In this document: in pieces, positions 1 to 64,000 of the stretch
How positions within the stretch are numbered: position 1 is the first letter of the stretch
How the letters are laid out: the number at the start of each line of letters is the position of its first letter
DNA from: Oscillibacter sp.
GTDB taxonomy: Bacteria; Bacillota; Clostridia; Oscillospirales; Oscillospiraceae
NCBI GenBank assembly: GCA_014799845.1
Contig: JAAVHF010000050.1
Location: 1,935-65,934 of the forward strand
Length of the DNA stretch: 64,000 nucleotides
Reading direction: 5' to 3'
Made by a program: the position numbers and the translations under genes
The notes under the pieces: generated by a model
Database searches by the model: none
What the model was told of the DNA's origin: nothing
The model's input: only the letters and a program-made list of their open reading frames with translations

Positions 1-1
1 T

Positions 2-1780
2 ATGATACGAAATTACTTTGAGCCGGAGCTGGACGGGGAATACAGCGATTTCCTCGGGGTGCGGCTTGCGCGGATTTCCATTGGGGCGCGCTATGTGGGG
101 GCAATCCATGAGCTGTGGAACTGCCCCGGTGATGTCTACGGGTTGGAGCGAACCATCCTGCACCACGACGGGTATGTGGCTGCAATCAAGTCGCAGCGGA
201 AAAAAATAGACCGAAATATGAAACCGCTGCGGGAGAAGCTGATGCAATATCCCGAAGACATGAAAACTCTCCTGCAATGCATTGAAAGCGCACAGGGCGA
301 TTCCTCCTATGAGGGGTATATCCGGCAGGCGGCGGCAGTTGTAGAGAAGAAGCCTCCTCAATGGGAGTATTATGGACCGCCGATTCTGCGGTATGCCGTT
401 CTTCATGCCGCAGGATACCATTTGCCTGAGTTGGAGCAGTGGAGCTCCGAAATGCTGGAGTGGTTCCCGGATTCCATCTATACCAGTATCGACGCAGCAT
501 ACGCGCTTTTTGCTGACCACGCGGGAAAGCAGGAGTATTCCCAGGCAATCGAGATGGGAGAACGATATCTGAGCGCCCTGTCGGATTACCAAAAAGGGCA
601 GTTTGACTACAAATCTCTGATTTTCAGTTCCCTGGCCATGTCCACTCAATCCCGGGAGAACGCTGCCCGGGCCATCTTGGCGGACGCCTACTTCCATGAG
701 GGCCAGCCCGACAAAGCCCGGGAGATGCTGCTGACAATTGACCGCGCCAGGATTCGTCCCGAGGCGGTGCAAAACTATATTGGGATCATGATGAACATCC
801 ATGCCAAGGGCGAAGTGGACATGTCCCCCATTTTGGCGGATTTCTGGGAGAAGACCGAGCGGCCGGAGCTGCAAAAAAAGCAGGGCGAGGCACGCCGGAA
901 GGCTGTGGTGGCTGCTGCCGCGGCTGCCTTTACCCAGGATTACCGCAAGGCGGAGGATGAGAGCGGCTCCCGCCATGCCTACACGCTGTTCCTGCCCCTG
1001 GCAGAGAAGAGCGGTTTGGGTACCGCCGCCGCGATCCTGGAGACCGGCGACCGGCAGGAGATGGAGCGGCTGCTGCGGACCGTGGACGACTGGACGGAGC
1101 TGCCTGTTGCCGCGCTGGAGCGGGCCCTGTTGGCCGGAGTGGTTTTCCCCTTGCCGGACCGGCCGTTGACGCTGGAAGAAATGGATAACCTGGCGGCACG
1201 GCTGGCGCAGAACGGGAGCTATCTGCCGGAATTTCTGGACAAGGCTGTCCAGACACTGGACGAGGAGCCTCAATCCCTGGCCTGGGCCAGGGGGCTGGCG
1301 CTGGCCGCCCTGCGCAGCGAAGACTGGGAAGCGGACGGGGACGGCATGACGGCCATCAGGACATTTGCCATAATAGAGCGTGCGTTCCTGTCCCGGTATT
1401 ACGCCCCGGCAATGCTCTGCGGAGAGAATATCTGCCTGCTGCCGCCAATGCACCGTTTCGGCTGGTACTGCGCACGGGCGTTTGATACTTTGGATGCGGG
1501 AGACACGGCGGGCTACGTGCGCCTGCTGCGGGAGGGGCTGGCCCAATGCGAAAATATGAAGCCCGTAGTAGAATTTTTGCTGAAACAGCTGGAGGAGAGC
1601 CACAAGGTCCAGGCCACGCCGGAGCTGCTGCGTCTGGCGGAACAGGTGCGGGCCCTGCTGGCTATGTATCCGGCCGATGACCCGGCGGTAAAGGCGTTGA
1701 AACAGAGCGACGCCTATCAAAAGGTGGCGCATTTGATTGAAGGCCCGGATCTGGGCGTATTGGGAGGTCTGCCGCAATGA
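2..1780 (+). CDS. C-terminal part of a glycosyltransferase (GT2-like) fused to a long TPR-like helical-repeat region; the 5' end is outside the window
   Basis: The frame is open from the window edge. The first residues (VRLARISIGARYVGAIHELW) resemble the end of a GT2 catalytic domain as seen in TPR-containing glycosyltransferases. The remainder is Ala/Leu-rich helical repeats. The stop overlaps the next start (ATGA at 1777-1780). Confidence 0.55.
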   Translation: MIRNYFEPELDGEYSDFLGVRLARISIGARYVGAIHELWNCPGDVYGLERTILHHDGYVAAIKSQRKKIDRNMKPLREKLMQYPEDMKTLLQCIESAQGDSSYEGYIRQAAAVVEKKPPQWEYYGPPILRYAVLHAAGYHLPELEQWSSEMLEWFPDSIYTSIDAAYALFADHAGKQEYSQAIEMGERYLSALSDYQKGQFDYKSLIFSSLAMSTQSRENAARAILADAYFHEGQPDKAREMLLTIDRARIRPEAVQNYIGIMMNIHAKGEVDMSPILADFWEKTERPELQKKQGEARRKAVVAAAAAAFTQDYRKAEDESGSRHAYTLFLPLAEKSGLGTAAAILETGDRQEMERLLRTVDDWTELPVAALERALLAGVVFPLPDRPLTLEEMDNLAARLAQNGSYLPEFLDKAVQTLDEEPQSLAWARGLALAALRSEDWEADGDGMTAIRTFAIIERAFLSRYYAPAMLCGENICLLPPMHRFGWYCARAFDTLDAGDTAGYVRLLREGLAQCENMKPVVEFLLKQLEESHKVQATPELLRLAEQVRALLAMYPADDPAVKALKQSDAYQKVAHLIEGPDLGVLGGLPQ

Positions 1781-2568
1781 AAGTTGTTATCCTGGCCGGC
1801 GGTCTGGGCACTCGCATCAGCGAAGAGAGCCATTTGAAACCAAAACCCATGATTACGATTGGCGACCAACCGATTTTGTGGCACATCATGAAATATTATT
1901 CCAGCTTCGGATTTCATGATTTTATCATCTGCTGCGGTTACAAGGGGCACGTCATCAAGGAATATTTTGCGGATTATTACCTGTACCGGTCCGATGTAAC
2001 CTTTGATTTTTCCGCGGATAACCGCATGACGGTCCATCAGAATGTCGCGGAACCCTGGCGGGTGACTCTGGTAGATACCGGCCTGAATACACAAACCGGA
2101 GCGCGGGTAAAACGTGTTCAGAAGTACATCGGACAGGAAGCCTTTATGCTCACATATGGCGACGGTGTAAGCGATGTAGATTTGAATGCTTTGCTGGAGC
2201 AGCACAGGAAATCCGGCAAGACGGTTACCCTCACGGGCATCCAGCCCGGCGGACGTTTTGGCGTACTGGATCTGGAAGGCCAGACCGTCACCGGGTTCCG
2301 TGAGAAGGCAAAAGAAGACGGTGGCTGGATCAACGGCGGTTTTATGGTGATGGAACCCGGCGTGTTTGACTACCTCAGCACGGAAGAAAGCTGCGTGATG
2401 GAGCAAGAGCCGATGAAAGCGCTGGCACATAACGGGGAGCTGGGCATCTACAAGCACACCGGTTTCTGGCAGTGCATGGATACCCAGCGGGACCGCAGCC
2501 AGCTGGAAGCAATATGGAACAGGGGCCGCGCACCGTGGGCGCCCTGGCTGGAGGGAGGAGCAGAATGA
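1777..2568 (+). CDS. rfbF: glucose-1-phosphate cytidylyltransferase (CDP-glucose synthase)
   Basis: It aligns end to end by eye with Salmonella RfbF: MKVVILAGGLGTRISEE..KPKPM..PILWHIMK.Y...G..DFIICCGYKG..IKEYF, GGFMV, GFWQCMDT.RD. The length of 263 aa is typical. Confidence 0.9.
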   Translation: MKVVILAGGLGTRISEESHLKPKPMITIGDQPILWHIMKYYSSFGFHDFIICCGYKGHVIKEYFADYYLYRSDVTFDFSADNRMTVHQNVAEPWRVTLVDTGLNTQTGARVKRVQKYIGQEAFMLTYGDGVSDVDLNALLEQHRKSGKTVTLTGIQPGGRFGVLDLEGQTVTGFREKAKEDGGWINGGFMVMEPGVFDYLSTEESCVMEQEPMKALAHNGELGIYKHTGFWQCMDTQRDRSQLEAIWNRGRAPWAPWLEGGAE

Positions 2569-3677
2569 ACACATTTCAGCTTTTGCGGGCAAAGACCCTG
2601 GATTTACGTCTGACGCGTCCCTTAACGCCTGAAAGGCAGCAGAACAGTACGGAAAACCAGGAAGAGGCTCTGGCAGGGAAGCAGATTTTAAGTACTATGC
2701 CCCGCCGTTTTGTCTTTGAATTGACCAACGCCTGCAATTTGAGATGCAAAATGTGCGGCCGCAATTCTGCGGATTTTCAGCCCACCTGGTTTCAGATGGA
2801 CTGGCTGAAATATTTCGAGCCCGCGGCACACCTTGTAGAAGAGGTAACCCTGATGGGATGGGGAGAACCCACCGTTCATCCCCATTTCGCGGAATTTCTG
2901 AGCTGGGCTTACCGCCTGGGACTGCGGAAATATTTCTGTACCAACGGAATGCGGCTGGACAAGCTCTTCGATGATATTTTCAGCACAGAGACCGACATTA
3001 TTGCGGTGAGTATGGATGGCGCCTGTGCCGAGACGAACGAGGAGATTCGCCGTGGAGCGGATTTCCACAAAATCCTTCAGAATATCTCCGCTATTACCGA
3101 GTACAAAGCCACACACGGTTCGCAGTTCCCGTACATGAACTTTGTCTTTACCGCCATGGAGCAAAATCTGGGTGAGCTTCCTGAGCTGGTGCGTCTGGCG
3201 GGAGAGATTGGGCTGGATGAAGTAAAGGTCGTTTATCTCACCGCTTTTGACGAGGCGATGGCCGCTGACGTTCTTTATGATAAGATGGCCCGGACGCGGG
3301 ATGTATTTCAGGCCGCGATCGAAGTTGGTAAAGCGCAAAATGTGTCTTTGAAGCTTCCCCACCTGGTAGGGGAAGACCCTGCCGGCACACAGTGCCACAA
3401 AGACTGCTATACCGCATGGAGAGACTTTTTCATTGGGTCTGACGGATATGTCCGGCCATGTATGTCCACGGCGGAAAAGCTGTTCCCAATCAGCAAATAC
3501 GACACTTTTGCCGAAATGTGGAACGCGGCGGAATATCAGCAGCACCGGAGCGCAGTCAACGCAGATAAAATGGCGCTGGCCTGCCGGAATTGCTATCAGT
3601 CTTCTTACGCAAACTGGAACAAAAGGGAGTCCTTTTTGCAGATCGGAAAACAGTTCTCACCTGAGTGGAAAAAGTAA
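2565..3677 (+). CDS. radical SAM enzyme with a C-terminal SPASM/twitch-like Cys cluster; function unknown
   Basis: It has the CxxxCxxC motif (NACNLRCKMCG) and GWGEP. C-terminal cysteines are CHKDC...GSDGYVRPC...CRNCY. The chosen start is ATG 2565 (MNTFQ), which overlaps the rfbF stop as ATGA. The longer track ORF from 2472 lies inside rfbF. Confidence 0.8.
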   Translation: MNTFQLLRAKTLDLRLTRPLTPERQQNSTENQEEALAGKQILSTMPRRFVFELTNACNLRCKMCGRNSADFQPTWFQMDWLKYFEPAAHLVEEVTLMGWGEPTVHPHFAEFLSWAYRLGLRKYFCTNGMRLDKLFDDIFSTETDIIAVSMDGACAETNEEIRRGADFHKILQNISAITEYKATHGSQFPYMNFVFTAMEQNLGELPELVRLAGEIGLDEVKVVYLTAFDEAMAADVLYDKMARTRDVFQAAIEVGKAQNVSLKLPHLVGEDPAGTQCHKDCYTAWRDFFIGSDGYVRPCMSTAEKLFPISKYDTFAEMWNAAEYQQHRSAVNADKMALACRNCYQSSYANWNKRESFLQIGKQFSPEWKK

Positions 3678-3713
3678 ATACTATATCAATGCACACAAAG
3701 AGGACCTTGGCTT

Positions 3714-4745
3714 ATGATTTATCAGCTTGCTATCAATCCGCCTGAAAAGCTTCAAAACTATGCGGTATTGTACATTCAGATGGATAACGGCCCGCTGGAC
3801 GGATTCCCGGTTTTGTCCATTGATCAGAACAGCTACATTGTACACGCAGACATACAAAGCGGGATCGATATTCGTTACGCTCAAGGCTGTCATTGCATTG
3901 CTATCGGCAAAGGCTGCTCGCTGGCGGATGATATTACGTTCATTATCGATATTAATCATGACTACAAATCTGTTGTACAGGGTACGCCTGCATTCTTGGA
4001 TACTGTGGAACGCATTGAAAAAATTTCCCGAAAAGGCACCGTCATCATCCAGAACGATGTTTGGGTCGGTCATGGGGCGACAATCATGGCGGGCGTCACA
4101 TTGCATAACGGATGTGTTGTCGCAGCACAGGCAGTGGTCACAAAAGATGTTCCTCCTTATGCCATCGTAGGCGGAAATCCTGCAAAAATTCTGCGTTATC
4201 GCTTTGACCAGGAAGTTATTGCCGGGCTGCAGAAAATTGCATGGTGGGATTGGCCGGAACACCTGCAAAGAAAATACCGAATGGATTTTGTATTACCGGC
4301 AGAAGAATTTGTAAAGAAACATCTTCCACATGAAGATGAAATTTCTGATGTCAAATCTTCCGGCCTGTTTACGGATGAAGAAAAGAATATTGTGTTTTTT
4401 CCGGCAGATGTCGGAGATCCCTTTCCGCTGTATCCGAAAATTTTAACGGCATATTTTAAGAAAGACCGGCCAGGCACAGAGCTGATCATCTATTTGCCGG
4501 AAGATCTTTCCAGTCAGAGGAATATTGAAGCAATTGAAAGAATTCTGGAAAAATATGAATCACGGGACAGTTATGTTACATTTCAGGCCGGTATTACGAT
4601 GGACGAAGAGATGCTTTTCCGCGAGGCAGATTTCTATGTTACTACACGCAGCCAAAACACCGTTCATCGCACCTGCCTTGCTGACCGCTATGGAGTAAAA
4701 ATCCTTTATGGAACGGACTCTGGTGTATTTCCGGATGAACTATGA
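3714..4745 (+). CDS. hexapeptide-repeat (left-handed beta-helix) acyltransferase of the xenobiotic-acetyltransferase (Vat/CatB-like) class, with a C-terminal extension of about 150 aa of unknown function
   Basis: Motifs: DINHDYKSV and IIQNDVWVGHGATIMAGVTLHNGCVVAAQAVVTKDVPPYAIVGGNPAKILRYRF..WWDWP. It is a paralog of 11833-12903 over both the LbH domain and the extension. Confidence 0.7.
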   Translation: MIYQLAINPPEKLQNYAVLYIQMDNGPLDGFPVLSIDQNSYIVHADIQSGIDIRYAQGCHCIAIGKGCSLADDITFIIDINHDYKSVVQGTPAFLDTVERIEKISRKGTVIIQNDVWVGHGATIMAGVTLHNGCVVAAQAVVTKDVPPYAIVGGNPAKILRYRFDQEVIAGLQKIAWWDWPEHLQRKYRMDFVLPAEEFVKKHLPHEDEISDVKSSGLFTDEEKNIVFFPADVGDPFPLYPKILTAYFKKDRPGTELIIYLPEDLSSQRNIEAIERILEKYESRDSYVTFQAGITMDEEMLFREADFYVTTRSQNTVHRTCLADRYGVKILYGTDSGVFPDEL

Positions 4746-4794
4746 CAGGAAATGTCTGATTAGCATACAAACCAAATGGACAGGGGACTAATCT

Positions 4795-6648
4795 ATGAAC
4801 CAGACGCATATGGAACTTATTTCACGCATATTTGAGCTGTTTGATACCGGCGAAGAAGCAATTCAGTTTTTGGATGCACAGGGGCTGGACGGAGGGCAGT
4901 TCCTTCTGCCCGATCTGGAAGCGTTATGTACGTCGATCGCCTCCGCTATTGAGAAGCTCGCTCCGCAAATAAGCCTGAAGAACAAACTGCATGAGATCGG
5001 CCTGAACGCGCCGCCGACTGTTGCCCGGATCTGCCAGGCTTTGGGCGCCCGGGAGACCGGGTCTGCTGAGATGCACTACAGATGCTCCTTTGTTCCGCTG
5101 TTCCGGTTTTGGCGGCGGTATGCGGAGTTTTTCCTGGTTCATGCGGTTGACGAAACATCTCTGCGCAGCTGGTACAGAGAAGAATTTGAGCTATTCCGGC
5201 AAATCCGCGAAACTCCTAAGCAGGATGAAGACAGAGAATATCGGTACGATTTCTCTATTGTCGTGCTGTTTTATGGCAATCAGAAAATGACAAAGGACTG
5301 TCTTGACGCGATTGAAACCTATACGCGGGGGCATAGCTACGAACTGATTACCTTTGACAATGGGAGTGATCCGGAAACTACCGCGTGGTGTGAATCGCTG
5401 CCTCATGTGAAGAAAATATATTATCCGCACAACATGGGGTCTTCTGCTGCGGGAAACATGATTTTCACGATGGCCTCCAGCTACATGGAAGGAAAATATC
5501 TGCTCTATGTCAGCAATGATGTGATTGTTACGCCGAGATACGCGGATATCCTTTACCGGTGCATGGAGAGCGACGCGCGGATCGCCGTGGCAGTACCTCT
5601 CTGCAACTCGGCCAGCAATCTGCAGGCAATTCCTGTTCCGTACGCCCCCAATGATATGGAGGCGATGCAGGAATTTGCTGAAAATTTTAATCAGTGCAAT
5701 CCTCAGAAATGGGCTGACCGGGCTCGTTTGTTCTCCATTCTGGCGAGTATGCGGCCGCAGGCGCTGGAGCAGATGCAGCTTGCCATTGACCCCTTTTTCT
5801 GTTACGACATGTTCGCTGACGATGATTTCTGCTGCGCATTGCGCCGGATGGGATATCGTCAGGTTCTATGCACCGACGCGTTTGTCCATCATTACGGCTC
5901 TGCCACCATTAAAGAGAGCCAGTTCCAGGTTATGCATTTGGGACGGGAGCAGTTCTATCAGAAATATGGTGTAGACGCATGGAATTCCCTGGGGACCGAG
6001 CTGTGTGCCGCAATCAATACCATTTCGTTTCATCAGCCGGGTCTTCTCCGCATTCTTGCTATCAATCCTTTGTTCGGGGAAAGCGTACTGGCCCTGTGTA
6101 ACCGGCTGCGTGAATGCGGATGTGACAGTATAGCAGTCGATGCGCTGACAGAAGATAACCGCTATCTGGATGATATGGAGGCGCTTTTTCAGCGGAGCGG
6201 ACTGCTGCAGGACGAAAATCAGGCGGCAGAAGGCCGGTATGATATTATTCTTGTAGGAACCGATCTGGATCGCTGCCGCGATTTGCGGGCAGTCATTCAT
6301 GCTGCGGCCAAATATTTGAGGTATGGCGGCATATTCATCACACAGCACAAGAATCATACTAATTTTCTGACCTTATATAACTTTTTGCAGGGCAATGCGA
6401 TGGAAAACGATATTTTTGCCCATGATTCACAGGAGAATCCCGGGATTGTCTCAATTCCTGACGGTGCGCTGGAATTGCTTATGAGCCAGTCCGGACTGAA
6501 GCCGAAACAGGCCATCCGGGTGACCAACAGCTCATGGAAACCCAACATAGAGCAAATCCTCAATGTGTTCAATATTGAAAACCGCGAGAAGGCTGAGCAG
6601 CTTCTGCTGACCTCGGATACATTCTGTATTTGGGAGAAAGGCCGCTGA
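4795..6648 (+). CDS. multidomain glycosyltransferase family 2 protein: unknown N-terminal region of about 150 aa, a GT2 core, and a C-terminal Rossmann/methyltransferase-like region
   Basis: The GT2 signature is FSIVVLFYGNQKMTKDCLDAIETYT..YELITFDNGSDPET. The C-terminal part (RILAINP..., YDIILVGTDLD, YLRYGGIFI) resembles a class I SAM-methyltransferase fold. Confidence 0.7.
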   Translation: MNQTHMELISRIFELFDTGEEAIQFLDAQGLDGGQFLLPDLEALCTSIASAIEKLAPQISLKNKLHEIGLNAPPTVARICQALGARETGSAEMHYRCSFVPLFRFWRRYAEFFLVHAVDETSLRSWYREEFELFRQIRETPKQDEDREYRYDFSIVVLFYGNQKMTKDCLDAIETYTRGHSYELITFDNGSDPETTAWCESLPHVKKIYYPHNMGSSAAGNMIFTMASSYMEGKYLLYVSNDVIVTPRYADILYRCMESDARIAVAVPLCNSASNLQAIPVPYAPNDMEAMQEFAENFNQCNPQKWADRARLFSILASMRPQALEQMQLAIDPFFCYDMFADDDFCCALRRMGYRQVLCTDAFVHHYGSATIKESQFQVMHLGREQFYQKYGVDAWNSLGTELCAAINTISFHQPGLLRILAINPLFGESVLALCNRLRECGCDSIAVDALTEDNRYLDDMEALFQRSGLLQDENQAAEGRYDIILVGTDLDRCRDLRAVIHAAAKYLRYGGIFITQHKNHTNFLTLYNFLQGNAMENDIFAHDSQENPGIVSIPDGALELLMSQSGLKPKQAIRVTNSSWKPNIEQILNVFNIENREKAEQLLLTSDTFCIWEKGR

Positions 6649-6671
6649 AGAAATGGAGGTATCCAGCTGTG

Positions 6672-7730
6672 ATGGTGGATTTGGCTTTCTATCGGGGAAA
6701 ACGGGTCCTGGTAACCGGCCATACAGGATTCAAGGGGACATGGCTGTGCTGGATGCTGTCCTCACTGGGGGCAGAGGTGTTCGGATACGCGCTTCCGCCA
6801 CAGGCGGATTGTCTGTATCAAAAGGGGAAACCTCCTGTGTCCGCGGAAGTCATGGCAGACGTCCGGAACAGCGCGGAATTGGAACGGGCGGTTACCCGGT
6901 TTGAGCCGGAGCTGGTGTTTCATCTGGCGGCTCATTCTTATATAGATGGCTCCTATGATTTCCCGAAAGACATTTTCGATATCAATCTGATGGGTACGGT
7001 AAACTTACTGGAGGCCATCAGAAAGGCTGACAGAAGAATACCGGCAGTAGTCGTTACCAGCGATAAGTGCTACACGCAGAAGCTGGCGGGGAAACCTTGT
7101 CAGGAGGCCGATCCGTTTGGAGCGGCGGAAGCGTATTCCACCAGCAAGGCCTGTCAGGATCTGGCGGCACAGTGCTATCAGCTTTCGTTTCCCGGTATGG
7201 CCGTTGCTGCCGCGCGTGCCAGCAACACGATCGGCGGAGGAGATTTCAATAGGTCCCGGCTGATCCCGTATCTCCTGGATTGTTTTATTCAGGGAGAGCC
7301 TGCAAATCTCCGTAATCCTCACCATGTCCGGCCGTGGCAATACGTTCTTGACGTTCTGTGGGGATACCTGCTTCTGGGGAAAGCTTTAGCGGAAAGCTCA
7401 ATAAGCGGGGAGACATCCTACAATTTCGGTCCCGCGCCGGATGGATTTCAGACCGTGGGAGAAGTGGCGGAACAGCTGGCGGAGCAGTTCCATAACGCCC
7501 AATACCGCTGGCAGAGTACCGGCCGCTCCAGTGAAACGGAAATCCTGCGGTTGGACAGCGGCAAAGCCTTCCGGGAATTGGGCTGGCATCCGCTTTACAG
7601 TCTCAGAGAAACACTGATTCAAACGGCAGATTTTCACAAAAGGATGCAGACTGGTTCCCTGGCGCAGCTATGTCAGGAGTATGTTCAGCAATACATTGAC
7701 TGTGTTCAGACAGGAAAGGGAGCGTCATGA
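6672..7730 (+). CDS. rfbG: CDP-glucose 4,6-dehydratase
   Basis: FYRGKRVLVTGHTGFKGTWL matches the N-terminus of Salmonella RfbG. Other motifs: TSDKCY, YSTSK (YxxxK), RPWQYVLD. The start is set at MVDL (ATG 6672) by alignment to RfbG; the track ORF begins at 6630. Confidence 0.9.
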   Translation: MVDLAFYRGKRVLVTGHTGFKGTWLCWMLSSLGAEVFGYALPPQADCLYQKGKPPVSAEVMADVRNSAELERAVTRFEPELVFHLAAHSYIDGSYDFPKDIFDINLMGTVNLLEAIRKADRRIPAVVVTSDKCYTQKLAGKPCQEADPFGAAEAYSTSKACQDLAAQCYQLSFPGMAVAAARASNTIGGGDFNRSRLIPYLLDCFIQGEPANLRNPHHVRPWQYVLDVLWGYLLLGKALAESSISGETSYNFGPAPDGFQTVGEVAEQLAEQFHNAQYRWQSTGRSSETEILRLDSGKAFRELGWHPLYSLRETLIQTADFHKRMQTGSLAQLCQEYVQQYIDCVQTGKGAS

Positions 7731-8887
7731 GAGCCCTGATCGTAGGCGCGGGCTGCTGCGGGGCCAGCGCCGCCCGCCGTTTGGCGGAGTATGGCTGGCA
7801 AGTGACGGTGGCAGACCGGCGGGATCATATTGGCGGAAACGCTTACGACCAGCGGGATGAGAACGGAATCCTCTATCACGTCTACGGGCCGCATGTTTTT
7901 TTCACCAATCGAAAAGAAGTCTGGAATTTCCTGTCCCCATTTTCAGAATGGGTTCCGTTTCGCTGCAGCCTGCGCGTGTGGATCGAGGGCTGCAGCTATC
8001 CCATGCCCTTTCAGCCGGAGACACTGCGGGGACTGCTCCCCGGCCATGCGGACGCGGTCCTGGCGGCAATGAAACGTCAATGGAGCGGGAGAAGCTGCGT
8101 AACGGTGCTGGAGCTGCTGACGGCCGGCGATCCCCTGCTCAGGCTGGCGGGACAGAGACTGTATGACTGTGACTGTATGCCCTACAACCAGAAGCAGTGG
8201 GGACTGCGCCCGGATGAGCTGCTGCCGGAGGTAATTGCCCGTGCGCCGGTTTATTTGGAAGATCAGCGCGATTTTCGGTCGGAGGCATATCAGTTTATGC
8301 CGGCAAATGGGTTCACTCCGGTATTTCAGGCCATGTTGAATCACCCATCCATAGAAATTCAGACTTCCGTTGACGCCTTTGACCTGCTGTCTGTCTCGGA
8401 TGGCAGGATAACATGGAAAACCTCGCGTCAATGGGATGTCGTCCTCTATACCGGACCTATAGACCGGCTGTTTGGGAATCAGGCTGGACCACTTCCCTAT
8501 CGTACTCTGCGCTTCGATATGCAGATACGGGATGTACGGGCGGGGCTGCCCTGTTTGGCAATGTACTACCCTGAAACGCAATTCCCCTGGACCAGGTGTA
8601 CAGACTATCGCTACCTGCCGGGAAATGCAGGCAGCCCGGAGAAGACCTTGGTGATCAGCGAACGCCCCGGACCCGTGATCAGCCCAAAGGATGAACTGTA
8701 CTATGTCGTGCTGACCGAACAATCAAAGGAACAATACCGGCGTTATCGCCAGATGGCAGAGCGCATACCTCATCTGTATGCGGCAGGCCGGCTGGCGGAT
8801 TTTCAATACTATAACATGGACGCAGCGGTGGAACGCGGACTGGAAGCAGCGGAAGAGATCCACCGCAGAGAGAGGGGTTGCGCATGA
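7727..8887 (+). CDS. UDP-galactopyranose mutase family flavoenzyme (nucleotide-sugar pyranose/furanose mutase); substrate uncertain
   Basis: It has the GxGxxG FAD motif (VGAGCCGASAA). HIGGNAY...YGPHVFFTN, YNQKQWG, YTGPIDRLF, YRTLRF and AGRLADFQYYNMD align with E. coli Glf. It is ATGA-coupled to rfbG. Confidence 0.8.
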   Translation: MRALIVGAGCCGASAARRLAEYGWQVTVADRRDHIGGNAYDQRDENGILYHVYGPHVFFTNRKEVWNFLSPFSEWVPFRCSLRVWIEGCSYPMPFQPETLRGLLPGHADAVLAAMKRQWSGRSCVTVLELLTAGDPLLRLAGQRLYDCDCMPYNQKQWGLRPDELLPEVIARAPVYLEDQRDFRSEAYQFMPANGFTPVFQAMLNHPSIEIQTSVDAFDLLSVSDGRITWKTSRQWDVVLYTGPIDRLFGNQAGPLPYRTLRFDMQIRDVRAGLPCLAMYYPETQFPWTRCTDYRYLPGNAGSPEKTLVISERPGPVISPKDELYYVVLTEQSKEQYRRYRQMAERIPHLYAAGRLADFQYYNMDAAVERGLEAAEEIHRRERGCA

Positions 8888-9699
8888 GGATCACCGATCC
8901 AGAAGAATTTGCCCGCGCAGTTCGGATGCACGTGGCCGGAACATTATCCCGTACCCGGGATTCTCACATCGGCGGCGGTTATTCTGCGGCAGACATCCTG
9001 GCCGTGCTGTATACCAGAATACTGGGCCTGACGCCGGATAATCTGAATGACCCAAACAGGAACGTCTTTCTCCTGAGTAAAGGCCACATAGCCGCCACAT
9101 TCTATACTGCCCTGGCTTATGCCGGATTGATCCCTATGGAGGATTTGGCGCTGCATGTGGTGGACGGCGAAAACTACGCGGGGCATACCCGCCGGTTTGT
9201 TGTGCCCGGAGTGGAAATGTCCGCCGGCTCTCTTGGACATGGGGCAAATTTAGGGACCGGGATTGCTTACGCCAAGAAGCTCCAGAGCCTGGACGGCCGG
9301 GTTTTTGTACTGATGGGGGATGGCGAATGCAACGAGGGAAGCGTCTGGGAAGCGGCTATGTTTGCATCGCGTTTTTCCCTCAACAACCTGATTCTGATCG
9401 TTGATCGGAACCGTTTACAGTCCTATGGAAGCGATGAGCAGGTATTGAACATGGGTGACATGGCGGAAAAATTCCGCGCCTTCGGCTGCCGTACGGTCGA
9501 GGTGGACGGTCACGACTATACCGCGCTGGAAAACCTGTTTTCTCAGATCGGCTTGGACGGCGATTCCAGGCCGACCGCAGTGATTGCCCATACGATAAAG
9601 GGCAAGGGTGTGTCTTTTATGGAAAACCGGCTGGAATGGCACTTCAAATCCCCGAACGAGGAGCAGCTGGCCCAGGCACTGGAGGAATTGAGCCGATGA
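8884..9699 (+). CDS. transketolase, N-terminal (ThDP pyrophosphate-binding) subunit
   Basis: Motifs: HIGGGYSAADILAVLY, LSKGH, GSLGHG, GDGECNEGSVWEA. ATG 8884 overlaps the stop of the previous gene (ATGA). Confidence 0.8.
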   Translation: MRITDPEEFARAVRMHVAGTLSRTRDSHIGGGYSAADILAVLYTRILGLTPDNLNDPNRNVFLLSKGHIAATFYTALAYAGLIPMEDLALHVVDGENYAGHTRRFVVPGVEMSAGSLGHGANLGTGIAYAKKLQSLDGRVFVLMGDGECNEGSVWEAAMFASRFSLNNLILIVDRNRLQSYGSDEQVLNMGDMAEKFRAFGCRTVEVDGHDYTALENLFSQIGLDGDSRPTAVIAHTIKGKGVSFMENRLEWHFKSPNEEQLAQALEELSR

Positions 9700-10625
9700 G
9701 AGGTACGTTTATTCAGACAGTCTCCCGTCTGGCCAGAGAGGACCCGAAGGTCATGCTGGTCATTGGGGATACGGGCTTTTCCGTCATGGAGCCCTTTGAG
9801 GCGGAATTTGGTCCGCGTTTTATCAATGCAGGCATCGCGGAACAGAGCTTTATTTCCTTTTCCGCCGGGCTGGCCGCAATGGGATTAAGGCCATTTGCTT
9901 ACAACGTGGTGTCGTTCATGACACTGCGCAGCGCGGAACAGATCCTGCTGGATATCTGTTACCAGGAGAATCCTGTCATACTGGTAGGCGTCGGAGGCGG
10001 TTTTGCCTATGGACCGGCAGGACCGACGCATCACTCTCTGCAGGATATCGCGATGATGCGGGCATTCCCCAATATGGATGTGTATTGTCCCGCTGATCCG
10101 GCTGAAATGGAAGCCGTTATGTTGACCGCGTACCACAGGGAGCGCCCGGCGTACATCCGCATAGGACGGAGCGTAGATGCGCCAATCCATGCGCGGGCGC
10201 TGCGTCCTCCGGTGGAACGGGCAATTGCCTTATCTCAGGGAGAAGATATCGCGATCCTGGCTTGTGGTACGATTCTGCGTGAAGCGGTGGAAGCATGTGC
10301 GCTTCTGAAACAGAAGGGATGCTCGGTTACGCTTTACAGCGTCCCCTGTGTGCAGCCTTTGGATGATGAGACAATTCTGGCATGCGCGGACAGACACAAA
10401 GCCGTTTTCACGATGGAGGAGCACGGGATTACCGGCGGACTGGGAAGCGCTGTGGCAGAGCTGCTGATGGAGCAGGGACACAAACGGCCCGTATTTCACC
10501 GGTATGGCATTCCGGATTCTTTTGCGATGGTGACAGGGGCCAGAGATTATCAGCTCAGGTACTTTGGCCTGTCTCCGGAACAGGTGGCAGAGGATATGTG
10601 GAAACGGTGGAAGGGTACTGTATGA
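9696..10625 (+). CDS. transketolase, C-terminal (pyrimidine-binding) subunit
   Basis: Motifs: FINAGIAEQ, GPTHH, and a typical C-terminal domain. ATG 9696 (MRGTF) overlaps the stop of the N-terminal subunit (ATGA). Confidence 0.8.
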   Translation: MRGTFIQTVSRLAREDPKVMLVIGDTGFSVMEPFEAEFGPRFINAGIAEQSFISFSAGLAAMGLRPFAYNVVSFMTLRSAEQILLDICYQENPVILVGVGGGFAYGPAGPTHHSLQDIAMMRAFPNMDVYCPADPAEMEAVMLTAYHRERPAYIRIGRSVDAPIHARALRPPVERAIALSQGEDIAILACGTILREAVEACALLKQKGCSVTLYSVPCVQPLDDETILACADRHKAVFTMEEHGITGGLGSAVAELLMEQGHKRPVFHRYGIPDSFAMVTGARDYQLRYFGLSPEQVAEDMWKRWKGTV

Positions 10626-11815
10626 ATGATATGATCGGCAACATTTTTACCCGTTTTGAGCAGGAACGGCCTCGGCTGGAACAGACGGTAGAGGAACTGA
10701 AGGAAGCGCTGCGCCGCTATGACGGCGTAGTCCTCTATGGAGCCGGGAGCAGCGGGATCGCACTGCTGCTTGCATTGCGGCGGGCCGGCATTCAGCCCCT
10801 TTGCTTTGCAGACGGTGCGCCGGAAAAATGGGGAACGGCCTGCATGGGTCTGGAGGTCGTGCCGCCGCGGGAACTGACGCAGAGATATGGCGGCAATATA
10901 CTGGTACTTGTCTGCATCAATACGGACGGGCAGACGTATTGCCGCAGCTTTGATGAGGCTCTGCGGCAGGGCGGCCACAGCGGCGTTCATCAGCGGCTGC
11001 GCGATTGCGGGTGCCGGCATGTTGTTGACTATATTGCCCTGCGCCGCTGTTTCCAGCTGTTTCGCGGGGATAATACGGGCAATCTTCCATCCTGCCCGGA
11101 CATCGAGTGCCTCCTGGCCCATCAGGAAAATATCCGTCAGGTTTACGATCAGCTGGCAGACAGTCTGTCCAAAGAGATTTACGCGAATATTCTGACCTTC
11201 CGGCTGTTTGGAGAAGGTCCGGAAATCCCGACCCTGCCGCAGGAAGAAAAATATTTCCCGTCGGAGCTGGTTCAACTCTCACCCAATGAAGTGTTTGTGG
11301 ATTGCGGCGCATTTGACGGACAGACATTTCGTGACTTGCTGGCGCAGACCGGCGGGTGTATCGAATCTTACTATGCGCTGGAGCCGGACGCGGCCAATTT
11401 CAAGCGACTGGAGCAGTTTGCGGCTCAGCTTCCACCAGAAATGCGGGAGAGAATGACCTTGCTGCCCTGCGCGGCATGGAGCGAAGAGACAACGGTTCCG
11501 CTGTATGCGCTGCATGGACCGGGGAGTTTTGCGGCTCCCTATGGCACGGCAAATGTGAGGGCTGCTACGATCGACAGCATCCTGAACGGACGCCGGGCTA
11601 CGGCAATCAAGATGAATATTGAAGGTTCTGAGCTGGAGGCACTGAAAGGTGCGCGGTCAACAATTCGGCAATGGCATCCGAAGCTGATGGTTGCCGGGTA
11701 CCATAAGACCTGGGACTTTTGGGAAGTGCCGGAGCTGATGATGCGGGCGGGGTATACCGTCTGCTTGCGGTCTTATATGCATCATCTGTCGTTTGTGTTT
11801 TATGGAATGGTGTGA
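10622..11815 (+). CDS. FkbM-family SAM-dependent methyltransferase with an N-terminal Rossmann-like extension
   Basis: The FkbM motifs VFVDCGAFDGQT and IKMNIEGSELEALKGA are present. The start ATG 10622 overlaps the previous stop. Confidence 0.7.
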   Translation: MNDMIGNIFTRFEQERPRLEQTVEELKEALRRYDGVVLYGAGSSGIALLLALRRAGIQPLCFADGAPEKWGTACMGLEVVPPRELTQRYGGNILVLVCINTDGQTYCRSFDEALRQGGHSGVHQRLRDCGCRHVVDYIALRRCFQLFRGDNTGNLPSCPDIECLLAHQENIRQVYDQLADSLSKEIYANILTFRLFGEGPEIPTLPQEEKYFPSELVQLSPNEVFVDCGAFDGQTFRDLLAQTGGCIESYYALEPDAANFKRLEQFAAQLPPEMRERMTLLPCAAWSEETTVPLYALHGPGSFAAPYGTANVRAATIDSILNGRRATAIKMNIEGSELEALKGARSTIRQWHPKLMVAGYHKTWDFWEVPELMMRAGYTVCLRSYMHHLSFVFYGMV

Positions 11816-11832
11816 GGCAGAAAGGATATATT

Positions 11833-12903
11833 ATGCTGATTAACATTAACGGGATTGATGCCAGAAATATGACGCGGTTATCTGCTATGCAGTATTCGCA
11901 GCCGAACAATGCCAGTTTTCAGAATTTTCCCGCTTTGATTCTGGATCGCTACAGTGGTATCACAGGCCTGACGATTTGGGCAAGAGCAGGAGAGGAGAAT
12001 GGTTTGGATGAAGGCTGCTACGAGGTATATGTCGGAGCATTTTGTCCGATTTCAAATCAGGTCCTGTTTCTGGTCGATGTCAATCACGATTATGAATCGA
12101 TATCCATGTCCGGACAGATTCCGGATTTGATTCCCGTTTCCTTTAGAAAGCAGCGCAAGGGGTCCATTATCATTCAGAATGATGTTTGGATCGGATACGG
12201 CGTCACAATTATGAGCGGCGTCACAATACACAATGGCGCTGTCATAGCCTCAAATTCTACGGTGACGAAGGATGTCCCGCCATACGCTATTGTAGCCGGG
12301 AGTCCTGCAAGGATTATCAAATATCGTTTCGAGCCGGAAATTATCGAGGGGCTGCAGCAGATTCAGTGGTGGTACTGGGATGAAGCAACCATCAAAAAGC
12401 GCAGTTCCTGGTTTCAGCGGTCACCGGCAGAGTTTGTAGAGAGATTCGGCGCGTCCGCAGGGGGAGGGCATATATCTTCCGCTCACAGACTGCTGGATGA
12501 GCAGCTTAACAACATTCCTCGTGAAAATTTGTACCTGGTATTTTCGGATATGGATAGTCCTTACAGTGTTCTTCGGAAAATCATTAAGAGTTTCTCTGAA
12601 ACACATACGGAAAATGATTGTCTCGTTGTTTCTATCGAAAATAACACAAGGGCAATAGAGCAAATGCAGGCAATTTATGAATTCGCAGAAGGTATAGACA
12701 CTGAATGCAGTCTGTATGTCCGCAGCACAGACAGCCGGGATATCCCGGCTCTGATTGCCACATGCGGGACATTGGTTACCAGCAGGGTTCTGGAGCTGGT
12801 CAGGTACACATGTGCAGCGGACCTCGCTGGGACGCGAGTTGTCTCTGGTGTGGATTATCCGATTTTTCAGAAGCATGGTGCAGAATTGATAACAGGACAG
12901 TGA
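11833..12903 (+). CDS. second XAT-class hexapeptide acyltransferase with a C-terminal extension (paralog of 3714-4745)
   Basis: Motifs: VNHDYESI and IIQNDVWIGYGVTIMSGVTIHNGAVIASNSTVTKDVPPYAIVAGSPARIIKYRF..WWYWD. ATG 11833 has an upstream AAAGGA. The region is visibly AT-richer than its flanks. Confidence 0.7.
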   Translation: MLININGIDARNMTRLSAMQYSQPNNASFQNFPALILDRYSGITGLTIWARAGEENGLDEGCYEVYVGAFCPISNQVLFLVDVNHDYESISMSGQIPDLIPVSFRKQRKGSIIIQNDVWIGYGVTIMSGVTIHNGAVIASNSTVTKDVPPYAIVAGSPARIIKYRFEPEIIEGLQQIQWWYWDEATIKKRSSWFQRSPAEFVERFGASAGGGHISSAHRLLDEQLNNIPRENLYLVFSDMDSPYSVLRKIIKSFSETHTENDCLVVSIENNTRAIEQMQAIYEFAEGIDTECSLYVRSTDSRDIPALIATCGTLVTSRVLELVRYTCAADLAGTRVVSGVDYPIFQKHGAELITGQ

Positions 12904-12910
12904 GAGGAAA

Positions 12911-13095
12911 ATGAATCCCATATTGGAGTCGGATTTTAAAAATTGCTTAGGCCATGGGAAGAGCTGAAGGACAAGCGCCTGTTAGGATATTCAATTGATG
13001 TCGCAGAAAAACTGGTGAAGGAAAATTTTTTGGAACAATTCCAATTACGGCGTCATTATATCCGGACAAAGCTGTTTCACAGATTAAGATACTGA
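12911..13095 (+). pseudogene. internally deleted, frameshifted remnant of an SDR epimerase/reductase gene (paralog of 14438-15448)
   Basis: MNPILESDFK... then, in another frame, ..PWEELKDKRLLG parallels MNPVLDLDFK...LPWSELKGTKILLTG of the intact gene at 14438. A short stretch (YSIDVAEKLVKE) resembles the C-terminal YTILELAQKIAG region. The reading frame is broken by stops. Confidence 0.45.
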
Positions 13096-13146
13096 ACAGG
13101 CTCTAAAAAGTGGGGTTGGCGTACAAGTATATAAAAATGTAATGAT

Positions 13147-13233
13147 GCTGACGATGCGGGCGGAATATATCGTCTGCCTGCGGTCTTATATGCGCCATCT
13201 GTCGTTTTTGCTTTATGGGATGGTGCGGTGTAA
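13147..13233 (+). pseudogene. orphan duplicate of the last ~85 nt of the FkbM methyltransferase gene (compare 11733-11815)
   Basis: gctgacgatgcgggcggaatatatcgtctgcctgcggtcttatatgcgccatctgtcgtttttgctttatgggatggtg closely matches gctgatgatgcgggcggggtataccgtctgcttgcggtcttatatgcatcatctgtcgtttgtgttttatggaatggtg. There is no upstream coding body. Confidence 0.6.
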
Positions 13234-13268
13234 TGGAATAATCTTCAAGAAGGGAAGAAAATGCAGTT

Positions 13269-14441
13269 ATGTCTACTGTCTTAGAGCTGTTAGCTGAAAT
13301 TTCGAAGGAACAGTCGGCGCGCTCAGAAAAAAAGCTTGTTCTGGAGAAAAAGTTTGAGGCTTACGGTAAGGAGATTGTTATATATGGTCATGGAAATTTA
13401 GGCTGTGAATTGTGTAAAGGGCTGGAGAACGCAAACTGGACTGTTCAATATTTCCTCGATGCCAATCAGCCGACAGATTTAAATAGAAAAAATGTGAACC
13501 TGAAGGACGCGGCTAAATATCTGACCCCGGACGCGTTGATTATAGTAGCAATCTATAATGTTTATTTGGAATATTCATCTATACAACGTCAGCTGCAATC
13601 CATGGGATTCCAAAATATTCTCAGCGTCCTTGATTTGCGCGTGTGGCCCGAGCTGTTTCAGACAGGGCATATTCATGGCACGCTCAGCTGGGATATTTCC
13701 CATATCCCGGCTGAACCGGTATGTGAGGCGTACTCTCTCATGGAGGACTCCCTCTCTCAAAAGACATTTTTAGAATTGCTTCGGTTTTTTATTTCTGACA
13801 ATGAGCCAACGCTCACTCTTTGTCCGGCAGAAATGCAGTACATGCCAGCATTGACATACCTGCCTATAGCGGAGGAACGCATTATTGATTGCGGCGCATA
13901 TAATGGAGACACTATGCGGGCTTTCTACTCGGAAACAGCAAACTGGAGTTCATACATTGCGATAGAACCGGATCCGCAGAACATGGAGAAATTGGCGGCA
14001 TCCATTCAAGCAGACTTGCCCGAAGCTCTTGCAAAGCGGACAAAAACAATTTGCGCGGCAGTATCTGATGTGTCCGGCAGCATCACCTTTTGTACAAAGG
14101 GGAACGCCGCCAGTCATATAACAGAAGAAGCGGTTGATCAAATCTCACGTGTCCCGGTTATAAGCCTGGATGAGGTCATTCAGGAACCTGTGTCACTGAT
14201 TAAGATGGATATAGAAGGCTTTGAACTCCGCGCCTTGCAAGGCGCGGAGAGGCTGATTCGCGCGAATCAGCCTCTCCTGGCGATTTGTGGTTACCACCGG
14301 CAGTCGGATCTCTGGGAGATTCCATTATATATGAAAAAAGTTTTGCCGAACCATCGCATTTACCTGCGGAACTATATTGGGATTATTGAGTATGTCTTTT
14401 ATGCTGTTCCGGAAAATCGTGTTATAAGTGAGAAACAATGA
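13269..14441 (+). CDS. FkbM-family methyltransferase (second copy, divergent)
   Basis: Motifs: IIDCGAYNGDT and IKMDIEGFELRALQGA. It has the same two-domain layout as 10622-11815. The region is AT-richer. Confidence 0.7.
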   Translation: MSTVLELLAEISKEQSARSEKKLVLEKKFEAYGKEIVIYGHGNLGCELCKGLENANWTVQYFLDANQPTDLNRKNVNLKDAAKYLTPDALIIVAIYNVYLEYSSIQRQLQSMGFQNILSVLDLRVWPELFQTGHIHGTLSWDISHIPAEPVCEAYSLMEDSLSQKTFLELLRFFISDNEPTLTLCPAEMQYMPALTYLPIAEERIIDCGAYNGDTMRAFYSETANWSSYIAIEPDPQNMEKLAASIQADLPEALAKRTKTICAAVSDVSGSITFCTKGNAASHITEEAVDQISRVPVISLDEVIQEPVSLIKMDIEGFELRALQGAERLIRANQPLLAICGYHRQSDLWEIPLYMKKVLPNHRIYLRNYIGIIEYVFYAVPENRVISEKQ

Positions 14442-15448
14442 ATCCTGTACTCGACTTAGATTTTAAAGAAATCGAACAGCTGCCCCTTCCATGGAGTGAA
14501 TTGAAAGGGACTAAAATTCTACTTACTGGCGCTACAGGTTTTATTTGCAAATACCTTGTTGAGATGCTCGCCAGGGTAAGTATTGAGAAAAATCTTGAAA
14601 TGGAGTTTTGGCTTTTCCGACGGCGCGGCGCACCAGAAAGTCTGCAATGTTCAAACGTACACTGGATTGCGGGAGATATTACGGAAGCGTTTCTGCCTGA
14701 GGATTTCAGGCCCAATATAATTATCCATGCTGCCAGTCCCGCTAATACAAAAGCACATATTTGCGATCCCGTCGGCCTGTCGCAAACAAATATTTTAGCT
14801 ACGCGTTACTTGCTGGAGTGCGCCCGGAAACATGGAGCCACCTTTGTCTATTTTAGCAGCGCCGCGGTTTACTTGAATCAGTCCGGAACCTTCTCGGAAG
14901 TAAGCCCGGGTGAACTAGTAAAAAGCAATGCAACATTCTCGCTGTACGGGGCAAGCAAGCTGGCGGGTGAACTGCTCTGCGAAGATTATCGCCGGAATTT
15001 TGGCGTGGATTGCCGTATTATTCGTCCATTTAGTATTCATGGTCCAGGTGAATCTCTAGACAGTGGGCGTTATTTTCCAGATTTTCTTCGTCAAGCTCTA
15101 AGGGATAAAGAGATTACCGTAACAGGAACAGGAACCCCAGTGAGGGATTCCTGCTATCTTATGGATTTTGTAAGTGGATTGCTATATGTTTTGCTAAAGG
15201 GTAATAGCACGGCTTACAATATCGGAAACGAAGACAATGTCTACACAATTTTGGAACTAGCCCAGAAGATTGCGGGACAAAGCGGAAGTTTAAACGTTAT
15301 TGGGCCATTGTCCTTAACAGATCATACATCTGGCGACTTTTTTGTTTCAGATACCGCAAAGCTGCGGCAATTGGGTTGGAAACCACAGGTAGATCTGCCG
15401 GCCTGTATCCAACGGTGCCTGGACAGCTACCGTTATGCTGGTTCGTGA
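14438..15448 (+). CDS. NAD(P)-dependent extended SDR (sugar epimerase / 4-ketoreductase type)
   Basis: Motifs: LLTGATGFICKYLV (GxxGxxG) and YGASKLAGE (YxxxK). It is ATGA-coupled to the upstream gene. Confidence 0.75.
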   Translation: MNPVLDLDFKEIEQLPLPWSELKGTKILLTGATGFICKYLVEMLARVSIEKNLEMEFWLFRRRGAPESLQCSNVHWIAGDITEAFLPEDFRPNIIIHAASPANTKAHICDPVGLSQTNILATRYLLECARKHGATFVYFSSAAVYLNQSGTFSEVSPGELVKSNATFSLYGASKLAGELLCEDYRRNFGVDCRIIRPFSIHGPGESLDSGRYFPDFLRQALRDKEITVTGTGTPVRDSCYLMDFVSGLLYVLLKGNSTAYNIGNEDNVYTILELAQKIAGQSGSLNVIGPLSLTDHTSGDFFVSDTAKLRQLGWKPQVDLPACIQRCLDSYRYAGS

Positions 15449-15533
15449 ACGAGATGGATGCCAGAAATGTGATGCGGCAGCCATTAAACAGTGAATATGC
15501 TGAAAAACCCTTGGTGTTAGGAGGTATAGTCTG

Positions 15534-16664
15534 ATGGTAAACCAGAGAAAAAAGATTCCCCTTGCAGGGCCATTTATTACGCAAAAAGAAATCGACTATG
15601 TGCATGACGCCGTTGTAACCGGCTGGTATGAAACCTATGACAAACACATCCGTCAATTGGAGCAGGCTTTTGCGGACTATGTAGGCGCGAAGTACGCCAT
15701 TGCAACATACTGTGGAACCCATGCGCTTCATTTGGCGGCGTTAGCCTTACAATTAGGTCCGGAAGATGAAGTTATTGTCGCAGATCAGAGCTATATCGCT
15801 ACGGCACACGCCTTATCCTACGCAGGCGCAAAATGCGTATTTGCGGATGTTCTGCCAGATACTCTCTGCATTGACCCCCGGCAAATTGAAGCGCTGGTTA
15901 CACCAAAGACAAAAGCCATCATGGTAGTCCATTTCGGCGGTTTTACCTGCGACATGGATGCAGTTATGAATATTGCTAGAAAACACCGGCTGGCGGTTAT
16001 TGAAGACGCATGCCAGGCAGTGGGAACATTTTACCGGGGAATGCACGCGGGAACTATTGGCGATATTGGTACATTCAGTTTCCAGGGGGCTAAAATCGCT
16101 GTAGGCGGTGAGGGCGGTATGCTCGTCACCAACAGCGAGGAACTGTATCAGCGAGCCAAACACTATGGAACCTTTTGCAGAAATGATGCGATCCAGTATC
16201 TCTGGTCAGACGATATTGGTTACAACTACCGCATATCCAACATCACAGCTGCTTTGATTCTGGCACAAATCGAACGAATAGATGAATTGGTGGCAAATAA
16301 GAAACGCATTTTTGAAAGCTATAAGAAAAAACTTGCGAACAATCCGTATTTTGAAATGCTGCTTCCCCCTGTAGATTGCCGGCCAAACTACGGTTATGTG
16401 CTGGGATATTTGCGGGATGAGGTGAATATAGACCGCGATGCTTTTGTAAAGAGGATGCTGGATCTGAACATCCACTTCCGCCCAGGCTATCCCGCCATGC
16501 ACCGAATGCCGCCGTACGGGCAGACGCACGCGCTGCCAAACTCAGACCGCTATGACAGACGGGGCCTTGTTTTGCCAACCGCGCACTCTTTGACAGAAGA
16601 AGATATCGCCGTTGTCTGTGATACGCTCAATCGGTCAATCGAAATTTTAATGGAGGGCAAGTAA
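15534..16664 (+). CDS. DegT/DnrJ/EryC1/StrS-family PLP-dependent sugar aminotransferase
   Basis: Family layout: KEIDYV.DAV.TGW, GTHALHLA, and FSFQGAKIAVGGEGGML with the Schiff-base Lys retained. That Lys argues against an E1/ColD-type dehydrase. Confidence 0.85.
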   Translation: MVNQRKKIPLAGPFITQKEIDYVHDAVVTGWYETYDKHIRQLEQAFADYVGAKYAIATYCGTHALHLAALALQLGPEDEVIVADQSYIATAHALSYAGAKCVFADVLPDTLCIDPRQIEALVTPKTKAIMVVHFGGFTCDMDAVMNIARKHRLAVIEDACQAVGTFYRGMHAGTIGDIGTFSFQGAKIAVGGEGGMLVTNSEELYQRAKHYGTFCRNDAIQYLWSDDIGYNYRISNITAALILAQIERIDELVANKKRIFESYKKKLANNPYFEMLLPPVDCRPNYGYVLGYLRDEVNIDRDAFVKRMLDLNIHFRPGYPAMHRMPPYGQTHALPNSDRYDRRGLVLPTAHSLTEEDIAVVCDTLNRSIEILMEGK

Positions 16665-16665
16665 C

Positions 16666-17448
16666 ATGAGCAATCGCTTTGCCGCATTCCTTGCCGGTGA
16701 ACTCGGTATATCTGTACTGGAATTGTTTTATAAAGAAAAAGAGGCATTGCGCCTTGCAGTTCTGGACGAGGCAGACTTTCATGGCCAAAATGGCGAAATG
16801 TTACGGATGCTGGATGACTTTCCGGAAACAAAGATCATCTATTGGAAGGAATTAAAAGAGCAGGAGGGCCTTGCGGCATTTGCAAGTATGTCCATAGATT
16901 TAGGAATACTTGTCTCATGGGGCCATAAGATTGAAAGCCCACTGCTTCATTTGACGAAATATGGATATTTAAACGGGCATCCAAGCTTTTTGCCCTACTG
17001 TAAAGGCAAGCATCCCCATTTCTGGTGTATCCAGGATGCTACACCCTGTGGCGGCACGCTTCATCTGATTGATGAAAATCTTGATACCGGTCCGATTGCC
17101 TGGCAAAAAGAAGTTCAGACTGATTGGACTGATACGGGATCAAGCCTATATGACAAGTCATGGAAGGCCGTTCACGACCTGTTCGTGGAAAATTGGGACG
17201 CTATCTTGGCGCTCAAGATTCCAAGCCACCAGAGCAGCGGCCTGGGTAAGTACCATTTTGCATATGAATTAGGGGAATTTACGCGCATAAATCTGGAAGA
17301 AAAATATACCGCCCGTGAATTACTGAATCTCATCCGCGGCAGAACGTTTTATCCGCATCCCGCAGCGTACTTTTCCGATGAAAACGGCACGTATGAAGTC
17401 AGAGTTACCATCACAAAGAAGAATGATGATACGCCAAATCTCACATAA
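16666..17448 (+). CDS. formyltransferase-fold protein (candidate sugar N-formyltransferase)
   Basis: LNGHPSFLPYCKGKHP (the Asn/His of the formyl-transfer motif) and LHLIDENLDTGPI (the catalytic Asp region) are present. It lies 2 nt after the aminotransferase. Confidence 0.6.
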   Translation: MSNRFAAFLAGELGISVLELFYKEKEALRLAVLDEADFHGQNGEMLRMLDDFPETKIIYWKELKEQEGLAAFASMSIDLGILVSWGHKIESPLLHLTKYGYLNGHPSFLPYCKGKHPHFWCIQDATPCGGTLHLIDENLDTGPIAWQKEVQTDWTDTGSSLYDKSWKAVHDLFVENWDAILALKIPSHQSSGLGKYHFAYELGEFTRINLEEKYTARELLNLIRGRTFYPHPAAYFSDENGTYEVRVTITKKNDDTPNLT

Positions 17449-17460
17449 AAGGATCGTACT

Positions 17461-19185
17461 ATGACTGTCTCTGAATATATTTTTGATTTTCTGCAAAAGA
17501 AGGGCTGTGACACCGTCTACATGGTTTCCGGCAGTTCCGCCATGTGGCTGACGGATGCTCTCAAACGCAGCAAAGACCTGCAAGCCATCTGCTGCCATCA
17601 CGAGCAGGCGGCAGCGATGGCAGCGGACTGTTATGGCAGGACTCGCGGTATTCCCGGTGTGTGTCTTGCCACCATTGGCCCGGGGGCTACCAATGCCATC
17701 ACGGGTGTGGCCGGGGCGTTTGTGGATTCGTCCCCTATGTTTGTACTGACCGGACAGGCCAATTCCCGGCTGATACGCTATGAAATGGATACCGGTATCC
17801 GGCAGCATGGGACACAGAGCATAAATCTGGAACAGATCGTATCCCCGTTGGTAAAATATTTTGCCTGCGTACTGGACCCGGCGGATATCCGGCAGGTCAT
17901 GGAGCATGCATGGTATGAGGCCATGGAGGGGCGGCAGGGCCCCGTCTGGATCGATGTCCCGGTGGATATCCAAAACAGGCAGATCCCGGCGGAAATGGAT
18001 GGATACCATCCTCCTTACAGAGGATCGTCAGCGGAGGATCTCCAGGCTGTGGCCCAGCGCCTTGCTCAGGCGCAGAAGCCGCTGATCCTGGCCGGAGGCG
18101 GTGTGCGAAGCGCCGGAGCGGTCCAATTGCTGAAGCAGCTATGTCAGGCATTGCAGATACCTGTCGCGGCATCCCGGGGCGGCATCGATGTGATTGCATC
18201 GGATTCCCCTTATTTTGTGGGCCGTCCGGGCAGTTATGGCGACCGTGCGTCACATTTTGCTGTTCAGCAGTGTGACTGCCTGTTGATTCTGGGATGCCGG
18301 TTGTCCATTTCCACCACGGGATATTACCCGCAGCGTTTTGGGCAGAACGCATACAAAATTATGGTGGATATCGACCGGAAAGAACTGGACAAGCCGGATG
18401 TTCCCGTGGATTTGAAGCTGCACATGGATTTGAAGCAGTGTCTGGAGCAGCTTTATAAATGTTGTGCAGAGCTGGCTCCGGCAGACCATTCGGAGTGGCT
18501 GACCCATTGCAGGGAGATGCGGCTCCGGTATCCCAATGTTCTGCCGGGCTATCAGCAGGAGCATCCTCTGAACAGCTATTACTTTACGAAGCTGCTCTCG
18601 CAATGCGCCCCGGCGGAATGCGATATTGTAGTGGATACGGGCAGCGTTTGCAATATTGTCTCTCAGAGTTGGGACCTCAAAGAGGGGCAGCGCTACCTGA
18701 TTTCCGGCGGCCTGTCCGCCATGGGGTTCTGGGCGGGGGCGATCGGTGCGGCCCGACAGGGACGGCAGGTTCTTGCCTTGTCCGGCGATGGCAGTGTACA
18801 GATGAACGTACAGGAATTTGCCACACTGCGGTATAACCATCTGCCTGTCAAATTGTTTGTGTTCCAGAATAACGGCTATATGCTCATTCGCCATAATCAG
18901 CACAACTATATGAACGACCGCTTTTTAGGGGTAGGTCCTGACAGTGGTTTGGAAACGCCGGATTTCTGCAAGGTTGCGGCAGCATATGGTCTGGATAGCT
19001 GTGAACTCACGGCTGACAGCCATCTGGAAGACGCAATCCGGGATATTCTGAGACGGGACGGACCGGTTGTGTGTCAGGTCCGGGTTCAGGAATTTGGGGA
19101 AATTGCGCCCAGGATCGCTTCAAGAGTCATGCCGGATGGATCGCTGAAAGCAGCGGAATTTGACGATCTGTATCCGTTTTTGTGA
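17461..19185 (+). CDS. thiamine-diphosphate enzyme of the acetolactate-synthase/YerE-like family
   Basis: The N-terminal Pyr domain has HEQAAAMAADCYGR and GPGATNAITGVA. The C-terminal PP domain has GGLSAMGFWAGAIGA...LSGDGSVQMNVQE. The length is 574 aa. Confidence 0.8.
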   Translation: MTVSEYIFDFLQKKGCDTVYMVSGSSAMWLTDALKRSKDLQAICCHHEQAAAMAADCYGRTRGIPGVCLATIGPGATNAITGVAGAFVDSSPMFVLTGQANSRLIRYEMDTGIRQHGTQSINLEQIVSPLVKYFACVLDPADIRQVMEHAWYEAMEGRQGPVWIDVPVDIQNRQIPAEMDGYHPPYRGSSAEDLQAVAQRLAQAQKPLILAGGGVRSAGAVQLLKQLCQALQIPVAASRGGIDVIASDSPYFVGRPGSYGDRASHFAVQQCDCLLILGCRLSISTTGYYPQRFGQNAYKIMVDIDRKELDKPDVPVDLKLHMDLKQCLEQLYKCCAELAPADHSEWLTHCREMRLRYPNVLPGYQQEHPLNSYYFTKLLSQCAPAECDIVVDTGSVCNIVSQSWDLKEGQRYLISGGLSAMGFWAGAIGAARQGRQVLALSGDGSVQMNVQEFATLRYNHLPVKLFVFQNNGYMLIRHNQHNYMNDRFLGVGPDSGLETPDFCKVAAAYGLDSCELTADSHLEDAIRDILRRDGPVVCQVRVQEFGEIAPRIASRVMPDGSLKAAEFDDLYPFL

Positions 19186-19282
19186 GGAATTATCCCCTGA
19201 TACCGTCAAAAAGGGCTTGGGTGCAGACATGCTTCTTCGATAAAGGGAACGAGGAACAATATTTACCCGTCCGCTTTCCGGT

Positions 19283-21661
19283 TTAGTAGATGGACTTCAT
19301 CTCCGCAACATACAGTTCTGTAACGGTAATCTCACCGTCCGCTTCCAAGCTGACGCTCTGGGAATCGAAATCCGCATACGAGCGGATGCTGACGGATTTG
19401 CTGTCATTAAAGAAGCCTTCCACCAGGGAGCGGTCCACATAGACCTCCATAGTCAGTTTTCCGTCTCTGACTTCCAGAGGACCGGAGACAACAAGCCCCT
19501 TCGCCTCCTTGGTCTTGTTGGGGTTCCTGCCGCTGAGGGTTCCCTCTGCCACGTTGCAGCTAAAGGCGGTGAGGTCCCTATCGCCGTTGCTCTTGACGTT
19601 CAGCGTAACCTCATTGGCATTGCCCAGATCCACGGCCAGACGCAGATACAGCAAATCACCGGAAACGCCCGCCAGAGCCTCATTGGCCTGAGCCAAGGTC
19701 ATGCTCTCCCCCTGAGCCAACACGTCACCTTCCAGGCTGTGCAGCGCATCGATGGGACTCATCATGACATCGGTACCTTCGTCGTTAAGCCAGATCTTCC
19801 GGGGCAGTCCCACGCAGTGGGCCCAACCGGCAGCACCTTCCTCCGCGCCGCCCCGCTGGTCCTGCATGATGCTGAACAGGTAAGTATCCCCGCTGACCGG
19901 GTCCACCAGTGCGCTGGGACCGGTGAAGACGTTGCTGCCGTAGTCCAGCAACGCCGGATTCCTGTCAAATCTTTCGTCAGGGATAAATTCCCCGGTTTCT
20001 TTGTCGAAGTCGCCTACGAAATAATATGCCTTGTTATCCGCCAGGGAGGCGGGCGCGGGCGAGATGCAGAAGAAGTATTTGGTGATCGTCCCCGTTTCAT
20101 TGGTCAGAGGCAGCAGAATGGGCAGCTCCCAGCTGGTACCGTAGGTCATGGACTGGTCCGGCCAGTCGTAGATTGGCCCGCGATAGACCCAATCCATATC
20201 AATCTTGCCGTCGCCCTTAACCTCCAAGGTCTTTGTTTCATAGAGAAGGGCACTGCCGCCCGCGCCGGTCTCGCTGCCGCCGCAGATCAGCATATACCAG
20301 GTATCGCCCTCTTTCCAGATGTGACTGTCGCGGAACTCGCCGGGACGGCCCTGGCCGGGAACCTGGGCAACGGCCAGTTCATCGCAGACCACCCAGTCGA
20401 TCAGTTCAGGATCACTCAAATCGGCGGGATAGGCCGCGCCTACGTTCTGGTTGGAAATCAAACCGTCTTTGGAAAAGCTGTCGTTGCCTGCTGTGAAAAA
20501 CAGGATGGGCACGCCGTTGACATCCAGCGCCGCGCCGCCGGACCACACGCCGTCGGGAACGACAGAATTTTCGGTGGGCGTGATCGCTTCCTTCACCGGC
20601 CGCCAGGACACCATATCCTCGCTGACCAGGTGTCCCCAAGATATGTTGCGCCAGTAGGTGCCCACCATGTTCTGCTGGAAGAAGAGGTGATACATGCCGT
20701 TGTAGTATACCGGGGCGTGAGGCTCGTTCATCCAGTGCTGGTAAGGCCCTCCGTGAAACTGGGTTTTGTAGATATCGGTGGTGAGAATGTTTTGCAGGCC
20801 GATGTCCTCATAGGCGATTTCCGGAACATTCTCAATAGAAGCCTGCGCAGCGACCGTCTCTTTGGGCAGCGCTTTTCCGTACAGCCTCAACTCATCCATA
20901 TAGCCGCTGAACATTTGGTAGCTCCCGGCGGCAATGGCCTCGCCGTGCGCATTTTTCCCTACCAGCAGCTTTTCGTTCTCAGCGGGAGCGATAGAGGAAC
21001 CGGCGGTAATGGATTTCTCCCCTGCCGGACTGCCGTTGAGGTACAGGGTCACGGCTCCTGCCTTGCCGTCAAAGACGGCGGCGACATGGTTCCACGCGTC
21101 CTTTTCCAGCCGTGCGTCACCGGAGTCGACACTGAGCCACTCCTCACCGGAACCGATCTGGAAAAACAGCTTCCCGTACCTCTGGTAGCCCAATACGAAT
21201 CCCTGCTTCTTATCCTTGTTGTACTGGCCTGCAATGGTGGTGAGATGCTCGTTTCCGCTGGCTTCGCCGTTGGGGTCGTCCCACTCGAAGGCGCGGGGCG
21301 CCACCCACACGCTGACCGTGAGGGCATCGCCCTGGACCAGCAATTCCTCCGGAGCATAGCTGATGTAGTTTGAGTTGCCGTCAAACAGCAGGCACCCGCC
21401 CTGGACGCCCTCTGTCCGCCACTCCGGGTCCCGGTTCTCCATGTAGGCAGCGTTGGTGAAGTTATAGGCAATCTCCGCCGGTTCCACCGTTCCGGCAGCG
21501 GATGAAACCTGATTGCCGGCCCCCTCGTCAAAACTCAGGTTCAGCAGAAAACCTTCCGGGTTGCCCTTATTGCCGCTGTCCCCGCCGCATCCGGCGCAAA
21601 GCACCGCCAACATGATCGACAAAACCAGTAAGAACAATTTGACGTTAAAATTTCTTTTCAT
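19283..21661 (-). CDS. extracellular lipoprotein: LamG/concanavalin-like domain plus a divergent GH32-type beta-fructosidase domain
   Basis: The lipobox is LAVLCAGCGG. The LamG-like part has LLFDGNSNYISY...MDELRLYG. The GH32-like core has variant motifs: WMNEPHAPVYYNGMYHLFFQ, SWGH, FRDSH, SWELP. Confidence 0.8.
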   Translation of the reverse strand: MKRNFNVKLFLLVLSIMLAVLCAGCGGDSGNKGNPEGFLLNLSFDEGAGNQVSSAAGTVEPAEIAYNFTNAAYMENRDPEWRTEGVQGGCLLFDGNSNYISYAPEELLVQGDALTVSVWVAPRAFEWDDPNGEASGNEHLTTIAGQYNKDKKQGFVLGYQRYGKLFFQIGSGEEWLSVDSGDARLEKDAWNHVAAVFDGKAGAVTLYLNGSPAGEKSITAGSSIAPAENEKLLVGKNAHGEAIAAGSYQMFSGYMDELRLYGKALPKETVAAQASIENVPEIAYEDIGLQNILTTDIYKTQFHGGPYQHWMNEPHAPVYYNGMYHLFFQQNMVGTYWRNISWGHLVSEDMVSWRPVKEAITPTENSVVPDGVWSGGAALDVNGVPILFFTAGNDSFSKDGLISNQNVGAAYPADLSDPELIDWVVCDELAVAQVPGQGRPGEFRDSHIWKEGDTWYMLICGGSETGAGGSALLYETKTLEVKGDGKIDMDWVYRGPIYDWPDQSMTYGTSWELPILLPLTNETGTITKYFFCISPAPASLADNKAYYFVGDFDKETGEFIPDERFDRNPALLDYGSNVFTGPSALVDPVSGDTYLFSIMQDQRGGAEEGAAGWAHCVGLPRKIWLNDEGTDVMMSPIDALHSLEGDVLAQGESMTLAQANEALAGVSGDLLYLRLAVDLGNANEVTLNVKSNGDRDLTAFSCNVAEGTLSGRNPNKTKEAKGLVVSGPLEVRDGKLTMEVYVDRSLVEGFFNDSKSVSIRSYADFDSQSVSLEADGEITVTELYVAEMKSIY

Positions 21662-21953
21662 AGCACAAGCCTCCTATTAAGAATACTTTCTGACAATCGT
21701 GCTTTCCTTCCCGCAGGGTGCACAGCCGCAATCATTCAAATGCATCATCAGCCCGGAGATCATGTATTCTCCCTGCGCTGGCGGGGGATACCGGTATCCA
21801 TAAAGAAAAGGGGCGGACATGCGCGGAAGTCGAACTCCGTGCCATTTTTCAGCTTTACATGGAACCAAGGCCGCACGTCTACTCCCGCCCAGTTGACGTA
21901 ATCCCGGGTCGGTTCGCCGGAGAGCCGGAGCAGGCTCACGACCCGCGGTTTTT

Positions 21954-22919
21954 TCATTGCAGCAGCGCCTCTACCCGCTCCCGCTCCGGCATGGAACGGA
22001 TGGCCCCTTTCCTGGTAGTGACCAGATAGGCCGCCGTATTGGCAAAGCGCAGCATGGCGGTCAGATCGTCCGCCGACAGGCCCTCCAGCCCGTGATCCAG
22101 CACAAAGTTGAGAACACAGGCGCAGAAGGTGTCCCCTGCCCCGGTAGTCTCAATGGTATCGGGCCGGTTGATGGCGGGAACGAATACACGCTCATCGCCA
22201 TAGTAGGAATAACTCCCGTCCGGCCCAGCCGTTACGTTGAACAGCTTAATATTAGGGTACTTGGCCCGCAGGATAGCGGCTCCCTTGTCAAAATCCGTCT
22301 CCCCGGTCATAAACTCCAACTCGTTATCGGCGATTTTGAGAACATCGCATTTGCCCAGTCCGTAAGAAATCTGCGTCCGGGCATCCTCCAGGTCCGCCCA
22401 CAGCGGGGGCCGGAGGTTGGGGTCAAAGGAAAGCAGCGCACCACCGTTCTTCGCAATATCAATAGCTTTACAGGTTGCTTTCCGCACACCCTCATGGGTC
22501 ATAGACAGGGTGCCGAAGTGGAATATCCGGCAGTTTGAGACGGCCTCCTCCGGGATTTCGTCCTCCGTCAGCATCATGTCCGCGCCGGGATTGCGGTAGA
22601 AGGAAAAATCACGGTCGCCGTTTTCCAGCTTTTTTACAAAGGCCAGAGTGGTCCGCGCGTCCGTATCTGCCACCAGATAATCCATGCAGATACCCGCGTC
22701 CTCGGCCACCTTCCGCAGCAGCTGGCCGAACATATCGCCTCCCACTTTGCCTACGAAGGCGCAGTCCCGGTCCAGCTTTTTCAGCATGGCCAGCACGTTG
22801 CAGGGCGCGCCGCCGGGATTGGCCTCGAAAAGGGTGTTGCCCTGGCCGCTGAGGCCGTTTTCTGTGAAATCAATCAGGAGTTCGCCCAGTGCCACTACGT
22901 CAAATTTCTTTATCACCAC
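21954..22919 (-). CDS. PfkB-family sugar kinase (fructokinase-like)
   Basis: Motifs: VVALGELLIDF, GGAPCNV, TGAGDTF. It sits inside a GH32 locus. Confidence 0.85.
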   Translation of the reverse strand: MVIKKFDVVALGELLIDFTENGLSGQGNTLFEANPGGAPCNVLAMLKKLDRDCAFVGKVGGDMFGQLLRKVAEDAGICMDYLVADTDARTTLAFVKKLENGDRDFSFYRNPGADMMLTEDEIPEEAVSNCRIFHFGTLSMTHEGVRKATCKAIDIAKNGGALLSFDPNLRPPLWADLEDARTQISYGLGKCDVLKIADNELEFMTGETDFDKGAAILRAKYPNIKLFNVTAGPDGSYSYYGDERVFVPAINRPDTIETTGAGDTFCACVLNFVLDHGLEGLSADDLTAMLRFANTAAYLVTTRKGAIRSMPERERVEALLQ

Positions 22920-23293
22920 AAAAGCATCCTTTCTAAATCTTCTGAACAGAATACGCCTTTATCATAGAGCGCCATGTCGGTGTACCGCGTCTGTGCCCAG
23001 ACATTTTCCGGAAACTCCGGAGAAAATCCCGCCGGAGCCATTGCGGGCATGAATTTCCGATAGCTGTTAAAATTCATTTCCTCCAGCGGGACCCTTTTGC
23101 CGTACCCGGTGTCCCGTTTCAGCTCAAAATTCTTCTCCCGGTACTGGTCGTACTGGTCGTTGTGCGCCCACACCAAAACAGCCGCTATTGCCGCAAGAAG
23201 TACGATTGCGGCGAGGACTGCCGGAAGCCGCCGCTTTTTGCGGTTCTTCCATCTCTCCTGTCCGTTCACCAGCGGGGTCTCCTCATTCGTCAA
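22913..23293 (-). CDS. small N-terminally membrane-anchored protein of unknown function
   Basis: It has one TM segment (LPAVLAAIVLLAAIAAVLVW). It uses a TTG start that overlaps the GH32 stop, and its stop overlaps the kinase start. I recognise no domain. Confidence 0.4.
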   Translation of the reverse strand: MTNEETPLVNGQERWKNRKKRRLPAVLAAIVLLAAIAAVLVWAHNDQYDQYREKNFELKRDTGYGKRVPLEEMNFNSYRKFMPAMAPAGFSPEFPENVWAQTRYTDMALYDKGVFCSEDLERMLLW

Positions 23294-24776
23294 AAGTCAG
23301 GTCGTACTTTTCCACATCCATCATGGCCGAACCGCCGGCCTCGAAGCTGATGACGTTGGCCTCCTGCCGGGTATAGATCACCGAACTGGCAGCCTGCTCA
23401 CCGTCGTTGACGAACACCTCCAGGCTGAACCGGTCCAGAATCACGCGCAGCTTGATCTCCCCGCCCTGATAGCGCACAAAGAAGCTCCGGGTATGTACGA
23501 TGTCATGAGGCAAACCGCTGCGGGTCCGGTCGATCTTCAGCGTTCCGTCGCTGGGGCGGTAGCGGATAATCGTCTCATGCTCGCCGTCCTTCGCCACCCG
23601 GATGCGGAACCAGCGGTATGCCTCGGTTCCGATTGGCCTGACGGTGACCGTCATGTCCAGCATCCGGCCCTGAACGCCCGGCAGATTGATCTCGCCGCTG
23701 ACGGGGATATTCTGGTGTATGACGCACTGCCCCCGGTAGTTGTCCAGCTCCCGCACCGGGACTTGATAAAGCCTTCCGTCCTTCACGGACAATTCCCTCG
23801 GTAATGTCATCTGCCCGAACCAGCGGCAGTGATAGGGCTTTGCCCCCACAGTGGCCCAGTTCTGCATCCAGGCAATCATAACTCGCCGCCCATCGGGAGC
23901 CAGCAGGGTCTGGGGGGCGTAGAAATCCAGGCCGTAGTCGATGGCCTGCACAAACTGCCGGGTGAATCCCTTTCCGTCGGGATCATAGTCCCCAATCAGG
24001 CACACGGTGCCATTGCCCGCGTGGAACTCCAGCCCCACGGGGTTCATCTCCTGAGGGCTGGTCAACAGGACCTGCTTTCCATCCAGGGGGAAGAAATCGG
24101 GACACTCCCACATCTTGCCATACTGGTTATTGCAGCGGTCCAGGGTACGGACATACTCCCAGTTGAACGCGTCACGGCTGCGGTAGAGCAGGATCGCCCC
24201 GCTGCCGTCCTCCGTGCGGTTGCCGATGACGGCGTAATAGGTCCCGTCTGCCTCCCTCCAGATCTTGGGGTCGCGGAAATCAATGGGGCTGCCGCCTTCC
24301 GGCAGATCCTTACCCTCCAGAACCGGATTATCCAGGCACTTCTCGTAATTCATCCCATCGCCTATGGCGATGCACTGGGTCTGGATATCCTGAATGAATC
24401 CGTCCGGGTTGTGGCCGCGCTGGACGCCGGTGTACAGCAGCAGCTGCCGCCCATCAGGCAGTTCTACCGCGCCGCCGGAGAAGCATCCGCCCGCGTCATC
24501 ATAGGGTTTGTCAGGCGCCAGGGCGGCGGGCAGGCGTTCCCAGCGGATGAAATCCCTTGTTTTTACGTGGCCCCAGTGCATGGGTCCCCACTCGTTGGAG
24601 TAGGGGTGGTACTGGTAAAAGAGGTGGTACTCCCCCTTGTAGACGGAAAATCCGTTGGGGTCGTTCATCCAGCCGATGGTGGGGGTGGCGTGAAAGGCAG
24701 GCCGTTCGCCGGCGGGGATATGGGGGCCGTACTTGGCCTCGAAATCTCGGGCTTTCCGAAGGGCTTTGCTTATCAT
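23283..24776 (-). CDS. intracellular GH32 beta-fructofuranosidase (sucrose-6-phosphate hydrolase / invertase type)
   Basis: The canonical motifs are present: WMNDPNGF, FRDPKIW, MWECPDFF. There is no signal peptide. Confidence 0.9.
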   Translation of the reverse strand: MISKALRKARDFEAKYGPHIPAGERPAFHATPTIGWMNDPNGFSVYKGEYHLFYQYHPYSNEWGPMHWGHVKTRDFIRWERLPAALAPDKPYDDAGGCFSGGAVELPDGRQLLLYTGVQRGHNPDGFIQDIQTQCIAIGDGMNYEKCLDNPVLEGKDLPEGGSPIDFRDPKIWREADGTYYAVIGNRTEDGSGAILLYRSRDAFNWEYVRTLDRCNNQYGKMWECPDFFPLDGKQVLLTSPQEMNPVGLEFHAGNGTVCLIGDYDPDGKGFTRQFVQAIDYGLDFYAPQTLLAPDGRRVMIAWMQNWATVGAKPYHCRWFGQMTLPRELSVKDGRLYQVPVRELDNYRGQCVIHQNIPVSGEINLPGVQGRMLDMTVTVRPIGTEAYRWFRIRVAKDGEHETIIRYRPSDGTLKIDRTRSGLPHDIVHTRSFFVRYQGGEIKLRVILDRFSLEVFVNDGEQAASSVIYTRQEANVISFEAGGSAMMDVEKYDLTFDE

Positions 24777-24928
24777 ATTTTTGTTCCTCCTGAATCGAAA
24801 ATGATAGTTGGAAGTTGTTCCTATTCAAACGGACCGGGCCGGCCCGGAATTGACAAATTTATATCATCGAGAATCAATCCTCATGCAAGTTGGGGAAAAC
24901 GGTTTTAAGCTGTATTGGTTCTTTTACG

Positions 24929-24957
24929 AAAAGGGGCGGCGTTGAGCCGCCCCTTTT
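24929..24957 (-). terminator. rho-independent terminator downstream of the SBP gene
   Basis: The stem is aaaaggggcggc / gccgcccctttt with loop gttga. On the minus strand it is followed by TTTT. It lies about 40 nt after the stop at 24998. Confidence 0.7.
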
Positions 24958-24997
24958 CGCAGGGTTATGAAAAAGAGTGAAGAAAAGAGCTTGTTGA

Positions 24998-26659
24998 TTA
25001 TTCCGCGGCAGCGTAACGGTCATAAGCGTTCTGGTAGACTTCCAGGATCTGATTCATGCCGTAAACGTCCACCAGCTCCTGCTTGTAGGCTTCCCACTCG
25101 GCGTCGCTGGGACCGCCGTCGCGGAACCACAGAGCTTCCTGCTCGCTGACATGGCTCTCAAAGTCGGGGCGGTAAAGGTCCAGATCATCCAGCTCGCTCT
25201 GGGTGAACACGCAGTCCACGGGATAGAAGGTGAAATCGTCCACATACTTGAACCAGAAATTCTGCAGGTCCTCCAGACGCTGGAGGGCGCGGTCCTCCAT
25301 GTAGAACACGTTGGTGTAGTACTCGGAGAGGATCAGCTTGGGACCGGCAACCTCGTTGGCGCTCTTGAGCTCGCCGGCGGACTTGTTGAACTTGGCCTGA
25401 GCTTCCTCGTCGGTGATAGAGACGTACATGCCGTTGGCGTCCTTTTCCTCATTGAAGTACACGCCGATGGGGCCGTACTGGAGCTGCATGACGTTCTCGC
25501 CGGTATACCACTGGTCATAGAACTTCAGCAGGTTGGCGGGGCTCTTGCAGGCGTTGGTGATGGACAGCTGTCCGGAGTTGACAGCGGAACCGGCGGACTT
25601 GATAGTCACGGTGCAGGTGCCGTCAGGGCCCTTCAGCGGGGGCAGGTACACGTAGTCGGCGGCATAGTCGCCCATCAGCTCGTTGATCTCCCACCAGGTA
25701 GCCACGCCCACGTAGCCCTGAGCGCACTTGGCCAGGTACTGCTTGTCGCTCTGGCTGAATACCTCGATGTCAATGAGGCCCTCGGCATACCAGTCATGGT
25801 AGTAGGTGATGGCGTTGCGGTAGCCGTCGCTGACGCTGTCAAATACCACCTCGCCGTCCTTGGTCAGGCGCAGGTCGGAGCAGACGTCGGACCAGTTGGT
25901 CACGCCGAAGGGAGCGTAGAAGATGTTCTGACCCCAGCACCACTGGTCAAAGCCGAAGGACATGGGGATGGTGTTGCCAGGATCGGCGCCGTACATCTTG
26001 TGGGCCATGTCGTTGTCCTTGAAAGCCTGGAGGGCGGTCTTCAGCTCCTCGACGGTCTCAGGAACGGCCAGTCCCAGGTCGTCCAGCCACGCCTTGTTGA
26101 TCATGGAGAACTGCTGGATGGAGTGGATGGAGTAGTCGTCGGCGGCGCCGGTAGCGCCGGTGCCCATCATCTCGGCGGCGGGCAGGCCGTAAATCCTGCC
26201 GTCGTCCTGGGTGATAGCGGCCTTGATCTTGGGATTCGCCTCCAGAATGGCGGAGAGGTTGGGCATGATCTCAGGATCAGTGATGTAGGGAGTCAGGTCG
26301 ATAAACGTGCCGCCCCGGCCATAGCGGCCCAGGTCGTAGTTGGACCAGCCCACGGCCTGCACAGCGTCGGGGAAGTCGCCGCCGGAGAGGCGGATGTTCA
26401 CCTGCTCGCCCAGGGAGTCGGACATGGTCTCCCAGTTGATCTTGATGCCCGCGTTGTCCATCATGGCGTTAAGGACGGGGTTGTCATCATAGCCGCCGGA
26501 CAGGGCGGAGATGCCGGAGATGACGTGGAACTCGGTCTGGCTGGTGTCAGTGTTGGCAACGCCGGGTTCCGTGCTGCTGTTGTTGTTGCCGCCGCCGCAG
26601 GCGGTCAGCAGGGCCAGCACCATGACGGATGCCAGCAGGAAGGACAAGAACTTCTTCAT
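24998..26659 (-). CDS. large extracellular solute-binding lipoprotein of a carbohydrate ABC importer
   Basis: The lipobox is LALLTACGGG. The 553-aa length is typical of LplA-like binding proteins. Two permease genes are adjacent. Confidence 0.8.
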   Translation of the reverse strand: MKKFLSFLLASVMVLALLTACGGGNNNSSTEPGVANTDTSQTEFHVISGISALSGGYDDNPVLNAMMDNAGIKINWETMSDSLGEQVNIRLSGGDFPDAVQAVGWSNYDLGRYGRGGTFIDLTPYITDPEIMPNLSAILEANPKIKAAITQDDGRIYGLPAAEMMGTGATGAADDYSIHSIQQFSMINKAWLDDLGLAVPETVEELKTALQAFKDNDMAHKMYGADPGNTIPMSFGFDQWCWGQNIFYAPFGVTNWSDVCSDLRLTKDGEVVFDSVSDGYRNAITYYHDWYAEGLIDIEVFSQSDKQYLAKCAQGYVGVATWWEINELMGDYAADYVYLPPLKGPDGTCTVTIKSAGSAVNSGQLSITNACKSPANLLKFYDQWYTGENVMQLQYGPIGVYFNEEKDANGMYVSITDEEAQAKFNKSAGELKSANEVAGPKLILSEYYTNVFYMEDRALQRLEDLQNFWFKYVDDFTFYPVDCVFTQSELDDLDLYRPDFESHVSEQEALWFRDGGPSDAEWEAYKQELVDVYGMNQILEVYQNAYDRYAAAE

Positions 26660-26700
26660 GTTGTTTCTCCTTTTATGATAATTTTATTGGAGTACAGGAT

Positions 26701-27609
26701 TTAACCCTTCACCGCGCCGGCCATGAAGCCCTTCTCGAAGTACTTCTGGACGTACGGATAGGCGATCAGCATGGGGACGGCCGCCACGATCATGGAGCAG
26801 AATTTAATGAGCTCTGTCTGCTTGTTCAGCTCGGCGTAGCCGCCGGAGATCATGGCCGCCTGTTCCTGCGCGGCGGAGCTCTTCATCAGGATGCCGCGCA
26901 GCACCAGGGGCAGGGGCTGGCCCTTGCCGCCCAGGTAAATCATGGCGGTGAACCAGTCGTTCCAGTAGGCCACCATGGCGAATACCGCCTGGACGGCCAG
27001 GATGGGCAGGGACAGGGGGATGACCACGCTGAGGAAGGTGCGGAACTTGGAGCAGCCGTCGATCTCGCTGGCCTCCACCAGGTCGTGGGGGATGGAGTTC
27101 TGGAAGTAGTTGCGGACCACGATCATGTTGCCCACGCCCACGCCGCCGGGGAGGAACAGGGACCACATGCTGCCCATGAGGCCGGTCTGCTTGACTACCA
27201 AATAAGTGGGGATCAGGCCGCCGCCGAAGTACATGGTGAACACGAAGAACAGGCTGATGAACTTGCGGCCCGGCAGATCCTTGTTGGCCAGAGGATAGGC
27301 GGTGATGTAGAGCATGATGACGGAGAAGCAGGTACCGATGACGGTATACTTCACGGAGTTGAGGAAGCCGGAGACGATGTTCGGGTCGGCGAACACCGCC
27401 GTGTAGCCGCTGAGGGTGAAACCGCTGGGCAGCAGGAAGGTCTTGCCCGCGTACACGTCGTAGGGGTCGGAAACGGAGGCGACGAGCACGTAGTAAAGCG
27501 GATAGGCTACAATAATCAGGGCGATGGCGCAGATGGCCACCAGGATGATATCGCTGGTCTTGTCGGACATACCGGCAGATTTTTTCTTTGCAGCAGTTGC
27601 GCTTGCCAT
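26701..27609 (-). CDS. carbohydrate ABC transporter permease
   Basis: It has six predicted TM segments and an EAA-like loop (EASEIDGCSKFRTFLSVVIP). Confidence 0.85.
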   Translation of the reverse strand: MASATAAKKKSAGMSDKTSDIILVAICAIALIIVAYPLYYVLVASVSDPYDVYAGKTFLLPSGFTLSGYTAVFADPNIVSGFLNSVKYTVIGTCFSVIMLYITAYPLANKDLPGRKFISLFFVFTMYFGGGLIPTYLVVKQTGLMGSMWSLFLPGGVGVGNMIVVRNYFQNSIPHDLVEASEIDGCSKFRTFLSVVIPLSLPILAVQAVFAMVAYWNDWFTAMIYLGGKGQPLPLVLRGILMKSSAAQEQAAMISGGYAELNKQTELIKFCSMIVAAVPMLIAYPYVQKYFEKGFMAGAVKG

Positions 27610-27625
27610 TTCTCAGTTCCCTCCT

Positions 27626-28618
27626 TTACACGAATTCCACGTCCGAGGCCTTGGACGCGATCTTGTTGACGATGATGAGCAGTACGATGTTGATAGCCGT
27701 GTTGAACAGGCCCACGGCGGTGGAGTAGCTGTACTTGGCCTGCTCGATACCTTGCTGGTACACGTAGACGGCGATCACGTCGGACGTGGCCTTGTTCAGG
27801 TCGGTCTGGAGCAGCCAGACCTTCTCGAAGCCGACATTCATGATGCCGCCGGCGGCCATGATCAGGTTCAGGATCACCATGGGCAGCAGCTCGGGGATAT
27901 CGATGTTCAGGATGCGCTGGAACACCGACGCGCCGTCCATCTTGGCCGCCTCATAGAGGCCGGGGTCCACGTTGGCCAGGGTGGCTAAGTAAATGATACA
28001 GCCCCAGCCCGCATCCTGCCAGATGCCGGAGGCGATGTAGATGGTGCGGAAGTACTCCGAATGGGTAAGGAAGTCGATCTGGGTGCCCAGGATCAGGTTC
28101 AGCAGACCGCCGGTGGGGCTGAGGAAGATCTGGATCATACCGCAGATAACCATGACGGAGATGAAATGCGGGGCGTACAGGACGGTCTGGACGATCCGCT
28201 TGAACTTCTGGAAGCGGACCTGGTTGATGATGAGGGACAGGATGATGGGAATGGGGAAGCTCCACAGCAGGCCGAAGAGGCTGATGAGCACCGTGTTCTT
28301 CATCATTCTCCAGAAGGTGGGGGCCTTGAAGAACCGGGTGAACCAGCTGAAGCCCACCCACTCGCTGCGGAGATAGCCCAGGTTGGGATCGAAGTCCCGG
28401 AAGGCGATCTGAATACCGTACATGGGGATATATTTGTAGACCAGAGTCAGAATCACCGGGATTGCCAGCAGCGCGTACAGCTGCCAGTTATCCAGGATTC
28501 TTTGTCCCAGCGTCTTCCCATGACGCTGGGACAGGGCGGCAGAGCCTGCCGCCGAGATCCGTCCGCCCTGAGGCAGGCCCGGATCGGGGGAGCGCATGAT
28601 CTTTTTGCTGTCTTTCAT
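27626..28618 (-). CDS. carbohydrate ABC transporter permease
   Basis: It has an EAA-like loop (EAAKMDGASVFQRILNIDIP). ATG 28618 (MKDSKK) is preceded by AAGGAAG; the track ORF starts three codons earlier at a GTG. Confidence 0.85.
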   Translation of the reverse strand: MKDSKKIMRSPDPGLPQGGRISAAGSAALSQRHGKTLGQRILDNWQLYALLAIPVILTLVYKYIPMYGIQIAFRDFDPNLGYLRSEWVGFSWFTRFFKAPTFWRMMKNTVLISLFGLLWSFPIPIILSLIINQVRFQKFKRIVQTVLYAPHFISVMVICGMIQIFLSPTGGLLNLILGTQIDFLTHSEYFRTIYIASGIWQDAGWGCIIYLATLANVDPGLYEAAKMDGASVFQRILNIDIPELLPMVILNLIMAAGGIMNVGFEKVWLLQTDLNKATSDVIAVYVYQQGIEQAKYSYSTAVGLFNTAINIVLLIIVNKIASKASDVEFV

Positions 28619-28727
28619 GTGACTCACTTCCTTAAAACACGTATTTTTCCGATAGGAATACAGGCACGCTTGCGGCGACCACCTCCCGCAGTCGGTATAG
28701 TAGAAACTGGCGCTTCAGGGCATTTCG

Positions 28728-28739
28728 TATAACGTTTCA
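28728..28739. promoter_or_regulatory. candidate LacI-family operator or leader-RNA pairing element (tATAACGTTTCA)
   Basis: ATAACGTTTCA at 28729-28739 is the exact reverse complement of TGAAACGTTAT at 28785-28795. It resembles the TGAAA-CG-TTTCA type of LacI box. Confidence 0.4.
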
Positions 28740-28784
28740 TTTTGAATTTCAAAAGAAACCGGCATCAATTGCCGGGCGATCTTG

Positions 28785-28796
28785 TGAAACGTTATT
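28785..28796. promoter_or_regulatory. candidate LacI-family operator or leader-RNA pairing element (TGAAACGTTATt)
   Basis: It is the inverted partner of 28729-28739. It lies just downstream of the predicted -10 of the ABC operon promoter. Confidence 0.4.
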
Positions 28797-28810
28797 TTTA
28801 AGATATCCTT

Positions 28811-28839
28811 ATCTTACCAAACTGTGCCGGTGCTGTCAA
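28811..28839 (-). promoter_or_regulatory. sigma-70-type promoter of the fructan ABC operon
   Basis: The minus strand reads TTGACA, 17 nt, TAAGAT, with TGg immediately upstream of the -10. Confidence 0.5.
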
Positions 28840-28960
28840 GCAGATTTTTCCGGTTTTTTGCTCAGATACCCATTTTTCACGTTTTTAACAAACTATGAAC
28901 GTGGTTTTTGTTGACAATCACAAAACGTATCGTTTCATGAAAAAAATTCTGAAAATCACT

Positions 28961-28989
28961 TTACATTTCACGTGAACATCTGGTATGAT
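28961..28989 (+). promoter_or_regulatory. sigma-70-type promoter of the LacI-family regulator gene
   Basis: TTACAT, 17 nt, TATGAT, preceded by TGg (extended -10). Confidence 0.45.
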
Positions 28990-29030
28990 AGGTGCGCAAG
29001 GAAAACCTACCCATAAATCCACAAACAAAA

Positions 29031-29042
29031 TGAAATGTTTCA
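29031..29042. promoter_or_regulatory. palindromic candidate operator TGAAA-TG-TTTCA between the promoter and the RBS of the LacI gene
   Basis: The arms are 5 bp, extendable to 7 bp (aaTGAAAtgTTTCAtt, 29029-29044). It lies 9 nt upstream of the AGGAG RBS. Confidence 0.45.
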
Positions 29043-29063
29043 TTATAATAAGGAGTGAACATC

Positions 29064-30044
29064 ATGAAAAACAGCCCGCCCACCATGAAGGATGTGGCAC
29101 AGGAGGCGGGGGTGGCCTTGGGCACAGTGTCCAAGGTCATCAACGGCATTCCTGTAGGAGAGAGCTACCGTATAAAAGTGGAGGATGCCGCAAAGAAGCT
29201 GGGCTACCAGGTGAATCAATATGCCCGGGGCCTGAAGACCAATAAAACCAACACTGTAGCGGTAATCCTGCCGGGGGTGAACCACCCCTTTTTCGCCAGT
29301 CTGGCCCAGCATATCTGTGAGGCGCTGGCCCGGCGGGACTACCGGATGCTGCTGTACGTCACCGCCTCCAATCCTGAAATCGAGCAAGCGTGTGTAAACA
29401 TGGTCCGGCAGAACAAGGCGGACGGCATCATTGGACTGACCTACAACCCGCTGGTAGTGGACGAGGACCTGCCCTTTGTAGGCATTGACCGCAGTTTCCG
29501 CCCCGACATCCCCTGCGTGTCCTCCGACAATTACAGCGGCGGGCGGATAGCGGCGGAGAAGCTGATAGAGCTGGGGTGCAGGCATCTGGCCTTTCTCCGC
29601 ACCGGCTCCGCCAAGCCCGGCGAGGCAGACAAGCGGGGCGACGGCTTCGAGGCGGCCTGCCGCTCCCGGAACGTCCCGTATGAGACCCTGCGCCTCAACG
29701 ACGGGGAAGACTGGGAGCTGTTCCGGGACTTCTTCCACTCTCATATAAAAGGGGACAGGCTGGAAATCGACGGCATTTTCTGCTCCACGGATCTGGTGGC
29801 ATGGAGGATGAAGAACATTCTGGAGGAAATGGGCTTCCGGGTACCGGAGGACGTGCAGATCATCGGATTTGACGGCATCCGCCGCTTTGGCGGCGAATCC
29901 CTCTACTGCTCCACCATCGTCCAGCCCATACAGAAAATCGCGGAGACCGCCGTTGACCTGCTGTTGACAAAGGACCGGACGAACATTCCCGCCCTGGTGT
30001 GTCTTCCTGTCGCGTATACCCCCGGCGGAACTACAAAAGAATAG
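29064..30044 (+). CDS. LacI-family transcriptional regulator
   Basis: The N-terminal HTH is PTMKDVAQEAGVALGTVSKVINGIP, and a periplasmic-binding-fold sugar domain follows. ATG 29064 lies 8 nt after AGGAG. Confidence 0.9.
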   Translation: MKNSPPTMKDVAQEAGVALGTVSKVINGIPVGESYRIKVEDAAKKLGYQVNQYARGLKTNKTNTVAVILPGVNHPFFASLAQHICEALARRDYRMLLYVTASNPEIEQACVNMVRQNKADGIIGLTYNPLVVDEDLPFVGIDRSFRPDIPCVSSDNYSGGRIAAEKLIELGCRHLAFLRTGSAKPGEADKRGDGFEAACRSRNVPYETLRLNDGEDWELFRDFFHSHIKGDRLEIDGIFCSTDLVAWRMKNILEEMGFRVPEDVQIIGFDGIRRFGGESLYCSTIVQPIQKIAETAVDLLLTKDRTNIPALVCLPVAYTPGGTTKE

Positions 30045-30055
30045 GAGGGCCCGCT

Positions 30056-30772
30056 ATGGCCAGTGAGTATTTGAAGAAGAAGTATCAGGATGTGAAGCCC
30101 GATGTTAAGAGGGAGCTTACGCCGGCGGAAAAACGGAAGAACTGGTGGTATTACCACAAGTGGCACGTTGTAATCTGCGTGGGCCTGCTGGCAATTTTGG
30201 GCAGCATTGTGTGGAATGCCCTGCATCAGGTCAAGCCGGATTACCAGATTGCCTACGTGGGGACGAATGCGCTGCCGGACGATACCGCCGCCGCCGTGGA
30301 AGCCTGTTTCGCCGCTTTAGGGGAGGATCTGAACGGCGACGGGGAAGTCGTGGTGCAGATGGTGCAGTACGCGTCCTCCGATGAATCGGACCCGCAGACC
30401 GTCATGGCCGCCGAGGTGCGGCTGATGGCTGATCTGACATCGCATGAGAGTTATTTCTTCCTGTTGGAGGACCCGGAGCAGTTCCAGCGGAGCTACCGCA
30501 CTCTGCGCCGGTTGGACGGCTCCCTTCCGGCAGACGGAGATGATTCCGCCGAAGGGACATATCTTGCCTGGGAGCAGTGTCCGGTGCTGGCGCGGATTGA
30601 CCTGGGTGAATATACGTACGCACTGATGGGCGGAACAGCGTCGGGCAGCAGCAATGAGCTGTTATCTAATCTGTATATCGCCCGCCGGGGATTCTGGACA
30701 GAAGAAGACGCCCCATACCCGGAGGGGTGCAATGCGCTGTGGGAAAAAATCACGGAAGGAGCGCTCTCATGA
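30056..30772 (+). CDS. membrane-anchored protein of unknown function
   Basis: It has a single TM (WHVVICVGLLAILGSIVWNAL) after a basic N-terminus, and an acidic extracytoplasmic domain. The RBS is AGGAGGG. Confidence 0.55.
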   Translation: MASEYLKKKYQDVKPDVKRELTPAEKRKNWWYYHKWHVVICVGLLAILGSIVWNALHQVKPDYQIAYVGTNALPDDTAAAVEACFAALGEDLNGDGEVVVQMVQYASSDESDPQTVMAAEVRLMADLTSHESYFFLLEDPEQFQRSYRTLRRLDGSLPADGDDSAEGTYLAWEQCPVLARIDLGEYTYALMGGTASGSSNELLSNLYIARRGFWTEEDAPYPEGCNALWEKITEGALS

Positions 30773-31353
30773 AGAAATCTCTGTTTGTTTTGCTGCTGGC
30801 GGGCTGCGTTTGTCTGGCGGGCTGCGCGCAGACCCCAACCGCCGCAGCGGACGGCGCCGCCTGGAGCGATGATTGGATTACCGTAGGCGGCATTATAGGC
30901 GTGGATACGCCGGACGGGATCGATCATCAGGAGAACAATGACTCCTTGTCTATCAGGGGAATGTATTATGCCACCTGGTCTATAGGCGAGGCGGAGTCTT
31001 ACACCAACGAGGACGGCGATGACGCGCAGCTATATGACGCACAGATTTATCTCCTGCTGGCCGGGTACGACGCGGCGAAGAAGGCGGAAGAGAGCGCGGC
31101 GGAGTGGCAGGCCATGGCCAATGACCGCTACGCGGTAGATCAATCTCTGTCCACAACCTGCAACAGTCAGGATTTTACCGTACTGACCTACGCTTTTGAC
31201 TCCGAAGCTAACCCCTACGCCAAGGGCGCATCGGCTTTCGGGGTATACCGGAACTATGCAATCAGCGTGGAGTTGTCCTGCCGGGAGAACTTTACCGGCA
31301 ACCCGCTGGAGATCCTCACGGATTTCCTGGAACACTGTCACTACAGCATTTGA
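30769..31353 (+). CDS. lipoprotein of unknown function
   Basis: MKKSLFVLLLAGCVCLAGCAQT is a lipobox. It is ATGA-coupled to the upstream gene. Confidence 0.6.
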   Translation: MKKSLFVLLLAGCVCLAGCAQTPTAAADGAAWSDDWITVGGIIGVDTPDGIDHQENNDSLSIRGMYYATWSIGEAESYTNEDGDDAQLYDAQIYLLLAGYDAAKKAEESAAEWQAMANDRYAVDQSLSTTCNSQDFTVLTYAFDSEANPYAKGASAFGVYRNYAISVELSCRENFTGNPLEILTDFLEHCHYSI

Positions 31354-31366
31354 GGAGGAGCCGGCT

Positions 31367-32122
31367 ATGGGCATGTTTTATCGGGATGACCCGCATATCA
31401 ATGAGAACGAGCGCCAGACCGGGTTTTACCGCTACCGCCAATTACTGAACACCCGCTTTGGCCGGTGGTGGATGGTCAATTTTCTGACTCTCATCGGCTT
31501 TATTCCTCTGGCAGCGGGGATCGTTTACGCCGTAGGGGCCAGCAGCGTCCTGGTCCTTCTGCCCTGCTCCATCCTGGGCGGTATGATCGCGGGCCCCTTT
31601 CTGGCAGGGATGTACGACGCGCTGTTCAGAGGCTTTCGGGATGACCCGATGCCCTGGAAGGACGCCTACGTTCGGTCCTGGAAACAGAACTGGAAGGGCA
31701 GCCTGGTCCCCGGCGCGCTGCTGGGCCTGATGCTGGGACTGTACGCCTTTATGGGCATGCTGTTCTGGTGGGCAGAGACTCCGCCATCTTCAGGAACGGT
31801 GGCGCTGTATCTGTGTTCCCTGCTGCTGGTGCTGGTGGTCAATTCCCTGTACTGGCCGCAGCTGATACTGTTCAACCAGCGGACAGGCATCAGGCTGCGC
31901 AACTGCATGCTGTTTTGTATCCAGTACTTCTGGCGGGTGATGGGCGCAGGATTATTGCAGCTGGCCTACTTGGCGCTGCTTGTCCTGTTTGCGCCGTGGT
32001 CCCTGCTCCTGCTGCTGGTAACGGGCATGTGGTATATCCTATTTCTCGCACAATTCCTGCTATATGAACAAATGGACAACGCCTTCCATATCGAGGAGCT
32101 GTATGACAGGGCGGAGCCATAA
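31367..32122 (+). CDS. YesL/DUF624-like integral membrane protein
   Basis: It is polytopic. The N-terminal RFGRWWMVNFLTLIGFIPLAAG pattern and the overall size are typical of DUF624 proteins found in sugar ABC loci. Confidence 0.55.
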   Translation: MGMFYRDDPHINENERQTGFYRYRQLLNTRFGRWWMVNFLTLIGFIPLAAGIVYAVGASSVLVLLPCSILGGMIAGPFLAGMYDALFRGFRDDPMPWKDAYVRSWKQNWKGSLVPGALLGLMLGLYAFMGMLFWWAETPPSSGTVALYLCSLLLVLVVNSLYWPQLILFNQRTGIRLRNCMLFCIQYFWRVMGAGLLQLAYLALLVLFAPWSLLLLLVTGMWYILFLAQFLLYEQMDNAFHIEELYDRAEP

Positions 32123-32535
32123 AAGCATAAGAATCGTGACCACCGGCAAAAGATGCGGCGGTCACGATTTTCTTCTTCTCCATGCGGGCAGCAGTGGACA
32201 CAGGGACACTCAGATGGACAGGCATATTGTTCTCATAGTGCGACACTATTTGTTGAAGAACAGCTTGATAACATAACTGGCAGTATCTATGCACTCCCTT
32301 CAGAAAGTCTATCTCCTGCGCGCCGCTATGGTAGTCATTCCAATATCCGCCGCAGCGTAATCCTTTCCATTGCTTTCTGTGCCGCAGCGCCAGCGAGTAC
32401 GTCCTCCCGTCGTCCGCAGGAAGGCCAATTTTCTCAAATACCATCCTGCACATGCTCTACGAACAGGCTAAAAATCCCCTCTCAAAGCCTCCGTCCCATA
32501 TTCTCGGTTTTAGCGCTGCAAGAAAATACTCCGTA

Positions 32536-33315
32536 TTAAAGAAATCGGTAATGCTGCAATGCCCGTTGTATGCCATCCCGATCTGGAGCAGGCGCAACAT
32601 ATTCCGCGATTTCTTTCAGCGGATCAAATCCATTTTCCATAGCAATCCCATGGGGTACAGCCGCAAGCATGTCCATATCGTTGTATCCATCACCAAAAGC
32701 GTAGGCATTTTCCGCATCTATACCAAAATATCGCAGGCACCAGCCAATCGCCACTGATTTTCCTGCCTTTTTACTGATAAGATTGCAGAGATAGGGGTGG
32801 GACCAGTTAGTGACATACTCCTCCAGCATCCCGGCAAAAAGCGGCTGTTCCTTCTCGGTGATGTACAGGCAGGCCTGATAAACCGGATCCGCGGCCTCGA
32901 AACCCGGCTTGACCAAAGGAATATCTCCCTGAAAATCCTGCCAGACTGTCCGCACACGATTATTTACCCCACTGATAACCAATCCTTGAAAATTATAGCC
33001 GCCATAGACGATATCCCGCTCTTTTGCCCGGTTAAAAAGCGCCTGCGTATCCAAATCCGGCAGGCGCCGCTCAAACACGAGCTTTCCCTGATGATAGATA
33101 ATCTGCCCGTTCAGCAGACAGACGGTATCCGGCAGGCAAACAAATTCCGATTGGAACAACGGCAGGGATTCGTTCCCTCTTCCCGAAATCAGTACGACAA
33201 CGTGTCCCTGCCGTTTCAGCGTCTCCAACGATTCCAGCGCGCTGGGTGGAATCCGCTTGCTCTGGTGGGAATACAGCGTGTTGTCAAAATCGAAAAAGAA
33301 TATACTTTTAGCCAT
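32536..33315 (-). CDS. Cof-type HAD-IIB phosphatase
   Basis: Motifs: FFFDFDNTLY (DxD), ISGRG, FGDGYNDMDML. The start is set at MAKSIFFF (ATG 33315) because the longer ORF would run through the upstream terminator hairpin. Confidence 0.85.
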   Translation of the reverse strand: MAKSIFFFDFDNTLYSHQSKRIPPSALESLETLKRQGHVVVLISGRGNESLPLFQSEFVCLPDTVCLLNGQIIYHQGKLVFERRLPDLDTQALFNRAKERDIVYGGYNFQGLVISGVNNRVRTVWQDFQGDIPLVKPGFEAADPVYQACLYITEKEQPLFAGMLEEYVTNWSHPYLCNLISKKAGKSVAIGWCLRYFGIDAENAYAFGDGYNDMDMLAAVPHGIAMENGFDPLKEIAEYVAPAPDRDGIQRALQHYRFL

Positions 33316-33331
33316 ATCATTCTCTCCAAAA

Positions 33332-33367
33332 ATGCAGGGGAATATATGCAATTATATTCCCCTGCAT
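33332..33367 (-). terminator. rho-independent terminator or attenuator between the SBP and HAD genes
   Basis: It has a 15-bp stem (atgcaggggaatata / tatattcccctgcat) and a 6-nt loop. On the minus strand it is followed by TTTTT. Confidence 0.65.
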
Positions 33368-33377
33368 GGTATTCCAC

Positions 33378-34754
33378 TTATTTTACCTGCGCAACGGCGT
33401 CAGCGATGGCGGAATCAATGTTCTGGCCGCCGATGATGACAGCCTTCCACATGCTGCCGGCCGCCGCGGCCAGAGAAGCCGTTACATCCGTCATGGCCTC
33501 GTAGGTCATGTAATCCGCCATGTCCATTGCCGCCCTGATCTCCAGCGCGGTGTAATAGGTTTTGCTTCCGTCGTTGGGCGTGTCCAAGAAGACCTTGTAC
33601 TCCGCGTTGTTCTCCATGGTGCTGGTGATGGGTAGGTTGCCGGTGGCGATCAGCCACTCCGCGTTCTGGTCGTCGCGGCTGAGGAACTTGATGAGCAGCC
33701 ACGCGGCTACCCGTTCCTCCTCGCTGGCGTTGGAGAAGATGCAGTAGTCCTCTCCTCTGGTAAAGACGACCTTATGGGAGGCGTCCTTCTGCGGCAGGGG
33801 CGCGATGCCGACCTCGAACAGCTCCTGGCCCTTCTCCGGATCAGGAATGGTGTACTGGGCGCCGGCAGCAGAACCAACATACATATAGCATTCTTTATTT
33901 GCAAAACCGTTGCTGGAGTAGTTGCCGCCATTGGAGCTGGGCAGATCGGAGGGCATGGTGAAATAGCCCGCGTCGTAGTTTTCCTTATAGAACCGGAGGG
34001 CTTCTCTGGACGCGTCGTTATCAATGGACACCGCGCCTTCATCATCAATATACGGACTGCCCCACTGCATGCTCAGCAGGTGGAAAGCCCCCTCGCCGTA
34101 GGCGACGTCATAGCTGAAGCCCGGCACGCCGGTGTCCTCCCTGATCTGCCTGCTGTAAGCGGCCACCTCATCCCAGGTGGCGGGAGCGTCCCAACCCTTG
34201 GAATCGAAGTAGGTCTTGTTGTAGAACAGGACCTCGGTTGTCTTTTTGTTGGTAGGGAAGCCATACATGGTGCCTTCACCGCCAAAGCTCTGGGCCTCGG
34301 CGATAAAGTTCTGCAGAAAGGCCGCCCGTTCCTCCGCGGTAAAGCCCACTTGGGCGTCCTCATAGTAAGGAGCCAGGTCGATGATGGCGCCGCTGTCTAT
34401 ATACTCTTTAAAATAAGTGGGATTGATGTTGGACAGCGTAGGGGTGGACTTGGAGACGATATTCTGAGTAAGCTTGTCCATCAGATCGGTAACGGGTCCC
34501 TGATTCTGGAAGTCCACATGGATGTTGGGGTACTCCTCCTGAAAGGCGTTCACAATGGCCTCCAGGTAGGGGAAATTGGCCGCGCCGGTGCCGGTCCAGA
34601 AGGAGATATTGACCTCCTCCTTGTCCACCAGCACCTTCGTGATAGCCGAAGAGGCGTCCTGGCTGTCAGCGCTGGGTTTTTCGCCGCCGCACCCGCTGAC
34701 GATCAGGGAAAGGCACATGCACAGAGCAAGCATCATGGCAAAGGGTCGTTTCAT
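33378..34754 (-). CDS. CUT1-family extracellular solute-binding lipoprotein
   Basis: The lipobox is LSLIVSGCGG after MKRPFAMML (ATG 34754). It has the size and composition of UgpB/MalE-like binding proteins. Confidence 0.8.
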   Translation of the reverse strand: MKRPFAMMLALCMCLSLIVSGCGGEKPSADSQDASSAITKVLVDKEEVNISFWTGTGAANFPYLEAIVNAFQEEYPNIHVDFQNQGPVTDLMDKLTQNIVSKSTPTLSNINPTYFKEYIDSGAIIDLAPYYEDAQVGFTAEERAAFLQNFIAEAQSFGGEGTMYGFPTNKKTTEVLFYNKTYFDSKGWDAPATWDEVAAYSRQIREDTGVPGFSYDVAYGEGAFHLLSMQWGSPYIDDEGAVSIDNDASREALRFYKENYDAGYFTMPSDLPSSNGGNYSSNGFANKECYMYVGSAAGAQYTIPDPEKGQELFEVGIAPLPQKDASHKVVFTRGEDYCIFSNASEEERVAAWLLIKFLSRDDQNAEWLIATGNLPITSTMENNAEYKVFLDTPNDGSKTYYTALEIRAAMDMADYMTYEAMTDVTASLAAAAGSMWKAVIIGGQNIDSAIADAVAQVK

Positions 34755-34801
34755 TTTCTGTTCCTCCATTCCTTTTTTGCACAAAACTTGTTTGGGGACC
34801 G

Positions 34802-35626
34802 CTATCCCTTGATACCGCCCTTGGTCACGCCGGAGAGAATATACTTCCGGAACAGGACAAAGGCCAGGATCAACGGAATGGTGACCATGGTTGCTGCCGC
34901 CATCTGGAGCTCATAGGCAATCTCGCCGGAGCTCTGGGTGAAGGCATTTTTCAGGCCGTTGGAAATAAGCCGCAGGGCGTCATTTGTGGTTACCAGGTTG
35001 GGCCAGGCGAAGGTGTTCCAGATCCAGATAAGGGACAGGAGCATGGATGTGAAGATCGAGGACTTCACCTGGGGGATGACAACCTTGATTAAAAAGCGGA
35101 AATTGGTCAGGCCGTCTATCCTGGCGGCAATATACAGCTCGTTGGGAATCTGCTTCATGTTCTGCCGCATCAGGTAGATATGCGAGGCATTGATACAGTA
35201 GGGAAGAATCAGCGCCTGGTAGGTGTTCATCCAGCCCCAGTCGGCAATGGTTTTAAAGTTCGTGATAATCAGCATCTCCTGGGGAATCATCATGGTTGCC
35301 AGGGTGATGAAAAAGAGCACGTCCTTTCCCGGAAAATCCAGCCTTGCGTAAGCAAAGGCGGAGAGAATGCTGACGACGGTGCTGAAGAGGACAACTGCGG
35401 CGGCCACGATCACCGTATTCAGAAAATACCGCAGAAAGGGCGCCATCTGCAGCGCTTTCAGGTAATTGTCCAGGCGTATGCTGTGGGGATACAAAGTCGA
35501 GGGGATCATTGCCACCTCGGCACCGGATTTCAGTGAGGTGGCAACCATCCAGTAAAAGGGAACCAGCACCATAAAAAGGACCGCCAGCAGGAATATCCGG
35601 CCCCATACTTTTCCGGACTTATTCAT
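34802..35626 (-). CDS. CUT1 ABC transporter permease (MalG/UgpE-like)
   Basis: MNKSGKVWGRIFLLAVLFMVLVPFYWMV is a typical start. The EAA loop is IAARIDGLTNFRFLIKVVIP. ATG 35626 overlaps the upstream stop. The 421-aa track ORF is an artefactual N-terminal extension. Confidence 0.85.
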   Translation of the reverse strand: MNKSGKVWGRIFLLAVLFMVLVPFYWMVATSLKSGAEVAMIPSTLYPHSIRLDNYLKALQMAPFLRYFLNTVIVAAAVVLFSTVVSILSAFAYARLDFPGKDVLFFITLATMMIPQEMLIITNFKTIADWGWMNTYQALILPYCINASHIYLMRQNMKQIPNELYIAARIDGLTNFRFLIKVVIPQVKSSIFTSMLLSLIWIWNTFAWPNLVTTNDALRLISNGLKNAFTQSSGEIAYELQMAAATMVTIPLILAFVLFRKYILSGVTKGGIKG

Positions 35627-36588
35627 CAGTAATGGACCCTCCGTTCTGTGAATTTCATCTGGAGTCCCGTCAGGAGCATGATGGCCGCCAGCAGGATAAC
35701 CGCCGCGGCGGACGCCAGGGATACGGCCCCGGTGTCGATGTAGCTCCCCAGCTTGTCGATGATGTACCCCACCAGGGTGATCATCATCTTCGAGTTGTCT
35801 CCCGCGGGGCCAAAGTCGTTGCCGAAGAGGGCAACCACCGCCGTATATGCCTTGAACGCCGTGATGCTGGATGTGATATATACATACAATATGGTAGGAG
35901 AGAGCAGGGGCAGCGTGATCTTTCGGAGCACCCGCCACCGACTCGTTCCATCCAGCCGCGCCGCCTGGTAGTACTGCTGGTTGATACCCTTCAATCCGCC
36001 CAAAAACAGGATAACCTTCAGGGACAGCCCGTTCCACATGGAGTAGCAGAAGAGGATAAACAGGCATCGGAGGTAGGACTGCGTATACAGCGCCGGATCA
36101 CCCGCAATCCCCTTGCCGGTGATCCAGGCCACCGGCTCGATCCCGAACCAGCCCAATACCATGTTGAGCAGGCCGTAGTTGTTATTGAAGATCAGCGCAA
36201 AGACGAAGCCTGCCGCGATGACGTTGGTCACCTGGGGGAGGTAGTACAGCGTGGCCAGCAGTTCCTGGAACCGTCTGGACGCGTTCAGCAGCAGCGCCAC
36301 CCCCAGCGAGAGAAGCATGGAGCAGGGAACGCACACAAAGCCCATAAAGAGCGTATTTTTGCAGGCCCGCAGAAACACGGGGTCATGAAAAATCTCTTTG
36401 TAGTGCTCCGCGCTGAACCGCAGGAAATCTCCGGTCAGGAATTTATAGTCATATTTGAAGGATGTGATGATGGTATTCACCGCGGGATAGATAACAAATG
36501 CCGCCATAAGGATAAAGGCCGGCAGGAGATAAATATAGGCGGTGCAGGTATAGCTCAGCGGCCTCCCCGCTTTCTTTTTCTTTACCAT
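35626..36588 (-). CDS. CUT1 ABC transporter permease (MalF/UgpA-like)
   Basis: It is polytopic with the EAA loop QAARLDGTSRWRVLRKITLP. Confidence 0.85.
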   Translation of the reverse strand: MVKKKKAGRPLSYTCTAYIYLLPAFILMAAFVIYPAVNTIITSFKYDYKFLTGDFLRFSAEHYKEIFHDPVFLRACKNTLFMGFVCVPCSMLLSLGVALLLNASRRFQELLATLYYLPQVTNVIAAGFVFALIFNNNYGLLNMVLGWFGIEPVAWITGKGIAGDPALYTQSYLRCLFILFCYSMWNGLSLKVILFLGGLKGINQQYYQAARLDGTSRWRVLRKITLPLLSPTILYVYITSSITAFKAYTAVVALFGNDFGPAGDNSKMMITLVGYIIDKLGSYIDTGAVSLASAAAVILLAAIMLLTGLQMKFTERRVHY

Positions 36589-37712
36589 TGCGCCAGCTTC
36601 CCCCCTGCCTCATCAAAGAGGATCGTCCCATTTGGCACGGCGCTGAGGAAAACCGTATCTCCCACGCCGGCAGGGTTACCGTAGTCCTGCACCAGCTTCA
36701 CCTCGCCTCCGCCATCCAGCCGCGCCGTCACCGCCGTCGCGCCGCCCAGTCGGGATACCGAGAGAATCTCAGCCTTCATGCCGCCTGCCTGCCGTGAGAA
36801 ACGGAAGCACTCGCTCCTGACGCCCACGCGGACAGGCTGGTCCTCCACGCCGCCCGGGACGCTTTGCCACACCTTTCCGTTGACCAGCAGGCTGCCGCCT
36901 TTCACCTCGCCATCGAAAATATTGATGGGCGGACTGCCCAGGAACTGCGCCACAAATTGGTTGGCCGGCGCGTCAAATACGCTCTGTGGCTCGCCCACCT
37001 GCTGCAGCACGCCATCCTTGATGACCACGATCTCATCGCAGATGGACAGCGCCTCCTCCTGGTCGTGGGTCACGAAGACAGTGGTGATGCCGGTCTTTCG
37101 CTGAATCTTCCGCAGCTCCTCCCGGGTCTGGAGGCGGAGCCGCGCATCCAGGTTGCTCAAAGGCTCGTCCAGCAGGAGGATTCTGGGTTTCTTCACCAGC
37201 GCCCTGGCGATGGCCACCCTCTGCTGCTGGCCGCCGGAAAGCTCGGACGGCTTGCGGTCCAGATAGTCCTGGATCTCCACCAGTTCCGCCGCTTCCCTGA
37301 CCTGCAGGGCGACAAACTTTTTGTAGTTGAGTTTGGCGCCATTGGCCCGGTTATAATCCTCCATCTCCGCGGTAAACTGCTTTTTGATGTCTTTGGAGTT
37401 CACCAGGGGGAAAGCAATGTTGTCATAAACAGACAGGTGGGGATACAGCGCATAATTCTGAAACACCATGCCGACGCCCCGCTTCTCCGGGGGCAGCGCG
37501 GTGACGCACTCCTCTCCAAACCAGATGTTGCCTTCTGTCAGGTTATGGATGCCGGCGATCATGTAAAGGGACGTTGTTTTGCCGCAGCCGGACGGCCCCA
37601 GAAATCCCACCAGCTTTCCTGACGGAATAACGACATTCAGGTTATTTACCGCCGTTACGGTTCCGTGCTTGCTGTCAAATCGCTTTGACACGTTTTCAAA
37701 TCGAACCTGCAT
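36582..37712 (-). CDS. sugar-type ABC transporter ATP-binding protein (MsmK/UgpC/MalK-like)
   Basis: Motifs: Walker [10 protein letters not shown], signature LSGGQQQRV, Walker B LLLDEPLS, and a C-terminal TOBE-like domain. The start is at MQVRFENV (ATG 37712). Confidence 0.9.
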
Positions 37713-37717
37713 ATCAG

Positions 37718-39745
37718 TCAGCACCCCTTTTCCACGATAATGTTTTTAGGATACTCATCCCAGACGGTTTTCCGGCTCCTGAAATATTGCAGCATCAGCT
37801 CACGGACGTTTTTGTTGTGATAGGTCAGCGCTCCTCCGTCCGGGAAACGGAAACCGAAGGGGTTGGCAGCCAGATAGTCCTCAATGACCACGGAATACTC
37901 CTCATCCATCCGAAGGGGAGAGCCGTCCTCCTCCTGGATATTTAATACCCGGTGCAGGAAGGGCCGGGTCGGATCGATCGTCACGATCAGCCCGCCGACG
38001 GCAAGGGGCGACGCGCCATCCTCCTTCAGGGTCCGCATTCCGATATTGATATTTTCCCAGATCTGGGCGCCTGTCATCCGGGTGGTCACCAGGATGTTGG
38101 CAAAGGAATACGCCTTGTAAAAATCATACAGCGTCACCGGCCCTTTGCGGAATCCCGCGCCGCCAATGCGGCCGGCGTACGTCATGGCAACCTGGCAGCC
38201 GGCAGCCTGGCGCATCACGTCAACAGCCAGCTTGGACAGCGGCGTCCCGGTCAGAGGCAGGGAAAAATCCTCCATATTCCGGTTATGGATGTCCTCCTCC
38301 GCCGTAAAAACGATCTCCTGCATCTTAGGCTCTGCCGCCCGATAGTAGGATTCCGTCATGCCGCGCATCCGGGGATCTTCCGCATAGAGGGCGTGGGAAC
38401 CGCTGATGTCGTATGTCAGCGGAACAACGCTTAAAAGGCCGCGCGTGTCATCGAAAGTGAGTTTCAAAACAGCAAAGCCCTGTCCCCTGCTGCCGCCCTG
38501 GACCACAGCCGTCCGGCCGCGGGTCAGCTGGAGGAACCGATGGAAATGGGCGGTAAATATTCCGTCAAGGGCGGGGACCTTTCCCAGCGTGCCCAGCGCC
38601 TCCTCCCCATCCAGCAGGCCGTCCCCCAGCTCCCGCAGGCCAAGATGGGTCAGGGCGATGATGGCGTCCAGCCTGCCTCTCCGCTTTTCCTCCTGAAGGA
38701 GGGCGGCGTATCGGGCCATAGCCTCCGCCGGGTCGGTCAGGGTATAGGCCGCCCAGCTGTCGGGATGATCCGGTCCCGGGAGCTGCTCCACGGTGCACAG
38801 GCCCACCAGGGCAATCCGGTACCCGTTTATGGAAATGATCTCATAGGGCCTGACAAACCCGGGAATTTTGCCGGTTTCCGCATGAATCAGATTGGCCGCC
38901 AGCAGAGGGATGTTTTCCCGTTGGGACCAGCCGCTCACCACGTCTACGGGAGAATCCAGATCATGGTTGCCCAGGACCGAAGCCCGGGTTCGGAGCAGCT
39001 TCATCATGTCCAGCACGGGCTTCCCATCGAAGAGGTCGGAAACCGGTTCACCAAAGCAGTTGTCTCCGCCAAAAACCACCGCCGTTTCCTCATGCCGCTC
39101 CACATATTCCCTGACAGCGGTCACAAACCGGGCGGCGCCCAAGTCGGTGTCGGTCTCCTGAAGGGACCCGTGAAAATCGTTGACGCACAGAAGCCGGACG
39201 CGGCCGCGTTCCCTCCCGGCGGACAGCCGGTAGGACGCGATTTTCCGGAAGGACGGCTTCCTCGCACCGGGAAGCACCTGCCACAATTGAAATTCCTGGA
39301 CTTCCCAGGCCTTTCCGGCCAGCGGCGCGGCCATCCGCGCCAGCTCCGCCGCGTCAAAAGGCTGTGCCGTATAAGACAGGGTGATATGCGGAATAAAGCT
39401 GTCAGGACGCCGAAAGGGGATGTCCGACAACGCCTCTGAAATGACGGCCCTTAGCTTTGCCAAATGGTTTCCCTGGTCATCAACAGCCTGCCAAATGACA
39501 TTTGTCTTTTCGTCTGGCCGGACAAAAGAGTTGATTTGCGCATAATGAATGCAAAAGGAGGGGTAACATACCTCGCTCAGCCGTTCCGCAATCTCGTTTA
39601 CACAATCGGTTTCACCAATGTAGTGCAGGGTTATATGCAGATCATCCGGATGTTCGGCAGGATGTTCCGGCAGAGCGGATTCTGTAAATCCCACAAGCTT
39701 CTCCGCGGAAGGCTTCTCCAGTCCGATGGCCACAAATAATTCCAT
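37718..39745 (-). CDS. fusion protein: N-terminal 2H phosphoesterase (LigT / 2',3'-cyclic phosphodiesterase-like) plus calcineurin-type metallophosphatase with a 5'-nucleotidase C-terminal domain (UshA/CpdB/YfkN-like); no signal peptide
   Basis: There are two HxT/S motifs (HITLHY, HITLSY) in the first ~170 aa. Then come VNDFHG, GGDN, GNHD and THLG, followed by a 5'-nucleotidase_C-like tail. Confidence 0.8.
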   Translation of the reverse strand: MELFVAIGLEKPSAEKLVGFTESALPEHPAEHPDDLHITLHYIGETDCVNEIAERLSEVCYPSFCIHYAQINSFVRPDEKTNVIWQAVDDQGNHLAKLRAVISEALSDIPFRRPDSFIPHITLSYTAQPFDAAELARMAAPLAGKAWEVQEFQLWQVLPGARKPSFRKIASYRLSAGRERGRVRLLCVNDFHGSLQETDTDLGAARFVTAVREYVERHEETAVVFGGDNCFGEPVSDLFDGKPVLDMMKLLRTRASVLGNHDLDSPVDVVSGWSQRENIPLLAANLIHAETGKIPGFVRPYEIISINGYRIALVGLCTVEQLPGPDHPDSWAAYTLTDPAEAMARYAALLQEEKRRGRLDAIIALTHLGLRELGDGLLDGEEALGTLGKVPALDGIFTAHFHRFLQLTRGRTAVVQGGSRGQGFAVLKLTFDDTRGLLSVVPLTYDISGSHALYAEDPRMRGMTESYYRAAEPKMQEIVFTAEEDIHNRNMEDFSLPLTGTPLSKLAVDVMRQAAGCQVAMTYAGRIGGAGFRKGPVTLYDFYKAYSFANILVTTRMTGAQIWENINIGMRTLKEDGASPLAVGGLIVTIDPTRPFLHRVLNIQEEDGSPLRMDEEYSVVIEDYLAANPFGFRFPDGGALTYHNKNVRELMLQYFRSRKTVWDEYPKNIIVEKGC

Positions 39746-39754
39746 TTTCTACTC

Positions 39755-40537
39755 CTAATCTGTCCAATATTCCGCGACGACCTTATCCAATACGCTCTTC
39801 TGTCTGGCGGCAATCACGTTTGTCTTCGCGTCCAGGGGCAGCGCGTCGTTTTCCCAGGTACGAATCTCTCCCCCGGACTCCTCCAGAATAATTCTGGCCG
39901 CATTATGGTCCCACGGACAAGAGCATCCGGCGATAAATAAATCCGCTTCTCCCGCGGCCAATGCGCACAATTCCAGGGCGACAGAGCCCAGAGACCGAAC
40001 CGCCCGCACATCCCTGGCCAACCGCCGCATACCGCTGCGAAGAGGGTGCGCGTCAATCAGCGTTGCCTGTATGATTGGCGTATACAGGAGCATCTCTTCC
40101 AACGCGGTACGTTTTCCGCATTCCAGCCGGTCGTTGTTGCAGAAGGCCCCCCGGCCCACCTGGGCATGATACATCCTGTTTTCCGCAACGTCGTACACAA
40201 CACCAAAAGCCGGCTTTCCGTTGTGGTAACACCCAAGGGATATGGCGTAATTTTTTCGCTGATTAACAAAATTGGTGGTTCCGTCGATCGGGTCCACATA
40301 CCATATCCAGTCCCCGCTGTCCGGATGTTTCATTTCCTCGCCGATAATGCCATCCGAAGGGAATGCGGTCAGAATCTCTCCCGAGAGATATGTTTCTATC
40401 TGTTTGTCATACTTTGACACAATGTCGGAATGTCCGTTTTTTTCTTCAAATTCAATTTGGGAAGTATTGTGTGGCGGGATAATTTTTCCTGCTTCGCGAA
40501 CGATTTCAACCGCCAATCCATACCTGGAATACTCCAT
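39755..40537 (-). CDS. inositol-monophosphatase-family phosphatase (SuhB/CysQ-like)
   Basis: Motifs: IIGEE, WYVDPIDGTTNF, CPWD. Confidence 0.85.
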   Translation of the reverse strand: MEYSRYGLAVEIVREAGKIIPPHNTSQIEFEEKNGHSDIVSKYDKQIETYLSGEILTAFPSDGIIGEEMKHPDSGDWIWYVDPIDGTTNFVNQRKNYAISLGCYHNGKPAFGVVYDVAENRMYHAQVGRGAFCNNDRLECGKRTALEEMLLYTPIIQATLIDAHPLRSGMRRLARDVRAVRSLGSVALELCALAAGEADLFIAGCSCPWDHNAARIILEESGGEIRTWENDALPLDAKTNVIAARQKSVLDKVVAEYWTD

Positions 40538-40615
40538 GAAATTCCTCCCAGTACACCAATAAAAGTCTTACCTTTCGCATCCATATGCAAAGGCCGATTC
40601 TGTGTTGCTGGTTGT

Positions 40616-40644
40616 ATTATAAAGGCGGAATACAAATCTGTCAA
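40616..40644 (-). promoter_or_regulatory. consensus sigma-70 promoter of the phosphoesterase/ABC operon
   Basis: The minus strand reads TTGACA, exactly 17 nt, TATAAT. It lies about 75 nt upstream of the IMPase-family start. Confidence 0.6.
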
Positions 40645-40675
40645 CAATTTTTAACTAAATTTTTACTTAATATCT

Positions 40676-40689
40676 GTTTTGTACAAAAC
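40676..40689. promoter_or_regulatory. perfect 14-bp palindrome GTTTTGTACAAAAC (candidate operator for the adjacent LacI-family regulator)
   Basis: It is self-complementary. It lies between the LacI gene stop (40786) and the promoter, about 32 nt upstream of the -35. Confidence 0.35.
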
Positions 40690-40785
40690 GGAAAGAAAAA
40701 AACTCACAAAATGCACAAATCCCCGTCATTCAGGCAGAGGCGGCTGCGCATAGTCTGCCGCTTTGCCGGAATAACGGGGATGTTG

Positions 40786-41799
<1,014 letters not shown>

Positions 41800-42094
41800 T
41801 TATTCTATAGGTAGCGGGGGAAACTCTAACTAAATGCCCACTAGGCTGTCCTGAATGCTGGTACAACAGGGATAATGGGGGCAAGGGGGGTAGGAACGGA
41901 ACAGCAAATCTGTACAGATATCAAACATGGATGCCGGGAAAGAAAACAAATCGGGAAAATTTCTGGAATAGCGGAGGAAATCATTCTGGGAGAGGGGTGG
42001 ATTTCTATCACTGCCCCGTTCTGCCTCAGCGGTAATCGTGAACGTCACAAATGGCGGTCGAGAAGATGCTGCGAATGTACCTACTTCAGATTTA

Positions 42095-42265
42095 ATTAAG
42101 AGCCTATCCGCAAATAGTCCGCACACGGCTTGCTTGCATCTTTTCCGCCAAACTTCGTTGCTTTTCCTTGCCGGACGACAAGCCCGCCTGCGGAAAAGCG
42201 CCTCGCCTGGCGGAAAATCTGACGGCGCAATCTGCGCACGTCCTATTTACGGATAGGCTCTTAAT
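42095..42265. repeat. 171-bp element with 23-bp terminal inverted repeats (1 mismatch) and internal self-complementarity; MITE-like or structured RNA
   Basis: attaagagcctatccgcaaatag (42095-42117) pairs with ctatttacggataggctcttaat (42243-42265). Internal ttttccgcc/ggcggaaaa and gcttttcc/ggaaaagc pairs extend the hairpin. Confidence 0.6.
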
Positions 42266-42672
42266 CTGTCTGACCCTACAGCGTACAGCGGGAGATATAT
42301 TGATATGAAAAAAGGCTGCATAACATTACTTTATTATATAGCAGGCAATGGTTTCCAATATGACTTCAGTATACCACATCCGTATCAAGATGAAAAGAAA
42401 TTTCTCCAATAGTTCAAAAATTGCACCGCTGTAAGCAAATATCACGCAGGAGTCCCGCCCCACGAGGGACGAAAACGGATTGGTGTAGGGACGTGGTATA
42501 ACGGGGAGGACGGTACAAGGCCGGTTTTTCTTTGCCGCAAAAAGCGCGCTAAACAAATTGGCAATATGCTCTCCTTTTGAACCACAAATTGTCCCGCCCA
42601 GACAGAGCAGAAGGACGCATAGTAAAGTGAAGCATTAGGAGAGCACACCGTAACAACGTATGAGGAGGTCCA

Positions 42673-43073
42673 ATGATAGAAGTTGTCTATCGGTGTTGTT
42701 GTGGGATTAACGTGCACAAATCTCTTATTGTGGCATGCTTACGAACAGACGGTAGCGGGAGTTGCGGGAGTTTGGCACAATGACCCGCGAAATCAAGGAG
42801 CTGGCCCACTGGCTGACAGAGGCGGGCTGCGAGATGGCCGCTATGGAGAGCACAGGGCTGTATTGGAAGCCGCTGTACAACCTGTTCGAGCCGATGGGTC
42901 TGGATGCCATGATCGTCAACACGGCCCATATGAAAGCAGTGCCCAGGCGCAAGACTGACGTAAAAGATGCGGAATGGATTGCGGACCTGCTCCAGCATGG
43001 ACTTTTGCGGGCCAGCTTTGTCCCCAGCCGGGAACAGAGGGAGCTGCGGGAACTGACCCGTTACCGTAAAAGC
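42673..43073 (+). pseudogene. IS110-family transposase, N-terminal DEDD domain only, frameshifted and truncated
   Basis: MIEVVYRCCCGINVHKSLIVACL, then a frame break, then FGTMTREIKELAHWL..MESTGLYWKPLYNLFE..VNTAHMKAVPRRKTDVKDAEWIADLLQHGLLRASFVPSREQRELRELTRYRKS. The homology stops abruptly there. Confidence 0.7.
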
Positions 43074-43225
43074 GGGCGGTACTCCCCTATCTGGCCGAAT
43101 GGCAAAAAGCATGCCAGAAACGCCTACGCCCACAGCGAGGCAGAGTGCGAAACGCTGCTGGCGGAAATGATTCTTGAGATGAAAGCAGAGATTTCTGCCG
43201 AGAAGGAGCGGATAAAAACTGCGCC
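43074..43225 (+). pseudogene. possible fragment of a tyrosine-integrase N-terminal DNA-binding domain, fused in frame to the IS110 fragment
   Basis: GRYSPIWPNGKKHARNAYAHSEAECETLLAEMILEMKAEI resembles the '...GK.K..s.YgkT..Eae..L.em...i' pattern of conjugative-transposon integrases. Confidence 0.3.
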
Positions 43226-43411
43226 CAAAGCAAGTAAAAAAACACGCCGTCCATCGGAAGAGAAATTACTCCGGTGGACAGTTTTTCTCTGTCTGCGGCT
43301 GGTACGGGACATCGGAGAGGCGGTGGACTTCGGCGTCACCTACGATGCCGCTACCAACACCGTCACCATCAGTCCTGGCAAGCCCTACGAAACGGAGGCG
43401 ACCACGCCTGC

Positions 43412-43588
43412 AATCCTATTGAGCAGATTTGGAAAGAAATCAGGAAATTGGGATTCAAAAATGAGGTGTTTGCCTCGTTGGATAAGGTTATTCTGCGTCT
43501 CTGTGACTCTATTTGCTCCCTCTCTTGTAACCTTATCGCCCATATTACGGGTAGACCTTGGATTTTAAACAGTTTAATTAGTGATTAG
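43412..43588 (+). pseudogene. C-terminal fragment of an IS630-family (DDE_3) transposase
   Basis: NPIEQIWKEIRKLGFKNEVFASLDKVILRLCDSICSLS...ITGRPWI is the typical end of IS630-type transposases. There is no upstream catalytic body. Confidence 0.5.
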
Positions 43589-43599
43589 TATAACGCCCC

Positions 43600-43835
43600 C
43601 TTCTGCCCGTGATATTAGCACAATAAATATCCCCCGGCAAAGCCGGGGGTATTTCATATGCGGGCGAAGCCCTATGATACTAGCGAGCGCGTCCCGCCGC
43701 GCAAGTACGATCTGCCAGCCGCGAGAGATTTGTTATCTGCTACCCGTAAACGGGTTTATTAGAAGTTCCCCATCGTCAGCTGTTCTCCGGCCTTGTCCTC
43801 ATCTAACTGGTGCCGGATATATTCCTCCATAAAGC
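43600..43835 (-). mobile_element. right-end remnant of an IS200/IS605 element: the last ~23 codons of TnpA plus downstream hairpins
   Basis: The minus-strand ORF at 43759-43830, MEEYIRHQLDEDKAGEQLTMGNF, parallels the IS200 TnpA tail ..DYIKHQLEEDKMGEQLS. Hairpins are acccg-ttta-cgggt and cccccggc-aaa-gccggggg (43631-43649). The latter could also serve as the terminator of the GH112 operon. Confidence 0.5.
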
Positions 43836-43863
43836 TTCCTGATACCGGCAAATGGGCGGGCGG

Positions 43864-46026
43864 TCAGATCTCATACCACAGGATCTCATTGGCCGCCATA
43901 TCCAGGCGGAAGCTTCCGCCATCGGTATAGACGGTGGTGGACTGGGGCTCGTAAGTATTGTTCACGACACAGAATTTACCGCTCTGGAGGAAGGCGTGGA
44001 CCTCTACGTTGAAATTGGAGGAGAACCACTTGTGCAGCTCCGCCTCTCCGCGGGCGCTCCAGAGAATAGCGCGGTAAAGCAGGCGGCTGTTCTCAAAGGT
44101 ATAGGGCAGGCCGGAAAGATAAACCGCCCGGCCCTCGCCGAACCGGTTGACCGCCAGCTGCACTTCCTTCTCCCGCTGGACCAGGATTTCTGTGCCGGGG
44201 AGGGCATACATGCTCTTTTTCCCCTCACCGAAATCCACCGGTCCGGTGCAGTCCGCCAGCAGGAAGTGGTCCGGATGCTCCTCCCAGTTGTACTTGTCAT
44301 AGCCCAGGGTGAAGCCCGTCTCCTTCTCCACGCCCAGCACAGAGGCCAGCTGCAAATACCGTCCCTGATACTGGTGCCCGGAAGGCTCGCCTACGCCGAT
44401 GAAGCCGCCGCCGTTCCAGACAAACCGCTTTACCATCGCCGTGACCTCCGGGTCCTCCCAGACCGCGCCGCCGGTATGGGCCGTGTCGCCGTCGCCCACG
44501 TTGATGAGCACATCCACACCGTCCAGCACATGTGGATCGGCTTTGAGATCGTCAAAGCTGATGAACTTCACGTCAAAGGGCGCGCCGGACAGGGCCTCAA
44601 TCACCCCGGCGTAGGAATAATTCTGCTTCTGGTAGAGCGCGTGGTGGACCATGTGGCACCCCCAGGAGCGGGCTCTGCCCCAGCTGTTGAGCACCGCTAC
44701 GGTCTTTACGCAATAGGGCGTGCCGCCGTCAATGTTGGCGTACAGCTCCCGGAACTCCTTGCAGACGCTCTCCACGTAGTCGATGAACTCCGGGAACCGG
44801 CAGGCCAGCTTCAGGTAGCCGCCATAGCCGATGCGGTCAATGGGCTTGCGGAGGATGGCCCGGCGGGCGGTGACCCAGTTCTCCTTGGCCTCCCGGACGG
44901 GGTCGCCTCCCTCGTGGAAGGTGTCGGGGAAGAAGTAGGGCAGGAACCGTCCCTCGGTGTACTTCACGCCGGGGATATCCGAAATGAGCCGCAGAGTGGA
45001 CCCGTTGCCCACGCTGCCCACCACCGCGTCCAGGCCGATGGAGGCAAATTCCGGCATGTAGGGCTCGGTGCCGATGAAATGGTCACCCAGGAACATCATC
45101 GCTTCCTTGCCCAGCTCGTGGGTGATGTCCACCATCTCTTTGGCCAGCTTCGCCACTTCCCGGCGCTGGAAGGCCATAAAGTCCTTGAATTCCTTGCTGG
45201 GCACCCGGTACTGGTTGTTGTAATATCCCTGGTCAATGATGAACTCAGGCCGGAATTTGCAGCCAGCCTCTTTCTCAAACTGCTCCAGGATATACGGGGA
45301 CACGGAGGCGGAATAGCCGTACCAATCCACGTACTTCTCCCGCTTCAGTTCGTCAAATACCAGCGTGAACTGATGGAAAAAGGTGGTATACCGGATCACG
45401 TCTACATAGGGGTGGTCCGCGATGAATTTCCGCAGCCGCTCCATGGTGAACTTGTGGGTTTTGGGCTGGCGGACGTCGAAAGTGATCTGGTGCTCGAAGT
45501 CCTTCCAGTCGTTGGTGACGGCGTTGTACATATGGACCGGGTCCCAGATGAGATAGGCCAGGAAGCTGACGGTATAGTCGTGAAACGCCGCCGGCGTGTC
45601 AATGACCACACAGCCGGAGTCCGCATCATACCGCCAGTCCTCCGGGAGCAGCGGCTCCCCGGCGGTGCGGTCCATGACCTCCCACCAGCGCTTGATGTCG
45701 TCCCGGGTGTTGACCTCCAGCAGTTCGCCGCTGATCCCCTGCATCAGAGGAATGGACAGCGCCCCGCCGGAAGCGGTGTGAAACCCCGTCATAATATAGC
45801 ACTGCTGCACCTCGTCGGGATTGGCCTTGGCCCAGGCGTTGTCCTTGCGGGTGGTGTAGTAGGTGGAGTAGACTTTCGCGTCTACGCTTTTCAGCTCTTC
45901 GGGATAGTCGGTGCCGTCGCAGTCCCGGATGGCGTCCGCGCCCCAGCGCTTTACCAGCTCCAGGGTCTCAGGCACCACGTCCACATCCGTGGGGATGGTG
46001 ACGCGTCCAGATTGTTGTTTCTCCAT
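43864..46026 (-). CDS. GH112 1,3-beta-galactosyl-N-acetylhexosamine phosphorylase (galacto-N-biose / lacto-N-biose I phosphorylase)
   Basis: GRVTIPTD...ELVKRWGADAIRDCDGTDYPEEL matches the characteristic N-terminus of LNBP/GnpA enzymes. At 720 aa the length is as in the family. Confidence 0.85.
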   Translation of the reverse strand: MEKQQSGRVTIPTDVDVVPETLELVKRWGADAIRDCDGTDYPEELKSVDAKVYSTYYTTRKDNAWAKANPDEVQQCYIMTGFHTASGGALSIPLMQGISGELLEVNTRDDIKRWWEVMDRTAGEPLLPEDWRYDADSGCVVIDTPAAFHDYTVSFLAYLIWDPVHMYNAVTNDWKDFEHQITFDVRQPKTHKFTMERLRKFIADHPYVDVIRYTTFFHQFTLVFDELKREKYVDWYGYSASVSPYILEQFEKEAGCKFRPEFIIDQGYYNNQYRVPSKEFKDFMAFQRREVAKLAKEMVDITHELGKEAMMFLGDHFIGTEPYMPEFASIGLDAVVGSVGNGSTLRLISDIPGVKYTEGRFLPYFFPDTFHEGGDPVREAKENWVTARRAILRKPIDRIGYGGYLKLACRFPEFIDYVESVCKEFRELYANIDGGTPYCVKTVAVLNSWGRARSWGCHMVHHALYQKQNYSYAGVIEALSGAPFDVKFISFDDLKADPHVLDGVDVLINVGDGDTAHTGGAVWEDPEVTAMVKRFVWNGGGFIGVGEPSGHQYQGRYLQLASVLGVEKETGFTLGYDKYNWEEHPDHFLLADCTGPVDFGEGKKSMYALPGTEILVQREKEVQLAVNRFGEGRAVYLSGLPYTFENSRLLYRAILWSARGEAELHKWFSSNFNVEVHAFLQSGKFCVVNNTYEPQSTTVYTDGGSFRLDMAANEILWYEI

Positions 46027-46038
46027 AGCGTTTCCCTC

Positions 46039-46239
46039 TCAGCGTTTTTTCTGGTCCTCGAAAGGCTTGTTGTACAGAGCCAGCGTTGCCAGCAGCAGGA
46101 CGACGCCTGCCAGCATCAGTCCCAGGCCGCCCAGCTGTCCGGTCTGCTTCCATCCGTAAATCAGCAGGAAAATGCCCAGAACAAAGGTTACCAGCATCAG
46201 GACCATGCGCAGGGCGGTGTGTTCTTTCCAGAAATTCAT
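46039..46239 (-). CDS. small two-TM membrane protein of unknown function
   Basis: This 66-aa ORF fits exactly into the gap between the permease and GH112 genes. It has two hydrophobic helices (MVLMLVTFVLGIFLLIYGW, LGLMLAGVVLLLATLALY). Confidence 0.45.
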   Translation of the reverse strand: MNFWKEHTALRMVLMLVTFVLGIFLLIYGWKQTGQLGGLGLMLAGVVLLLATLALYNKPFEDQKKR

Positions 46240-46248
46240 AATGTCACC

Positions 46249-47139
46249 TTAACCTTTCAGTCCGCCCACGGTCATGCCCTGGGTCAGCTTCTTCTGCACG
46301 CAGATGTAGAGGATCAGCGTGGGCAGCATCACCAGCACCAGGCCGGCGTACAGGATGCCGTACTCGGCGGAGGACTGCTGGGCCTGCATCAGGTTGAGAA
46401 GGCCCACCGGAAGCGTCCTCTGCCCCGTGGCGCTGCTCATAAGGGTCATGGAGATGATATACTCATTCCAGAAGGAGAGGAAGTTGAAGAGGATAATGGT
46501 GATAATGGAGGGCTGGGCCATGGGGAAGATGATCCGCACCATGGTGGCCCCGTAGCCCGCGCCGTCGATGTAGGCCGCCTCCTCAAAGTCGTGGGGCAGG
46601 GTGGCGAAATAGCCGGAGAGGAGGTAGATGGTGAAGGGCAGCGCCGTGGAGGCGTAAACCACCGCCAGGACAAAGATGTTGTTGAGCAGGAAGCCGCTGC
46701 CAATGAGGTTTTTCAGCGCCGCGTCTCCGTCCTTCAGCATCAGGAAGATGGGGACCACGATATAGTTGACGTTGATAAATAGCCCCGCCATGAAGCAGGT
46801 ATTGAGCAGCTTCCTTCCCGTGAATTCAAACCGGGACAGGCAGTAGGCCGCCGGGAGGGCGATCACCAGCAGCAGCGCCAGACTCAGCGCCGTGACGATG
46901 ACGGAGTTGAGCATGTAGCTGCCCATGCTGGCGGCGTTCCAGGCGTCCACAAAGTTCTGCCAGTAGAACCCGGCGGGCAGCGTCCATGGGTTGCCGTAGA
47001 ACTCGCTGTTCTGCTTGATGGAAGCCAGGAACACCCAGGCCACGGGCACGATAATGAGGATTGCCAGGGTGATCAGGACCACGTAGATAAACGCCTTAAA
47101 AATGGGCTCGGCGGAGCCGCGTTTCGCTTTTTCGTTCAT
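46249..47139 (-). CDS. CUT1 ABC transporter permease
   Basis: It is polytopic with the EAA loop EAAYIDGAGYGATMVRIIFP. Confidence 0.85.
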   Translation of the reverse strand: MNEKAKRGSAEPIFKAFIYVVLITLAILIIVPVAWVFLASIKQNSEFYGNPWTLPAGFYWQNFVDAWNAASMGSYMLNSVIVTALSLALLLVIALPAAYCLSRFEFTGRKLLNTCFMAGLFINVNYIVVPIFLMLKDGDAALKNLIGSGFLLNNIFVLAVVYASTALPFTIYLLSGYFATLPHDFEEAAYIDGAGYGATMVRIIFPMAQPSIITIILFNFLSFWNEYIISMTLMSSATGQRTLPVGLLNLMQAQQSSAEYGILYAGLVLVMLPTLILYICVQKKLTQGMTVGGLKG

Positions 47140-47151
47140 GTCCGCTCCTCC

Positions 47152-48027
47152 TTACATTTCCAGGATGTCCCGCTTGGTGACCTTGTTCACCATAGCCGAG
47201 AGCAGGAAGGAGAACAGGAAGATCACCACGCCCGCCGCCATGGCGTAGCCGTAGAGTCCCGCGTCCTTCTGGTTATACATGAAGCTCAGGCCCACGTCGG
47301 CCATGCCCTTGGCCACCATGGCCTTGACAAAGAGGAAGGCCATATTGATGGTGGAAATAATGAAGAAGGTCAGGGTAGTGCGGATGTTGGTCCAGATCAG
47401 AGGCAGGGTGATCTGGAAGAACTGGGCCATCCGCCCCGCGCCGTCCAGGCTGGCGGACTCATAGAGGTCCACAGGCACCGCCGACATGGAGGCCATATAC
47501 ATGACCATGTAATAGCCGATGGCCTGCCAGACCATGGCGATGATGATGGAGGGAATGACCATCTGCTGATCCTTCCACAAAATCATGATATCCCGCCCCG
47601 AAATAAAGGAGAGGATGGAGTTGAGCATGCCGTTCTCCGGCTTGTAGATGGCGGAGAAAATACCGGCGATAACTACTACGGAGAGGATGTTGGGGATGTA
47701 GAAGATGACGCGGAAGAAATTTTGTCCCTTGATCTTCTCCCTGGTAAGGATGGCGGCAAAGAGGATGGCGAAGAAGAAGGTGATCAGCGTCACGGTGACG
47801 ATCAGCAGAATGGTATTCTGCATGGCGGAGATGAACTTTGCGTCCTTGAACAGGACTTTAAAGTTGTTCAGACCCACGAAGGTCTCCGTGGGTGAGTAAG
47901 CTCCCCGCTCAAAAAGGGACATACGGAAGACGTTCAGGGTGGGCAGGACCATGAAGATGAAAAACAGAATGGTTGCCGGGGCTACGCACAGGACGATGAA
48001 CCGGCTGCGGTCTTTGCTGCGGCGCAT
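47152..48027 (-). CDS. CUT1 ABC transporter permease
   Basis: It is polytopic with the EAA loop ESASLDGAGRMAQFFQITLP. Confidence 0.85.
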   Translation of the reverse strand: MRRSKDRSRFIVLCVAPATILFFIFMVLPTLNVFRMSLFERGAYSPTETFVGLNNFKVLFKDAKFISAMQNTILLIVTVTLITFFFAILFAAILTREKIKGQNFFRVIFYIPNILSVVVIAGIFSAIYKPENGMLNSILSFISGRDIMILWKDQQMVIPSIIIAMVWQAIGYYMVMYMASMSAVPVDLYESASLDGAGRMAQFFQITLPLIWTNIRTTLTFFIISTINMAFLFVKAMVAKGMADVGLSFMYNQKDAGLYGYAMAAGVVIFLFSFLLSAMVNKVTKRDILEM

Positions 48028-48122
48028 GAGATCTCTCCCTTCCTTTTGAATACAGCGGAGGCGGTGAGTAGGTCATACTCACCGCCTCCTACCTTAAGGC
48101 CTATGAAATTTTTATGTGGACA

Positions 48123-49538
48123 TTACTCCATGATGTTCTCACGCATCTGGTCGCTGGCGGTCTTGACGTCGGCGATCCACTGATCCTTGGTAAGGGAACC
48201 GTTTACCAGACCGTTGACGGGATCCAGGAACACTTCGCGGACGGTGCCCAGGCCGGCCACGGCCTCATAGGCGGCAAAGTTGCCCATGGCGGCGTCAGCG
48301 CCGTTGTCATAGATGGAGTAGAACATCTTGTTGTCGCCGTCCAGATTGTCGGTCAGACCGGGAACGGGCTGGATGGCGCCGCCCTTGGCGAAGATGGCAC
48401 AGGCCTCATCGCTGTACAGGAAGGCCACGAACTGCTTGGCAGCGTCCAGATGGGGAGCCTCGGCGGGAATCCACGCCTGCTCCAGCCAGCAGTAGCTGGC
48501 GCCGCTGCCGCCGGACTTGGCGGCGGGCAGGGCGGTCATGCCCCAGGCAAAGCCGTCAGCACGGGGAGCGTCCTCCATCTCGCCCACGATCCAGGTGCCG
48601 TTGGGCATGAACAGAGCCTTGTTGTCCAGGACCAGCTGCTGGTTCTGGGTGAAGTCCTGATCGTTGGCCTGGGCGGGGGTGACGGGGTTGGTGTAGGAGG
48701 CCAGCTTGGCGATGATCTCGAAGCACTCCTGGGCCTCGGGGGTATCCCAGACGCCTTCGCCATAGACCAGGGCGTTGTTGTAGAACTCGGGGCCGCCCAC
48801 GGAGTACATCAGAGCGTACAGGAACGCGTCAAAGTAACCGGTGGTGGGATAAGTAAAGAGATACATATCCTCGGGGAGGCTGTCAGCCAGGGCCCACATC
48901 TCGTCCCAGGTGGTGGGAACGGTCCAGCCGTTCTGCTCAAAGAGGCCGGCGTTGTAGAACAGGCCGCAGGGGGAGTAGAACATGGGGGCCAGGTAGGTAT
49001 GGCCATCGTTGTAGGGGTTGGTAACGGAGGTATCGGTGAAACCGCCGACGATCTTGTCGGAAACCTTCACGCTCTCGCCGGGGACGGTCATAGACAGCAC
49101 GTCGGTGATGTCAGCGATGTTGCGGTCCTTGATGAACTGCTCGGTGAGGCCCTTCTCACGGCCGGTGGCCAGATGGATGACATCGGGGAAGTCGCCGCCC
49201 TGCATGGAGGGCCCGATCACGTCTTCCAGCATCTTGTCGCAGATCAGCTCCACCTTGATGCCGGTGGCGGCGGTGAAAGCGTCGCAGACTTCCTGCCACA
49301 TGCCGGGATAGGCTTCCTCATAGCCGGAGGCCAGGGCGGCCACCTGGATGGTCACGTCTTCGGCGGCAGGCTCAGCGGGAGTATTGGTGTTAGTATTGGT
49401 GTTGTTGTCGGGGGTCTGGTTATCGGTCTGCTGGGGCTGGTCGCCGCCGGTGGGCTGATTGCTGTTCCCGCCGCCGCAGCCGGCCAGCAGGGACAGGACC
49501 ATGACGGACGCCAGGATCATGCTGAGAAACTTTTTCAT
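48123..49538 (-). CDS. CUT1 extracellular solute-binding lipoprotein (candidate GNB/LNB-binding protein)
   Basis: The lipobox is LSLLAGCGGG, followed by a low-complexity linker. It is the first gene of the operon that ends with GH112. Confidence 0.8.
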   Translation of the reverse strand: MKKFLSMILASVMVLSLLAGCGGGNSNQPTGGDQPQQTDNQTPDNNTNTNTNTPAEPAAEDVTIQVAALASGYEEAYPGMWQEVCDAFTAATGIKVELICDKMLEDVIGPSMQGGDFPDVIHLATGREKGLTEQFIKDRNIADITDVLSMTVPGESVKVSDKIVGGFTDTSVTNPYNDGHTYLAPMFYSPCGLFYNAGLFEQNGWTVPTTWDEMWALADSLPEDMYLFTYPTTGYFDAFLYALMYSVGGPEFYNNALVYGEGVWDTPEAQECFEIIAKLASYTNPVTPAQANDQDFTQNQQLVLDNKALFMPNGTWIVGEMEDAPRADGFAWGMTALPAAKSGGSGASYCWLEQAWIPAEAPHLDAAKQFVAFLYSDEACAIFAKGGAIQPVPGLTDNLDGDNKMFYSIYDNGADAAMGNFAAYEAVAGLGTVREVFLDPVNGLVNGSLTKDQWIADVKTASDQMRENIME

Positions 49539-49608
49539 TCCAATTCCTCCAATTTGTATTTTATAACGTTCCTGTGGGAAGCAAAGCTGCTCCCGCGCTA
49601 TACTTATG

Positions 49609-49636
49609 ATTATACATGGCCGGCCTGCATAATCAA
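49609..49636 (-). promoter_or_regulatory. sigma-70-type promoter of the GNB/LNB operon
   Basis: The minus strand reads TTGATT, 16 nt, TATAAT. Confidence 0.45.
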
Positions 49637-49806
49637 TTCTTTTGTTGCGCTCTTTTTTAGAGATATTGCTTTTCTACATTTTGCGCAAACTGCCCGCCGC
49701 GTCCTGCCGCATTTTCGTCAAAACGTCAATTCCCATTTCGCCCCCGGACTGCTTCCCCCATATATTTGCCATCAGATGCCGCCGATTTTTGAACATTTTT
49801 TCCATA

Positions 49807-49835
49807 TTGCATAACAAAAAAACAGGCGCTATAAT
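49807..49835 (+). promoter_or_regulatory. sigma-70-type promoter of the AraC-family regulator gene
   Basis: TTGCAT, 17 nt, TATAAT. It lies about 55 nt upstream of ATG 49892. Confidence 0.5.
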
Positions 49836-49891
49836 AAGAGATGCGGCAGGGAATACCTCCATTTTATAATCTTGCGGCAGAGGGAGCAAAC

Positions 49892-50749
49892 ATGAGTACA
49901 CAACAATATATAATAGGGAAACCCGCGGCGCCGGAGCGCGAAGACGGCGAGAGGGTCCTGCTGCGGTACATCACGCGGACGCACTACAGCGAGGAGTGGA
50001 ATTCCACCCTTCACACCCACGCCTGCGCAGAGCTGTTTTTTATCACCGGAGGCCATGGCGCATTCCAGGTCTGGCAGGACCGTTTCCCCGTGGCGATCAA
50101 CGACCTGGTTGTGATCAATGCCGGCATCCCCCACACGGAGACCAGCCAGCAGGGCAGCCCTATGGAATATGTGGTGCTGGGGGTGGACGGACTGGGGACT
50201 ATGACGGACATCAGCGGCTTCGCTCTGCTGCATCTGGCGGCGGAGCAGGAAGCCGTGTCATCCTGCCTGCGGATGATGGTGCAGGAGATCCGGGTGCAGC
50301 AGCCCGGCTGCGATGAAATCTGTCAAAGCCTGCTGGACGTCATACTGCTGCGCCTGCGGCGGCGGGAGGATTTCTCAATGAGCCATTCCCCGGCAGGTCC
50401 CCGCAGCAGCCGGAACTGCGACCAGGTGCGGCGGTACATCGACAACCATTTCAAGGAAAATCTCACCCTGGACCAGCTGGCGCAGATGGTTCATGTCAGC
50501 AAGTACCATCTCGCCCACACCTTCCACGAGGAATTCCACATCTCCCCCATCAGCTATCTGATCGCCCGCCGGATCCAGGAGAGCCGCTTTTTGCTGCGGG
50601 AGACGGACCACAGCATATCCCAGATCGCGCAGATCCTCGGGTTTTCATCTCTCAGCTATTTCTCCCAGAGTTTCCGGCGTCTGGAGGGGATCAGCCCCAT
50701 AGAATTCCGCAGACGCTACCACAGGAAGAACGGCGAGTCCGGATCATGA
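49892..50749 (+). CDS. AraC-family transcriptional regulator (cupin sensor plus double HTH)
   Basis: The cupin part has HTHACAELFFITGG. The C-terminal HTH_AraC has LTLDQLAQMVHVSKYHLAHTF...ISQIAQILGFSSLSYFSQSFRR..GISPIEFRR. Confidence 0.85.
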   Translation: MSTQQYIIGKPAAPEREDGERVLLRYITRTHYSEEWNSTLHTHACAELFFITGGHGAFQVWQDRFPVAINDLVVINAGIPHTETSQQGSPMEYVVLGVDGLGTMTDISGFALLHLAAEQEAVSSCLRMMVQEIRVQQPGCDEICQSLLDVILLRLRRREDFSMSHSPAGPRSSRNCDQVRRYIDNHFKENLTLDQLAQMVHVSKYHLAHTFHEEFHISPISYLIARRIQESRFLLRETDHSISQIAQILGFSSLSYFSQSFRRLEGISPIEFRRRYHRKNGESGS

Positions 50750-50952
50750 TATTGCCCGCCCCGCAGGAAGCGCGTCCATTGTCCCGGACCTCCGCGGCGG
50801 TTATAAGCGCTGCTGACCTGACTGATTCGGAAGTCCCTTTTACCCCTGGTGCTGATGGATATGCGTACTGGCAATTTCACTAATCTTTAGTTGAAATTAA
50901 AAACCGGCAGTGATATGACCGGTGAGACAGATTGAAATTTGGAGGTGCAGGC

Positions 50953-51405
50953 ATGAGAGATCGCAGTATGGCGTTAGTAGTTCGTAATAATAAAATATTG
51001 TCGGTTCAAACGCGCAGATCAGGTAGATCTGTCAATGAGCTGCCGGGCGGCGGCATTGAGCCGGGCGAAACATCGGAAGAAGCGGCACTCAGAGAATTGA
51101 AAGAGGAATGCGGCTTAATTGGCACTATAAGCAGGCAGCTAAATATCCTGCATAGGAAAGATGGCGGCACAGAATACGTTTATCTTGTTGATGTATCAAG
51201 TGAACAGCGGGAAATGATCAGATTTGACCCTGAAATTCAGGAAGGTGCAGAACAAGCTATCAAAAATGTTCGTTGGTTATCCTTGGATGAATTTACAGAG
51301 CGTGAAAGAGCTTATCTTTGGTCATACGGTTTGCTTGATGTTGAAGACTTTCACGATGAGGTATCACGCTGGGATGACGCAATAAGCTATCCGGCTTGCA
51401 AATAA
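50953..51405 (+). CDS. NUDIX hydrolase
   Basis: The Nudix box is LPGGGIEPGETSEEAALRELKEECGL. The RBS GGAGGTG lies 5 nt upstream. The segment is conspicuously AT-rich. Confidence 0.8.
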   Translation: MRDRSMALVVRNNKILSVQTRRSGRSVNELPGGGIEPGETSEEAALRELKEECGLIGTISRQLNILHRKDGGTEYVYLVDVSSEQREMIRFDPEIQEGAEQAIKNVRWLSLDEFTERERAYLWSYGLLDVEDFHDEVSRWDDAISYPACK

Positions 51406-51494
51406 ATTCCGGTTTATTGAGCAACTTGACGAATAGGGAAAATTATCAGGCGTTTATCAACACGAAGGGTAAAAGGTAGATTCGGAAAGTCCGG

Positions 51495-51523
51495 TTGCGG
51501 TCCGCCGAAAATTGTGGTACACT
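51495..51523 (+). promoter_or_regulatory. possible promoter of the LURP-one-like gene
   Basis: TTGCGG, 17 nt, TACACT, preceded by TGg. Confidence 0.3.
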
Positions 51524-51586
51524 GATTTACAGCGCACCCTTTCCCTCCGCAGAGGGCGGCGGGAGAGGAGAAATGAGGAATCCACT

Positions 51587-52057
51587 ATGAAAATGTTATT
51601 CAAACAGCGGCTTTTTTCCTGGTTCGACAGTTACGATATTTACGATGAAGCCGGCGGCGTCCTCTTTACCGTTGAGGGCAAGTTCAGCTGGGGCCACTGC
51701 CTGCACATCCTGGACGCCCACGGACAGCATATCGGCACGGTCCAGGAGCGGGTGCTGACCTTCCTGCCGCAGTTCGAGCTGTCCGCATACGGGGAGTATC
51801 TGGGCTGCCTCAAAAAGGAATTCACCCTCTTCACGCCCCGCTTCGTGTTTGATTGCAGCGACTGGGAGATCGAGGGCAGCTGGACGGAGTGGGACTACTC
51901 CATCACCAGTCCCAGTCAGGGGCTGGTGGCTTCCATCAGCAAGGAATTGTTCAACTGGACGGACACCTATGTTATCGACGTCCACGATCCCGGCAACGCG
52001 TTGTGCGCGCTGATGGTCGTGCTGGCCATCGACGCGGAGAAGTGCAGGAGGTCCTAG
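51587..52057 (+). CDS. LURP-one-related / DUF567 (tubby-like fold) protein
   Basis: MKMLFKQRLFSWFDSYDIYDEAGGVLFTVEGKFSWGHCLHILDAHG is the family's typical beginning. It is about 156 aa long. Confidence 0.6.
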   Translation: MKMLFKQRLFSWFDSYDIYDEAGGVLFTVEGKFSWGHCLHILDAHGQHIGTVQERVLTFLPQFELSAYGEYLGCLKKEFTLFTPRFVFDCSDWEIEGSWTEWDYSITSPSQGLVASISKELFNWTDTYVIDVHDPGNALCALMVVLAIDAEKCRRS

Positions 52058-52167
52058 GCGGACGGCCTATGCGCTCCGTGCTGCGGCGGCCCGCCCCAGA
52101 TTCCGCCCGGTAACGGCCCGCGCTTCTCATGGAAAAATTGTGCTGATTTGGAAAGGAGTGACCGCCC

Positions 52168-53436
52168 ATGGACCATCCCCTGGCGGACCGCATCCGGCCC
52201 CGGAATCTGGACGAGGTGGTGGGGCAGAAGCACCTGCTGGGTCCTGACGCTCTGCTGCGCCGGTTTATTGAAAAGGGCACTGACGCCAATATGGTCTTTT
52301 ACGGTCCCTCCGGCACCGGTAAGACCACCATCGCCAATATCATCGCCAGACGCACCCACCGCACCCTGTATAAGCTCAACGCCACCACCGCCTCCCTCCA
52401 GGACGTGAAGGGCATCATCGGGGATGTGGGGACGCTGATGGCCCCCGGCGGAGTGCTGCTGTATCTGGACGAGATCCAGTACTTCAATAAAAAGCAGCAG
52501 CAGTCGCTGCTGGAATTTATGGAGAACGGGTCCATTACCCTGATCGCGTCCACTACGGAAAATCCTTACTTTTACGTTTACGCCGCCCTGCTCAGCCGGA
52601 GCACCGTGTTTGAGTTCAAGCCGGTTACCGCCGCCGACGTGCGGCCCGCCGTGGACCGGGCGCTGGCGCTGGTAAAAGCGGAGAGTCCTCTGCCTCTCAG
52701 CTGGGAGGACGGCGTGCCGGACTATATCGCCCACGCCTGCGGCGGGGACGTGCGGAAGGCCATGAACGCGGTGGAGCTGCTGTACGAGGCGGCCCCGGCG
52801 GAGGGCGGCCGGCTGGTGCTGACCGTGGCCGACGCCGAGCAGGTATCCCAGCGCAGCGCCATGCGCTACGACAGGGGCGGCGACGCCATGTACGATCTGG
52901 CGTCGGCACTGATGAAATCCCTGCGGGGCAGCGACCCGGACGCGGCGCTGCACTATCTGGCCCGGTTTCTGGAGGCCGGGGACCTCATCACCCCCTGCCG
53001 GAGGCTGCTCTGCTCCGCCAGCGAGGATATCGGCATGGCGTATCCCCAGGCCATTTCCATCGTAAAGGCCTGCGTGGACACGGCCATGCAGCTGGGCCTG
53101 CCGGAGGCGCAGCTGCCCCTGGCGCAGGCGGCGGTGCTGCTGGCTACCGCGCCGAAGTCCAATTCCGTGGTCAGCGCCATCGGCGCGGCCTGGGCGGACG
53201 TGAAAAAAGGACGGACCGGGTCCGTCCCAAGGGAATTGCAGAACGTCCACGCCGACACAACGGGCCAGGAGCGGGAACAGGGCTATCTCTATCCCCATGA
53301 GTTCCCGGGACACTGGGTGCAGCAGCAGTATCTGCCGGATGAGCTGGCGGGAATTTCCTATTATCAATATGGAGATAATAAAACCGAACAGGCGGCAAAG
53401 GCGTACTGGGAGAAAATCAAAGGAAAACCGCTGTGA
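52168..53436 (+). CDS. rarA: replication-associated recombination protein A (AAA+ ATPase)
   Basis: Motifs: LADRIRPRNLDEVVGQKHLLG, Walker A GPSGTGKTT, LYLDEIQYFNK, GDVRKA, and a C-terminal MgsA domain (YPHEFPGHWVQQQYLP). Confidence 0.9.
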   Translation: MDHPLADRIRPRNLDEVVGQKHLLGPDALLRRFIEKGTDANMVFYGPSGTGKTTIANIIARRTHRTLYKLNATTASLQDVKGIIGDVGTLMAPGGVLLYLDEIQYFNKKQQQSLLEFMENGSITLIASTTENPYFYVYAALLSRSTVFEFKPVTAADVRPAVDRALALVKAESPLPLSWEDGVPDYIAHACGGDVRKAMNAVELLYEAAPAEGGRLVLTVADAEQVSQRSAMRYDRGGDAMYDLASALMKSLRGSDPDAALHYLARFLEAGDLITPCRRLLCSASEDIGMAYPQAISIVKACVDTAMQLGLPEAQLPLAQAAVLLATAPKSNSVVSAIGAAWADVKKGRTGSVPRELQNVHADTTGQEREQGYLYPHEFPGHWVQQQYLPDELAGISYYQYGDNKTEQAAKAYWEKIKGKPL

Positions 53437-53466
53437 GGAGACCGGCTCGGGGCGCCGCCCAAGCGG

Positions 53467-54402
53467 TCAGAATCCGGGCCGGAACACCGTCTCAACCACC
53501 GGCTTTCCGCAGCCCGGCGGGGAGTAGACCCAGCGGTTCAGCCGCCCGTCCGTGATCTGATAGCGCAGCGGGACCGGCTCGGTCCGGGGCGCCAGCTTCT
53601 CCACGATTTGCAGCTTGATCTTCATCCACTCGGGCCGGATGCTCTTGATGTATACGGACACGCCGTCCCCCGGCGACAGCCCCTCCCGTGTCTCCGCCAG
53701 GCCGGACAGGTTGGGAGCCAGCTCAACGAAAACGCCATAGGGCTTGATCCCCCGGACGATGCCGGGGACGGCCTCGCCGGGCGCGAAGCGGGCCGCGTTT
53801 TCCATCCAGGTGCCCAGCAGCTCCTTATGGGTGAGATAGAAGCGGCAGGCCGCAGAATCAACATCTGTGACGGCAGCTAAAATGTCCTGCCCCACCCGGA
53901 AGCGGTCCGAGGGGTGGGAGACCCGGGAAACGGAGATATTTTCCAGCGGGATCAGCGAGGTTACCCCGCAGCCCAGGTCCACAAACGCGCCGAAACTCTC
54001 CAGATGGGTCACCCTGGCCGGGAGGACCGTGCCGGGCGCGCTGTGTTCCAGCAGCCAGGCAACGGCCTGCTCCTGGGCCCCGCGGCGGGAGAGGGTGAGG
54101 CGCGGCCTGCCGCCGCCGTCCAGCTGGATGCCGGTAACGGTGAAGCAGGTGGGTTTCCCCACCCGGGAGAGGACCGCAATGTCCCGCTCCGCGCCGCTGA
54201 TGGCCGGGTGGATGGCGTCCGGACGGGGGATGGTTCCCTCGTAGCCGCCGAAGCGGACCGTCAGGTCCCGCCGGGCGTCGCAGCGGATGGCAATGCCCTC
54301 CAGCACCGTCTGGTCCTCCATGGCCTGCCGGAGGACGCTGAGGGGCTGATTTTCCGGAAACAGAGGGCCTGCGCCCTCCGGTAGGTATTCGTTTCTGCGC
54401 AT
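53467..54402 (-). CDS. S1 RNA-binding-domain protein (tandem S1-like domains)
   Basis: GTVLPARVTHLESFGAFVDLGCGVTSLIP and GEAVPGIVRGIKPYGVFVELAPNLSGLA are S1 motifs. The start is set at MRRNEY (ATG 54402); the upstream extension of the track ORF crosses the divergent gene. Confidence 0.7.
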   Translation of the reverse strand: MRRNEYLPEGAGPLFPENQPLSVLRQAMEDQTVLEGIAIRCDARRDLTVRFGGYEGTIPRPDAIHPAISGAERDIAVLSRVGKPTCFTVTGIQLDGGGRPRLTLSRRGAQEQAVAWLLEHSAPGTVLPARVTHLESFGAFVDLGCGVTSLIPLENISVSRVSHPSDRFRVGQDILAAVTDVDSAACRFYLTHKELLGTWMENAARFAPGEAVPGIVRGIKPYGVFVELAPNLSGLAETREGLSPGDGVSVYIKSIRPEWMKIKLQIVEKLAPRTEPVPLRYQITDGRLNRWVYSPPGCGKPVVETVFRPGF

Positions 54403-54481
54403 GTGATACACCGTCCTTGTTTTTCTGATAGGATAGTGTATGCGGCAGGGTGCTTGACCGTTGAGGATATGAGGTGATTTC

Positions 54482-54670
54482 TTGTTGGATTTGAAATTGA
54501 GCGACCGTGTGGAGCTGAAAAAGCAGCATCCCTGCGGCGGGAAAACATGGGTAGTCCTGCGGCTGGGTATGGACATCAAGCTGCGGTGCGAAACATGCGG
54601 ACACGAGCTGATGCTCCCAAGGAGCAAGGCCGAAAAAGCCATCAAAAAGATTTTAAGCGAGGAGGCGTAA
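54482..54670 (+). CDS. DUF951-family small protein
   Basis: It has a CGG....C..CGH zinc-ribbon-like pattern (KKQHPCGGKTWVVLRLGMDIKLRCETCGHELMLPR). It uses a TTG start 6 nt after GAGGTGA. Confidence 0.65.
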   Translation: MLDLKLSDRVELKKQHPCGGKTWVVLRLGMDIKLRCETCGHELMLPRSKAEKAIKKILSEEA

Positions 54671-54677
54671 AGCGGGC

Positions 54678-54776
54678 ATGAGTCAGAAGTGGGTCAAACT
54701 TATTTCCAGAGCGGTGATCATTGTCCTTGTGCTGTCGATGCTGGCAGGGTTGATTATACCAATGCTGGGAGGATGA
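54678..54776 (+). CDS. possible 32-aa single-TM peptide (MSQKWVKLISRAVIIVLVLSMLAGLIIPMLGG)
   Basis: This ATG ORF lies 8 nt after the DUF951 stop and has a clean hydrophobic helix. There is no other support. Confidence 0.25.
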   Translation: MSQKWVKLISRAVIIVLVLSMLAGLIIPMLGG

Positions 54777-54865
54777 TACATACGCGCCGTCTGCCGAGGA
54801 AGTCCAGCAAAAGCTGGGCTTCTTCGTATATATGCTGTCAGCTATACAGGAAAAGCCGGAAGCGG

Positions 54866-54894
54866 TTTACAAATCATTCAGAAAATGCTATACT
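54866..54894 (+). promoter_or_regulatory. sigma-70-type promoter upstream of birA
   Basis: TTTACA, 17 nt, TATACT, preceded by TGc (extended -10). Confidence 0.45.
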
Positions 54895-54978
54895 ATGCTG
54901 TATCAAATCCGGCGCACCGCGGGCCGCGGGATGAAAACCTCCGCGCATCCGCGCGAAACAGGAAACGGGGTGTCACAA

Positions 54979-55971
54979 ATGAGCAAAGAGAAGGTATACC
55001 GGCTGCTGCATGAGTGCCCGGACGGATATGTCTCCGGCCAGGAGCTCAGCCGCCGCCTGGGCGTCAGCAGGGCCGCCGTCTGGAAGGCCATCGACAGCCT
55101 GCGCCGGGACGGCTACGGCATCGACGCCCGCACAGGCCTGGGCTACCGCCTGACCTCCGTGCCGGACGCCCTGTCAGAGCGGGAGATCCAGCGCTGCCTT
55201 TCCGCCGGGACCGTCTGCTCCTCCCTGCGGTGCTTCGAGGAGATCGACTCCACCAACTCCTACCTCAAACGGGAAGCCCTTTCCGGCGCGCCCCACGGCA
55301 CGGTCGCGGCGGCCAACTGCCAGAGCGCCGGACGGGGCCGCATGACCCGCTCCTTCCAGTCCCCTCCCGGCAAGGGAGTCTACCTCTCCGTCCTGCTGCG
55401 GCCCCGGCTGTCTCCCAACGACCTGATGGGCGTGACGGGCATGACCGCCGTCGCCGTCTGCAGCGCCGTAGAACGGGTCTCCGGCATCCGGCCCGGGATC
55501 AAGTGGACCAACGACCTGGTGCTGAACGGAAAAAAGATCTGCGGCATCCTTACGGAAATGGCTATTGAAAGCGAGACGGGTATGACCCAGTCCCTGGTCA
55601 TCGGCGCAGGGGTCAACGTCAGCCACACCCCGGAGGATTTCGGCCCGGAGGTATCGAAAATGGCGACCTCCCTGGCTCAGGAGGGCTGTCCGGTCTCCCG
55701 CGCCGCCCTGGCGGCGGCCATGATCGAGGAGCTGTACCGGCTCTCCGGCGCCCTTGGCGGCGATATCAGCGCCTGGGTGGACGCCTACCGCCGGGACTGC
55801 GTGAATCTCGGGAAAACAGTGCAGCTTCTGTGGACGGACCACCGGACTGAGGCGGTGGCCGAGGACATAGACGATCAATTCGGCCTTATCGTCCGCCTGC
55901 CCGACGGCAGCAAAACCACCGTGCGCACCGGCGAGGTGTCCGTCCGGGGATTATATGGGTATGTGGAGTAG
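54979..55971 (+). CDS. birA: bifunctional biotin--[acetyl-CoA-carboxylase] ligase / biotin operon repressor
   Basis: The N-terminal wHTH is YVSGQELSRRLGVSRAAVWKAIDSLRRDGYGI. The ligase motifs are QSAGRGRMTRSF and KWTNDLV..KKICGILTE. Confidence 0.9.
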   Translation: MSKEKVYRLLHECPDGYVSGQELSRRLGVSRAAVWKAIDSLRRDGYGIDARTGLGYRLTSVPDALSEREIQRCLSAGTVCSSLRCFEEIDSTNSYLKREALSGAPHGTVAAANCQSAGRGRMTRSFQSPPGKGVYLSVLLRPRLSPNDLMGVTGMTAVAVCSAVERVSGIRPGIKWTNDLVLNGKKICGILTEMAIESETGMTQSLVIGAGVNVSHTPEDFGPEVSKMATSLAQEGCPVSRAALAAAMIEELYRLSGALGGDISAWVDAYRRDCVNLGKTVQLLWTDHRTEAVAEDIDDQFGLIVRLPDGSKTTVRTGEVSVRGLYGYVE

Positions 55972-55977
55972 AGAGAC

Positions 55978-57090
55978 ATGAGAAAGAAACCCAAAAACAT
56001 TTATCACGCCTACCGGGGCAAGTCCCGGAAGAAAACCGTTCTCTGGGTACTGGCAGCGGCGGCGGGCCTTGTACTGATATTTTTATTGGCGGCCTTCCTC
56101 CTGTTCCGGCAGGAGCTGGCCATCACGGGGACCATCCGGCCCCTCGGCGACGGCTCCCCCGCCTGGTTCATGGAGGTGAAGGGAGATTACCATTTCGAGG
56201 AATTTCTGTCCCAGGGCGGCGCTTCCTCCGATATGGAGGTCAGCGTTTTTCTGTCCAGAAAGATTTCCAAGGGATTTTACACCGCCCCGGTGGGAGACTA
56301 CCGGGAGGGATGCAGCGTTTTGAGCGCTCAGAGCGCGGACGGGTCCCACATTTGGGGCCGGAACTACGACTGGACGGATTCCGTGCCTATCATCGTGCGG
56401 CATATTCCAAAGGATGGCTATACCTCCCTGTCCACCTGCGACTTCCGGAATATCACCGGAAGCGGGAAGACTTCGCCGGAGGGCATGGCAAACCAGATGC
56501 TGTCCATCGCCGCCCTGTATGTGCCTCTGGACGGCGTAAACGAGGCGGGATTGTGCGTGGCGGACCTGGAGGTCAACGAGGGCGGTATGCCCGACCCCGA
56601 CACGGAGAAGCCCGACCTGACCGTCACCACCGCCATCCGCCTGCTGCTGGACAGGGCCGCCACGGTGGACGAGGCCCTGGCGCTGCTGGAGCAGTACGAC
56701 GTCCACCCCTCCGGCGGCATCAGCCACCATCTGGCGATTTCCGACGCGGCGTGCAATTCCGTCTGCGTGGAGTTCACCAGGGACGGCTTTACCGCCGTGG
56801 ACGCCGCCGCCGTGACCAACTTCAATCTGGCGAACGGCGACACATCCGCCGGAGGCGGGAGCGCCGAAGAGCGGTACAATTACCTGATGGGCCTTCTCCC
56901 CGGCGGCGCCGCGTCAACTGCTGAGGATGTGAAAAACGCCATGTCCCACGTGGCCCAGTTTGATACCGGCTGGATCACCCAGTGGTCCATGATCTATGCC
57001 CAGAGCGAGTCCTGCGTCACCTGGTATTTTGACGGAGATTTCAGCCGCGGCGTGACGCTGCCGGTCCTGCCGGACAGCCACAGCCGCTGA
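55978..57090 (+). CDS. membrane-anchored Ntn-hydrolase superfamily protein (peptidase C45 / choloylglycine-hydrolase-like) with an internal Gly-Cys processing site
   Basis: The TM is VLWVLAAAAGLVLIFLLAAFLLF. REG-CSVLSA (Cys112) is followed by GRNYDW, which resembles the autoproteolytic nucleophile context of this superfamily. Confidence 0.6.
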   Translation: MRKKPKNIYHAYRGKSRKKTVLWVLAAAAGLVLIFLLAAFLLFRQELAITGTIRPLGDGSPAWFMEVKGDYHFEEFLSQGGASSDMEVSVFLSRKISKGFYTAPVGDYREGCSVLSAQSADGSHIWGRNYDWTDSVPIIVRHIPKDGYTSLSTCDFRNITGSGKTSPEGMANQMLSIAALYVPLDGVNEAGLCVADLEVNEGGMPDPDTEKPDLTVTTAIRLLLDRAATVDEALALLEQYDVHPSGGISHHLAISDAACNSVCVEFTRDGFTAVDAAAVTNFNLANGDTSAGGGSAEERYNYLMGLLPGGAASTAEDVKNAMSHVAQFDTGWITQWSMIYAQSESCVTWYFDGDFSRGVTLPVLPDSHSR

Positions 57091-57115
57091 TTTGAAAATG
57101 GAAAGAAGGACAACT

Positions 57116-57655
57116 ATGAACATCTACCCCGACCTATTCCTCACCTTTGCCAAGGTGGGGGTCATGACCTTCGGCGGCGGCTACGCCATGCTGCCCATCC
57201 TCCAGCGGGAGGTGGTGGACAACAAAGGCTGGGCCACCGAGGAGGAGCTGATGGACTATTTTGCCATCGGCCAGTGTACGCCCGGCATCATCGCGGTCAA
57301 TACCGCCACCTTCATCGGTCAGAAAAACAAGGGCATTGCGGGCGGCATCCTGGCTACCCTGGGCGTGGTGTTTCCGTCGCTGGTCATCATCTCCCTGCTG
57401 GCGGGCGTCATTACCACCTTCTCCCATCTGGCCTGGGTGCAGCACGCCTTCGGCGGCATCCGGGTGTGCGTGTGCATTTTGATCCTGAACGCAGTGGCCA
57501 AGCTGCTGAAAAAGGCGGTCATCGACGTGCCTACGGCGGTCATTTTCTTTGTTGTAGCTTTTGGCAGCTACTTTACCTCCCTCAGTCCGGTGCTCTTCAT
57601 TGTGCTTGCCGCCCTTGCCGGCATTGTGCTGAAGAATATGGGGGTGAGGAAATGA
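57116..57655 (+). CDS. chrA: chromate-ion-transporter (CHR) family protein, first half-size subunit
   Basis: FLTFAKVGVMTFGGGYAMLPIL..EVV....W....E..DYFAIGQCTPG is the CHR signature. The start is chosen at MNIY (ATG 57116). Confidence 0.8.
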   Translation: MNIYPDLFLTFAKVGVMTFGGGYAMLPILQREVVDNKGWATEEELMDYFAIGQCTPGIIAVNTATFIGQKNKGIAGGILATLGVVFPSLVIISLLAGVITTFSHLAWVQHAFGGIRVCVCILILNAVAKLLKKAVIDVPTAVIFFVVAFGSYFTSLSPVLFIVLAALAGIVLKNMGVRK

Positions 57656-58266
57656 TGCTGTATCTGCGCCTGTTTTACGAATTTTTTAAAACCGGCCTTT
57701 TCGCTGTGGGCGGCGGCATGGCCACCATCCCCTTCCTCTATGACATGGCCGACAAATACCCCGACTGGTTCACCCGCAACGACGTAGCCAACATGATCGC
57801 CGTGGGCGAATCCACCCCCGGCCCTATCGGCGTGAACATGGCTACCTACGTGGGTTATATCACCGGCGGCAGCATGGGCGGACTGCCCTGCGCCATTCTG
57901 GGCGCGGTGATCGCCACGCTGGGCCTGGTCACGCCGTCCATTATCGTGATCCTGATCATCGCCTCCTTCCTCAAGAGCTTCCGGGACAACCGGTACGTGG
58001 ACAGCGCCTTCTACGGCCTGCGGCCCGCGTCCACAGGGCTCATCGCGGCGGCGGGACTGTCGGTGGTCATGAGCAACCTGTTCTTTGCCGACGCGCTGGG
58101 GCGGCCGCTGGGCCAGGGGTCCATTCTGGACTGCATCAACTGGAAGGGCTGGGTGCTGGCCGCCGCGTTGTGGATTCTGACCAATCAGGTAAAGCAAACC
58201 AGGAAACTGCATCCTATTTTGTTCATCCTGGCCTCCGCCGTGGTGGGCATTCTGTGGGGCATGTAA
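57652..58266 (+). CDS. chrA: chromate-ion-transporter (CHR) family protein, second half-size subunit
   Basis: FFKTGLFAVGGGMATIPFL...MIAVGESTPGPIGVN is present. Its start overlaps the previous stop. Confidence 0.8.
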   Translation: MMLYLRLFYEFFKTGLFAVGGGMATIPFLYDMADKYPDWFTRNDVANMIAVGESTPGPIGVNMATYVGYITGGSMGGLPCAILGAVIATLGLVTPSIIVILIIASFLKSFRDNRYVDSAFYGLRPASTGLIAAAGLSVVMSNLFFADALGRPLGQGSILDCINWKGWVLAAALWILTNQVKQTRKLHPILFILASAVVGILWGM

Positions 58267-58288
58267 GGCGCGGCAGCGATTTATCATT

Positions 58289-58327
58289 GTATATAGCTTC
58301 CGAATTTTAAATTCGGAAGCTATATAC
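58289..58327. repeat. perfect 39-nt palindrome (19-bp arms); likely a terminator-like hairpin or a protein-binding site
   Basis: gtatatagcttccgaattt-t-aaattcggaagctatatac. It begins 23 nt after the chrA stop. Confidence 0.6.
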
Positions 58328-58401
58328 GCCATGTTTTGCGGTTACCGCCCGCGGCGGCGGGCAAAACGGCTTAAATCAAATAATAAAACGTCAGGTGGTG
58401 G

Positions 58402-61400
58402 ATGACCATGCAGGACCGGAACTACGAAAAAATACTGGACGCCATGCAGGATACGGGGATCTATGTCATTCGGGAGGATGACCATCGGCTCCTGTATCTG
58501 AATCACCGCGTACAAAAGGTCACGCCGGAGGCCCGGCCGGGTATGGTCTGCCACGCGTTGTGGCCTGAATCCTGCCCCAACTGCCCGCTGCTGACCATCG
58601 GCAGCCACTCGGAGAGCCGTTCCGTCAGCTACAGCAGCCCCTTCGGCCGGGTGGTGGACATCACGGCCTCCCGGATCATCTGGGGGGAAGACACCCCCGC
58701 CTTTGTCATCACGCTGACACCCCACATGGAGGCCTCCAGCTATATTTACCATCGCCTCATCCGGGCGGATCTGACTCAGGACACCTATGAGGTCGTGCGC
58801 CTGGGGCAGGAGGAGGAGGACTGGGCCCGCGGCCGCGCGGAGCCTCTGTCCGCCTGGCTGGAGCGCTCTATCCGGTTCGGGCGGCTGCACCCGGAGGACG
58901 TGGAGCGCTTCCGGGCGTTCATTCAGCTGGATCACCTGCGCGAAGAACTGCGCGCAGGGAAAAAAATACTGACCTGTACCTACCGCCGCTGGGTCGACGG
59001 AAGCTTCCACTGGAACCTGCTGGAGGTCGTGCCCGACTTTGGTTATGCGGACGACCGCCAGCGGGTGCTGCTGTACGCAAAGGACGTCCACGATGTCCTC
59101 CGCGAGGGCCTGGAGCGGGAGGACAGCAGCATCCGCCGCCAGGAGATCATCCGCGCCCTGGGCGAACAGAATTTCAGCATCTATGTCATCGACCTGGATA
59201 CCGGTCTGGCGGACCCCGTCCGGGTGGAGGGCCAGATGCAGCGGATGGAGGGCAATCATCTCCTGGATTGGGAGACGGAACTGCGGCCCCAGCTTCAGGC
59301 GCAGCTCCACTGGGAATATCAGAAACACTTCCAGCAGCTGTTCTCTCTGTCCAGCCTCCGCCGGACCAGCGGCGCGGCGGAGCCCCGTGTGGAACTGCTC
59401 TGCCAGAGGACCACTGACGGCGAGCATTTCAGCTACATATCCATCAACGCCTGCTTCAACCAGGAGCGGGAGCACCGGCGGTACGTGGTACTGGCTCTCC
59501 AGGATACCGATGACCGCGTCCGGCTGGAGCTGGAGCGCAGCCAGTGGGACATGCAGATGGCCGCCATCCTGAAATGCCGGTACTCCGCCATGAATACCAT
59601 CCATATGGACACGGGCCTCTGCGAGCGCATCGACCTGCGGCAGGCCGCCAGCACCCGCGACTCCCAGTCTGACGACTACGCCCTGCATATGGAGCGCGCT
59701 CTGCGGGATCTGGTCTGCGAGGAGGACGCCGAAGCCTTCCGCCATACCATGTCCCTTGACCATATCCGGCAGAAGGCGCTGGAGGTTGAGGCCTACGCGG
59801 AGGAGGTCTGCCAGTACCGCACCAAAGAGGACCCGCCCCGCTGGCTGGAGCAGCACGTGGTCTACAGCCGCCAGGCCGGCCAGGTCATGGTAAACATCCT
59901 TGGCCGGGATGTCACTGCGGAAAAGGCCCGGGAAGCGGTCCGCCAGGAGCAGGACCAGGAAAAGCTGGACATCATCCGCAGTCTCAGCGGTCTGTTTTTT
60001 GCCACCTATTATGTGGATCTGCGCAGCGATACCTTCCAGAGCGTCACGCAGCTGCGGGAAGTAGGCGAATTTCTGGGCCAGCGCGCCCGGTATACCGCCG
60101 GCATCCGGGCCTATGCGGAACAATTTATCCATCCCGATGACCACGCGGAATATCTGGAAGCCATGTCCGTGGAAAATCTGCGAAACCGGCTCGGTTCCGA
60201 GCGGCCCTATCTGGCCGTGGAGTACCGCAAGCTCCCGCCGGATGGCGGCCGGAACGCGCCGCCGGATGTCTGCGGCTGGATCCGCGCCACGGCGGTGCTG
60301 ATCCGGACGGATGAGGCGGGACGCCCCGTCACCGTCCTCTATGCCGCCCAGGACGTCACCGAGACCAAGCAGAAGGAGGCACGGGAACACCGCGCCCTTC
60401 TGGACGCCTACCAGGCCGCCAACCACGCCAACGCCGCCAAGAGCGACTTCCTCTCCCGCATGAGCCACGACATCCGCACCCCCATGAACGGCATCATGGG
60501 CATGACGGATATCGCCATATCCCGTATCAATGACCGGGAGCGGGTGCTGGACTGTCTGAAGAAAATCTCTATCGCCAGCCGCCATCTGCTGAGTCTGGTC
60601 AACGAGGTGCTGGACATGAGCCAGATCGAGTCCGGCAAGATCGATCTGGCGGAAGACCGCTTCCTGATTTCGGACATGGTGCAGGAGCTGGCGGTGATCC
60701 TCCGCTCCCCCATCCAGGAGAAGGGCCACGAGCTGCGCATCTCTCTGGACGTGGAGCACGAGGCCGTGCTGGGAGATTCCACCCGCCTGCGGCAGGTCTT
60801 TGTCAACATCCTGGGCAACAGCGTCAAGTACACGCCTCCCGGCGGCCTTCTGGAGGTCATGGTCCGGGAGAAGGAATCCCGGGAGCACGGCTACGGCTGC
60901 TACAGCTTCGTCTTCCGGGACAACGGCATCGGCATGGACGAGGCGTTCGTCAAACGGATCTTCGAGCCCTTCAGCCGCGCGGAGGACTCCCGTACCGGCG
61001 CGGTCGAGGGCACCGGACTGGGCATGACCATCGCTCAGAACCTCGTGCGGATGATCGGCGGGGACATTTCCGTCAAGAGCCAGCCCAACGCGGGCTCCCA
61101 ATTCACGGTCACCCTCTTCCTGAAGCAGCAGCCCGACGAAGGAGACTCCGCCGCCGTTCCGGCCCCGCAGCAGATTTCCCTCGCGGGCCGCCGCTTCCTG
61201 CTGGTGGAGGACAACGAACTCAACCGCGAGATCGCCAGCGAGCTTCTTCAGGATGCCGGCGCGGTGATCGAGTGCGCGGAGAACGGCCAGGAGGCCCTGG
61301 ACCTCTTTACGGAAATGCGTCCGGGCTACTACGATCTGATTCTCATGGACATCCAGATGCCCGTCATGAACGGCTATGCCGCCACCCAGGCGATCCGGAA

Positions 61401-61578
61401 TCTCCCCCGCCCGGACGCGGCTTCCATTCCCATCATCGCCATGTCCGCCAACGCCTTTGCCGAGGATATCAGCGCCAGCCGCGCGGCGGGCATGAACGAG
61501 CATATCACCAAGCCCCTGGAAATCCCCCGCCTGATGGAATGCCTGGACCACTGGCTCAATCAGACTGTCCCGCAATAA
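58402..61578 (+). CDS. soluble hybrid sensor histidine kinase / response regulator with multiple PAS-like modules
   Basis: The H-box is FLSRMSHDIRTPMNGIMGM. The N/G boxes are NILGNSVKYT, DNGIGM, GTGLGM. The receiver is LLVEDNELNREI...DLILMDIQMPVMNG...KP. There is no TM segment. Confidence 0.9.
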   Translation: MTMQDRNYEKILDAMQDTGIYVIREDDHRLLYLNHRVQKVTPEARPGMVCHALWPESCPNCPLLTIGSHSESRSVSYSSPFGRVVDITASRIIWGEDTPAFVITLTPHMEASSYIYHRLIRADLTQDTYEVVRLGQEEEDWARGRAEPLSAWLERSIRFGRLHPEDVERFRAFIQLDHLREELRAGKKILTCTYRRWVDGSFHWNLLEVVPDFGYADDRQRVLLYAKDVHDVLREGLEREDSSIRRQEIIRALGEQNFSIYVIDLDTGLADPVRVEGQMQRMEGNHLLDWETELRPQLQAQLHWEYQKHFQQLFSLSSLRRTSGAAEPRVELLCQRTTDGEHFSYISINACFNQEREHRRYVVLALQDTDDRVRLELERSQWDMQMAAILKCRYSAMNTIHMDTGLCERIDLRQAASTRDSQSDDYALHMERALRDLVCEEDAEAFRHTMSLDHIRQKALEVEAYAEEVCQYRTKEDPPRWLEQHVVYSRQAGQVMVNILGRDVTAEKAREAVRQEQDQEKLDIIRSLSGLFFATYYVDLRSDTFQSVTQLREVGEFLGQRARYTAGIRAYAEQFIHPDDHAEYLEAMSVENLRNRLGSERPYLAVEYRKLPPDGGRNAPPDVCGWIRATAVLIRTDEAGRPVTVLYAAQDVTETKQKEAREHRALLDAYQAANHANAAKSDFLSRMSHDIRTPMNGIMGMTDIAISRINDRERVLDCLKKISIASRHLLSLVNEVLDMSQIESGKIDLAEDRFLISDMVQELAVILRSPIQEKGHELRISLDVEHEAVLGDSTRLRQVFVNILGNSVKYTPPGGLLEVMVREKESREHGYGCYSFVFRDNGIGMDEAFVKRIFEPFSRAEDSRTGAVEGTGLGMTIAQNLVRMIGGDISVKSQPNAGSQFTVTLFLKQQPDEGDSAAVPAPQQISLAGRRFLLVEDNELNREIASELLQDAGAVIECAENGQEALDLFTEMRPGYYDLILMDIQMPVMNGYAATQAIRNLPRPDAASIPIIAMSANAFAEDISASRAAGMNEHITKPLEIPRLMECLDHWLNQTVPQ

Positions 61579-61580
61579 AG

Positions 61581-61613
61581 GAAAAGGACCAGCCGGATCG
61601 GCTGGTCCTTTTC
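61581..61613. terminator. bidirectional rho-independent terminator between convergent genes
   Basis: The 15-bp stem is gaaaaggaccagccg / cggctggtccttttc with loop gat. It has A-runs and T-runs on both sides. Confidence 0.75.
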
Positions 61614-61634
61614 CTATGTCTGCTCCGGTTTGTA

Positions 61635-62744
61635 TCAGCAATACTTTTTCACAATTGCCGCCAACTCGTCCCAGTGGTCCTCCATATCGCTGACCAGCTT
61701 GCACTGGGTGCGGCAGCGGTCCAGATTCTGCTTCTCCCGGCTGATATGGAAGTACACGTCCCCTTCCAGATAATCGGTCAGGAACCGGATGCCGCACTCC
61801 AGAGTCATCAGCTTCGCGCCCCAGGGGAGATACTCGATCTCCGCTGCCGTCAGCGTGCCGCCCGCCCCCTCCAGAAACGCCTGGGTGTAAACCTCAAAGA
61901 GGCCGACGTCCAGATTGACCCTGCTCAGGTCCGTCTCGTCCTCGGCGCTGTGGTTGGCCCCGAAGCGGATGGAGTCGCCGAAATCATTGATGGCCAGCCC
62001 CGGCATGACGGTGTCCAGGTCAATGATGCAGACGCCCTCGCCGGTGGTTTTGTCCATGAGGACGTTGTTGAGCTTGGTGTCATTGTGGGTGACCCGCAGG
62101 GGCAGGACGCCGTCCCGGAGGGCCTGCAGGGCCGCGGAGCAGTCCTTCTCCCGGGCCAGCATGAAGTCGATCTCCGCCCTGCACTCCGCCGCCCGGCCCA
62201 GTTTGTCCGCCGCCACGGCGGCCTTCAGCTTTGCCAGACGGTCCTCGGTGTCGTGGAAGCGGGGAATAGTCTCATGCAGCGTCTGGGCGGGATAGCTCTG
62301 CAAAAGCCGCTGGAAACGGCCGAAGGCCCGGCCGGAAGCCGCGAACAGCTCCGGCGTTTCCGCCGCCTGACAGCAGACGGTGTCCTCCACAAAGGGGTAC
62401 AGCCGCCAGGCCCCGCCGTCCCGGTCGGTGTAGTAGGCCCCGCCGTCCCGGGGCCGGATGACCCGCAGGGCCTCACGGTCCCGGTCGCCGCCGTTTCTCT
62501 CGATCTCGCGGCCCAGGTACTCCGTCACGCCGATGACGTTCTCCATCAGCTGGTCGGGCCGCTTGAAGGCGGCGGCGCTCATGCGCTGGAGAATGAACCG
62601 CCGGCAGCAGCGGTCCTCCGGCTGGGTATGTACCACAAAGGTATCGTTGATGTGGCCCTGTCCGAAACGGACCGCGCCCACCACCGGCACGCCGAAGTCA
62701 AACGCCCCCAGGACTTCATCCAGATATGCTTCCGCTTTTCCCAT
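61635..62744 (-). CDS. anomeric sugar kinase of the aminoglycoside-phosphotransferase fold (N-acetylhexosamine 1-kinase NahK / AmgK-like)
   Basis: Motifs: GHINDTFVV, FILQRMS, catalytic loop THNDTKLNNVLMD (HxDxxxxN), IDLDTVMPG. The start at MGKAEA (ATG 62744) overlaps the upstream stop. Confidence 0.65.
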   Translation of the reverse strand: MGKAEAYLDEVLGAFDFGVPVVGAVRFGQGHINDTFVVHTQPEDRCCRRFILQRMSAAAFKRPDQLMENVIGVTEYLGREIERNGGDRDREALRVIRPRDGGAYYTDRDGGAWRLYPFVEDTVCCQAAETPELFAASGRAFGRFQRLLQSYPAQTLHETIPRFHDTEDRLAKLKAAVAADKLGRAAECRAEIDFMLAREKDCSAALQALRDGVLPLRVTHNDTKLNNVLMDKTTGEGVCIIDLDTVMPGLAINDFGDSIRFGANHSAEDETDLSRVNLDVGLFEVYTQAFLEGAGGTLTAAEIEYLPWGAKLMTLECGIRFLTDYLEGDVYFHISREKQNLDRCRTQCKLVSDMEDHWDELAAIVKKYC

Positions 62745-63670
62745 CACTTTGCCTCCCACAGCCGGTCAGGGTAGAGCCCCGACGCGGTCTTTTCCGCAAT
62801 GGCCGCCTCTACCATGGGCTTATCCGCCCGGTAGGTGACGCCATACCACTTGTCCGCGCTGCGCAGGACCTTCACCCTGGCCTTGCCCTCGTCGATGAGC
62901 CAGCTGACCGGGGTGGGCAGGAAATACTCCGCCTTGAGGGGATTCTCCGCCAGGGCTTTGTCCAGGAAACGGGGGAACATGGCCCAGGCCTCGTCCAGGA
63001 AGCTGCGGTTGAAGCCCCACATGTTCATGGAGACGACGGTATCCTCCGGCAGCTCGGTCCAGGTCTGGCCGTCATCCTCGGTGTAGCGGGGGGGCGTGCC
63101 CTTCTCGATCTTGGTGCGCTCGGTGACCTGGGTGAGGAAGTTGTCCTCCGTCTCCTCGCAGACTCCCCGGGCCACGGTTCCGTTCTCGGTGACGGTGTTT
63201 TTCAGCAGATAACCCACCATGGCGTACTCGTACACGTCCCCGTCGGGGTGCTCGCTGAGATAGTTATAAATCACCCGGAAAGCCTCCGGGCCGTAGTAGT
63301 CGTCGGCGTTGATGACGGCGAAAGGACCGTCCACCACGTTCCGCGCGGCCAGCGCCGCCTGGGCAGTGCCCCAGGGCTTGGCGCGCTCCGCCGGAACGGT
63401 GTAGCCCTCCGGAAGGTCCTCCTTTCGCTGGTATACGTACTTCACGTCCACAGCCCCCTCCAGGCGGGCGCCCACCAGGGCCTTGAAATCCGCCTCGATC
63501 TCGGGCTTGATGACAAACACCACCGTCTCGAAGCCCGCGCGGCGGGCGTCGTAAATGGAGTAGTCCAGGATCACCTGCCCGTGGTTCCCCACAGGGTCCA
63601 GCTGCTTGAGCCCGCCGTAACGGCTGCCCATGCCGGCGGCCATGATGACTAAAACAGGTTTCTTGTTCAT
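62744..63670 (-). CDS. sugar-1-phosphate nucleotidylyltransferase (NTP_transferase fold)
   Basis: Motifs: PVLVIMAAGMGSRYGGLKQLDPVG (the G-rich NTP loop), KPWGTAQA, VINADDYYG. The start at MNKKPV (ATG 63670) follows GGAGAGAGG. Confidence 0.75.
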   Translation of the reverse strand: MNKKPVLVIMAAGMGSRYGGLKQLDPVGNHGQVILDYSIYDARRAGFETVVFVIKPEIEADFKALVGARLEGAVDVKYVYQRKEDLPEGYTVPAERAKPWGTAQAALAARNVVDGPFAVINADDYYGPEAFRVIYNYLSEHPDGDVYEYAMVGYLLKNTVTENGTVARGVCEETEDNFLTQVTERTKIEKGTPPRYTEDDGQTWTELPEDTVVSMNMWGFNRSFLDEAWAMFPRFLDKALAENPLKAEYFLPTPVSWLIDEGKARVKVLRSADKWYGVTYRADKPMVEAAIAEKTASGLYPDRLWEAK

Positions 63671-63724
63671 GTTTCCTCTCTCCTTCTTTGTGTGGCAATC
63701 CACAGCTGTATGTTCCTGTAACCT

Positions 63725-63753
63725 ATTGTAGACGCGGGGGGACAAAATGTGAA
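63725..63753 (-). promoter_or_regulatory. possible promoter of the nucleotidylyltransferase-kinase pair
   Basis: The minus strand reads TTCACA, 17 nt, TACAAT. Confidence 0.3.
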
Positions 63754-63762
63754 TAGACGATT

Positions 63763-64000
63763 CTATCCATTATTTGCACGATCGTCCGGATATGTTCCGC
63801 TGAACTCCGACAGCATCCTGACGCTGCGGGCGTATTCGCTGGGGGACATGCCGGCAGCCTGCCGGAAGCGGCGGGAAAAATAGTGGAGGGACTGAAAGCC
63901 CAATTGCGCGGCAATCTGGGTGAAGTTCAGACGGCCCTCCCGGATCATCCGCTGGGCGGCCTGGATCTTCAATCCGGCAAAATATTCCATGACCCCTCCG
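63763..64000 (-). CDS. AraC-family transcriptional regulator, C-terminal HTH part only (the gene continues beyond the window)
   Basis: LKIQAAQRMIREGRLNFTQIAAQLGFQSLHYFSRRFRQAAGMSPSEY is the second HTH of the AraC DNA-binding domain. The frame is open to the window edge. Confidence 0.75.
   Translation of the reverse strand, partial: GGVMEYFAGLKIQAAQRMIREGRLNFTQIAAQLGFQSLHYFSRRFRQAAGMSPSEYARSVRMLSEFSGTYPDDRANNG

Follow-up and report, generated by a model that had tools for sequence, protein, structure and literature searches.

Gene content of the locus

The window analysed here is a stretch of 64,000 nucleotides from Oscillibacter sp., and its first 19 kb (positions 2-19185) hold 16 open reading frames, all co-directional on the plus strand. 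The seven 4-nt ATGA overlaps listed in a preliminary description of the locus (at 1777, 2565, 7727, 8884, 9696, 10622 and 14438) are all real, and profile searches upheld the domain assignments made there across the 16-gene block. For genes other than RfbF and RfbG, we infer functions from homology and context.

RfbF, a glucose-1-phosphate cytidylyltransferase (1777-2568), and RfbG, a CDP-glucose 4,6-dehydratase (6672-7730), both exceed the cutoffs of their equivalog models (TIGR02623, 399.4 bits vs 300.25, and TIGR02622, 321.6 bits vs 278.45, respectively). The likely true RfbG start at 6672 was taken from the gene call on the metagenome contig L001. These scores agree with the earlier reading of an entry via CDP-glucose and CDP-4-keto-6-deoxy-D-glucose. 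RfbF is 85-92% identical in Oscillospiraceae islands. In line with the earlier description, the E1/E3 3-dehydrase system is missing from the island, as neither E1 (RfbH) nor E3 was found there.

RfbG is followed by a Glf-like flavin pyranose/furanose mutase (7727-8887; GLF and NAD_binding_8 matches). It reaches 288.6 bits on TIGR00031, just under the cutoff of 303.75, and its top PDB match is the D. radiodurans UGM (216 bits). Such Glf-like mutases form a tight subfamily with 63-93% identity, compared with about 40% for ordinary UGMs, and are missing from the Lachnospiraceae cassette.

The right-hand part of the island carries an extended SDR (14438-15448; Epimerase family, 140 bits; top PDB match UDP-glucuronate decarboxylase, 108 bits), probably a ketoreductase in a YerF-like or 4-ketoreductase role. 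Next to it lies a variable module, a putative DegT-family PLP sugar aminotransferase (15534-16664; DegT_DnrJ_EryC1, 344 bits), in which the Schiff-base lysine described earlier as retained is present in FSFQGAKIAVGGEGG. The DegT protein was also considered as RfbH/E1 and rejected, with 168 bits on RfbH vs a cutoff of 423. Among the locus types, the SDR occurs alone in 9, DegT alone in at least four and both in two. The predicted sugar N-formyltransferase (16666-17448; Formyl_trans_N and N_formyltrans_C) has PDB matches that include the sugar N-formyltransferases 4nv1, 6v33, VioF and Rv3404c. It gave zero tblastn matches in related loci and thus belongs, among the loci sampled, to this organism only.

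Additionally, the island encodes two hexapeptide acyltransferases and two FkbM methyltransferases. XAT1 (3714-4745; Hexapep match, Vat/CatB-like, with a C-terminal extension) scores 116 bits on the Vat family, which is under the cutoff, and XAT2 (11833-12903, 11833 being the likely true start; Hexapep) is likewise Vat/CatB-like under cutoff. A Kyte-Doolittle value of 1.73 is reached solely if XAT2 is extended at its 5′ end, which is unlikely. FkbM1 (10622-11815; Methyltransf_21 at residues 227-378) belongs to the conserved core and carries an extra N-terminal domain of about 220 aa and of unknown type; every Oscillospiraceae island has it at 74-79% identity, and the Aminipila and Lachnospiraceae versions are 45% identical. 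FkbM2 (13269-14441; Methyltransf_21) and both XAT genes are variable modules, each occurring in only a subset of related loci.

Between XAT2 and FkbM2 lies a non-coding gap (12904-13268) made of gene remnants. Positions 13147-13225 repeat the 3′ end of FkbM1 (11734-11812) at 87% identity; similarity to the SDR start is seen at 12910-12940, and to a 3′ part of FkbM2 at 13069-13090. The gap thus looks like a scar of cassette recombination.

Flanking genes and glycosyltransferases

At the left edge, positions 2-1780 encode the last 592 aa of a GT2 protein of 708 aa. Its gene begins 346 nt before the left end of the window, so that most of the GT2 domain falls outside it. Contig L001, which is 100% identical over the 1 kb aligned, extends the window leftwards and holds the whole gene (2772-4898). 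The top PDB match of its N-terminal domain, and thus its closest solved relative, is the Listeria flagellin O-glycosyltransferase GmaR (22ao, E 5.5e-19), followed by the peptide S-glycosyltransferases ThuS and SunS. This suggests a flagellin O-glycosyltransferase. Of the "TPR-bearing GT2" described previously, the GT2 part stands, and the helical region matches a TPR profile weakly (TPR_19, E 0.0075). The second glycosyltransferase, a 617-aa GT2 (4795-6648; Glycos_transf_2 at residues 154-271), has GalT1 as its top PDB match (5hea, E 1e-7), an N-terminal region of no recognised family and a weakly methyltransferase-like C-terminal region (Methyltransf_23, E 0.015). It is found in all islands at 60-65% identity.

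The upstream extension that the preliminary description had called for revealed, in order, a flagellin gene (Flagellin_C, E 1.9e-26), a gene for the flagellin lysine-methylase FliB (NF038110, 177.5 bits vs cutoff 85) and the GT2 N-terminus; there are no wzx, wzy or priming-GT genes in this part of L001. The downstream flank is a fructan/sugar utilisation locus with GH32, PfkB, ABC sugar-uptake and LacI genes, unrelated to the island.

The same arrangement recurs elsewhere. Homologues of the 708-aa GT2 (41-48% identity) adjoin flagellin genes in related loci, and in all 12 of the 12 related loci with a readable flank the flagellin gene lies next to the large GT2 gene. These loci (L004, L006/7, L008, L010, L013, L027, L028, L031, L035, L038 and L023) come from two families, namely uncultured Oscillospiraceae and one Aminipila MAG (L023). 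Because of this constant adjacency, we consider the region an island for the O-glycosylation of flagellin in the cytoplasm, transcribed downstream of fliC and fliB in an uncultured gut Oscillibacter, and not a polysaccharide locus (probability about 0.8). The earlier suggestion of protein glycosylation, with flagellin among the targets, thus gains support from the upstream flagellin and FliB genes, the GmaR-like GT2 and the recurrent adjacency.

A cell-wall, capsule or S-layer glycan pathway, with priming, flippase and polymerase genes elsewhere in the genome and a merely coincidental proximity to flagellin, seems very unlikely. O-antigen or capsule loci are the classical home of CDP-hexose genes, and the Lachnospiraceae cassette (L024/25) comes with a Glyphos_transf-like gene and lacks flagellin within 10 kb. 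However, such a pathway is at odds with the 12 flagellin-adjacent loci, with the kinship of the large GT2 to protein and peptide glycosyltransferases such as GmaR and SunS, and with the flanks, which hold flagellin and FliB upstream and sugar catabolism genes downstream. It also fits poorly with the absence of membrane-type proteins (0 of 16). A hydropathy scan found no 19-residue segment with the hydropathy of a membrane helix in the 16 proteins (Kyte-Doolittle maximum 1.6), and Pfam gave zero matches to a priming transferase, Wzx, Wzy or ABC exporter within the island. Both agree with the original statement that the 19 kb lack integral-membrane, priming, Wzx/Wzy and ABC exporter genes.

A conserved core of enzymes

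Related versions of the island are common in gut Clostridia. The core kept across three Clostridia families consists of RfbF, RfbG, the radical SAM enzyme, the split transketolase, the ThDP carboligase, FkbM and the large GT2, whereas the acetyltransferases, the second methyltransferase and the SDR vs DegT plus N-acyltransferase modules are swapped between strains. The best-conserved proteins are RfbF, the radical SAM enzyme, TK-N, TK-C, the ThDP enzyme and FkbM1, with 74-92% identity within Oscillospiraceae and 45-69% to the Aminipila and Lachnospiraceae cassettes.

The radical SAM enzyme (2565-3677) had been described as a radical SAM/SPASM protein. It does match Pfam Radical_SAM and SPASM, but instead of the full 7-Cys SPASM motif it has a 4-Cys twitch-like auxiliary motif; the invariant cysteines are C57/C61/C64 plus C281, C299, C340 and C343. 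A Foldseek search with its AF2 model (pLDDT 92.7) placed BlsE, SkfB, SuiB and DesII on top, all of them generic matches at TM-scores near 0.6. In five cassette arrangements (this island, L016, L017, L023 and L024) the gene adjoins an RfbF-like gene or lies at most one gene away, and in L014 it comes after an NTP-transferase/HAD fusion gene. Its homologues at 52-57% identity adjoin a nucleotidyltransferase gene, RfbF-like or other, or are separated from it by at most one gene. The operons of L014, L016, L017 and L018 hold enzymes that require keto sugars (RmlC-like epimerases, TylC3-type C-methyltransferases and DegT) and no recognisable 4,6-dehydratase. This suggests that the enzyme acts on a CDP-sugar.

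The transketolase-like enzyme is split into TK-N (8884-9699; Transketolase_N, the PP-domain subunit) and TK-C (9696-10625; Transket_pyr/Transketolase_C, the Pyr and C domains). Their top PDB matches are the N chain of the Carboxydothermus split transketolase (6yak, 220 bits) and 6yaj (169 bits), respectively. TK-N retains the GDG...N ThDP motif and is 85-90% identical across islands. In TK-C, the acceptor-pocket motif is GVGGGFAYGPAGPTHH in place of the canonical THxGxxxGEDGxxHQ, as it is in 120 of the 120 closest homologues; where TK-C has GVGGGFAYGxAGPTHH, the bona fide split transketolase 6yaj has THAGLTVGEDGASHQ.

The last gene encodes a ThDP enzyme of the ALS superfamily (17461-19185; three TPP_enzyme domains), with 80-84% identity between islands and 65% between families. 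It scores under every ALS equivalog cutoff, and there is no ALS small subunit among the island ORFs. In the PDB, JanthE (8rph) is its best match at 309 bits, compared with 260 bits for E. coli ALS I. The score against 5ahk, which we take to be PpYerE, is 227 bits and thus below E. coli ALS I, so that the assignment as a YerE-like carboligase rests on JanthE and on context. PMC12188165 describes JanthE as YerE-like. The characterised YerE-type enzymes all use a 3,6-dideoxy-4-keto sugar supplied by E1/E3 (PMC9306805), whereas the island has no E1/E3.

Split-gene transketolases proposed for keto sugars are known so far solely from Streptomyces antibiotic clusters, and their acceptance of ketones has been proposed only, never demonstrated (PMC12247030). 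The miharamycin/amipurimycin or branched-sugar antibiotic clusters of Streptomyces likewise contain split transketolases or YerE-like enzymes, and XAT, FkbM and DegT proteins are frequent tailoring enzymes in these clusters. Even so, it is hardly credible that the island makes a glycosylated small-molecule natural product: no PKS, NRPS, nucleoside core, exporter or resistance gene lies in or beside it, both glycosyltransferases are GT2 with one akin to protein glycosyltransferases, and the flagellin association is constant.

It is also unlikely, if less so, that the flagellin is decorated with conventional sugars only, the TK-like, ALS-like and radical SAM genes supplying precursors or cofactors. 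The products would then be a CDP-6-deoxyhexose, possibly furanose (cf. the Fcf1/Fcf2 dTDP-D-fucofuranose route), a CDP-4-formamido-4,6-dideoxyhexose (cf. VioA/VioF) and UDP-Galf. Textbook pathways to deoxy and amino sugars contain a close functional analogue of each of RfbG, SDR, Glf, DegT and the formyltransferase, and RfbG with SDR and Glf, or DegT with the formyltransferase, could alone yield ordinary sugars. The undemonstrated ketone-accepting transketolase and the ThDP enzyme's 260-bit match with E. coli ALS I point the same way. However, conservation is highest for TK-N, TK-C, the ThDP enzyme and the radical SAM enzyme, which accompany RfbF and RfbG in three families; some island versions, by contrast, do without the SDR, DegT or Glf. 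Moreover, the TK-like acceptor motif is altered throughout the subfamily, and the ThDP enzyme differs from ALS in its model scores and its lack of a small subunit.

Proposed pathway

Most likely, then, the island builds a CDP-activated sugar, as yet undescribed and probably carbon-branched, with which the protein of the flagellar filament is decorated. The end product is likely to differ from the known CDP sugars. Neither the searchable literature nor the cultured genomes of the GTDB set yielded a characterised collinear cluster, which the preliminary description had named as a refuting finding, and an account of this cassette was likewise absent from the searchable literature. The single chemical steps outlined below range from rather doubtful to about an even chance.

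Every reaction would be cytoplasmic and draw directly on nucleotide sugars. RfbF would form CDP-glucose and RfbG CDP-4-keto-6-deoxy-D-glucose. The YerE/JanthE-like ThDP enzyme could then attach an acyl unit to a keto group of the sugar, probably an acetyl unit derived from pyruvate, giving a C-branched tertiary alcohol with no earlier E1/E3 3-deoxygenation. The twitch-type radical SAM enzyme would most likely serve as an anaerobic dehydrogenase that introduces an additional keto group into the CDP-sugar. A keto group such as this may accept a two-carbon unit from the split TK-like enzyme, which lacks the residues holding the sugar phosphate and its 2-OH.

The SDR might reduce a leftover keto group; alternatively, DegT might transaminate it, with N-formylation to follow (N-acetylation in other strains). 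The Glf-like mutase may produce the furanose form of the island sugar or of UDP-galactose. Before export, the GmaR-like 708-aa GT2 would transfer the first sugar to flagellin Ser/Thr, and the 617-aa GT2 would add a second. Finally, the FkbM methyltransferases and XAT acetyltransferases could modify the glycan, and their strain-variable presence would diversify the filament surface.

Gene content of the island and its place behind the flagellin gene

The island (window 2-19185) contains 16 ORFs, every one on the + strand. All seven 4-nt ATGA start/stop overlaps listed in the preliminary description were found, and Pfam and NCBIfam upheld its domain assignments. In addition to the entry enzymes RfbF and RfbG, these searches recognised a Radical_SAM/SPASM protein, two Vat/CatB-like hexapeptide acyltransferases (XAT1 and XAT2), a 617-aa GT2 (GT2-617, 4795-6648), a mutase of the GLF family (Glf), Transketolase_N followed by Transket_pyr/Transketolase_C in two ORFs, two FkbM methyltransferases (FkbM1 and FkbM2), one extended SDR, a DegT aminotransferase with its PLP lysine kept in FSFQGAKIAVGGEGG, a formyltransferase with a sugar-type N_formyltrans_C domain, and a three-domain ThDP enzyme. 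The double name radical SAM/SPASM needs a correction, as the protein carries four invariant downstream cysteines and not the full seven-Cys SPASM motif. The probable true starts of RfbG and XAT2 lie at 6672 and 11833, and the first ORF of the window is the C-terminal 592 aa (2-1780) of a longer protein, referred to below as the large GT2.

RfbF scored 399 bits on TIGR02623 (cutoff 300) and RfbG 322 bits on TIGR02622 (cutoff 278), which places them with RfbF/DdhA and RfbG/DdhB of the CDP-3,6-dideoxyhexose pathway. The mutase stays just under the UGM equivalog cutoff of TIGR00031 (288.6 vs 303.75). E1 and E3 (RfbH/DdhC and RfbI/DdhD), the 3-dehydrase system of that pathway, are missing from the island, in line with the first reading: the sole DegT-family protein reaches 168 bits on RfbH, for which the cutoff is 423, and no ferredoxin-reductase-type ORF is present. 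This low score and the kept PLP lysine rule out that the DegT protein is a disguised E1.

Hydropathy analysis of the 16 ORFs revealed no membrane-helix-grade hydrophobic segment in any island protein. In the same ORFs and in the flanks, Pfam and NCBIfam found no domains of a priming phosphoglycosyltransferase, a flippase or polymerase, or an ABC exporter, so the reported lack of such genes holds for the island. The island does not belong to the polysaccharide loci of Wzx/Wzy or ABC type. Beyond 19185, the opposite strand carries two GH32 genes (one with Laminin_G_3), a PfkB kinase, ABC sugar-uptake permeases, which are the sole ABC genes nearby, and LacI regulators. They form one carbohydrate-utilisation locus (19283-31353), which is followed by a second (32536-41748) with a substrate-binding protein/permease/ATPase set, a HAD phosphatase, a 5'-nucleotidase/LigT fusion, an inositol monophosphatase and a second LacI. 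Neither is related to the island. Further on, an IS110-family transposase ORF (42762-43568; DEDD_Tnp_IS110, E 1.9e-21) sits in a stretch of lower GC (0.48-0.51). No Rfam family reached its gathering score in the whole window. A scan of 1-19600 against shuffled sequence gave 18 promoters vs 18.6 and 23 terminators vs 17.7, which we judged not above shuffled; operon boundaries were not drawn from it.

An exact-sequence look-up traced the window to a MAG in GenBank that bears the label Oscillibacter sp. (117-kb contig, proteins MBD5150029-MBD5150075). To the left, the island could be followed on L001, a metagenome contig found through the exact RfbF protein, which shows 100% identity to the window over the aligned 1 kb and reaches 3.1 kb further. 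Its left end falls inside a flagellin gene (fliC), whose C-terminal 442 aa are encoded (Flagellin_C, E 1.9e-26) and which lies 1.8 kb before the window begins. It is followed, ahead of the large GT2 gene, by a gene for the flagellin lysine-N-methylase FliB (L001 1513-2739, ~1.6 to 0.4 kb left of the window; NF038110, 177.5 bits vs cutoff 85). The contig also supplies the start of the first ORF, which becomes a protein of 708 aa that has a GT2 domain at its N-terminus and lacks a transmembrane segment. The best solved relative of residues 1-196 is the flagellin O-GlcNAc transferase GmaR of Listeria (22ao, E 5.5e-19), followed by the peptide S-glycosyltransferases ThuS and SunS. In all 12 loci in which that flank is readable (the window and 11 further loci), the large GT2 gene has a flagellin gene as its neighbour.

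The preliminary description had allowed that wzx, wzy or priming-GT genes immediately upstream would make this an ordinary polysaccharide locus. The extension instead brought flagellin, FliB and the GT2 N-terminus; with these upstream and sugar-uptake genes downstream, this possibility does not apply. By genomic criteria the island falls into the class of cytoplasmic flagellin O-glycosylation loci, with attachment of the glycan to Ser/Thr being predicted. We put the probability that it is a cytoplasmic flagellin O-glycosylation island at roughly 80%.

Like GmaR-type systems and the flagellin islands of Clostridia (C. difficile, Clostridium Pse/Leg), it combines a soluble GT2 with a C-terminal helical domain beside flagellin and clustered sugar-nucleotide genes, without a lipid carrier, flippase or oligosaccharyltransferase. 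GmaR of Listeria monocytogenes, however, moves plain GlcNAc from UDP-GlcNAc and needs no dedicated sugar pathway. Nonulosonic acids or GlcNAc-phospho-threonine are the products of the Clostridium islands known so far (PMC4441256, PMC13317340), whereas the donor route of the present island would start from CDP-glucose and involve two ThDP enzymes as well as one of the radical SAM family.

As a separate observation, the position of the FliB gene between fliC and the large GT2 gene means that the flagellin of the window organism is possibly both methylated and glycosylated. No FliB homologue was detected by tblastn in the related loci mapped.

A conserved cassette with exchangeable modules

Contexts of members of the Glf-like mutase subfamily in Oscillospiraceae were gathered by looking up the encoding contigs and supplemented with six loci from the GTDB species set and 15 metagenome loci, all of which were mapped by tblastn. 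The six GTDB loci all belong to uncultured Oscillospiraceae MAGs, and an alignment scan of the same species set with GT2-617 found the island in uncultured MAGs only. The island occurs commonly in metagenomes: for one of its TK-C sequences (the C-terminal transketolase-like subunit) the index of the assembly collection lists 292 blocks.

The Oscillospiraceae loci have one architecture in common: flagellin, large GT2, RfbF, radical SAM, [XAT1], GT2-617, RfbG, Glf, TK-N, TK-C, FkbM1, [XAT2] [FkbM2] [SDR and/or DegT + N-acyltransferase], ThDP, where brackets mark modules found in some strains only. Identity to the window proteins is lowest for the large GT2 (41-48%) and intermediate for GT2-617 (60-65%), RfbG (64-69%), Glf (66-73%) and FkbM1 (74-79%). 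It is higher for TK-C (78-82%), ThDP (80-84%), radical SAM (81-83%), TK-N (85-90%) and RfbF (85-92%). In two loci (L011 2657-4767 and L029 2391-4503) an extra ~2.1 kb, matched by no window protein, lies between the large GT2 gene and RfbF.

The cassette also occurs in two further families. An Aminipila MAG (L023) encodes RfbF, XAT, radical SAM, GT2, RfbG, Glf, TK-N/C, FkbM, DegT, ThDP and a large GT2 with faint TPR matches, and has flagellin and an FlhB-like gene as neighbours of the cassette. On a Lachnospiraceae contig (L024/25) the set comprises radical SAM, RfbF, RfbG, TK-N/C, SDR, FkbM, ThDP and the large GT2, without Glf and with no flagellin gene within 10 kb. Core enzymes of both are 45-69% identical to the window proteins. 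Since the same enzymes recur in these two cassettes, the minimal conserved cassette consists of RfbF, RfbG, radical SAM, the split transketolase-like pair, ThDP, FkbM and the large GT2. The Glf-like protein forms a tight, island-bound subfamily (63-93% identity); ordinary UGMs are ~40% identical to it.

Other genes come and go. The SDR without DegT was observed in nine locus types, DegT without the SDR in at least four, and both in the window and L006/7. In the related loci DegT is followed by an N-acyltransferase of ~217 aa, which is GNAT-type in L006 and hexapeptide-type in L023; among the loci sampled, the formyltransferase is present in the window organism only. The alternation of SDR and DegT fits one keto group that is either reduced, or aminated and then N-acylated. 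This group could be the hexose C4 or the carbonyl of an acetyl branch installed by a YerE-type enzyme; reduction and amination are both among the fates of YerE-type branches (PMC9306805).

The routes to N-formylated 4-amino-4,6-dideoxyhexoses (VioA/VioF) share with the island a DegT protein and a formyltransferase with the N_formyltrans_C dimerisation domain, but here this pair is a strain-specific addition outside the conserved core. A 4,6-dehydratase, a reductase and a Glf-type mutase also occur together in the dTDP-D-fucofuranose route of E. coli O52 (Fcf1/Fcf2). Both known routes use dTDP or GDP and serve O-antigens, whereas the nucleotide in the island is predicted to be CDP.

The gap between XAT2 and FkbM2 (365 nt, 12904-13268) is a mosaic of remnants of neighbouring genes. 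In it, the start of the SDR recurs over 31 nt (12910-12940) and a part of FkbM2 over 22 nt (13069-13090), and 13147-13225 is a 79-nt, 87% copy of the 3' end of FkbM1 (11734-11812), a repeat that came to light in the promoter/terminator scan. The gap has the appearance of a scar left by recombination between cassettes. GC content, taken in 2-kb windows, drops to 0.45-0.49 over 4001-6000 and 12001-18000, compared with 0.52-0.58 elsewhere in the island and 0.58 just downstream of it. These low-GC windows contain most of XAT1/GT2-617, XAT2, FkbM2, SDR, DegT and the formyltransferase, which suggests that the modules were horizontally acquired or exchanged between strains. The gene-remnant gap and the drop in GC over most variable modules suggest that cassettes are exchanged, which would be expected where diversifying selection acts on a surface structure.

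Two ThDP enzymes and a radical SAM enzyme

The split transketolase-like pair (TK-N, 8884-9699; TK-C, 9696-10625) has the complete domain set of a canonical transketolase, that is PP, Pyr with the cofactor Glu, and the C domain. TK-N keeps the GDG...N ThDP motif and matches the N chain of the split transketolase from Carboxydothermus with 220 bits, while TK-C contains IAEQ, which holds the Pyr-domain cofactor Glu. The best PDB matches of the two subunits are the two chains of a functional split transketolase.

The acceptor-pocket motif differs: THAGLTVGEDGASHQ of the bona fide split enzyme is replaced by GVGGGFAYGPAGPTHH in TK-C. This type of replacement of the canonical TH...GEDG..HQ was observed in each of the 120 closest homologues, the most distant of which are 54% identical, and the canonical His and Asp positions hold Gly and Ala in a Clostridia-wide transketolase-like subfamily. 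The lost His is presumably the one that binds the substrate phosphate in the E. coli and yeast enzymes, and the lost Asp the one that binds the 2-OH. Given these roles, the replacement of both residues indicates a pocket that is rebuilt, as judged from the alignments. The homologues sampled for context (one of ~80% identity, two of 54-56%) are all in sugar cassettes. Together with the changed motif in the 120 homologues, this rules out a housekeeping transketolase.

For Streptomyces antibiotics, split-gene transketolases that use keto sugars have been put forward, of which none has been characterised (PMC12247030). The miharamycin and amipurimycin clusters resemble the island in having a two-ORF transketolase beside keto-sugar-forming enzymes in a sugar-tailoring cluster. 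They differ in being actinomycete antibiotic clusters with a proposed hydroxyacetyl branching not characterised in vitro, whereas the island pair belongs to the Gly/Ala-pocket subfamily and is linked to CDP-sugars and flagellin.

The second ThDP enzyme (17461-19185) scores under every acetolactate-synthase equivalog cutoff. Its best PDB match is JanthE (8rph, 309 bits), ahead of E. coli acetolactate synthase I (260) and 5ahk (227), which we take to be PpYerE. JanthE is described as a YerE-like carboligase whose substrates are 2-oxo acids and ketones and whose products are tertiary alcohols (PMC12188165). In the making of yersiniose, CDP-3,6-dideoxy-4-keto-glucose receives its acetyl branch from YerE itself, and the characterised YerE-type members all take CDP-3,6-dideoxy-4-keto-D-glucose as acceptor (PMC9306805). 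E1 and E3, which supply this acceptor, are missing from the island, so it could not be made in the known way. The cluster context supports a YerE-like assignment.

With the route to CDP-yersiniose A in Yersinia pseudotuberculosis (DdhA/B/C/D, YerE, YerF) and the related erwiniose and caryophyllose routes, the island shares the entry by a CDP-glucose synthase and a 4,6-dehydratase. It also has a ThDP carboligase of the ALS superfamily, a putative member of the YerE-like group, and its NAD(P)H reductase could fill the role of YerF. In contrast to those routes, it lacks DdhC/DdhD, adds the transketolase-like, radical SAM and mutase enzymes, and is found in a strictly anaerobic Gram-positive host with a protein, not LPS, as the putative target.

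The radical SAM enzyme contains CX3CX2C and, downstream, C281, C299, C340 and C343 in a twitch-like arrangement (C-X17-C...C-X2-C), in place of the seven-Cys SPASM motif for two auxiliary clusters. It scores under all NCBIfam maturase cutoffs, and identity of 52-60% is maintained across phyla. The core motif is common to BtrN (a twitch dehydrogenase), DesII (a TDP-sugar deaminase/dehydrogenase) and BlsE (cytosylglucuronate decarboxylase), but identity to them is 15-20%. The auxiliary motif resembles the single twitch cluster of BtrN.

In five cassette arrangements the radical SAM gene adjoins an RfbF-like cytidylyltransferase gene or is at most one gene away from it. In four operons without transketolase or ThDP genes (L014, L016, L017 and L018) its companions are RmlC-like epimerases, TylC3-type C-methyltransferases and DegT, all of which need a keto-sugar, and no recognisable 4,6-dehydratase was found there. 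In the last three, the homologues (55-57% identity) have RfbF-like or other nucleotidyltransferases as partners. We infer that the enzyme makes a keto function on a nucleotide sugar, most likely as a BtrN-type anaerobic dehydrogenase. The family may represent a general anaerobic route to nucleotide keto-sugars.

The basis of the dehydrogenase idea is genomic context, since the structural neighbours are generic. An AF2 model (pLDDT 92.7) retrieved BlsE, SkfB, SuiB, DesII, PqqE, viperin and anSME in Foldseek, with BtrN not in the top 50; at TM ~0.6 such folds do not settle the reaction type. BlsE and DesII are in the top group. C4 deoxygenation of the DesI/DesII type, by an aminotransferase and a radical SAM enzyme, was rejected, as DegT is missing from most islands and the radical SAM enzyme is invariant. 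DegT varies between strains, so the island has no obligatory DesI-type partner, unlike DesII.

A different flagellin glycosylation island was noticed on L014 (4257-16210), a Lacrimispora saccharolytica-like contig. It looks like a nucleotide-heptose island without a 4,6-dehydratase and reads flagellin, GT2 (faint TPR), GT2, NTP-transferase/HAD, radical SAM (56%), RmlC-like, GHMP kinase, SIS, SDR, FkbM and TylF, followed by fliE/F/G.

A possible pathway and its implications

Glycosylation would take place in the cytoplasm, straight from nucleotide sugars. CDP-glucose would be converted to CDP-4-keto-6-deoxyglucose, after which one or two ThDP-dependent C-C bond formations could occur at keto groups, one provided by RfbG and a further one by the radical SAM enzyme. 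A leftover keto group would be reduced, or aminated and formylated, and ring contraction might follow as an option. The GmaR-like GT2 would transfer the sugar to Ser/Thr of flagellin, GT2-617 would extend the glycan, and O-methylation and O-acetylation would be the final touches. Taken one by one, these chemical steps, proposed from the gene set, range from improbable to an even chance.

A bolder proposal, with the odds against it, is that the cassette of RfbF, RfbG, twitch radical SAM, split transketolase-like and YerE-like ThDP enzymes makes a new class of CDP-sugar. Such a sugar would be chain-extended or doubly C-branched, with >6 carbons, through two ThDP carboligations on keto-sugars, the radical SAM enzyme installing a keto group independently of O2 and NAD. 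It would decorate flagellins of abundant gut commensal Clostridia in a strain-variable manner and influence how the host recognises flagellin. If true, this would be the first transketolase shown to act on a nucleotide keto-sugar acceptor, and the flagellin decoration would be comparable to the nonulosonic acids of other bacteria.

Flagellin could also receive ordinary sugars only, namely a 6-deoxyhexose or its furanose, 4-formamido-4,6-dideoxyhexose and Galf, with the transketolase-like, ThDP and radical SAM enzymes not modifying sugars at all. The pattern of conservation and the rebuilt transketolase pocket speak against this main rival, which we regard as unlikely.

No account of this cassette was found in the searchable literature, in which a minority of subscription journals is covered. 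Related cassettes occur in Oscillospiraceae, Aminipila and Lachnospiraceae, and the finding bears on abundant gut commensals. Innate and antibody responses of the host have a major target in the flagellins of gut Clostridia, and to our knowledge little is known about the modification of commensal flagellins, because the organisms are uncultured. The island indicates three undemonstrated activities: a transketolase-like enzyme on a nucleotide keto-sugar, a YerE-like carboligase without E1/E3 deoxygenation, and a radical SAM enzyme genomically coupled to CDP-sugar synthases in operons without a 4,6-dehydratase. All three are open to direct test with recombinant proteins. The module swaps between strains (SDR vs DegT, formyl vs acetyl, with or without acetyl- and methyltransferases) offer a natural series for tying genes to glycan structure.

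In a mouse-gut relative (L004 17238-21164) the island runs on past the ThDP gene with a 572-aa protein of no known family, an APS kinase, a PEP-mutase/CTP-transferase fusion and a radical SAM/CTP-transferase protein, which hints at an extra decoration of the phosphonate or sulfate type.

Follow-up and report, generated by a model that had tools for sequence, protein, structure and literature searches.

With moderate confidence, we propose from sequence comparison that a split transketolase encoded in a CDP-sugar operon of Oscillibacter sp. is a heteromeric ThDP-dependent carboligase of the transketolase fold, which would transfer a two-carbon ketol unit onto a CDP-keto-6-deoxyhexose to give a C-branched sugar. 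The whole stretch of DNA analysed, called the window in the following, has a length of 64,000 nt (assembly GCA_014799845.1, contig JAAVHF010000050.1, 1,935-65,934 of the forward strand).

Gene order and conserved neighbourhood

The following features were annotated in the operon, all on the + strand. Family scores are given where they were used for the assignment.

1..1780, + strand: soluble GT2 glycosyltransferase with a TPR region (GT2-TPR), C-terminal 592 of 708 aa (Glycos_transf_2)
1777..2568, + strand: glucose-1-phosphate cytidylyltransferase, RfbF type (TIGR02623 399.4 bits, cut-off 300.25)
2565..3677, + strand: radical SAM/SPASM protein, conserved cassette member (Radical_SAM and SPASM domains)
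3714..4745, + strand: hexapeptide-repeat acyltransferase, variable tailoring gene (Hexapep domain; 5/39 loci)
4795..6648, + strand: GT2-family glycosyltransferase, 617 aa (Glycos_transf_2; homologues in 27/39 loci)
6630..7730, + strand: CDP-glucose 4,6-dehydratase, RfbG type (TIGR02622 321.6 bits, cut-off 278.45); alternative starts exist and the real one may be 6672
7727..8887, + strand: Glf-like flavin mutase (GLF domain 157 bits; 15/39 loci)
8884..9699, + strand: TK-N, ThDP/Mg-binding subunit of the specialised split transketolase (Transketolase_N 108.8 bits)
9696..10625, + strand: TK-C, pyrimidine-binding and C-terminal subunit (Transket_pyr 105.6 bits, Transketolase_C 90.2 bits)
10622..11815, + strand: FkbM-family methyltransferase, 397 aa, with an N-terminal extra domain (Methyltransf_21, TIGR01444)
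11812..12903, + strand: second hexapeptide-repeat acyltransferase, variable (Hexapep domain; 4/39 loci)
13269..14441, + strand: second FkbM-family methyltransferase, 390 aa (Methyltransf_21 66 bits; 17/39 loci)
14438..15448, + strand: SDR epimerase/reductase (Epimerase domain 139.7 bits; 15/39 loci)
15534..16664, + strand: DegT/PseC/LegC-type sugar aminotransferase (DegT_DnrJ_EryC1 344 bits; 21/39 loci)
16666..17448, + strand: sugar N-formyltransferase (Formyl_trans_N and N_formyltrans_C)
17461..19185, + strand: YerE/JanthE-like ThDP-dependent carboligase with the acetolactate-synthase fold (three TPP_enzyme domains)

Seven ATGA overlaps occur in the operon. Three of them are found at the pair, where the stop codon of the Glf-like gene overlaps the start of TK-N (8884-8887), that of TK-N the start of TK-C (9696-9699) and that of TK-C the start of the FkbM gene (10622-10625). 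The other four join the GT2-TPR gene to the cytidylyltransferase gene and the latter to the radical SAM gene, so that the cytidylyltransferase has an overlap at either end, as well as the 4,6-dehydratase to the Glf-like gene and the second FkbM gene to the SDR gene. Additionally, the acyltransferase gene at 11812..12903 has a GTGA overlap with the FkbM stop, and a gap of 365 bp together with a drop in GC lies ahead of the second FkbM gene.

Context was counted on 39 loci from Clostridia carrying the pair. A preliminary description of this DNA had claimed ATGA coupling of the two subunits to each other and to the methyltransferase downstream; these junctions were found, and the in-frame TK-N/TK-C overlap is kept in all 39 loci. 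Coupling to the Glf-like gene upstream had also been claimed, and here the ATGA is present in the window but the arrangement is limited to an Oscillospiraceae subgroup, the Glf-like gene occurring in just 15 of the 39 loci. In loci outside this subgroup the 4,6-dehydratase gene lies directly upstream of TK-N with no Glf-like gene between; in the window the Glf-like gene stands between the 4,6-dehydratase gene and the pair.

The CDP-glucose 4,6-dehydratase is found in 39/39 loci and the cytidylyltransferase in 34/39, i.e. rfbG and rfbF do accompany the pair in other genomes. The 397-aa FkbM methyltransferase is present in 37/39 loci and its gene directly follows TK-C in 36 of the 38 that have a downstream gene, while the YerE/JanthE-like enzyme occurs in 33/39 and the radical SAM/SPASM protein in 31/39. 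The cassette of L033 has no YerE-like gene. Two cultured organisms, Ruminiclostridium hungatei DSM 14427 and Parablautia muri, both carry the cassette.

The split transketolase and its active site

The same genome encodes a second, canonical split transketolase on contig C32, which supplies the separate housekeeping enzyme that the preliminary description had suggested looking for. The subunits of the C32 pair each reach 318 bits on the transketolase model NF004559 and those of the cluster pair 245 and 154 bits; the identity between the two pairs is 43% and 35%. Among 41 genomes sampled from the class, 40 carry the housekeeping type. Of 201 genomes sampled from the family, 2 have the cluster type, and both sampled genomes of the same genus lack it. 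In the phylogenetic tree, a branch separates the housekeeping TK-C sequences, grouped with E. coli TktA (SH-aLRT 99), from the glycan-type sequences (SH-aLRT 87; FastTree 86-96), and this places the cluster pair outside the housekeeping clade. Judged by sequence, the pair is a member of a large separate clade and not the housekeeping enzyme.

The assignment to a glycan operon rather than a pentose-phosphate locus thus holds, given the canonical pair elsewhere, the separate clade and the CDP-sugar genes alongside. An ordinary metabolic transketolase that lies in a glycan locus by chance, e.g. for sugar phosphate supply, would also match the transketolase families with both subunits and carry all cofactor residues, as is the case here. 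However, besides the canonical pair and the clade, the loss of H461 and D469, the rare and patchy distribution and the invariant linkage to CDP-sugar genes make this explanation extremely unlikely.

The split-gene transketolase fold is recognised by PF00456, PF02779 and PF02780, all above cut-off, and by the presence of the GDG...N motif and E411. The best PDB match of TK-N is the N chain of a split transketolase (6YAK, 220 bits), and that of TK-C is 6YAJ (168.7 bits). The chosen starts agree with those of homologues, and all TK-C homologues start M-R-x-T-F.

Residue positions are given in E. coli TktA numbering. The cofactor and donor side is whole (GDG...N, E411, H26, H66, H100, H261 and H473), with the catalytic histidines His26, His66, His100, His261 and His473 kept in the window pair and in all 39 related pairs; D155 and N185 of TK-N are likewise kept in 39/39 sequences. 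Clade-specific changes in TK-N are Q118H, I189S/A, D190Y and G262F. TK-C keeps E411, H473, R520 and the R358 equivalent, which is its invariant Arg2, and carries the changes H461G, E468P, D469A and F434V (F434V/I in the clade) together with a shortened S385 loop.

The substrate phosphate site of transketolases consists of Arg358, Ser385, His461 and Arg520, and Asp469 is the ligand of the C2-hydroxyl of the aldose acceptor; His461 and Asp469 serve to hold the sugar-phosphate and aldose substrates. In the window pair His461 is replaced by Gly and the Ser385 loop is shorter, with Arg358 and Arg520 retained, and position 469 is Ala, where the housekeeping pair and E. coli TktA have Asp. Nearly all of 143 representatives (best matches at 50% clustering, with over 140 clusters at 50% identity among these matches) carry Gly at 461, and at 469 they have Leu, Ala, Gln or another residue in place of Asp. 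On this alignment, the acceptor/phosphate site of the cluster pair is remodelled, and this pattern of residues agrees with a CDP-keto-sugar as the acceptor of a C2 ketol.

Two further ThDP families were considered for the pair. Membership in the E1 type (AviB1/AviB2, KbDH) was rejected, E1_dh not being the best family and the PDH E1 models of NCBIfam reaching at most 51 bits, and so was membership in the YerE-like lyases, the pair having no TPP_enzyme domains.

A different question is that of the donor. A DXS- or E1-like pair, comparable to AviB1/AviB2 and KbDH-alpha/beta, would decarboxylate pyruvate and add an acetyl unit (hydroxyethyl-ThDP) instead of a hydroxyacetyl unit to the CDP-keto-sugar, and the enzymes known to put C2 branches on antibiotic sugars are of the E1 type (PMC12247030). 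After the split transketolases, the best solved relatives of TK-C are DXS with 123.9 bits, ahead of full-length transketolase with 94 bits; its top NCBIfam match is TIGR00204 (dxs), and TK-N also matches E1_dh with 42.1 bits. TK-C thus resembles DXS nearly as much as transketolases, which makes a pyruvate donor possible. However, the dxs model gives a still better score, 215.9 bits, to the TK-C of the housekeeping pair in this genome, so split transketolases in general resemble DXS, and the Transketolase_N score of TK-N (108.8 bits) is far above that of E1_dh. The residues that contact the C1-hydroxyl of the ketol intermediate in transketolases, His100 and His473, are present in each of the 39 sequences. 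Addition of an acetyl unit from pyruvate is for these reasons regarded as rather unlikely.

Proposed pathway and probable link to flagellin

In the pathway that we propose, the RfbF and RfbG homologues, assigned from family scores above cut-off, would form CDP-4-keto-6-deoxy-D-glucose. The transketolase pair would load a two-carbon ketol (glycolaldehyde) unit from a ketose phosphate or hydroxypyruvate on ThDP and pass it to a ring ketone, either that of the CDP-keto-sugar itself or that of a product which the radical SAM protein forms from it, giving a hydroxyacetyl C-branch on a tertiary alcohol. The FkbM methyltransferase encoded after TK-C, together with reductases or the aminotransferase, may then tailor the product. 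A fusion of TK-C to a Zn-dependent alcohol dehydrogenase, found in one relative, would be expected if the product carries a ketone for reduction.

The radical SAM/SPASM protein has sub-threshold NCBIfam matches throughout and weak PDB matches (SkfB, BlsE, PqqE), and the FkbM methyltransferase at 10622..11815 matches PDB 2PY6 at 89 bits. The Glf-like protein, with 288.6 bits slightly under the 303.75 cut-off of TIGR00031, is a candidate pyranose-to-furanose mutase for the CDP-sugar, and the SDR protein may be a ketoreductase that acts on the ring or on the branch. Sub-threshold matches connect the acyltransferase at 3714..4745 with Vat/CatB-like O-acetyltransferases, the aminotransferase with the LegC and PseC families, and the N-formyltransferase with the dTDP-4-amino-4,6-dideoxyglucose formyltransferase family. 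Where present, the DegT aminotransferase could consume the 4-keto group, a point that counts against the proposed pathway.

The preliminary description had left open whether the C2 unit is added to or removed from the keto-sugar. Given the reversibility of transketolase chemistry, the pair might cleave the C-C bond beside the 4-keto group, i.e. by a retro-acyloin reaction, ring opening and re-closure or C2 removal, so that the skeleton is shortened, epimerised or rearranged; a ring-contracting enzyme of the Glf-like type adjoins the pair in the window. Against this, a 6-deoxy-4-hexulose has no terminal CH2OH-CO unit of the kind found in transketolase donors, the Glf-like gene is absent from most of the loci, and formation of a new ketone is more in keeping with the TK-C/alcohol dehydrogenase fusion. 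No precedent is known for such a cleavage. Cleavage is on the whole improbable, and removal of a C2 unit is considered less likely than its addition.

The YerE-like enzyme scores under all ALS equivalog cut-offs, and its best PDB match is 8RPH with 309 bits versus 260 bits for ALS. The structure 8RPH is cited in a paper on the engineering of JanthE (PMC12188165). The enzyme is probably the second C-C bond-forming enzyme of the cassette, and would form either another branch or a longer first branch. As a YerE-like enzyme can branch a CDP-4-keto sugar, the transketolase may attack another carbon, take the YerE product as its substrate or use a substrate that is not a nucleotide. In the last case, the pair would produce or alter a small ketol or keto compound, which the YerE-like enzyme or another tailoring step would then take up as donor or precursor. 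The two occur together in 33 of the 39 loci, the phosphate ligands R358 and R520 are retained, and YerE-like enzymes of the ErwE type take unusual hydroxylated 2-oxo acids as donors (PMC12247030). However, 2-oxo acids are not made by transketolases, the L033 cassette does without the YerE-like gene, and the strictest partners of the pair are the 4,6-dehydratase and the FkbM gene immediately downstream instead. Action off the nucleotide sugar is quite unlikely in our view.

Returning to ketol transfer onto the CDP-sugar, a more specific version is that the transketolase pair and then the YerE-like enzyme act in turn on one CDP-6-deoxyhexose, each with its own FkbM-type methyltransferase and reductase, to give a doubly or long C-branched, methylated flagellin sugar. 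We put this forward tentatively, as a possibility that is more doubtful than the transfer itself.

The link to flagellin comes from the first gene of the operon. It begins 347 bases before the window (full ORF L084:1588-3714), and its product matches Glycos_transf_2 with 47.5 bits and the TPR family weakly; a search of this protein for transmembrane-like segments found none. Homologues with 41-49% identity directly follow a flagellin gene in L012, L015, L016 and L019, and homologues come after flagellin in six loci altogether; in L012 and L016 the flagellin gene is directly upstream of the GT2 gene. Flagellin lies at most 10 kb from TK-C in 11 of 41 loci. Upstream of the window the contig extends for 1.9 kb and carries an unrelated 431-aa ORF.

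In close relatives, genes for flagellin and for a soluble GT2 glycosyltransferase immediately precede the operon, which for this reason looks like a flagellin glycosylation island. In the present genome it is probably one as well, by homology and by synteny in relatives, with GT2-TPR as a candidate flagellin glycosyltransferase. The soluble GT2(-TPR) protein would most likely move the finished sugar onto flagellin.

Comparison with known systems

ThDP-dependent C-branching of nucleotide sugars is known for YerE-type and E1-type enzymes, and the transketolase type exists as a proposal only. The Clostridia pair belongs to a large clade of remodelled split transketolases linked with CDP-glucose genes and, if it does branch the CDP-sugar, would offer biocatalysis a route to hydroxy-functionalised tertiary alcohols. 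As the cassette lies beside flagellin genes in gut Clostridia, its product may decorate flagella, which both the innate and the adaptive immunity of the host recognise as major targets. Action of the transketolase and the YerE-like enzyme in turn would, if true, be the first demonstrated case of transketolase-type C-branching of a nucleotide sugar, and would put sugars of a new class onto a major antigen that faces the host.

The split transketolase of Carboxydothermus hydrogenoformans (6YAK/6YAJ) and the Clostridia housekeeping enzyme share with the cluster pair the two-subunit architecture, the fold, the cofactor and the catalytic His/Glu residues. The cluster pair differs from canonical split transketolases in H461G, D469A, the S385 loop, F434V, G262F, D190Y and Q118H, as well as in its separate clade, accessory distribution and glycan-operon context.

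As in the proposed pathway, YerE/YerF of the CDP-yersiniose A pathway of Yersinia pseudotuberculosis, ErwE and JanthE stand for C-branching of a CDP-4-keto-6-deoxyhexose with ThDP as cofactor, after which the ketone on the branch is reduced, and the YerE/YerF pathway also has the same CDP-glucose entry steps as the Clostridia operon (PMC12247030). YerE has an acetolactate-synthase/decarboxylase fold and uses 2-oxo acid donors, whereas the Clostridia pair has a transketolase fold; with a YerE-like gene also present at 17461-19185, the transketolase is not a simple substitute for YerE. AviB1/AviB2 and KbDH-alpha/beta are likewise heteromeric alpha/beta ThDP enzymes that extend a nucleotide keto-sugar by a C2 unit (PMC12247030), but belong to the 2-oxo acid dehydrogenase E1 (alpha-KADH2) family with pyruvate as donor, whereas the cluster pair keeps the transketolase His set.

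Published proposals of transketolase-type branching are confined to Streptomyces antibiotic clusters, where it has been proposed, and not demonstrated, for the hydroxyacetyl branch of miharamycin and amipurimycin and for 13 further clusters (PMC12247030). The latter encode the putative split transketolases of Krug et al. 2024, as described in PMC12247030, and according to this paper no enzyme of either set is characterised in vitro. As in miharamycin and amipurimycin, a two-gene transketolase lies inside a sugar-modifying cluster which generates a keto-sugar, here by the 4,6-dehydratase found in every locus, and a C2 ketol would be added to the keto-sugar to give a tertiary alcohol. This comparison covers gene organisation and proposed chemistry. 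The Streptomyces enzymes belong to actinomycete antibiotic clusters with nucleoside or sugar intermediates other than CDP-hexoses, whereas the Clostridia pair is found in a CDP-glucose cassette, with flagellin genes and a YerE-like partner.

Operon layout and gene coupling

The split transketolase lies in a plus-strand operon that begins before the first base of the window and ends at 19185. The genes of the operon are as follows.

Genes of the glycan operon (window positions)
start upstream of the window, to 1780, plus strand: soluble GT2 glycosyltransferase with a weak TPR match, 708 aa (1588-3714 in L084, the locus fetched on its own contig)
1777-2568, plus strand: glucose-1-phosphate cytidylyltransferase (TIGR02623, 399 bits, cut-off 300)
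2565-3677, plus strand: radical SAM/SPASM protein, assigned by its domains
3714-4745, plus strand: hexapeptide acyltransferase
4795-6648, plus strand: GT2 glycosyltransferase
6630-7730, plus strand: CDP-glucose 4,6-dehydratase (TIGR02622, 322 bits, cut-off 278)
7727-8887, plus strand: Glf-like mutase
8884-10625, plus strand: transketolase subunits TK-N and TK-C
10622-11815, plus strand: FkbM methyltransferase, 397 aa
11812-12903, plus strand: hexapeptide acyltransferase, second copy
13269-14441, plus strand: FkbM methyltransferase, second copy
14438-15448, plus strand: SDR
15534-16664, plus strand: DegT-type aminotransferase
16666-17448, plus strand: N-formyltransferase
17461-19185, plus strand: ThDP enzyme of the acetolactate-synthase (ALS) fold

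By domain search, TK-N (8884-9699, 271 aa) carries a Transketolase_N domain and TK-C (9696-10625, 309 aa) carries Transket_pyr and Transketolase_C. The preliminary description held that the two subunits are ATGA-coupled to each other and to both neighbours, and this is borne out by the three junctions as read in the sequence: 8884-8887 (Glf-like stop, TK-N start), 9696-9699 (TK-N stop, TK-C start) and 10622-10625 (TK-C stop, FkbM start). Four more ATGA overlaps are found within the operon. The in-frame ATGA between TK-N and TK-C is present in 39 of 39 loci, counting the window and 38 related loci, and the FkbM gene stands directly 3' of TK-C in 36 of 38 loci that have a gene there.

By two equivalog-level assignments, those of the cytidylyltransferase and the dehydratase, the operon can make CDP-4-keto-6-deoxy-D-glucose. 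For the radical SAM protein, comparison with families and solved structures gave no characterised reaction.

The G+C content of the glycan island, 45-56%, is below that of the remaining window (58-64%). A non-coding gap of 365 bp (12904-13268) interrupts the otherwise tightly packed operon, and past it the G+C content is 45-49% over about 5 kb (the 12000-18000 region). The gap and the drop suggest a mosaic junction of separately acquired modules. Convergent with the end of the operon, a fructan/sucrose utilisation locus occupies 19283-24776 of the minus strand, with two GH32 glycoside hydrolases (792 aa with a Laminin_G_3 domain, and 497 aa) and a PfkB sugar kinase.

The cluster pair and the housekeeping transketolase

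The source genome is a MAG, 74% complete and in 104 contigs, with Transketolase_N matches at two places. The second is a canonical split pair on another contig, C32 (8109-8957 and 8960-9901 of locus L003). Against the transketolase model NF004559 this pair scores 318 bits per subunit and the cluster pair 245 and 154 bits; the two pairs are 43% identical in the N subunit and 35% in the C subunit. Of 41 genomes drawn from the class, 40 have the C32 type, at 55-88% identity. A sample of 201 genomes of the family gave just two with the cluster type (E <= 1e-70), and it was found in neither of two genomes of the same genus, each 97% complete. On C32, a CsaB pyruvyl transferase and a MurJ-like flippase lie at 552-3181 of L003, with the housekeeping pair about 5 kb downstream and uncoupled.

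A first tree of 213 TK-C sequences combined the 39 loci with 30 housekeeping sequences of Clostridia, 142 representatives drawn from a whole-library search, and TktA and Dxs of E. coli. The housekeeping sequences and TktA formed one clade and 179 glycan-type sequences another, with FastTree support of 86-96. In an IQ-TREE analysis of 72 rows, the SH-aLRT values were 99 on the housekeeping side of the branch and 87 on the glycan side. The cluster pair thus falls outside the housekeeping clade in both trees, and the window's TK-C lies inside a Clostridial subclade with 99% support. Given the separate clade, the sparse distribution and the canonical pair on C32, we rejected the cluster pair as the housekeeping transketolase, and a role for it in ordinary metabolism is hardly credible.

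The cassette in other genomes

Many close homologues of the transketolase, with 65-88% identity, occur in Lawsonibacter, Oscillospiraceae, Lachnospiraceae, Ruminococcus and Parablautia muri. The 38 related loci came from a scan of species-representative genomes, among them those of two cultured organisms, Ruminiclostridium hungatei DSM 14427 and Parablautia muri. We counted homologues of window genes within 10 kb of TK-C.

Loci, out of 39, with a homologue of the window gene within 10 kb of TK-C
CDP-glucose 4,6-dehydratase: 39
FkbM (397 aa): 37
cytidylyltransferase: 34
YerE-like ThDP enzyme: 33
radical SAM/SPASM: 31
GT2: 27
DegT: 21
aldo-keto reductase: 19
Glf: 15

The co-occurrence with rfbF/rfbG-type genes that had been proposed as a check is thus found, for the dehydratase in every locus. 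That the pair acts on a non-nucleotide precursor instead is quite improbable. Radical SAM and FkbM are a constant core of the cassette, and the transketolase and the YerE-like enzyme are conserved together in Clostridia.

Distant members of the clade have neighbourhoods mostly on contigs of 1-3 kb, and glycan genes stand beside the pair in two: a GT2 gene in L080, and TylF, SDR, GT1 and Bac_transf genes in L083. In a further distant member (L081:114-2090, protein P0145, 658 aa) a glycan-type TK-C and a Zn-dependent alcohol dehydrogenase form one protein, a fusion that would fit a product whose ketone is reduced in a following step.

The product of 17461-19185 scores under every ALS equivalog cut-off. 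Its closest solved relative is 8RPH (309 bits; ALS 260 bits), which is cited by the engineering paper on JanthE (PMC12188165), a YerE-like enzyme (PMC12247030), so the operon appears to encode two different ThDP carboligases. In at least nine loci the YerE-like gene has its own FkbM-like gene, the second of the locus, and an aldo-keto reductase gene behind it, which suggests two parallel modules, each of carboligase, methyltransferase and reductase. One cassette, in a MAG labelled Muribaculaceae (L033, 10933-19103), is without the YerE-like gene; there, an amine-oxidase-like flavoprotein lies immediately 3' of TK-C, and two large proteins with citrate-lyase-ligase-like domains are also encoded.

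In two relatives whose TK-C is about 81% identical (L012, 1-3191, and L016, 1-2771), only about 90-150 bp separate the end of a flagellin gene from the GT2 that heads the cassette, and in a third, L047, three tandem flagellin genes precede that GT2. L014 and R. hungatei have same-strand flagellin genes just past the end of the fetched flank. Altogether, 11 of 41 loci, belonging to several families, have flagellin no more than 10 kb from TK-C, and homologues of the GT2-TPR protein stand behind flagellin in six loci. Membrane segments were looked for in the GT2-TPR protein and none were found. With flagellin so placed and a soluble GT2-TPR protein, the cassette has the look and layout of an island for flagellin glycosylation. 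In the window's own genome the link is one of homology and synteny only, because the contig (C50) starts 1.9 kb upstream of the window and the only clear flagellin gene is a fragment cut by the end of another contig (C11:34-447, L085). An unrelated ORF of 431 aa at the start of C50 was considered as the missing flagellin end and rejected, as it has neither a Flagellin_C domain nor similarity to the L012 flagellin. A LytR-CpsA-Psr gene precedes the cassette in some Lachnospiraceae, so in other carriers the sugar may be placed on a wall polymer.

Active site, proposed chemistry and published systems

Residues were compared in the numbering of E. coli TktA (tktA from NC_000913.3). H26, H66, H100, H261, D155, N185, E411, H473 and R520 are retained, and an invariant Arg2 of TK-C aligns with R358. 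In TK-C, H461 is changed to Gly, E468/D469 to Pro/Ala and F434 to Val, and the S385 loop is shortened; in TK-N, Q118 is changed to His, I189 to Ser/Ala, D190 to Tyr and G262 to Phe. The housekeeping pair of the same genome, used as a control, has the canonical residues. Nearly all of 143 representatives compared (best matches, 50% clustering) have Gly461 and lack Asp at position 469.

The active site lies between the two subunits. In transketolases, substrate phosphate is held by H461, S385, R358 and R520, the C2-hydroxyl of an aldose acceptor is bound by D469, and the hydroxyl of the ThDP-bound ketol is contacted by H100 and H473. With these roles, the pattern of kept and changed residues indicates an intact cofactor and donor side and a rebuilt acceptor pocket. 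At the level of sequence, the operon is shown to encode a dedicated enzyme of predicted transketolase fold with an intact cofactor site. A pyruvate-using acetyl transfer of the DXS/E1 kind is an unlikely reading of this enzyme.

In the proposed pathway, the pair would move a C2 ketol onto the ring ketone. The product would be a tertiary alcohol with a hydroxyacetyl branch, which the constant FkbM partner may methylate. The new ketone would be handled by reductases or the aminotransferase, and the YerE-like enzyme could form a second C-C bond. Cleavage or rearrangement of a C-C bond by the pair is very improbable. The preliminary proposal of C2-ketol chemistry on a CDP-keto-sugar is supported, as far as sequence comparison reaches.

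We found nothing relevant in literature on transketolases with O-antigen clusters, CDP-glucose dehydratase polysaccharides, flagellin glycosylation or sugar-cluster split transketolases, and Steitz et al. 2022 do not mention transketolases. Published proposals ascribe the hydroxyacetyl branch of miharamycin and amipurimycin to split transketolases, and genome mining has given 13 more putative ones, all from Streptomycetes (PMC12247030). According to the same 2025 review, none of this proposed type has been characterised (PMC12247030). The earlier statement that a transketolase is known from no characterised CDP-sugar pathway still holds. The idea of sugar branching by transketolase is already published and is not new; the chemistry proposed for the present pair would be a variant of the known branching of nucleotide sugars by ThDP-dependent enzymes.
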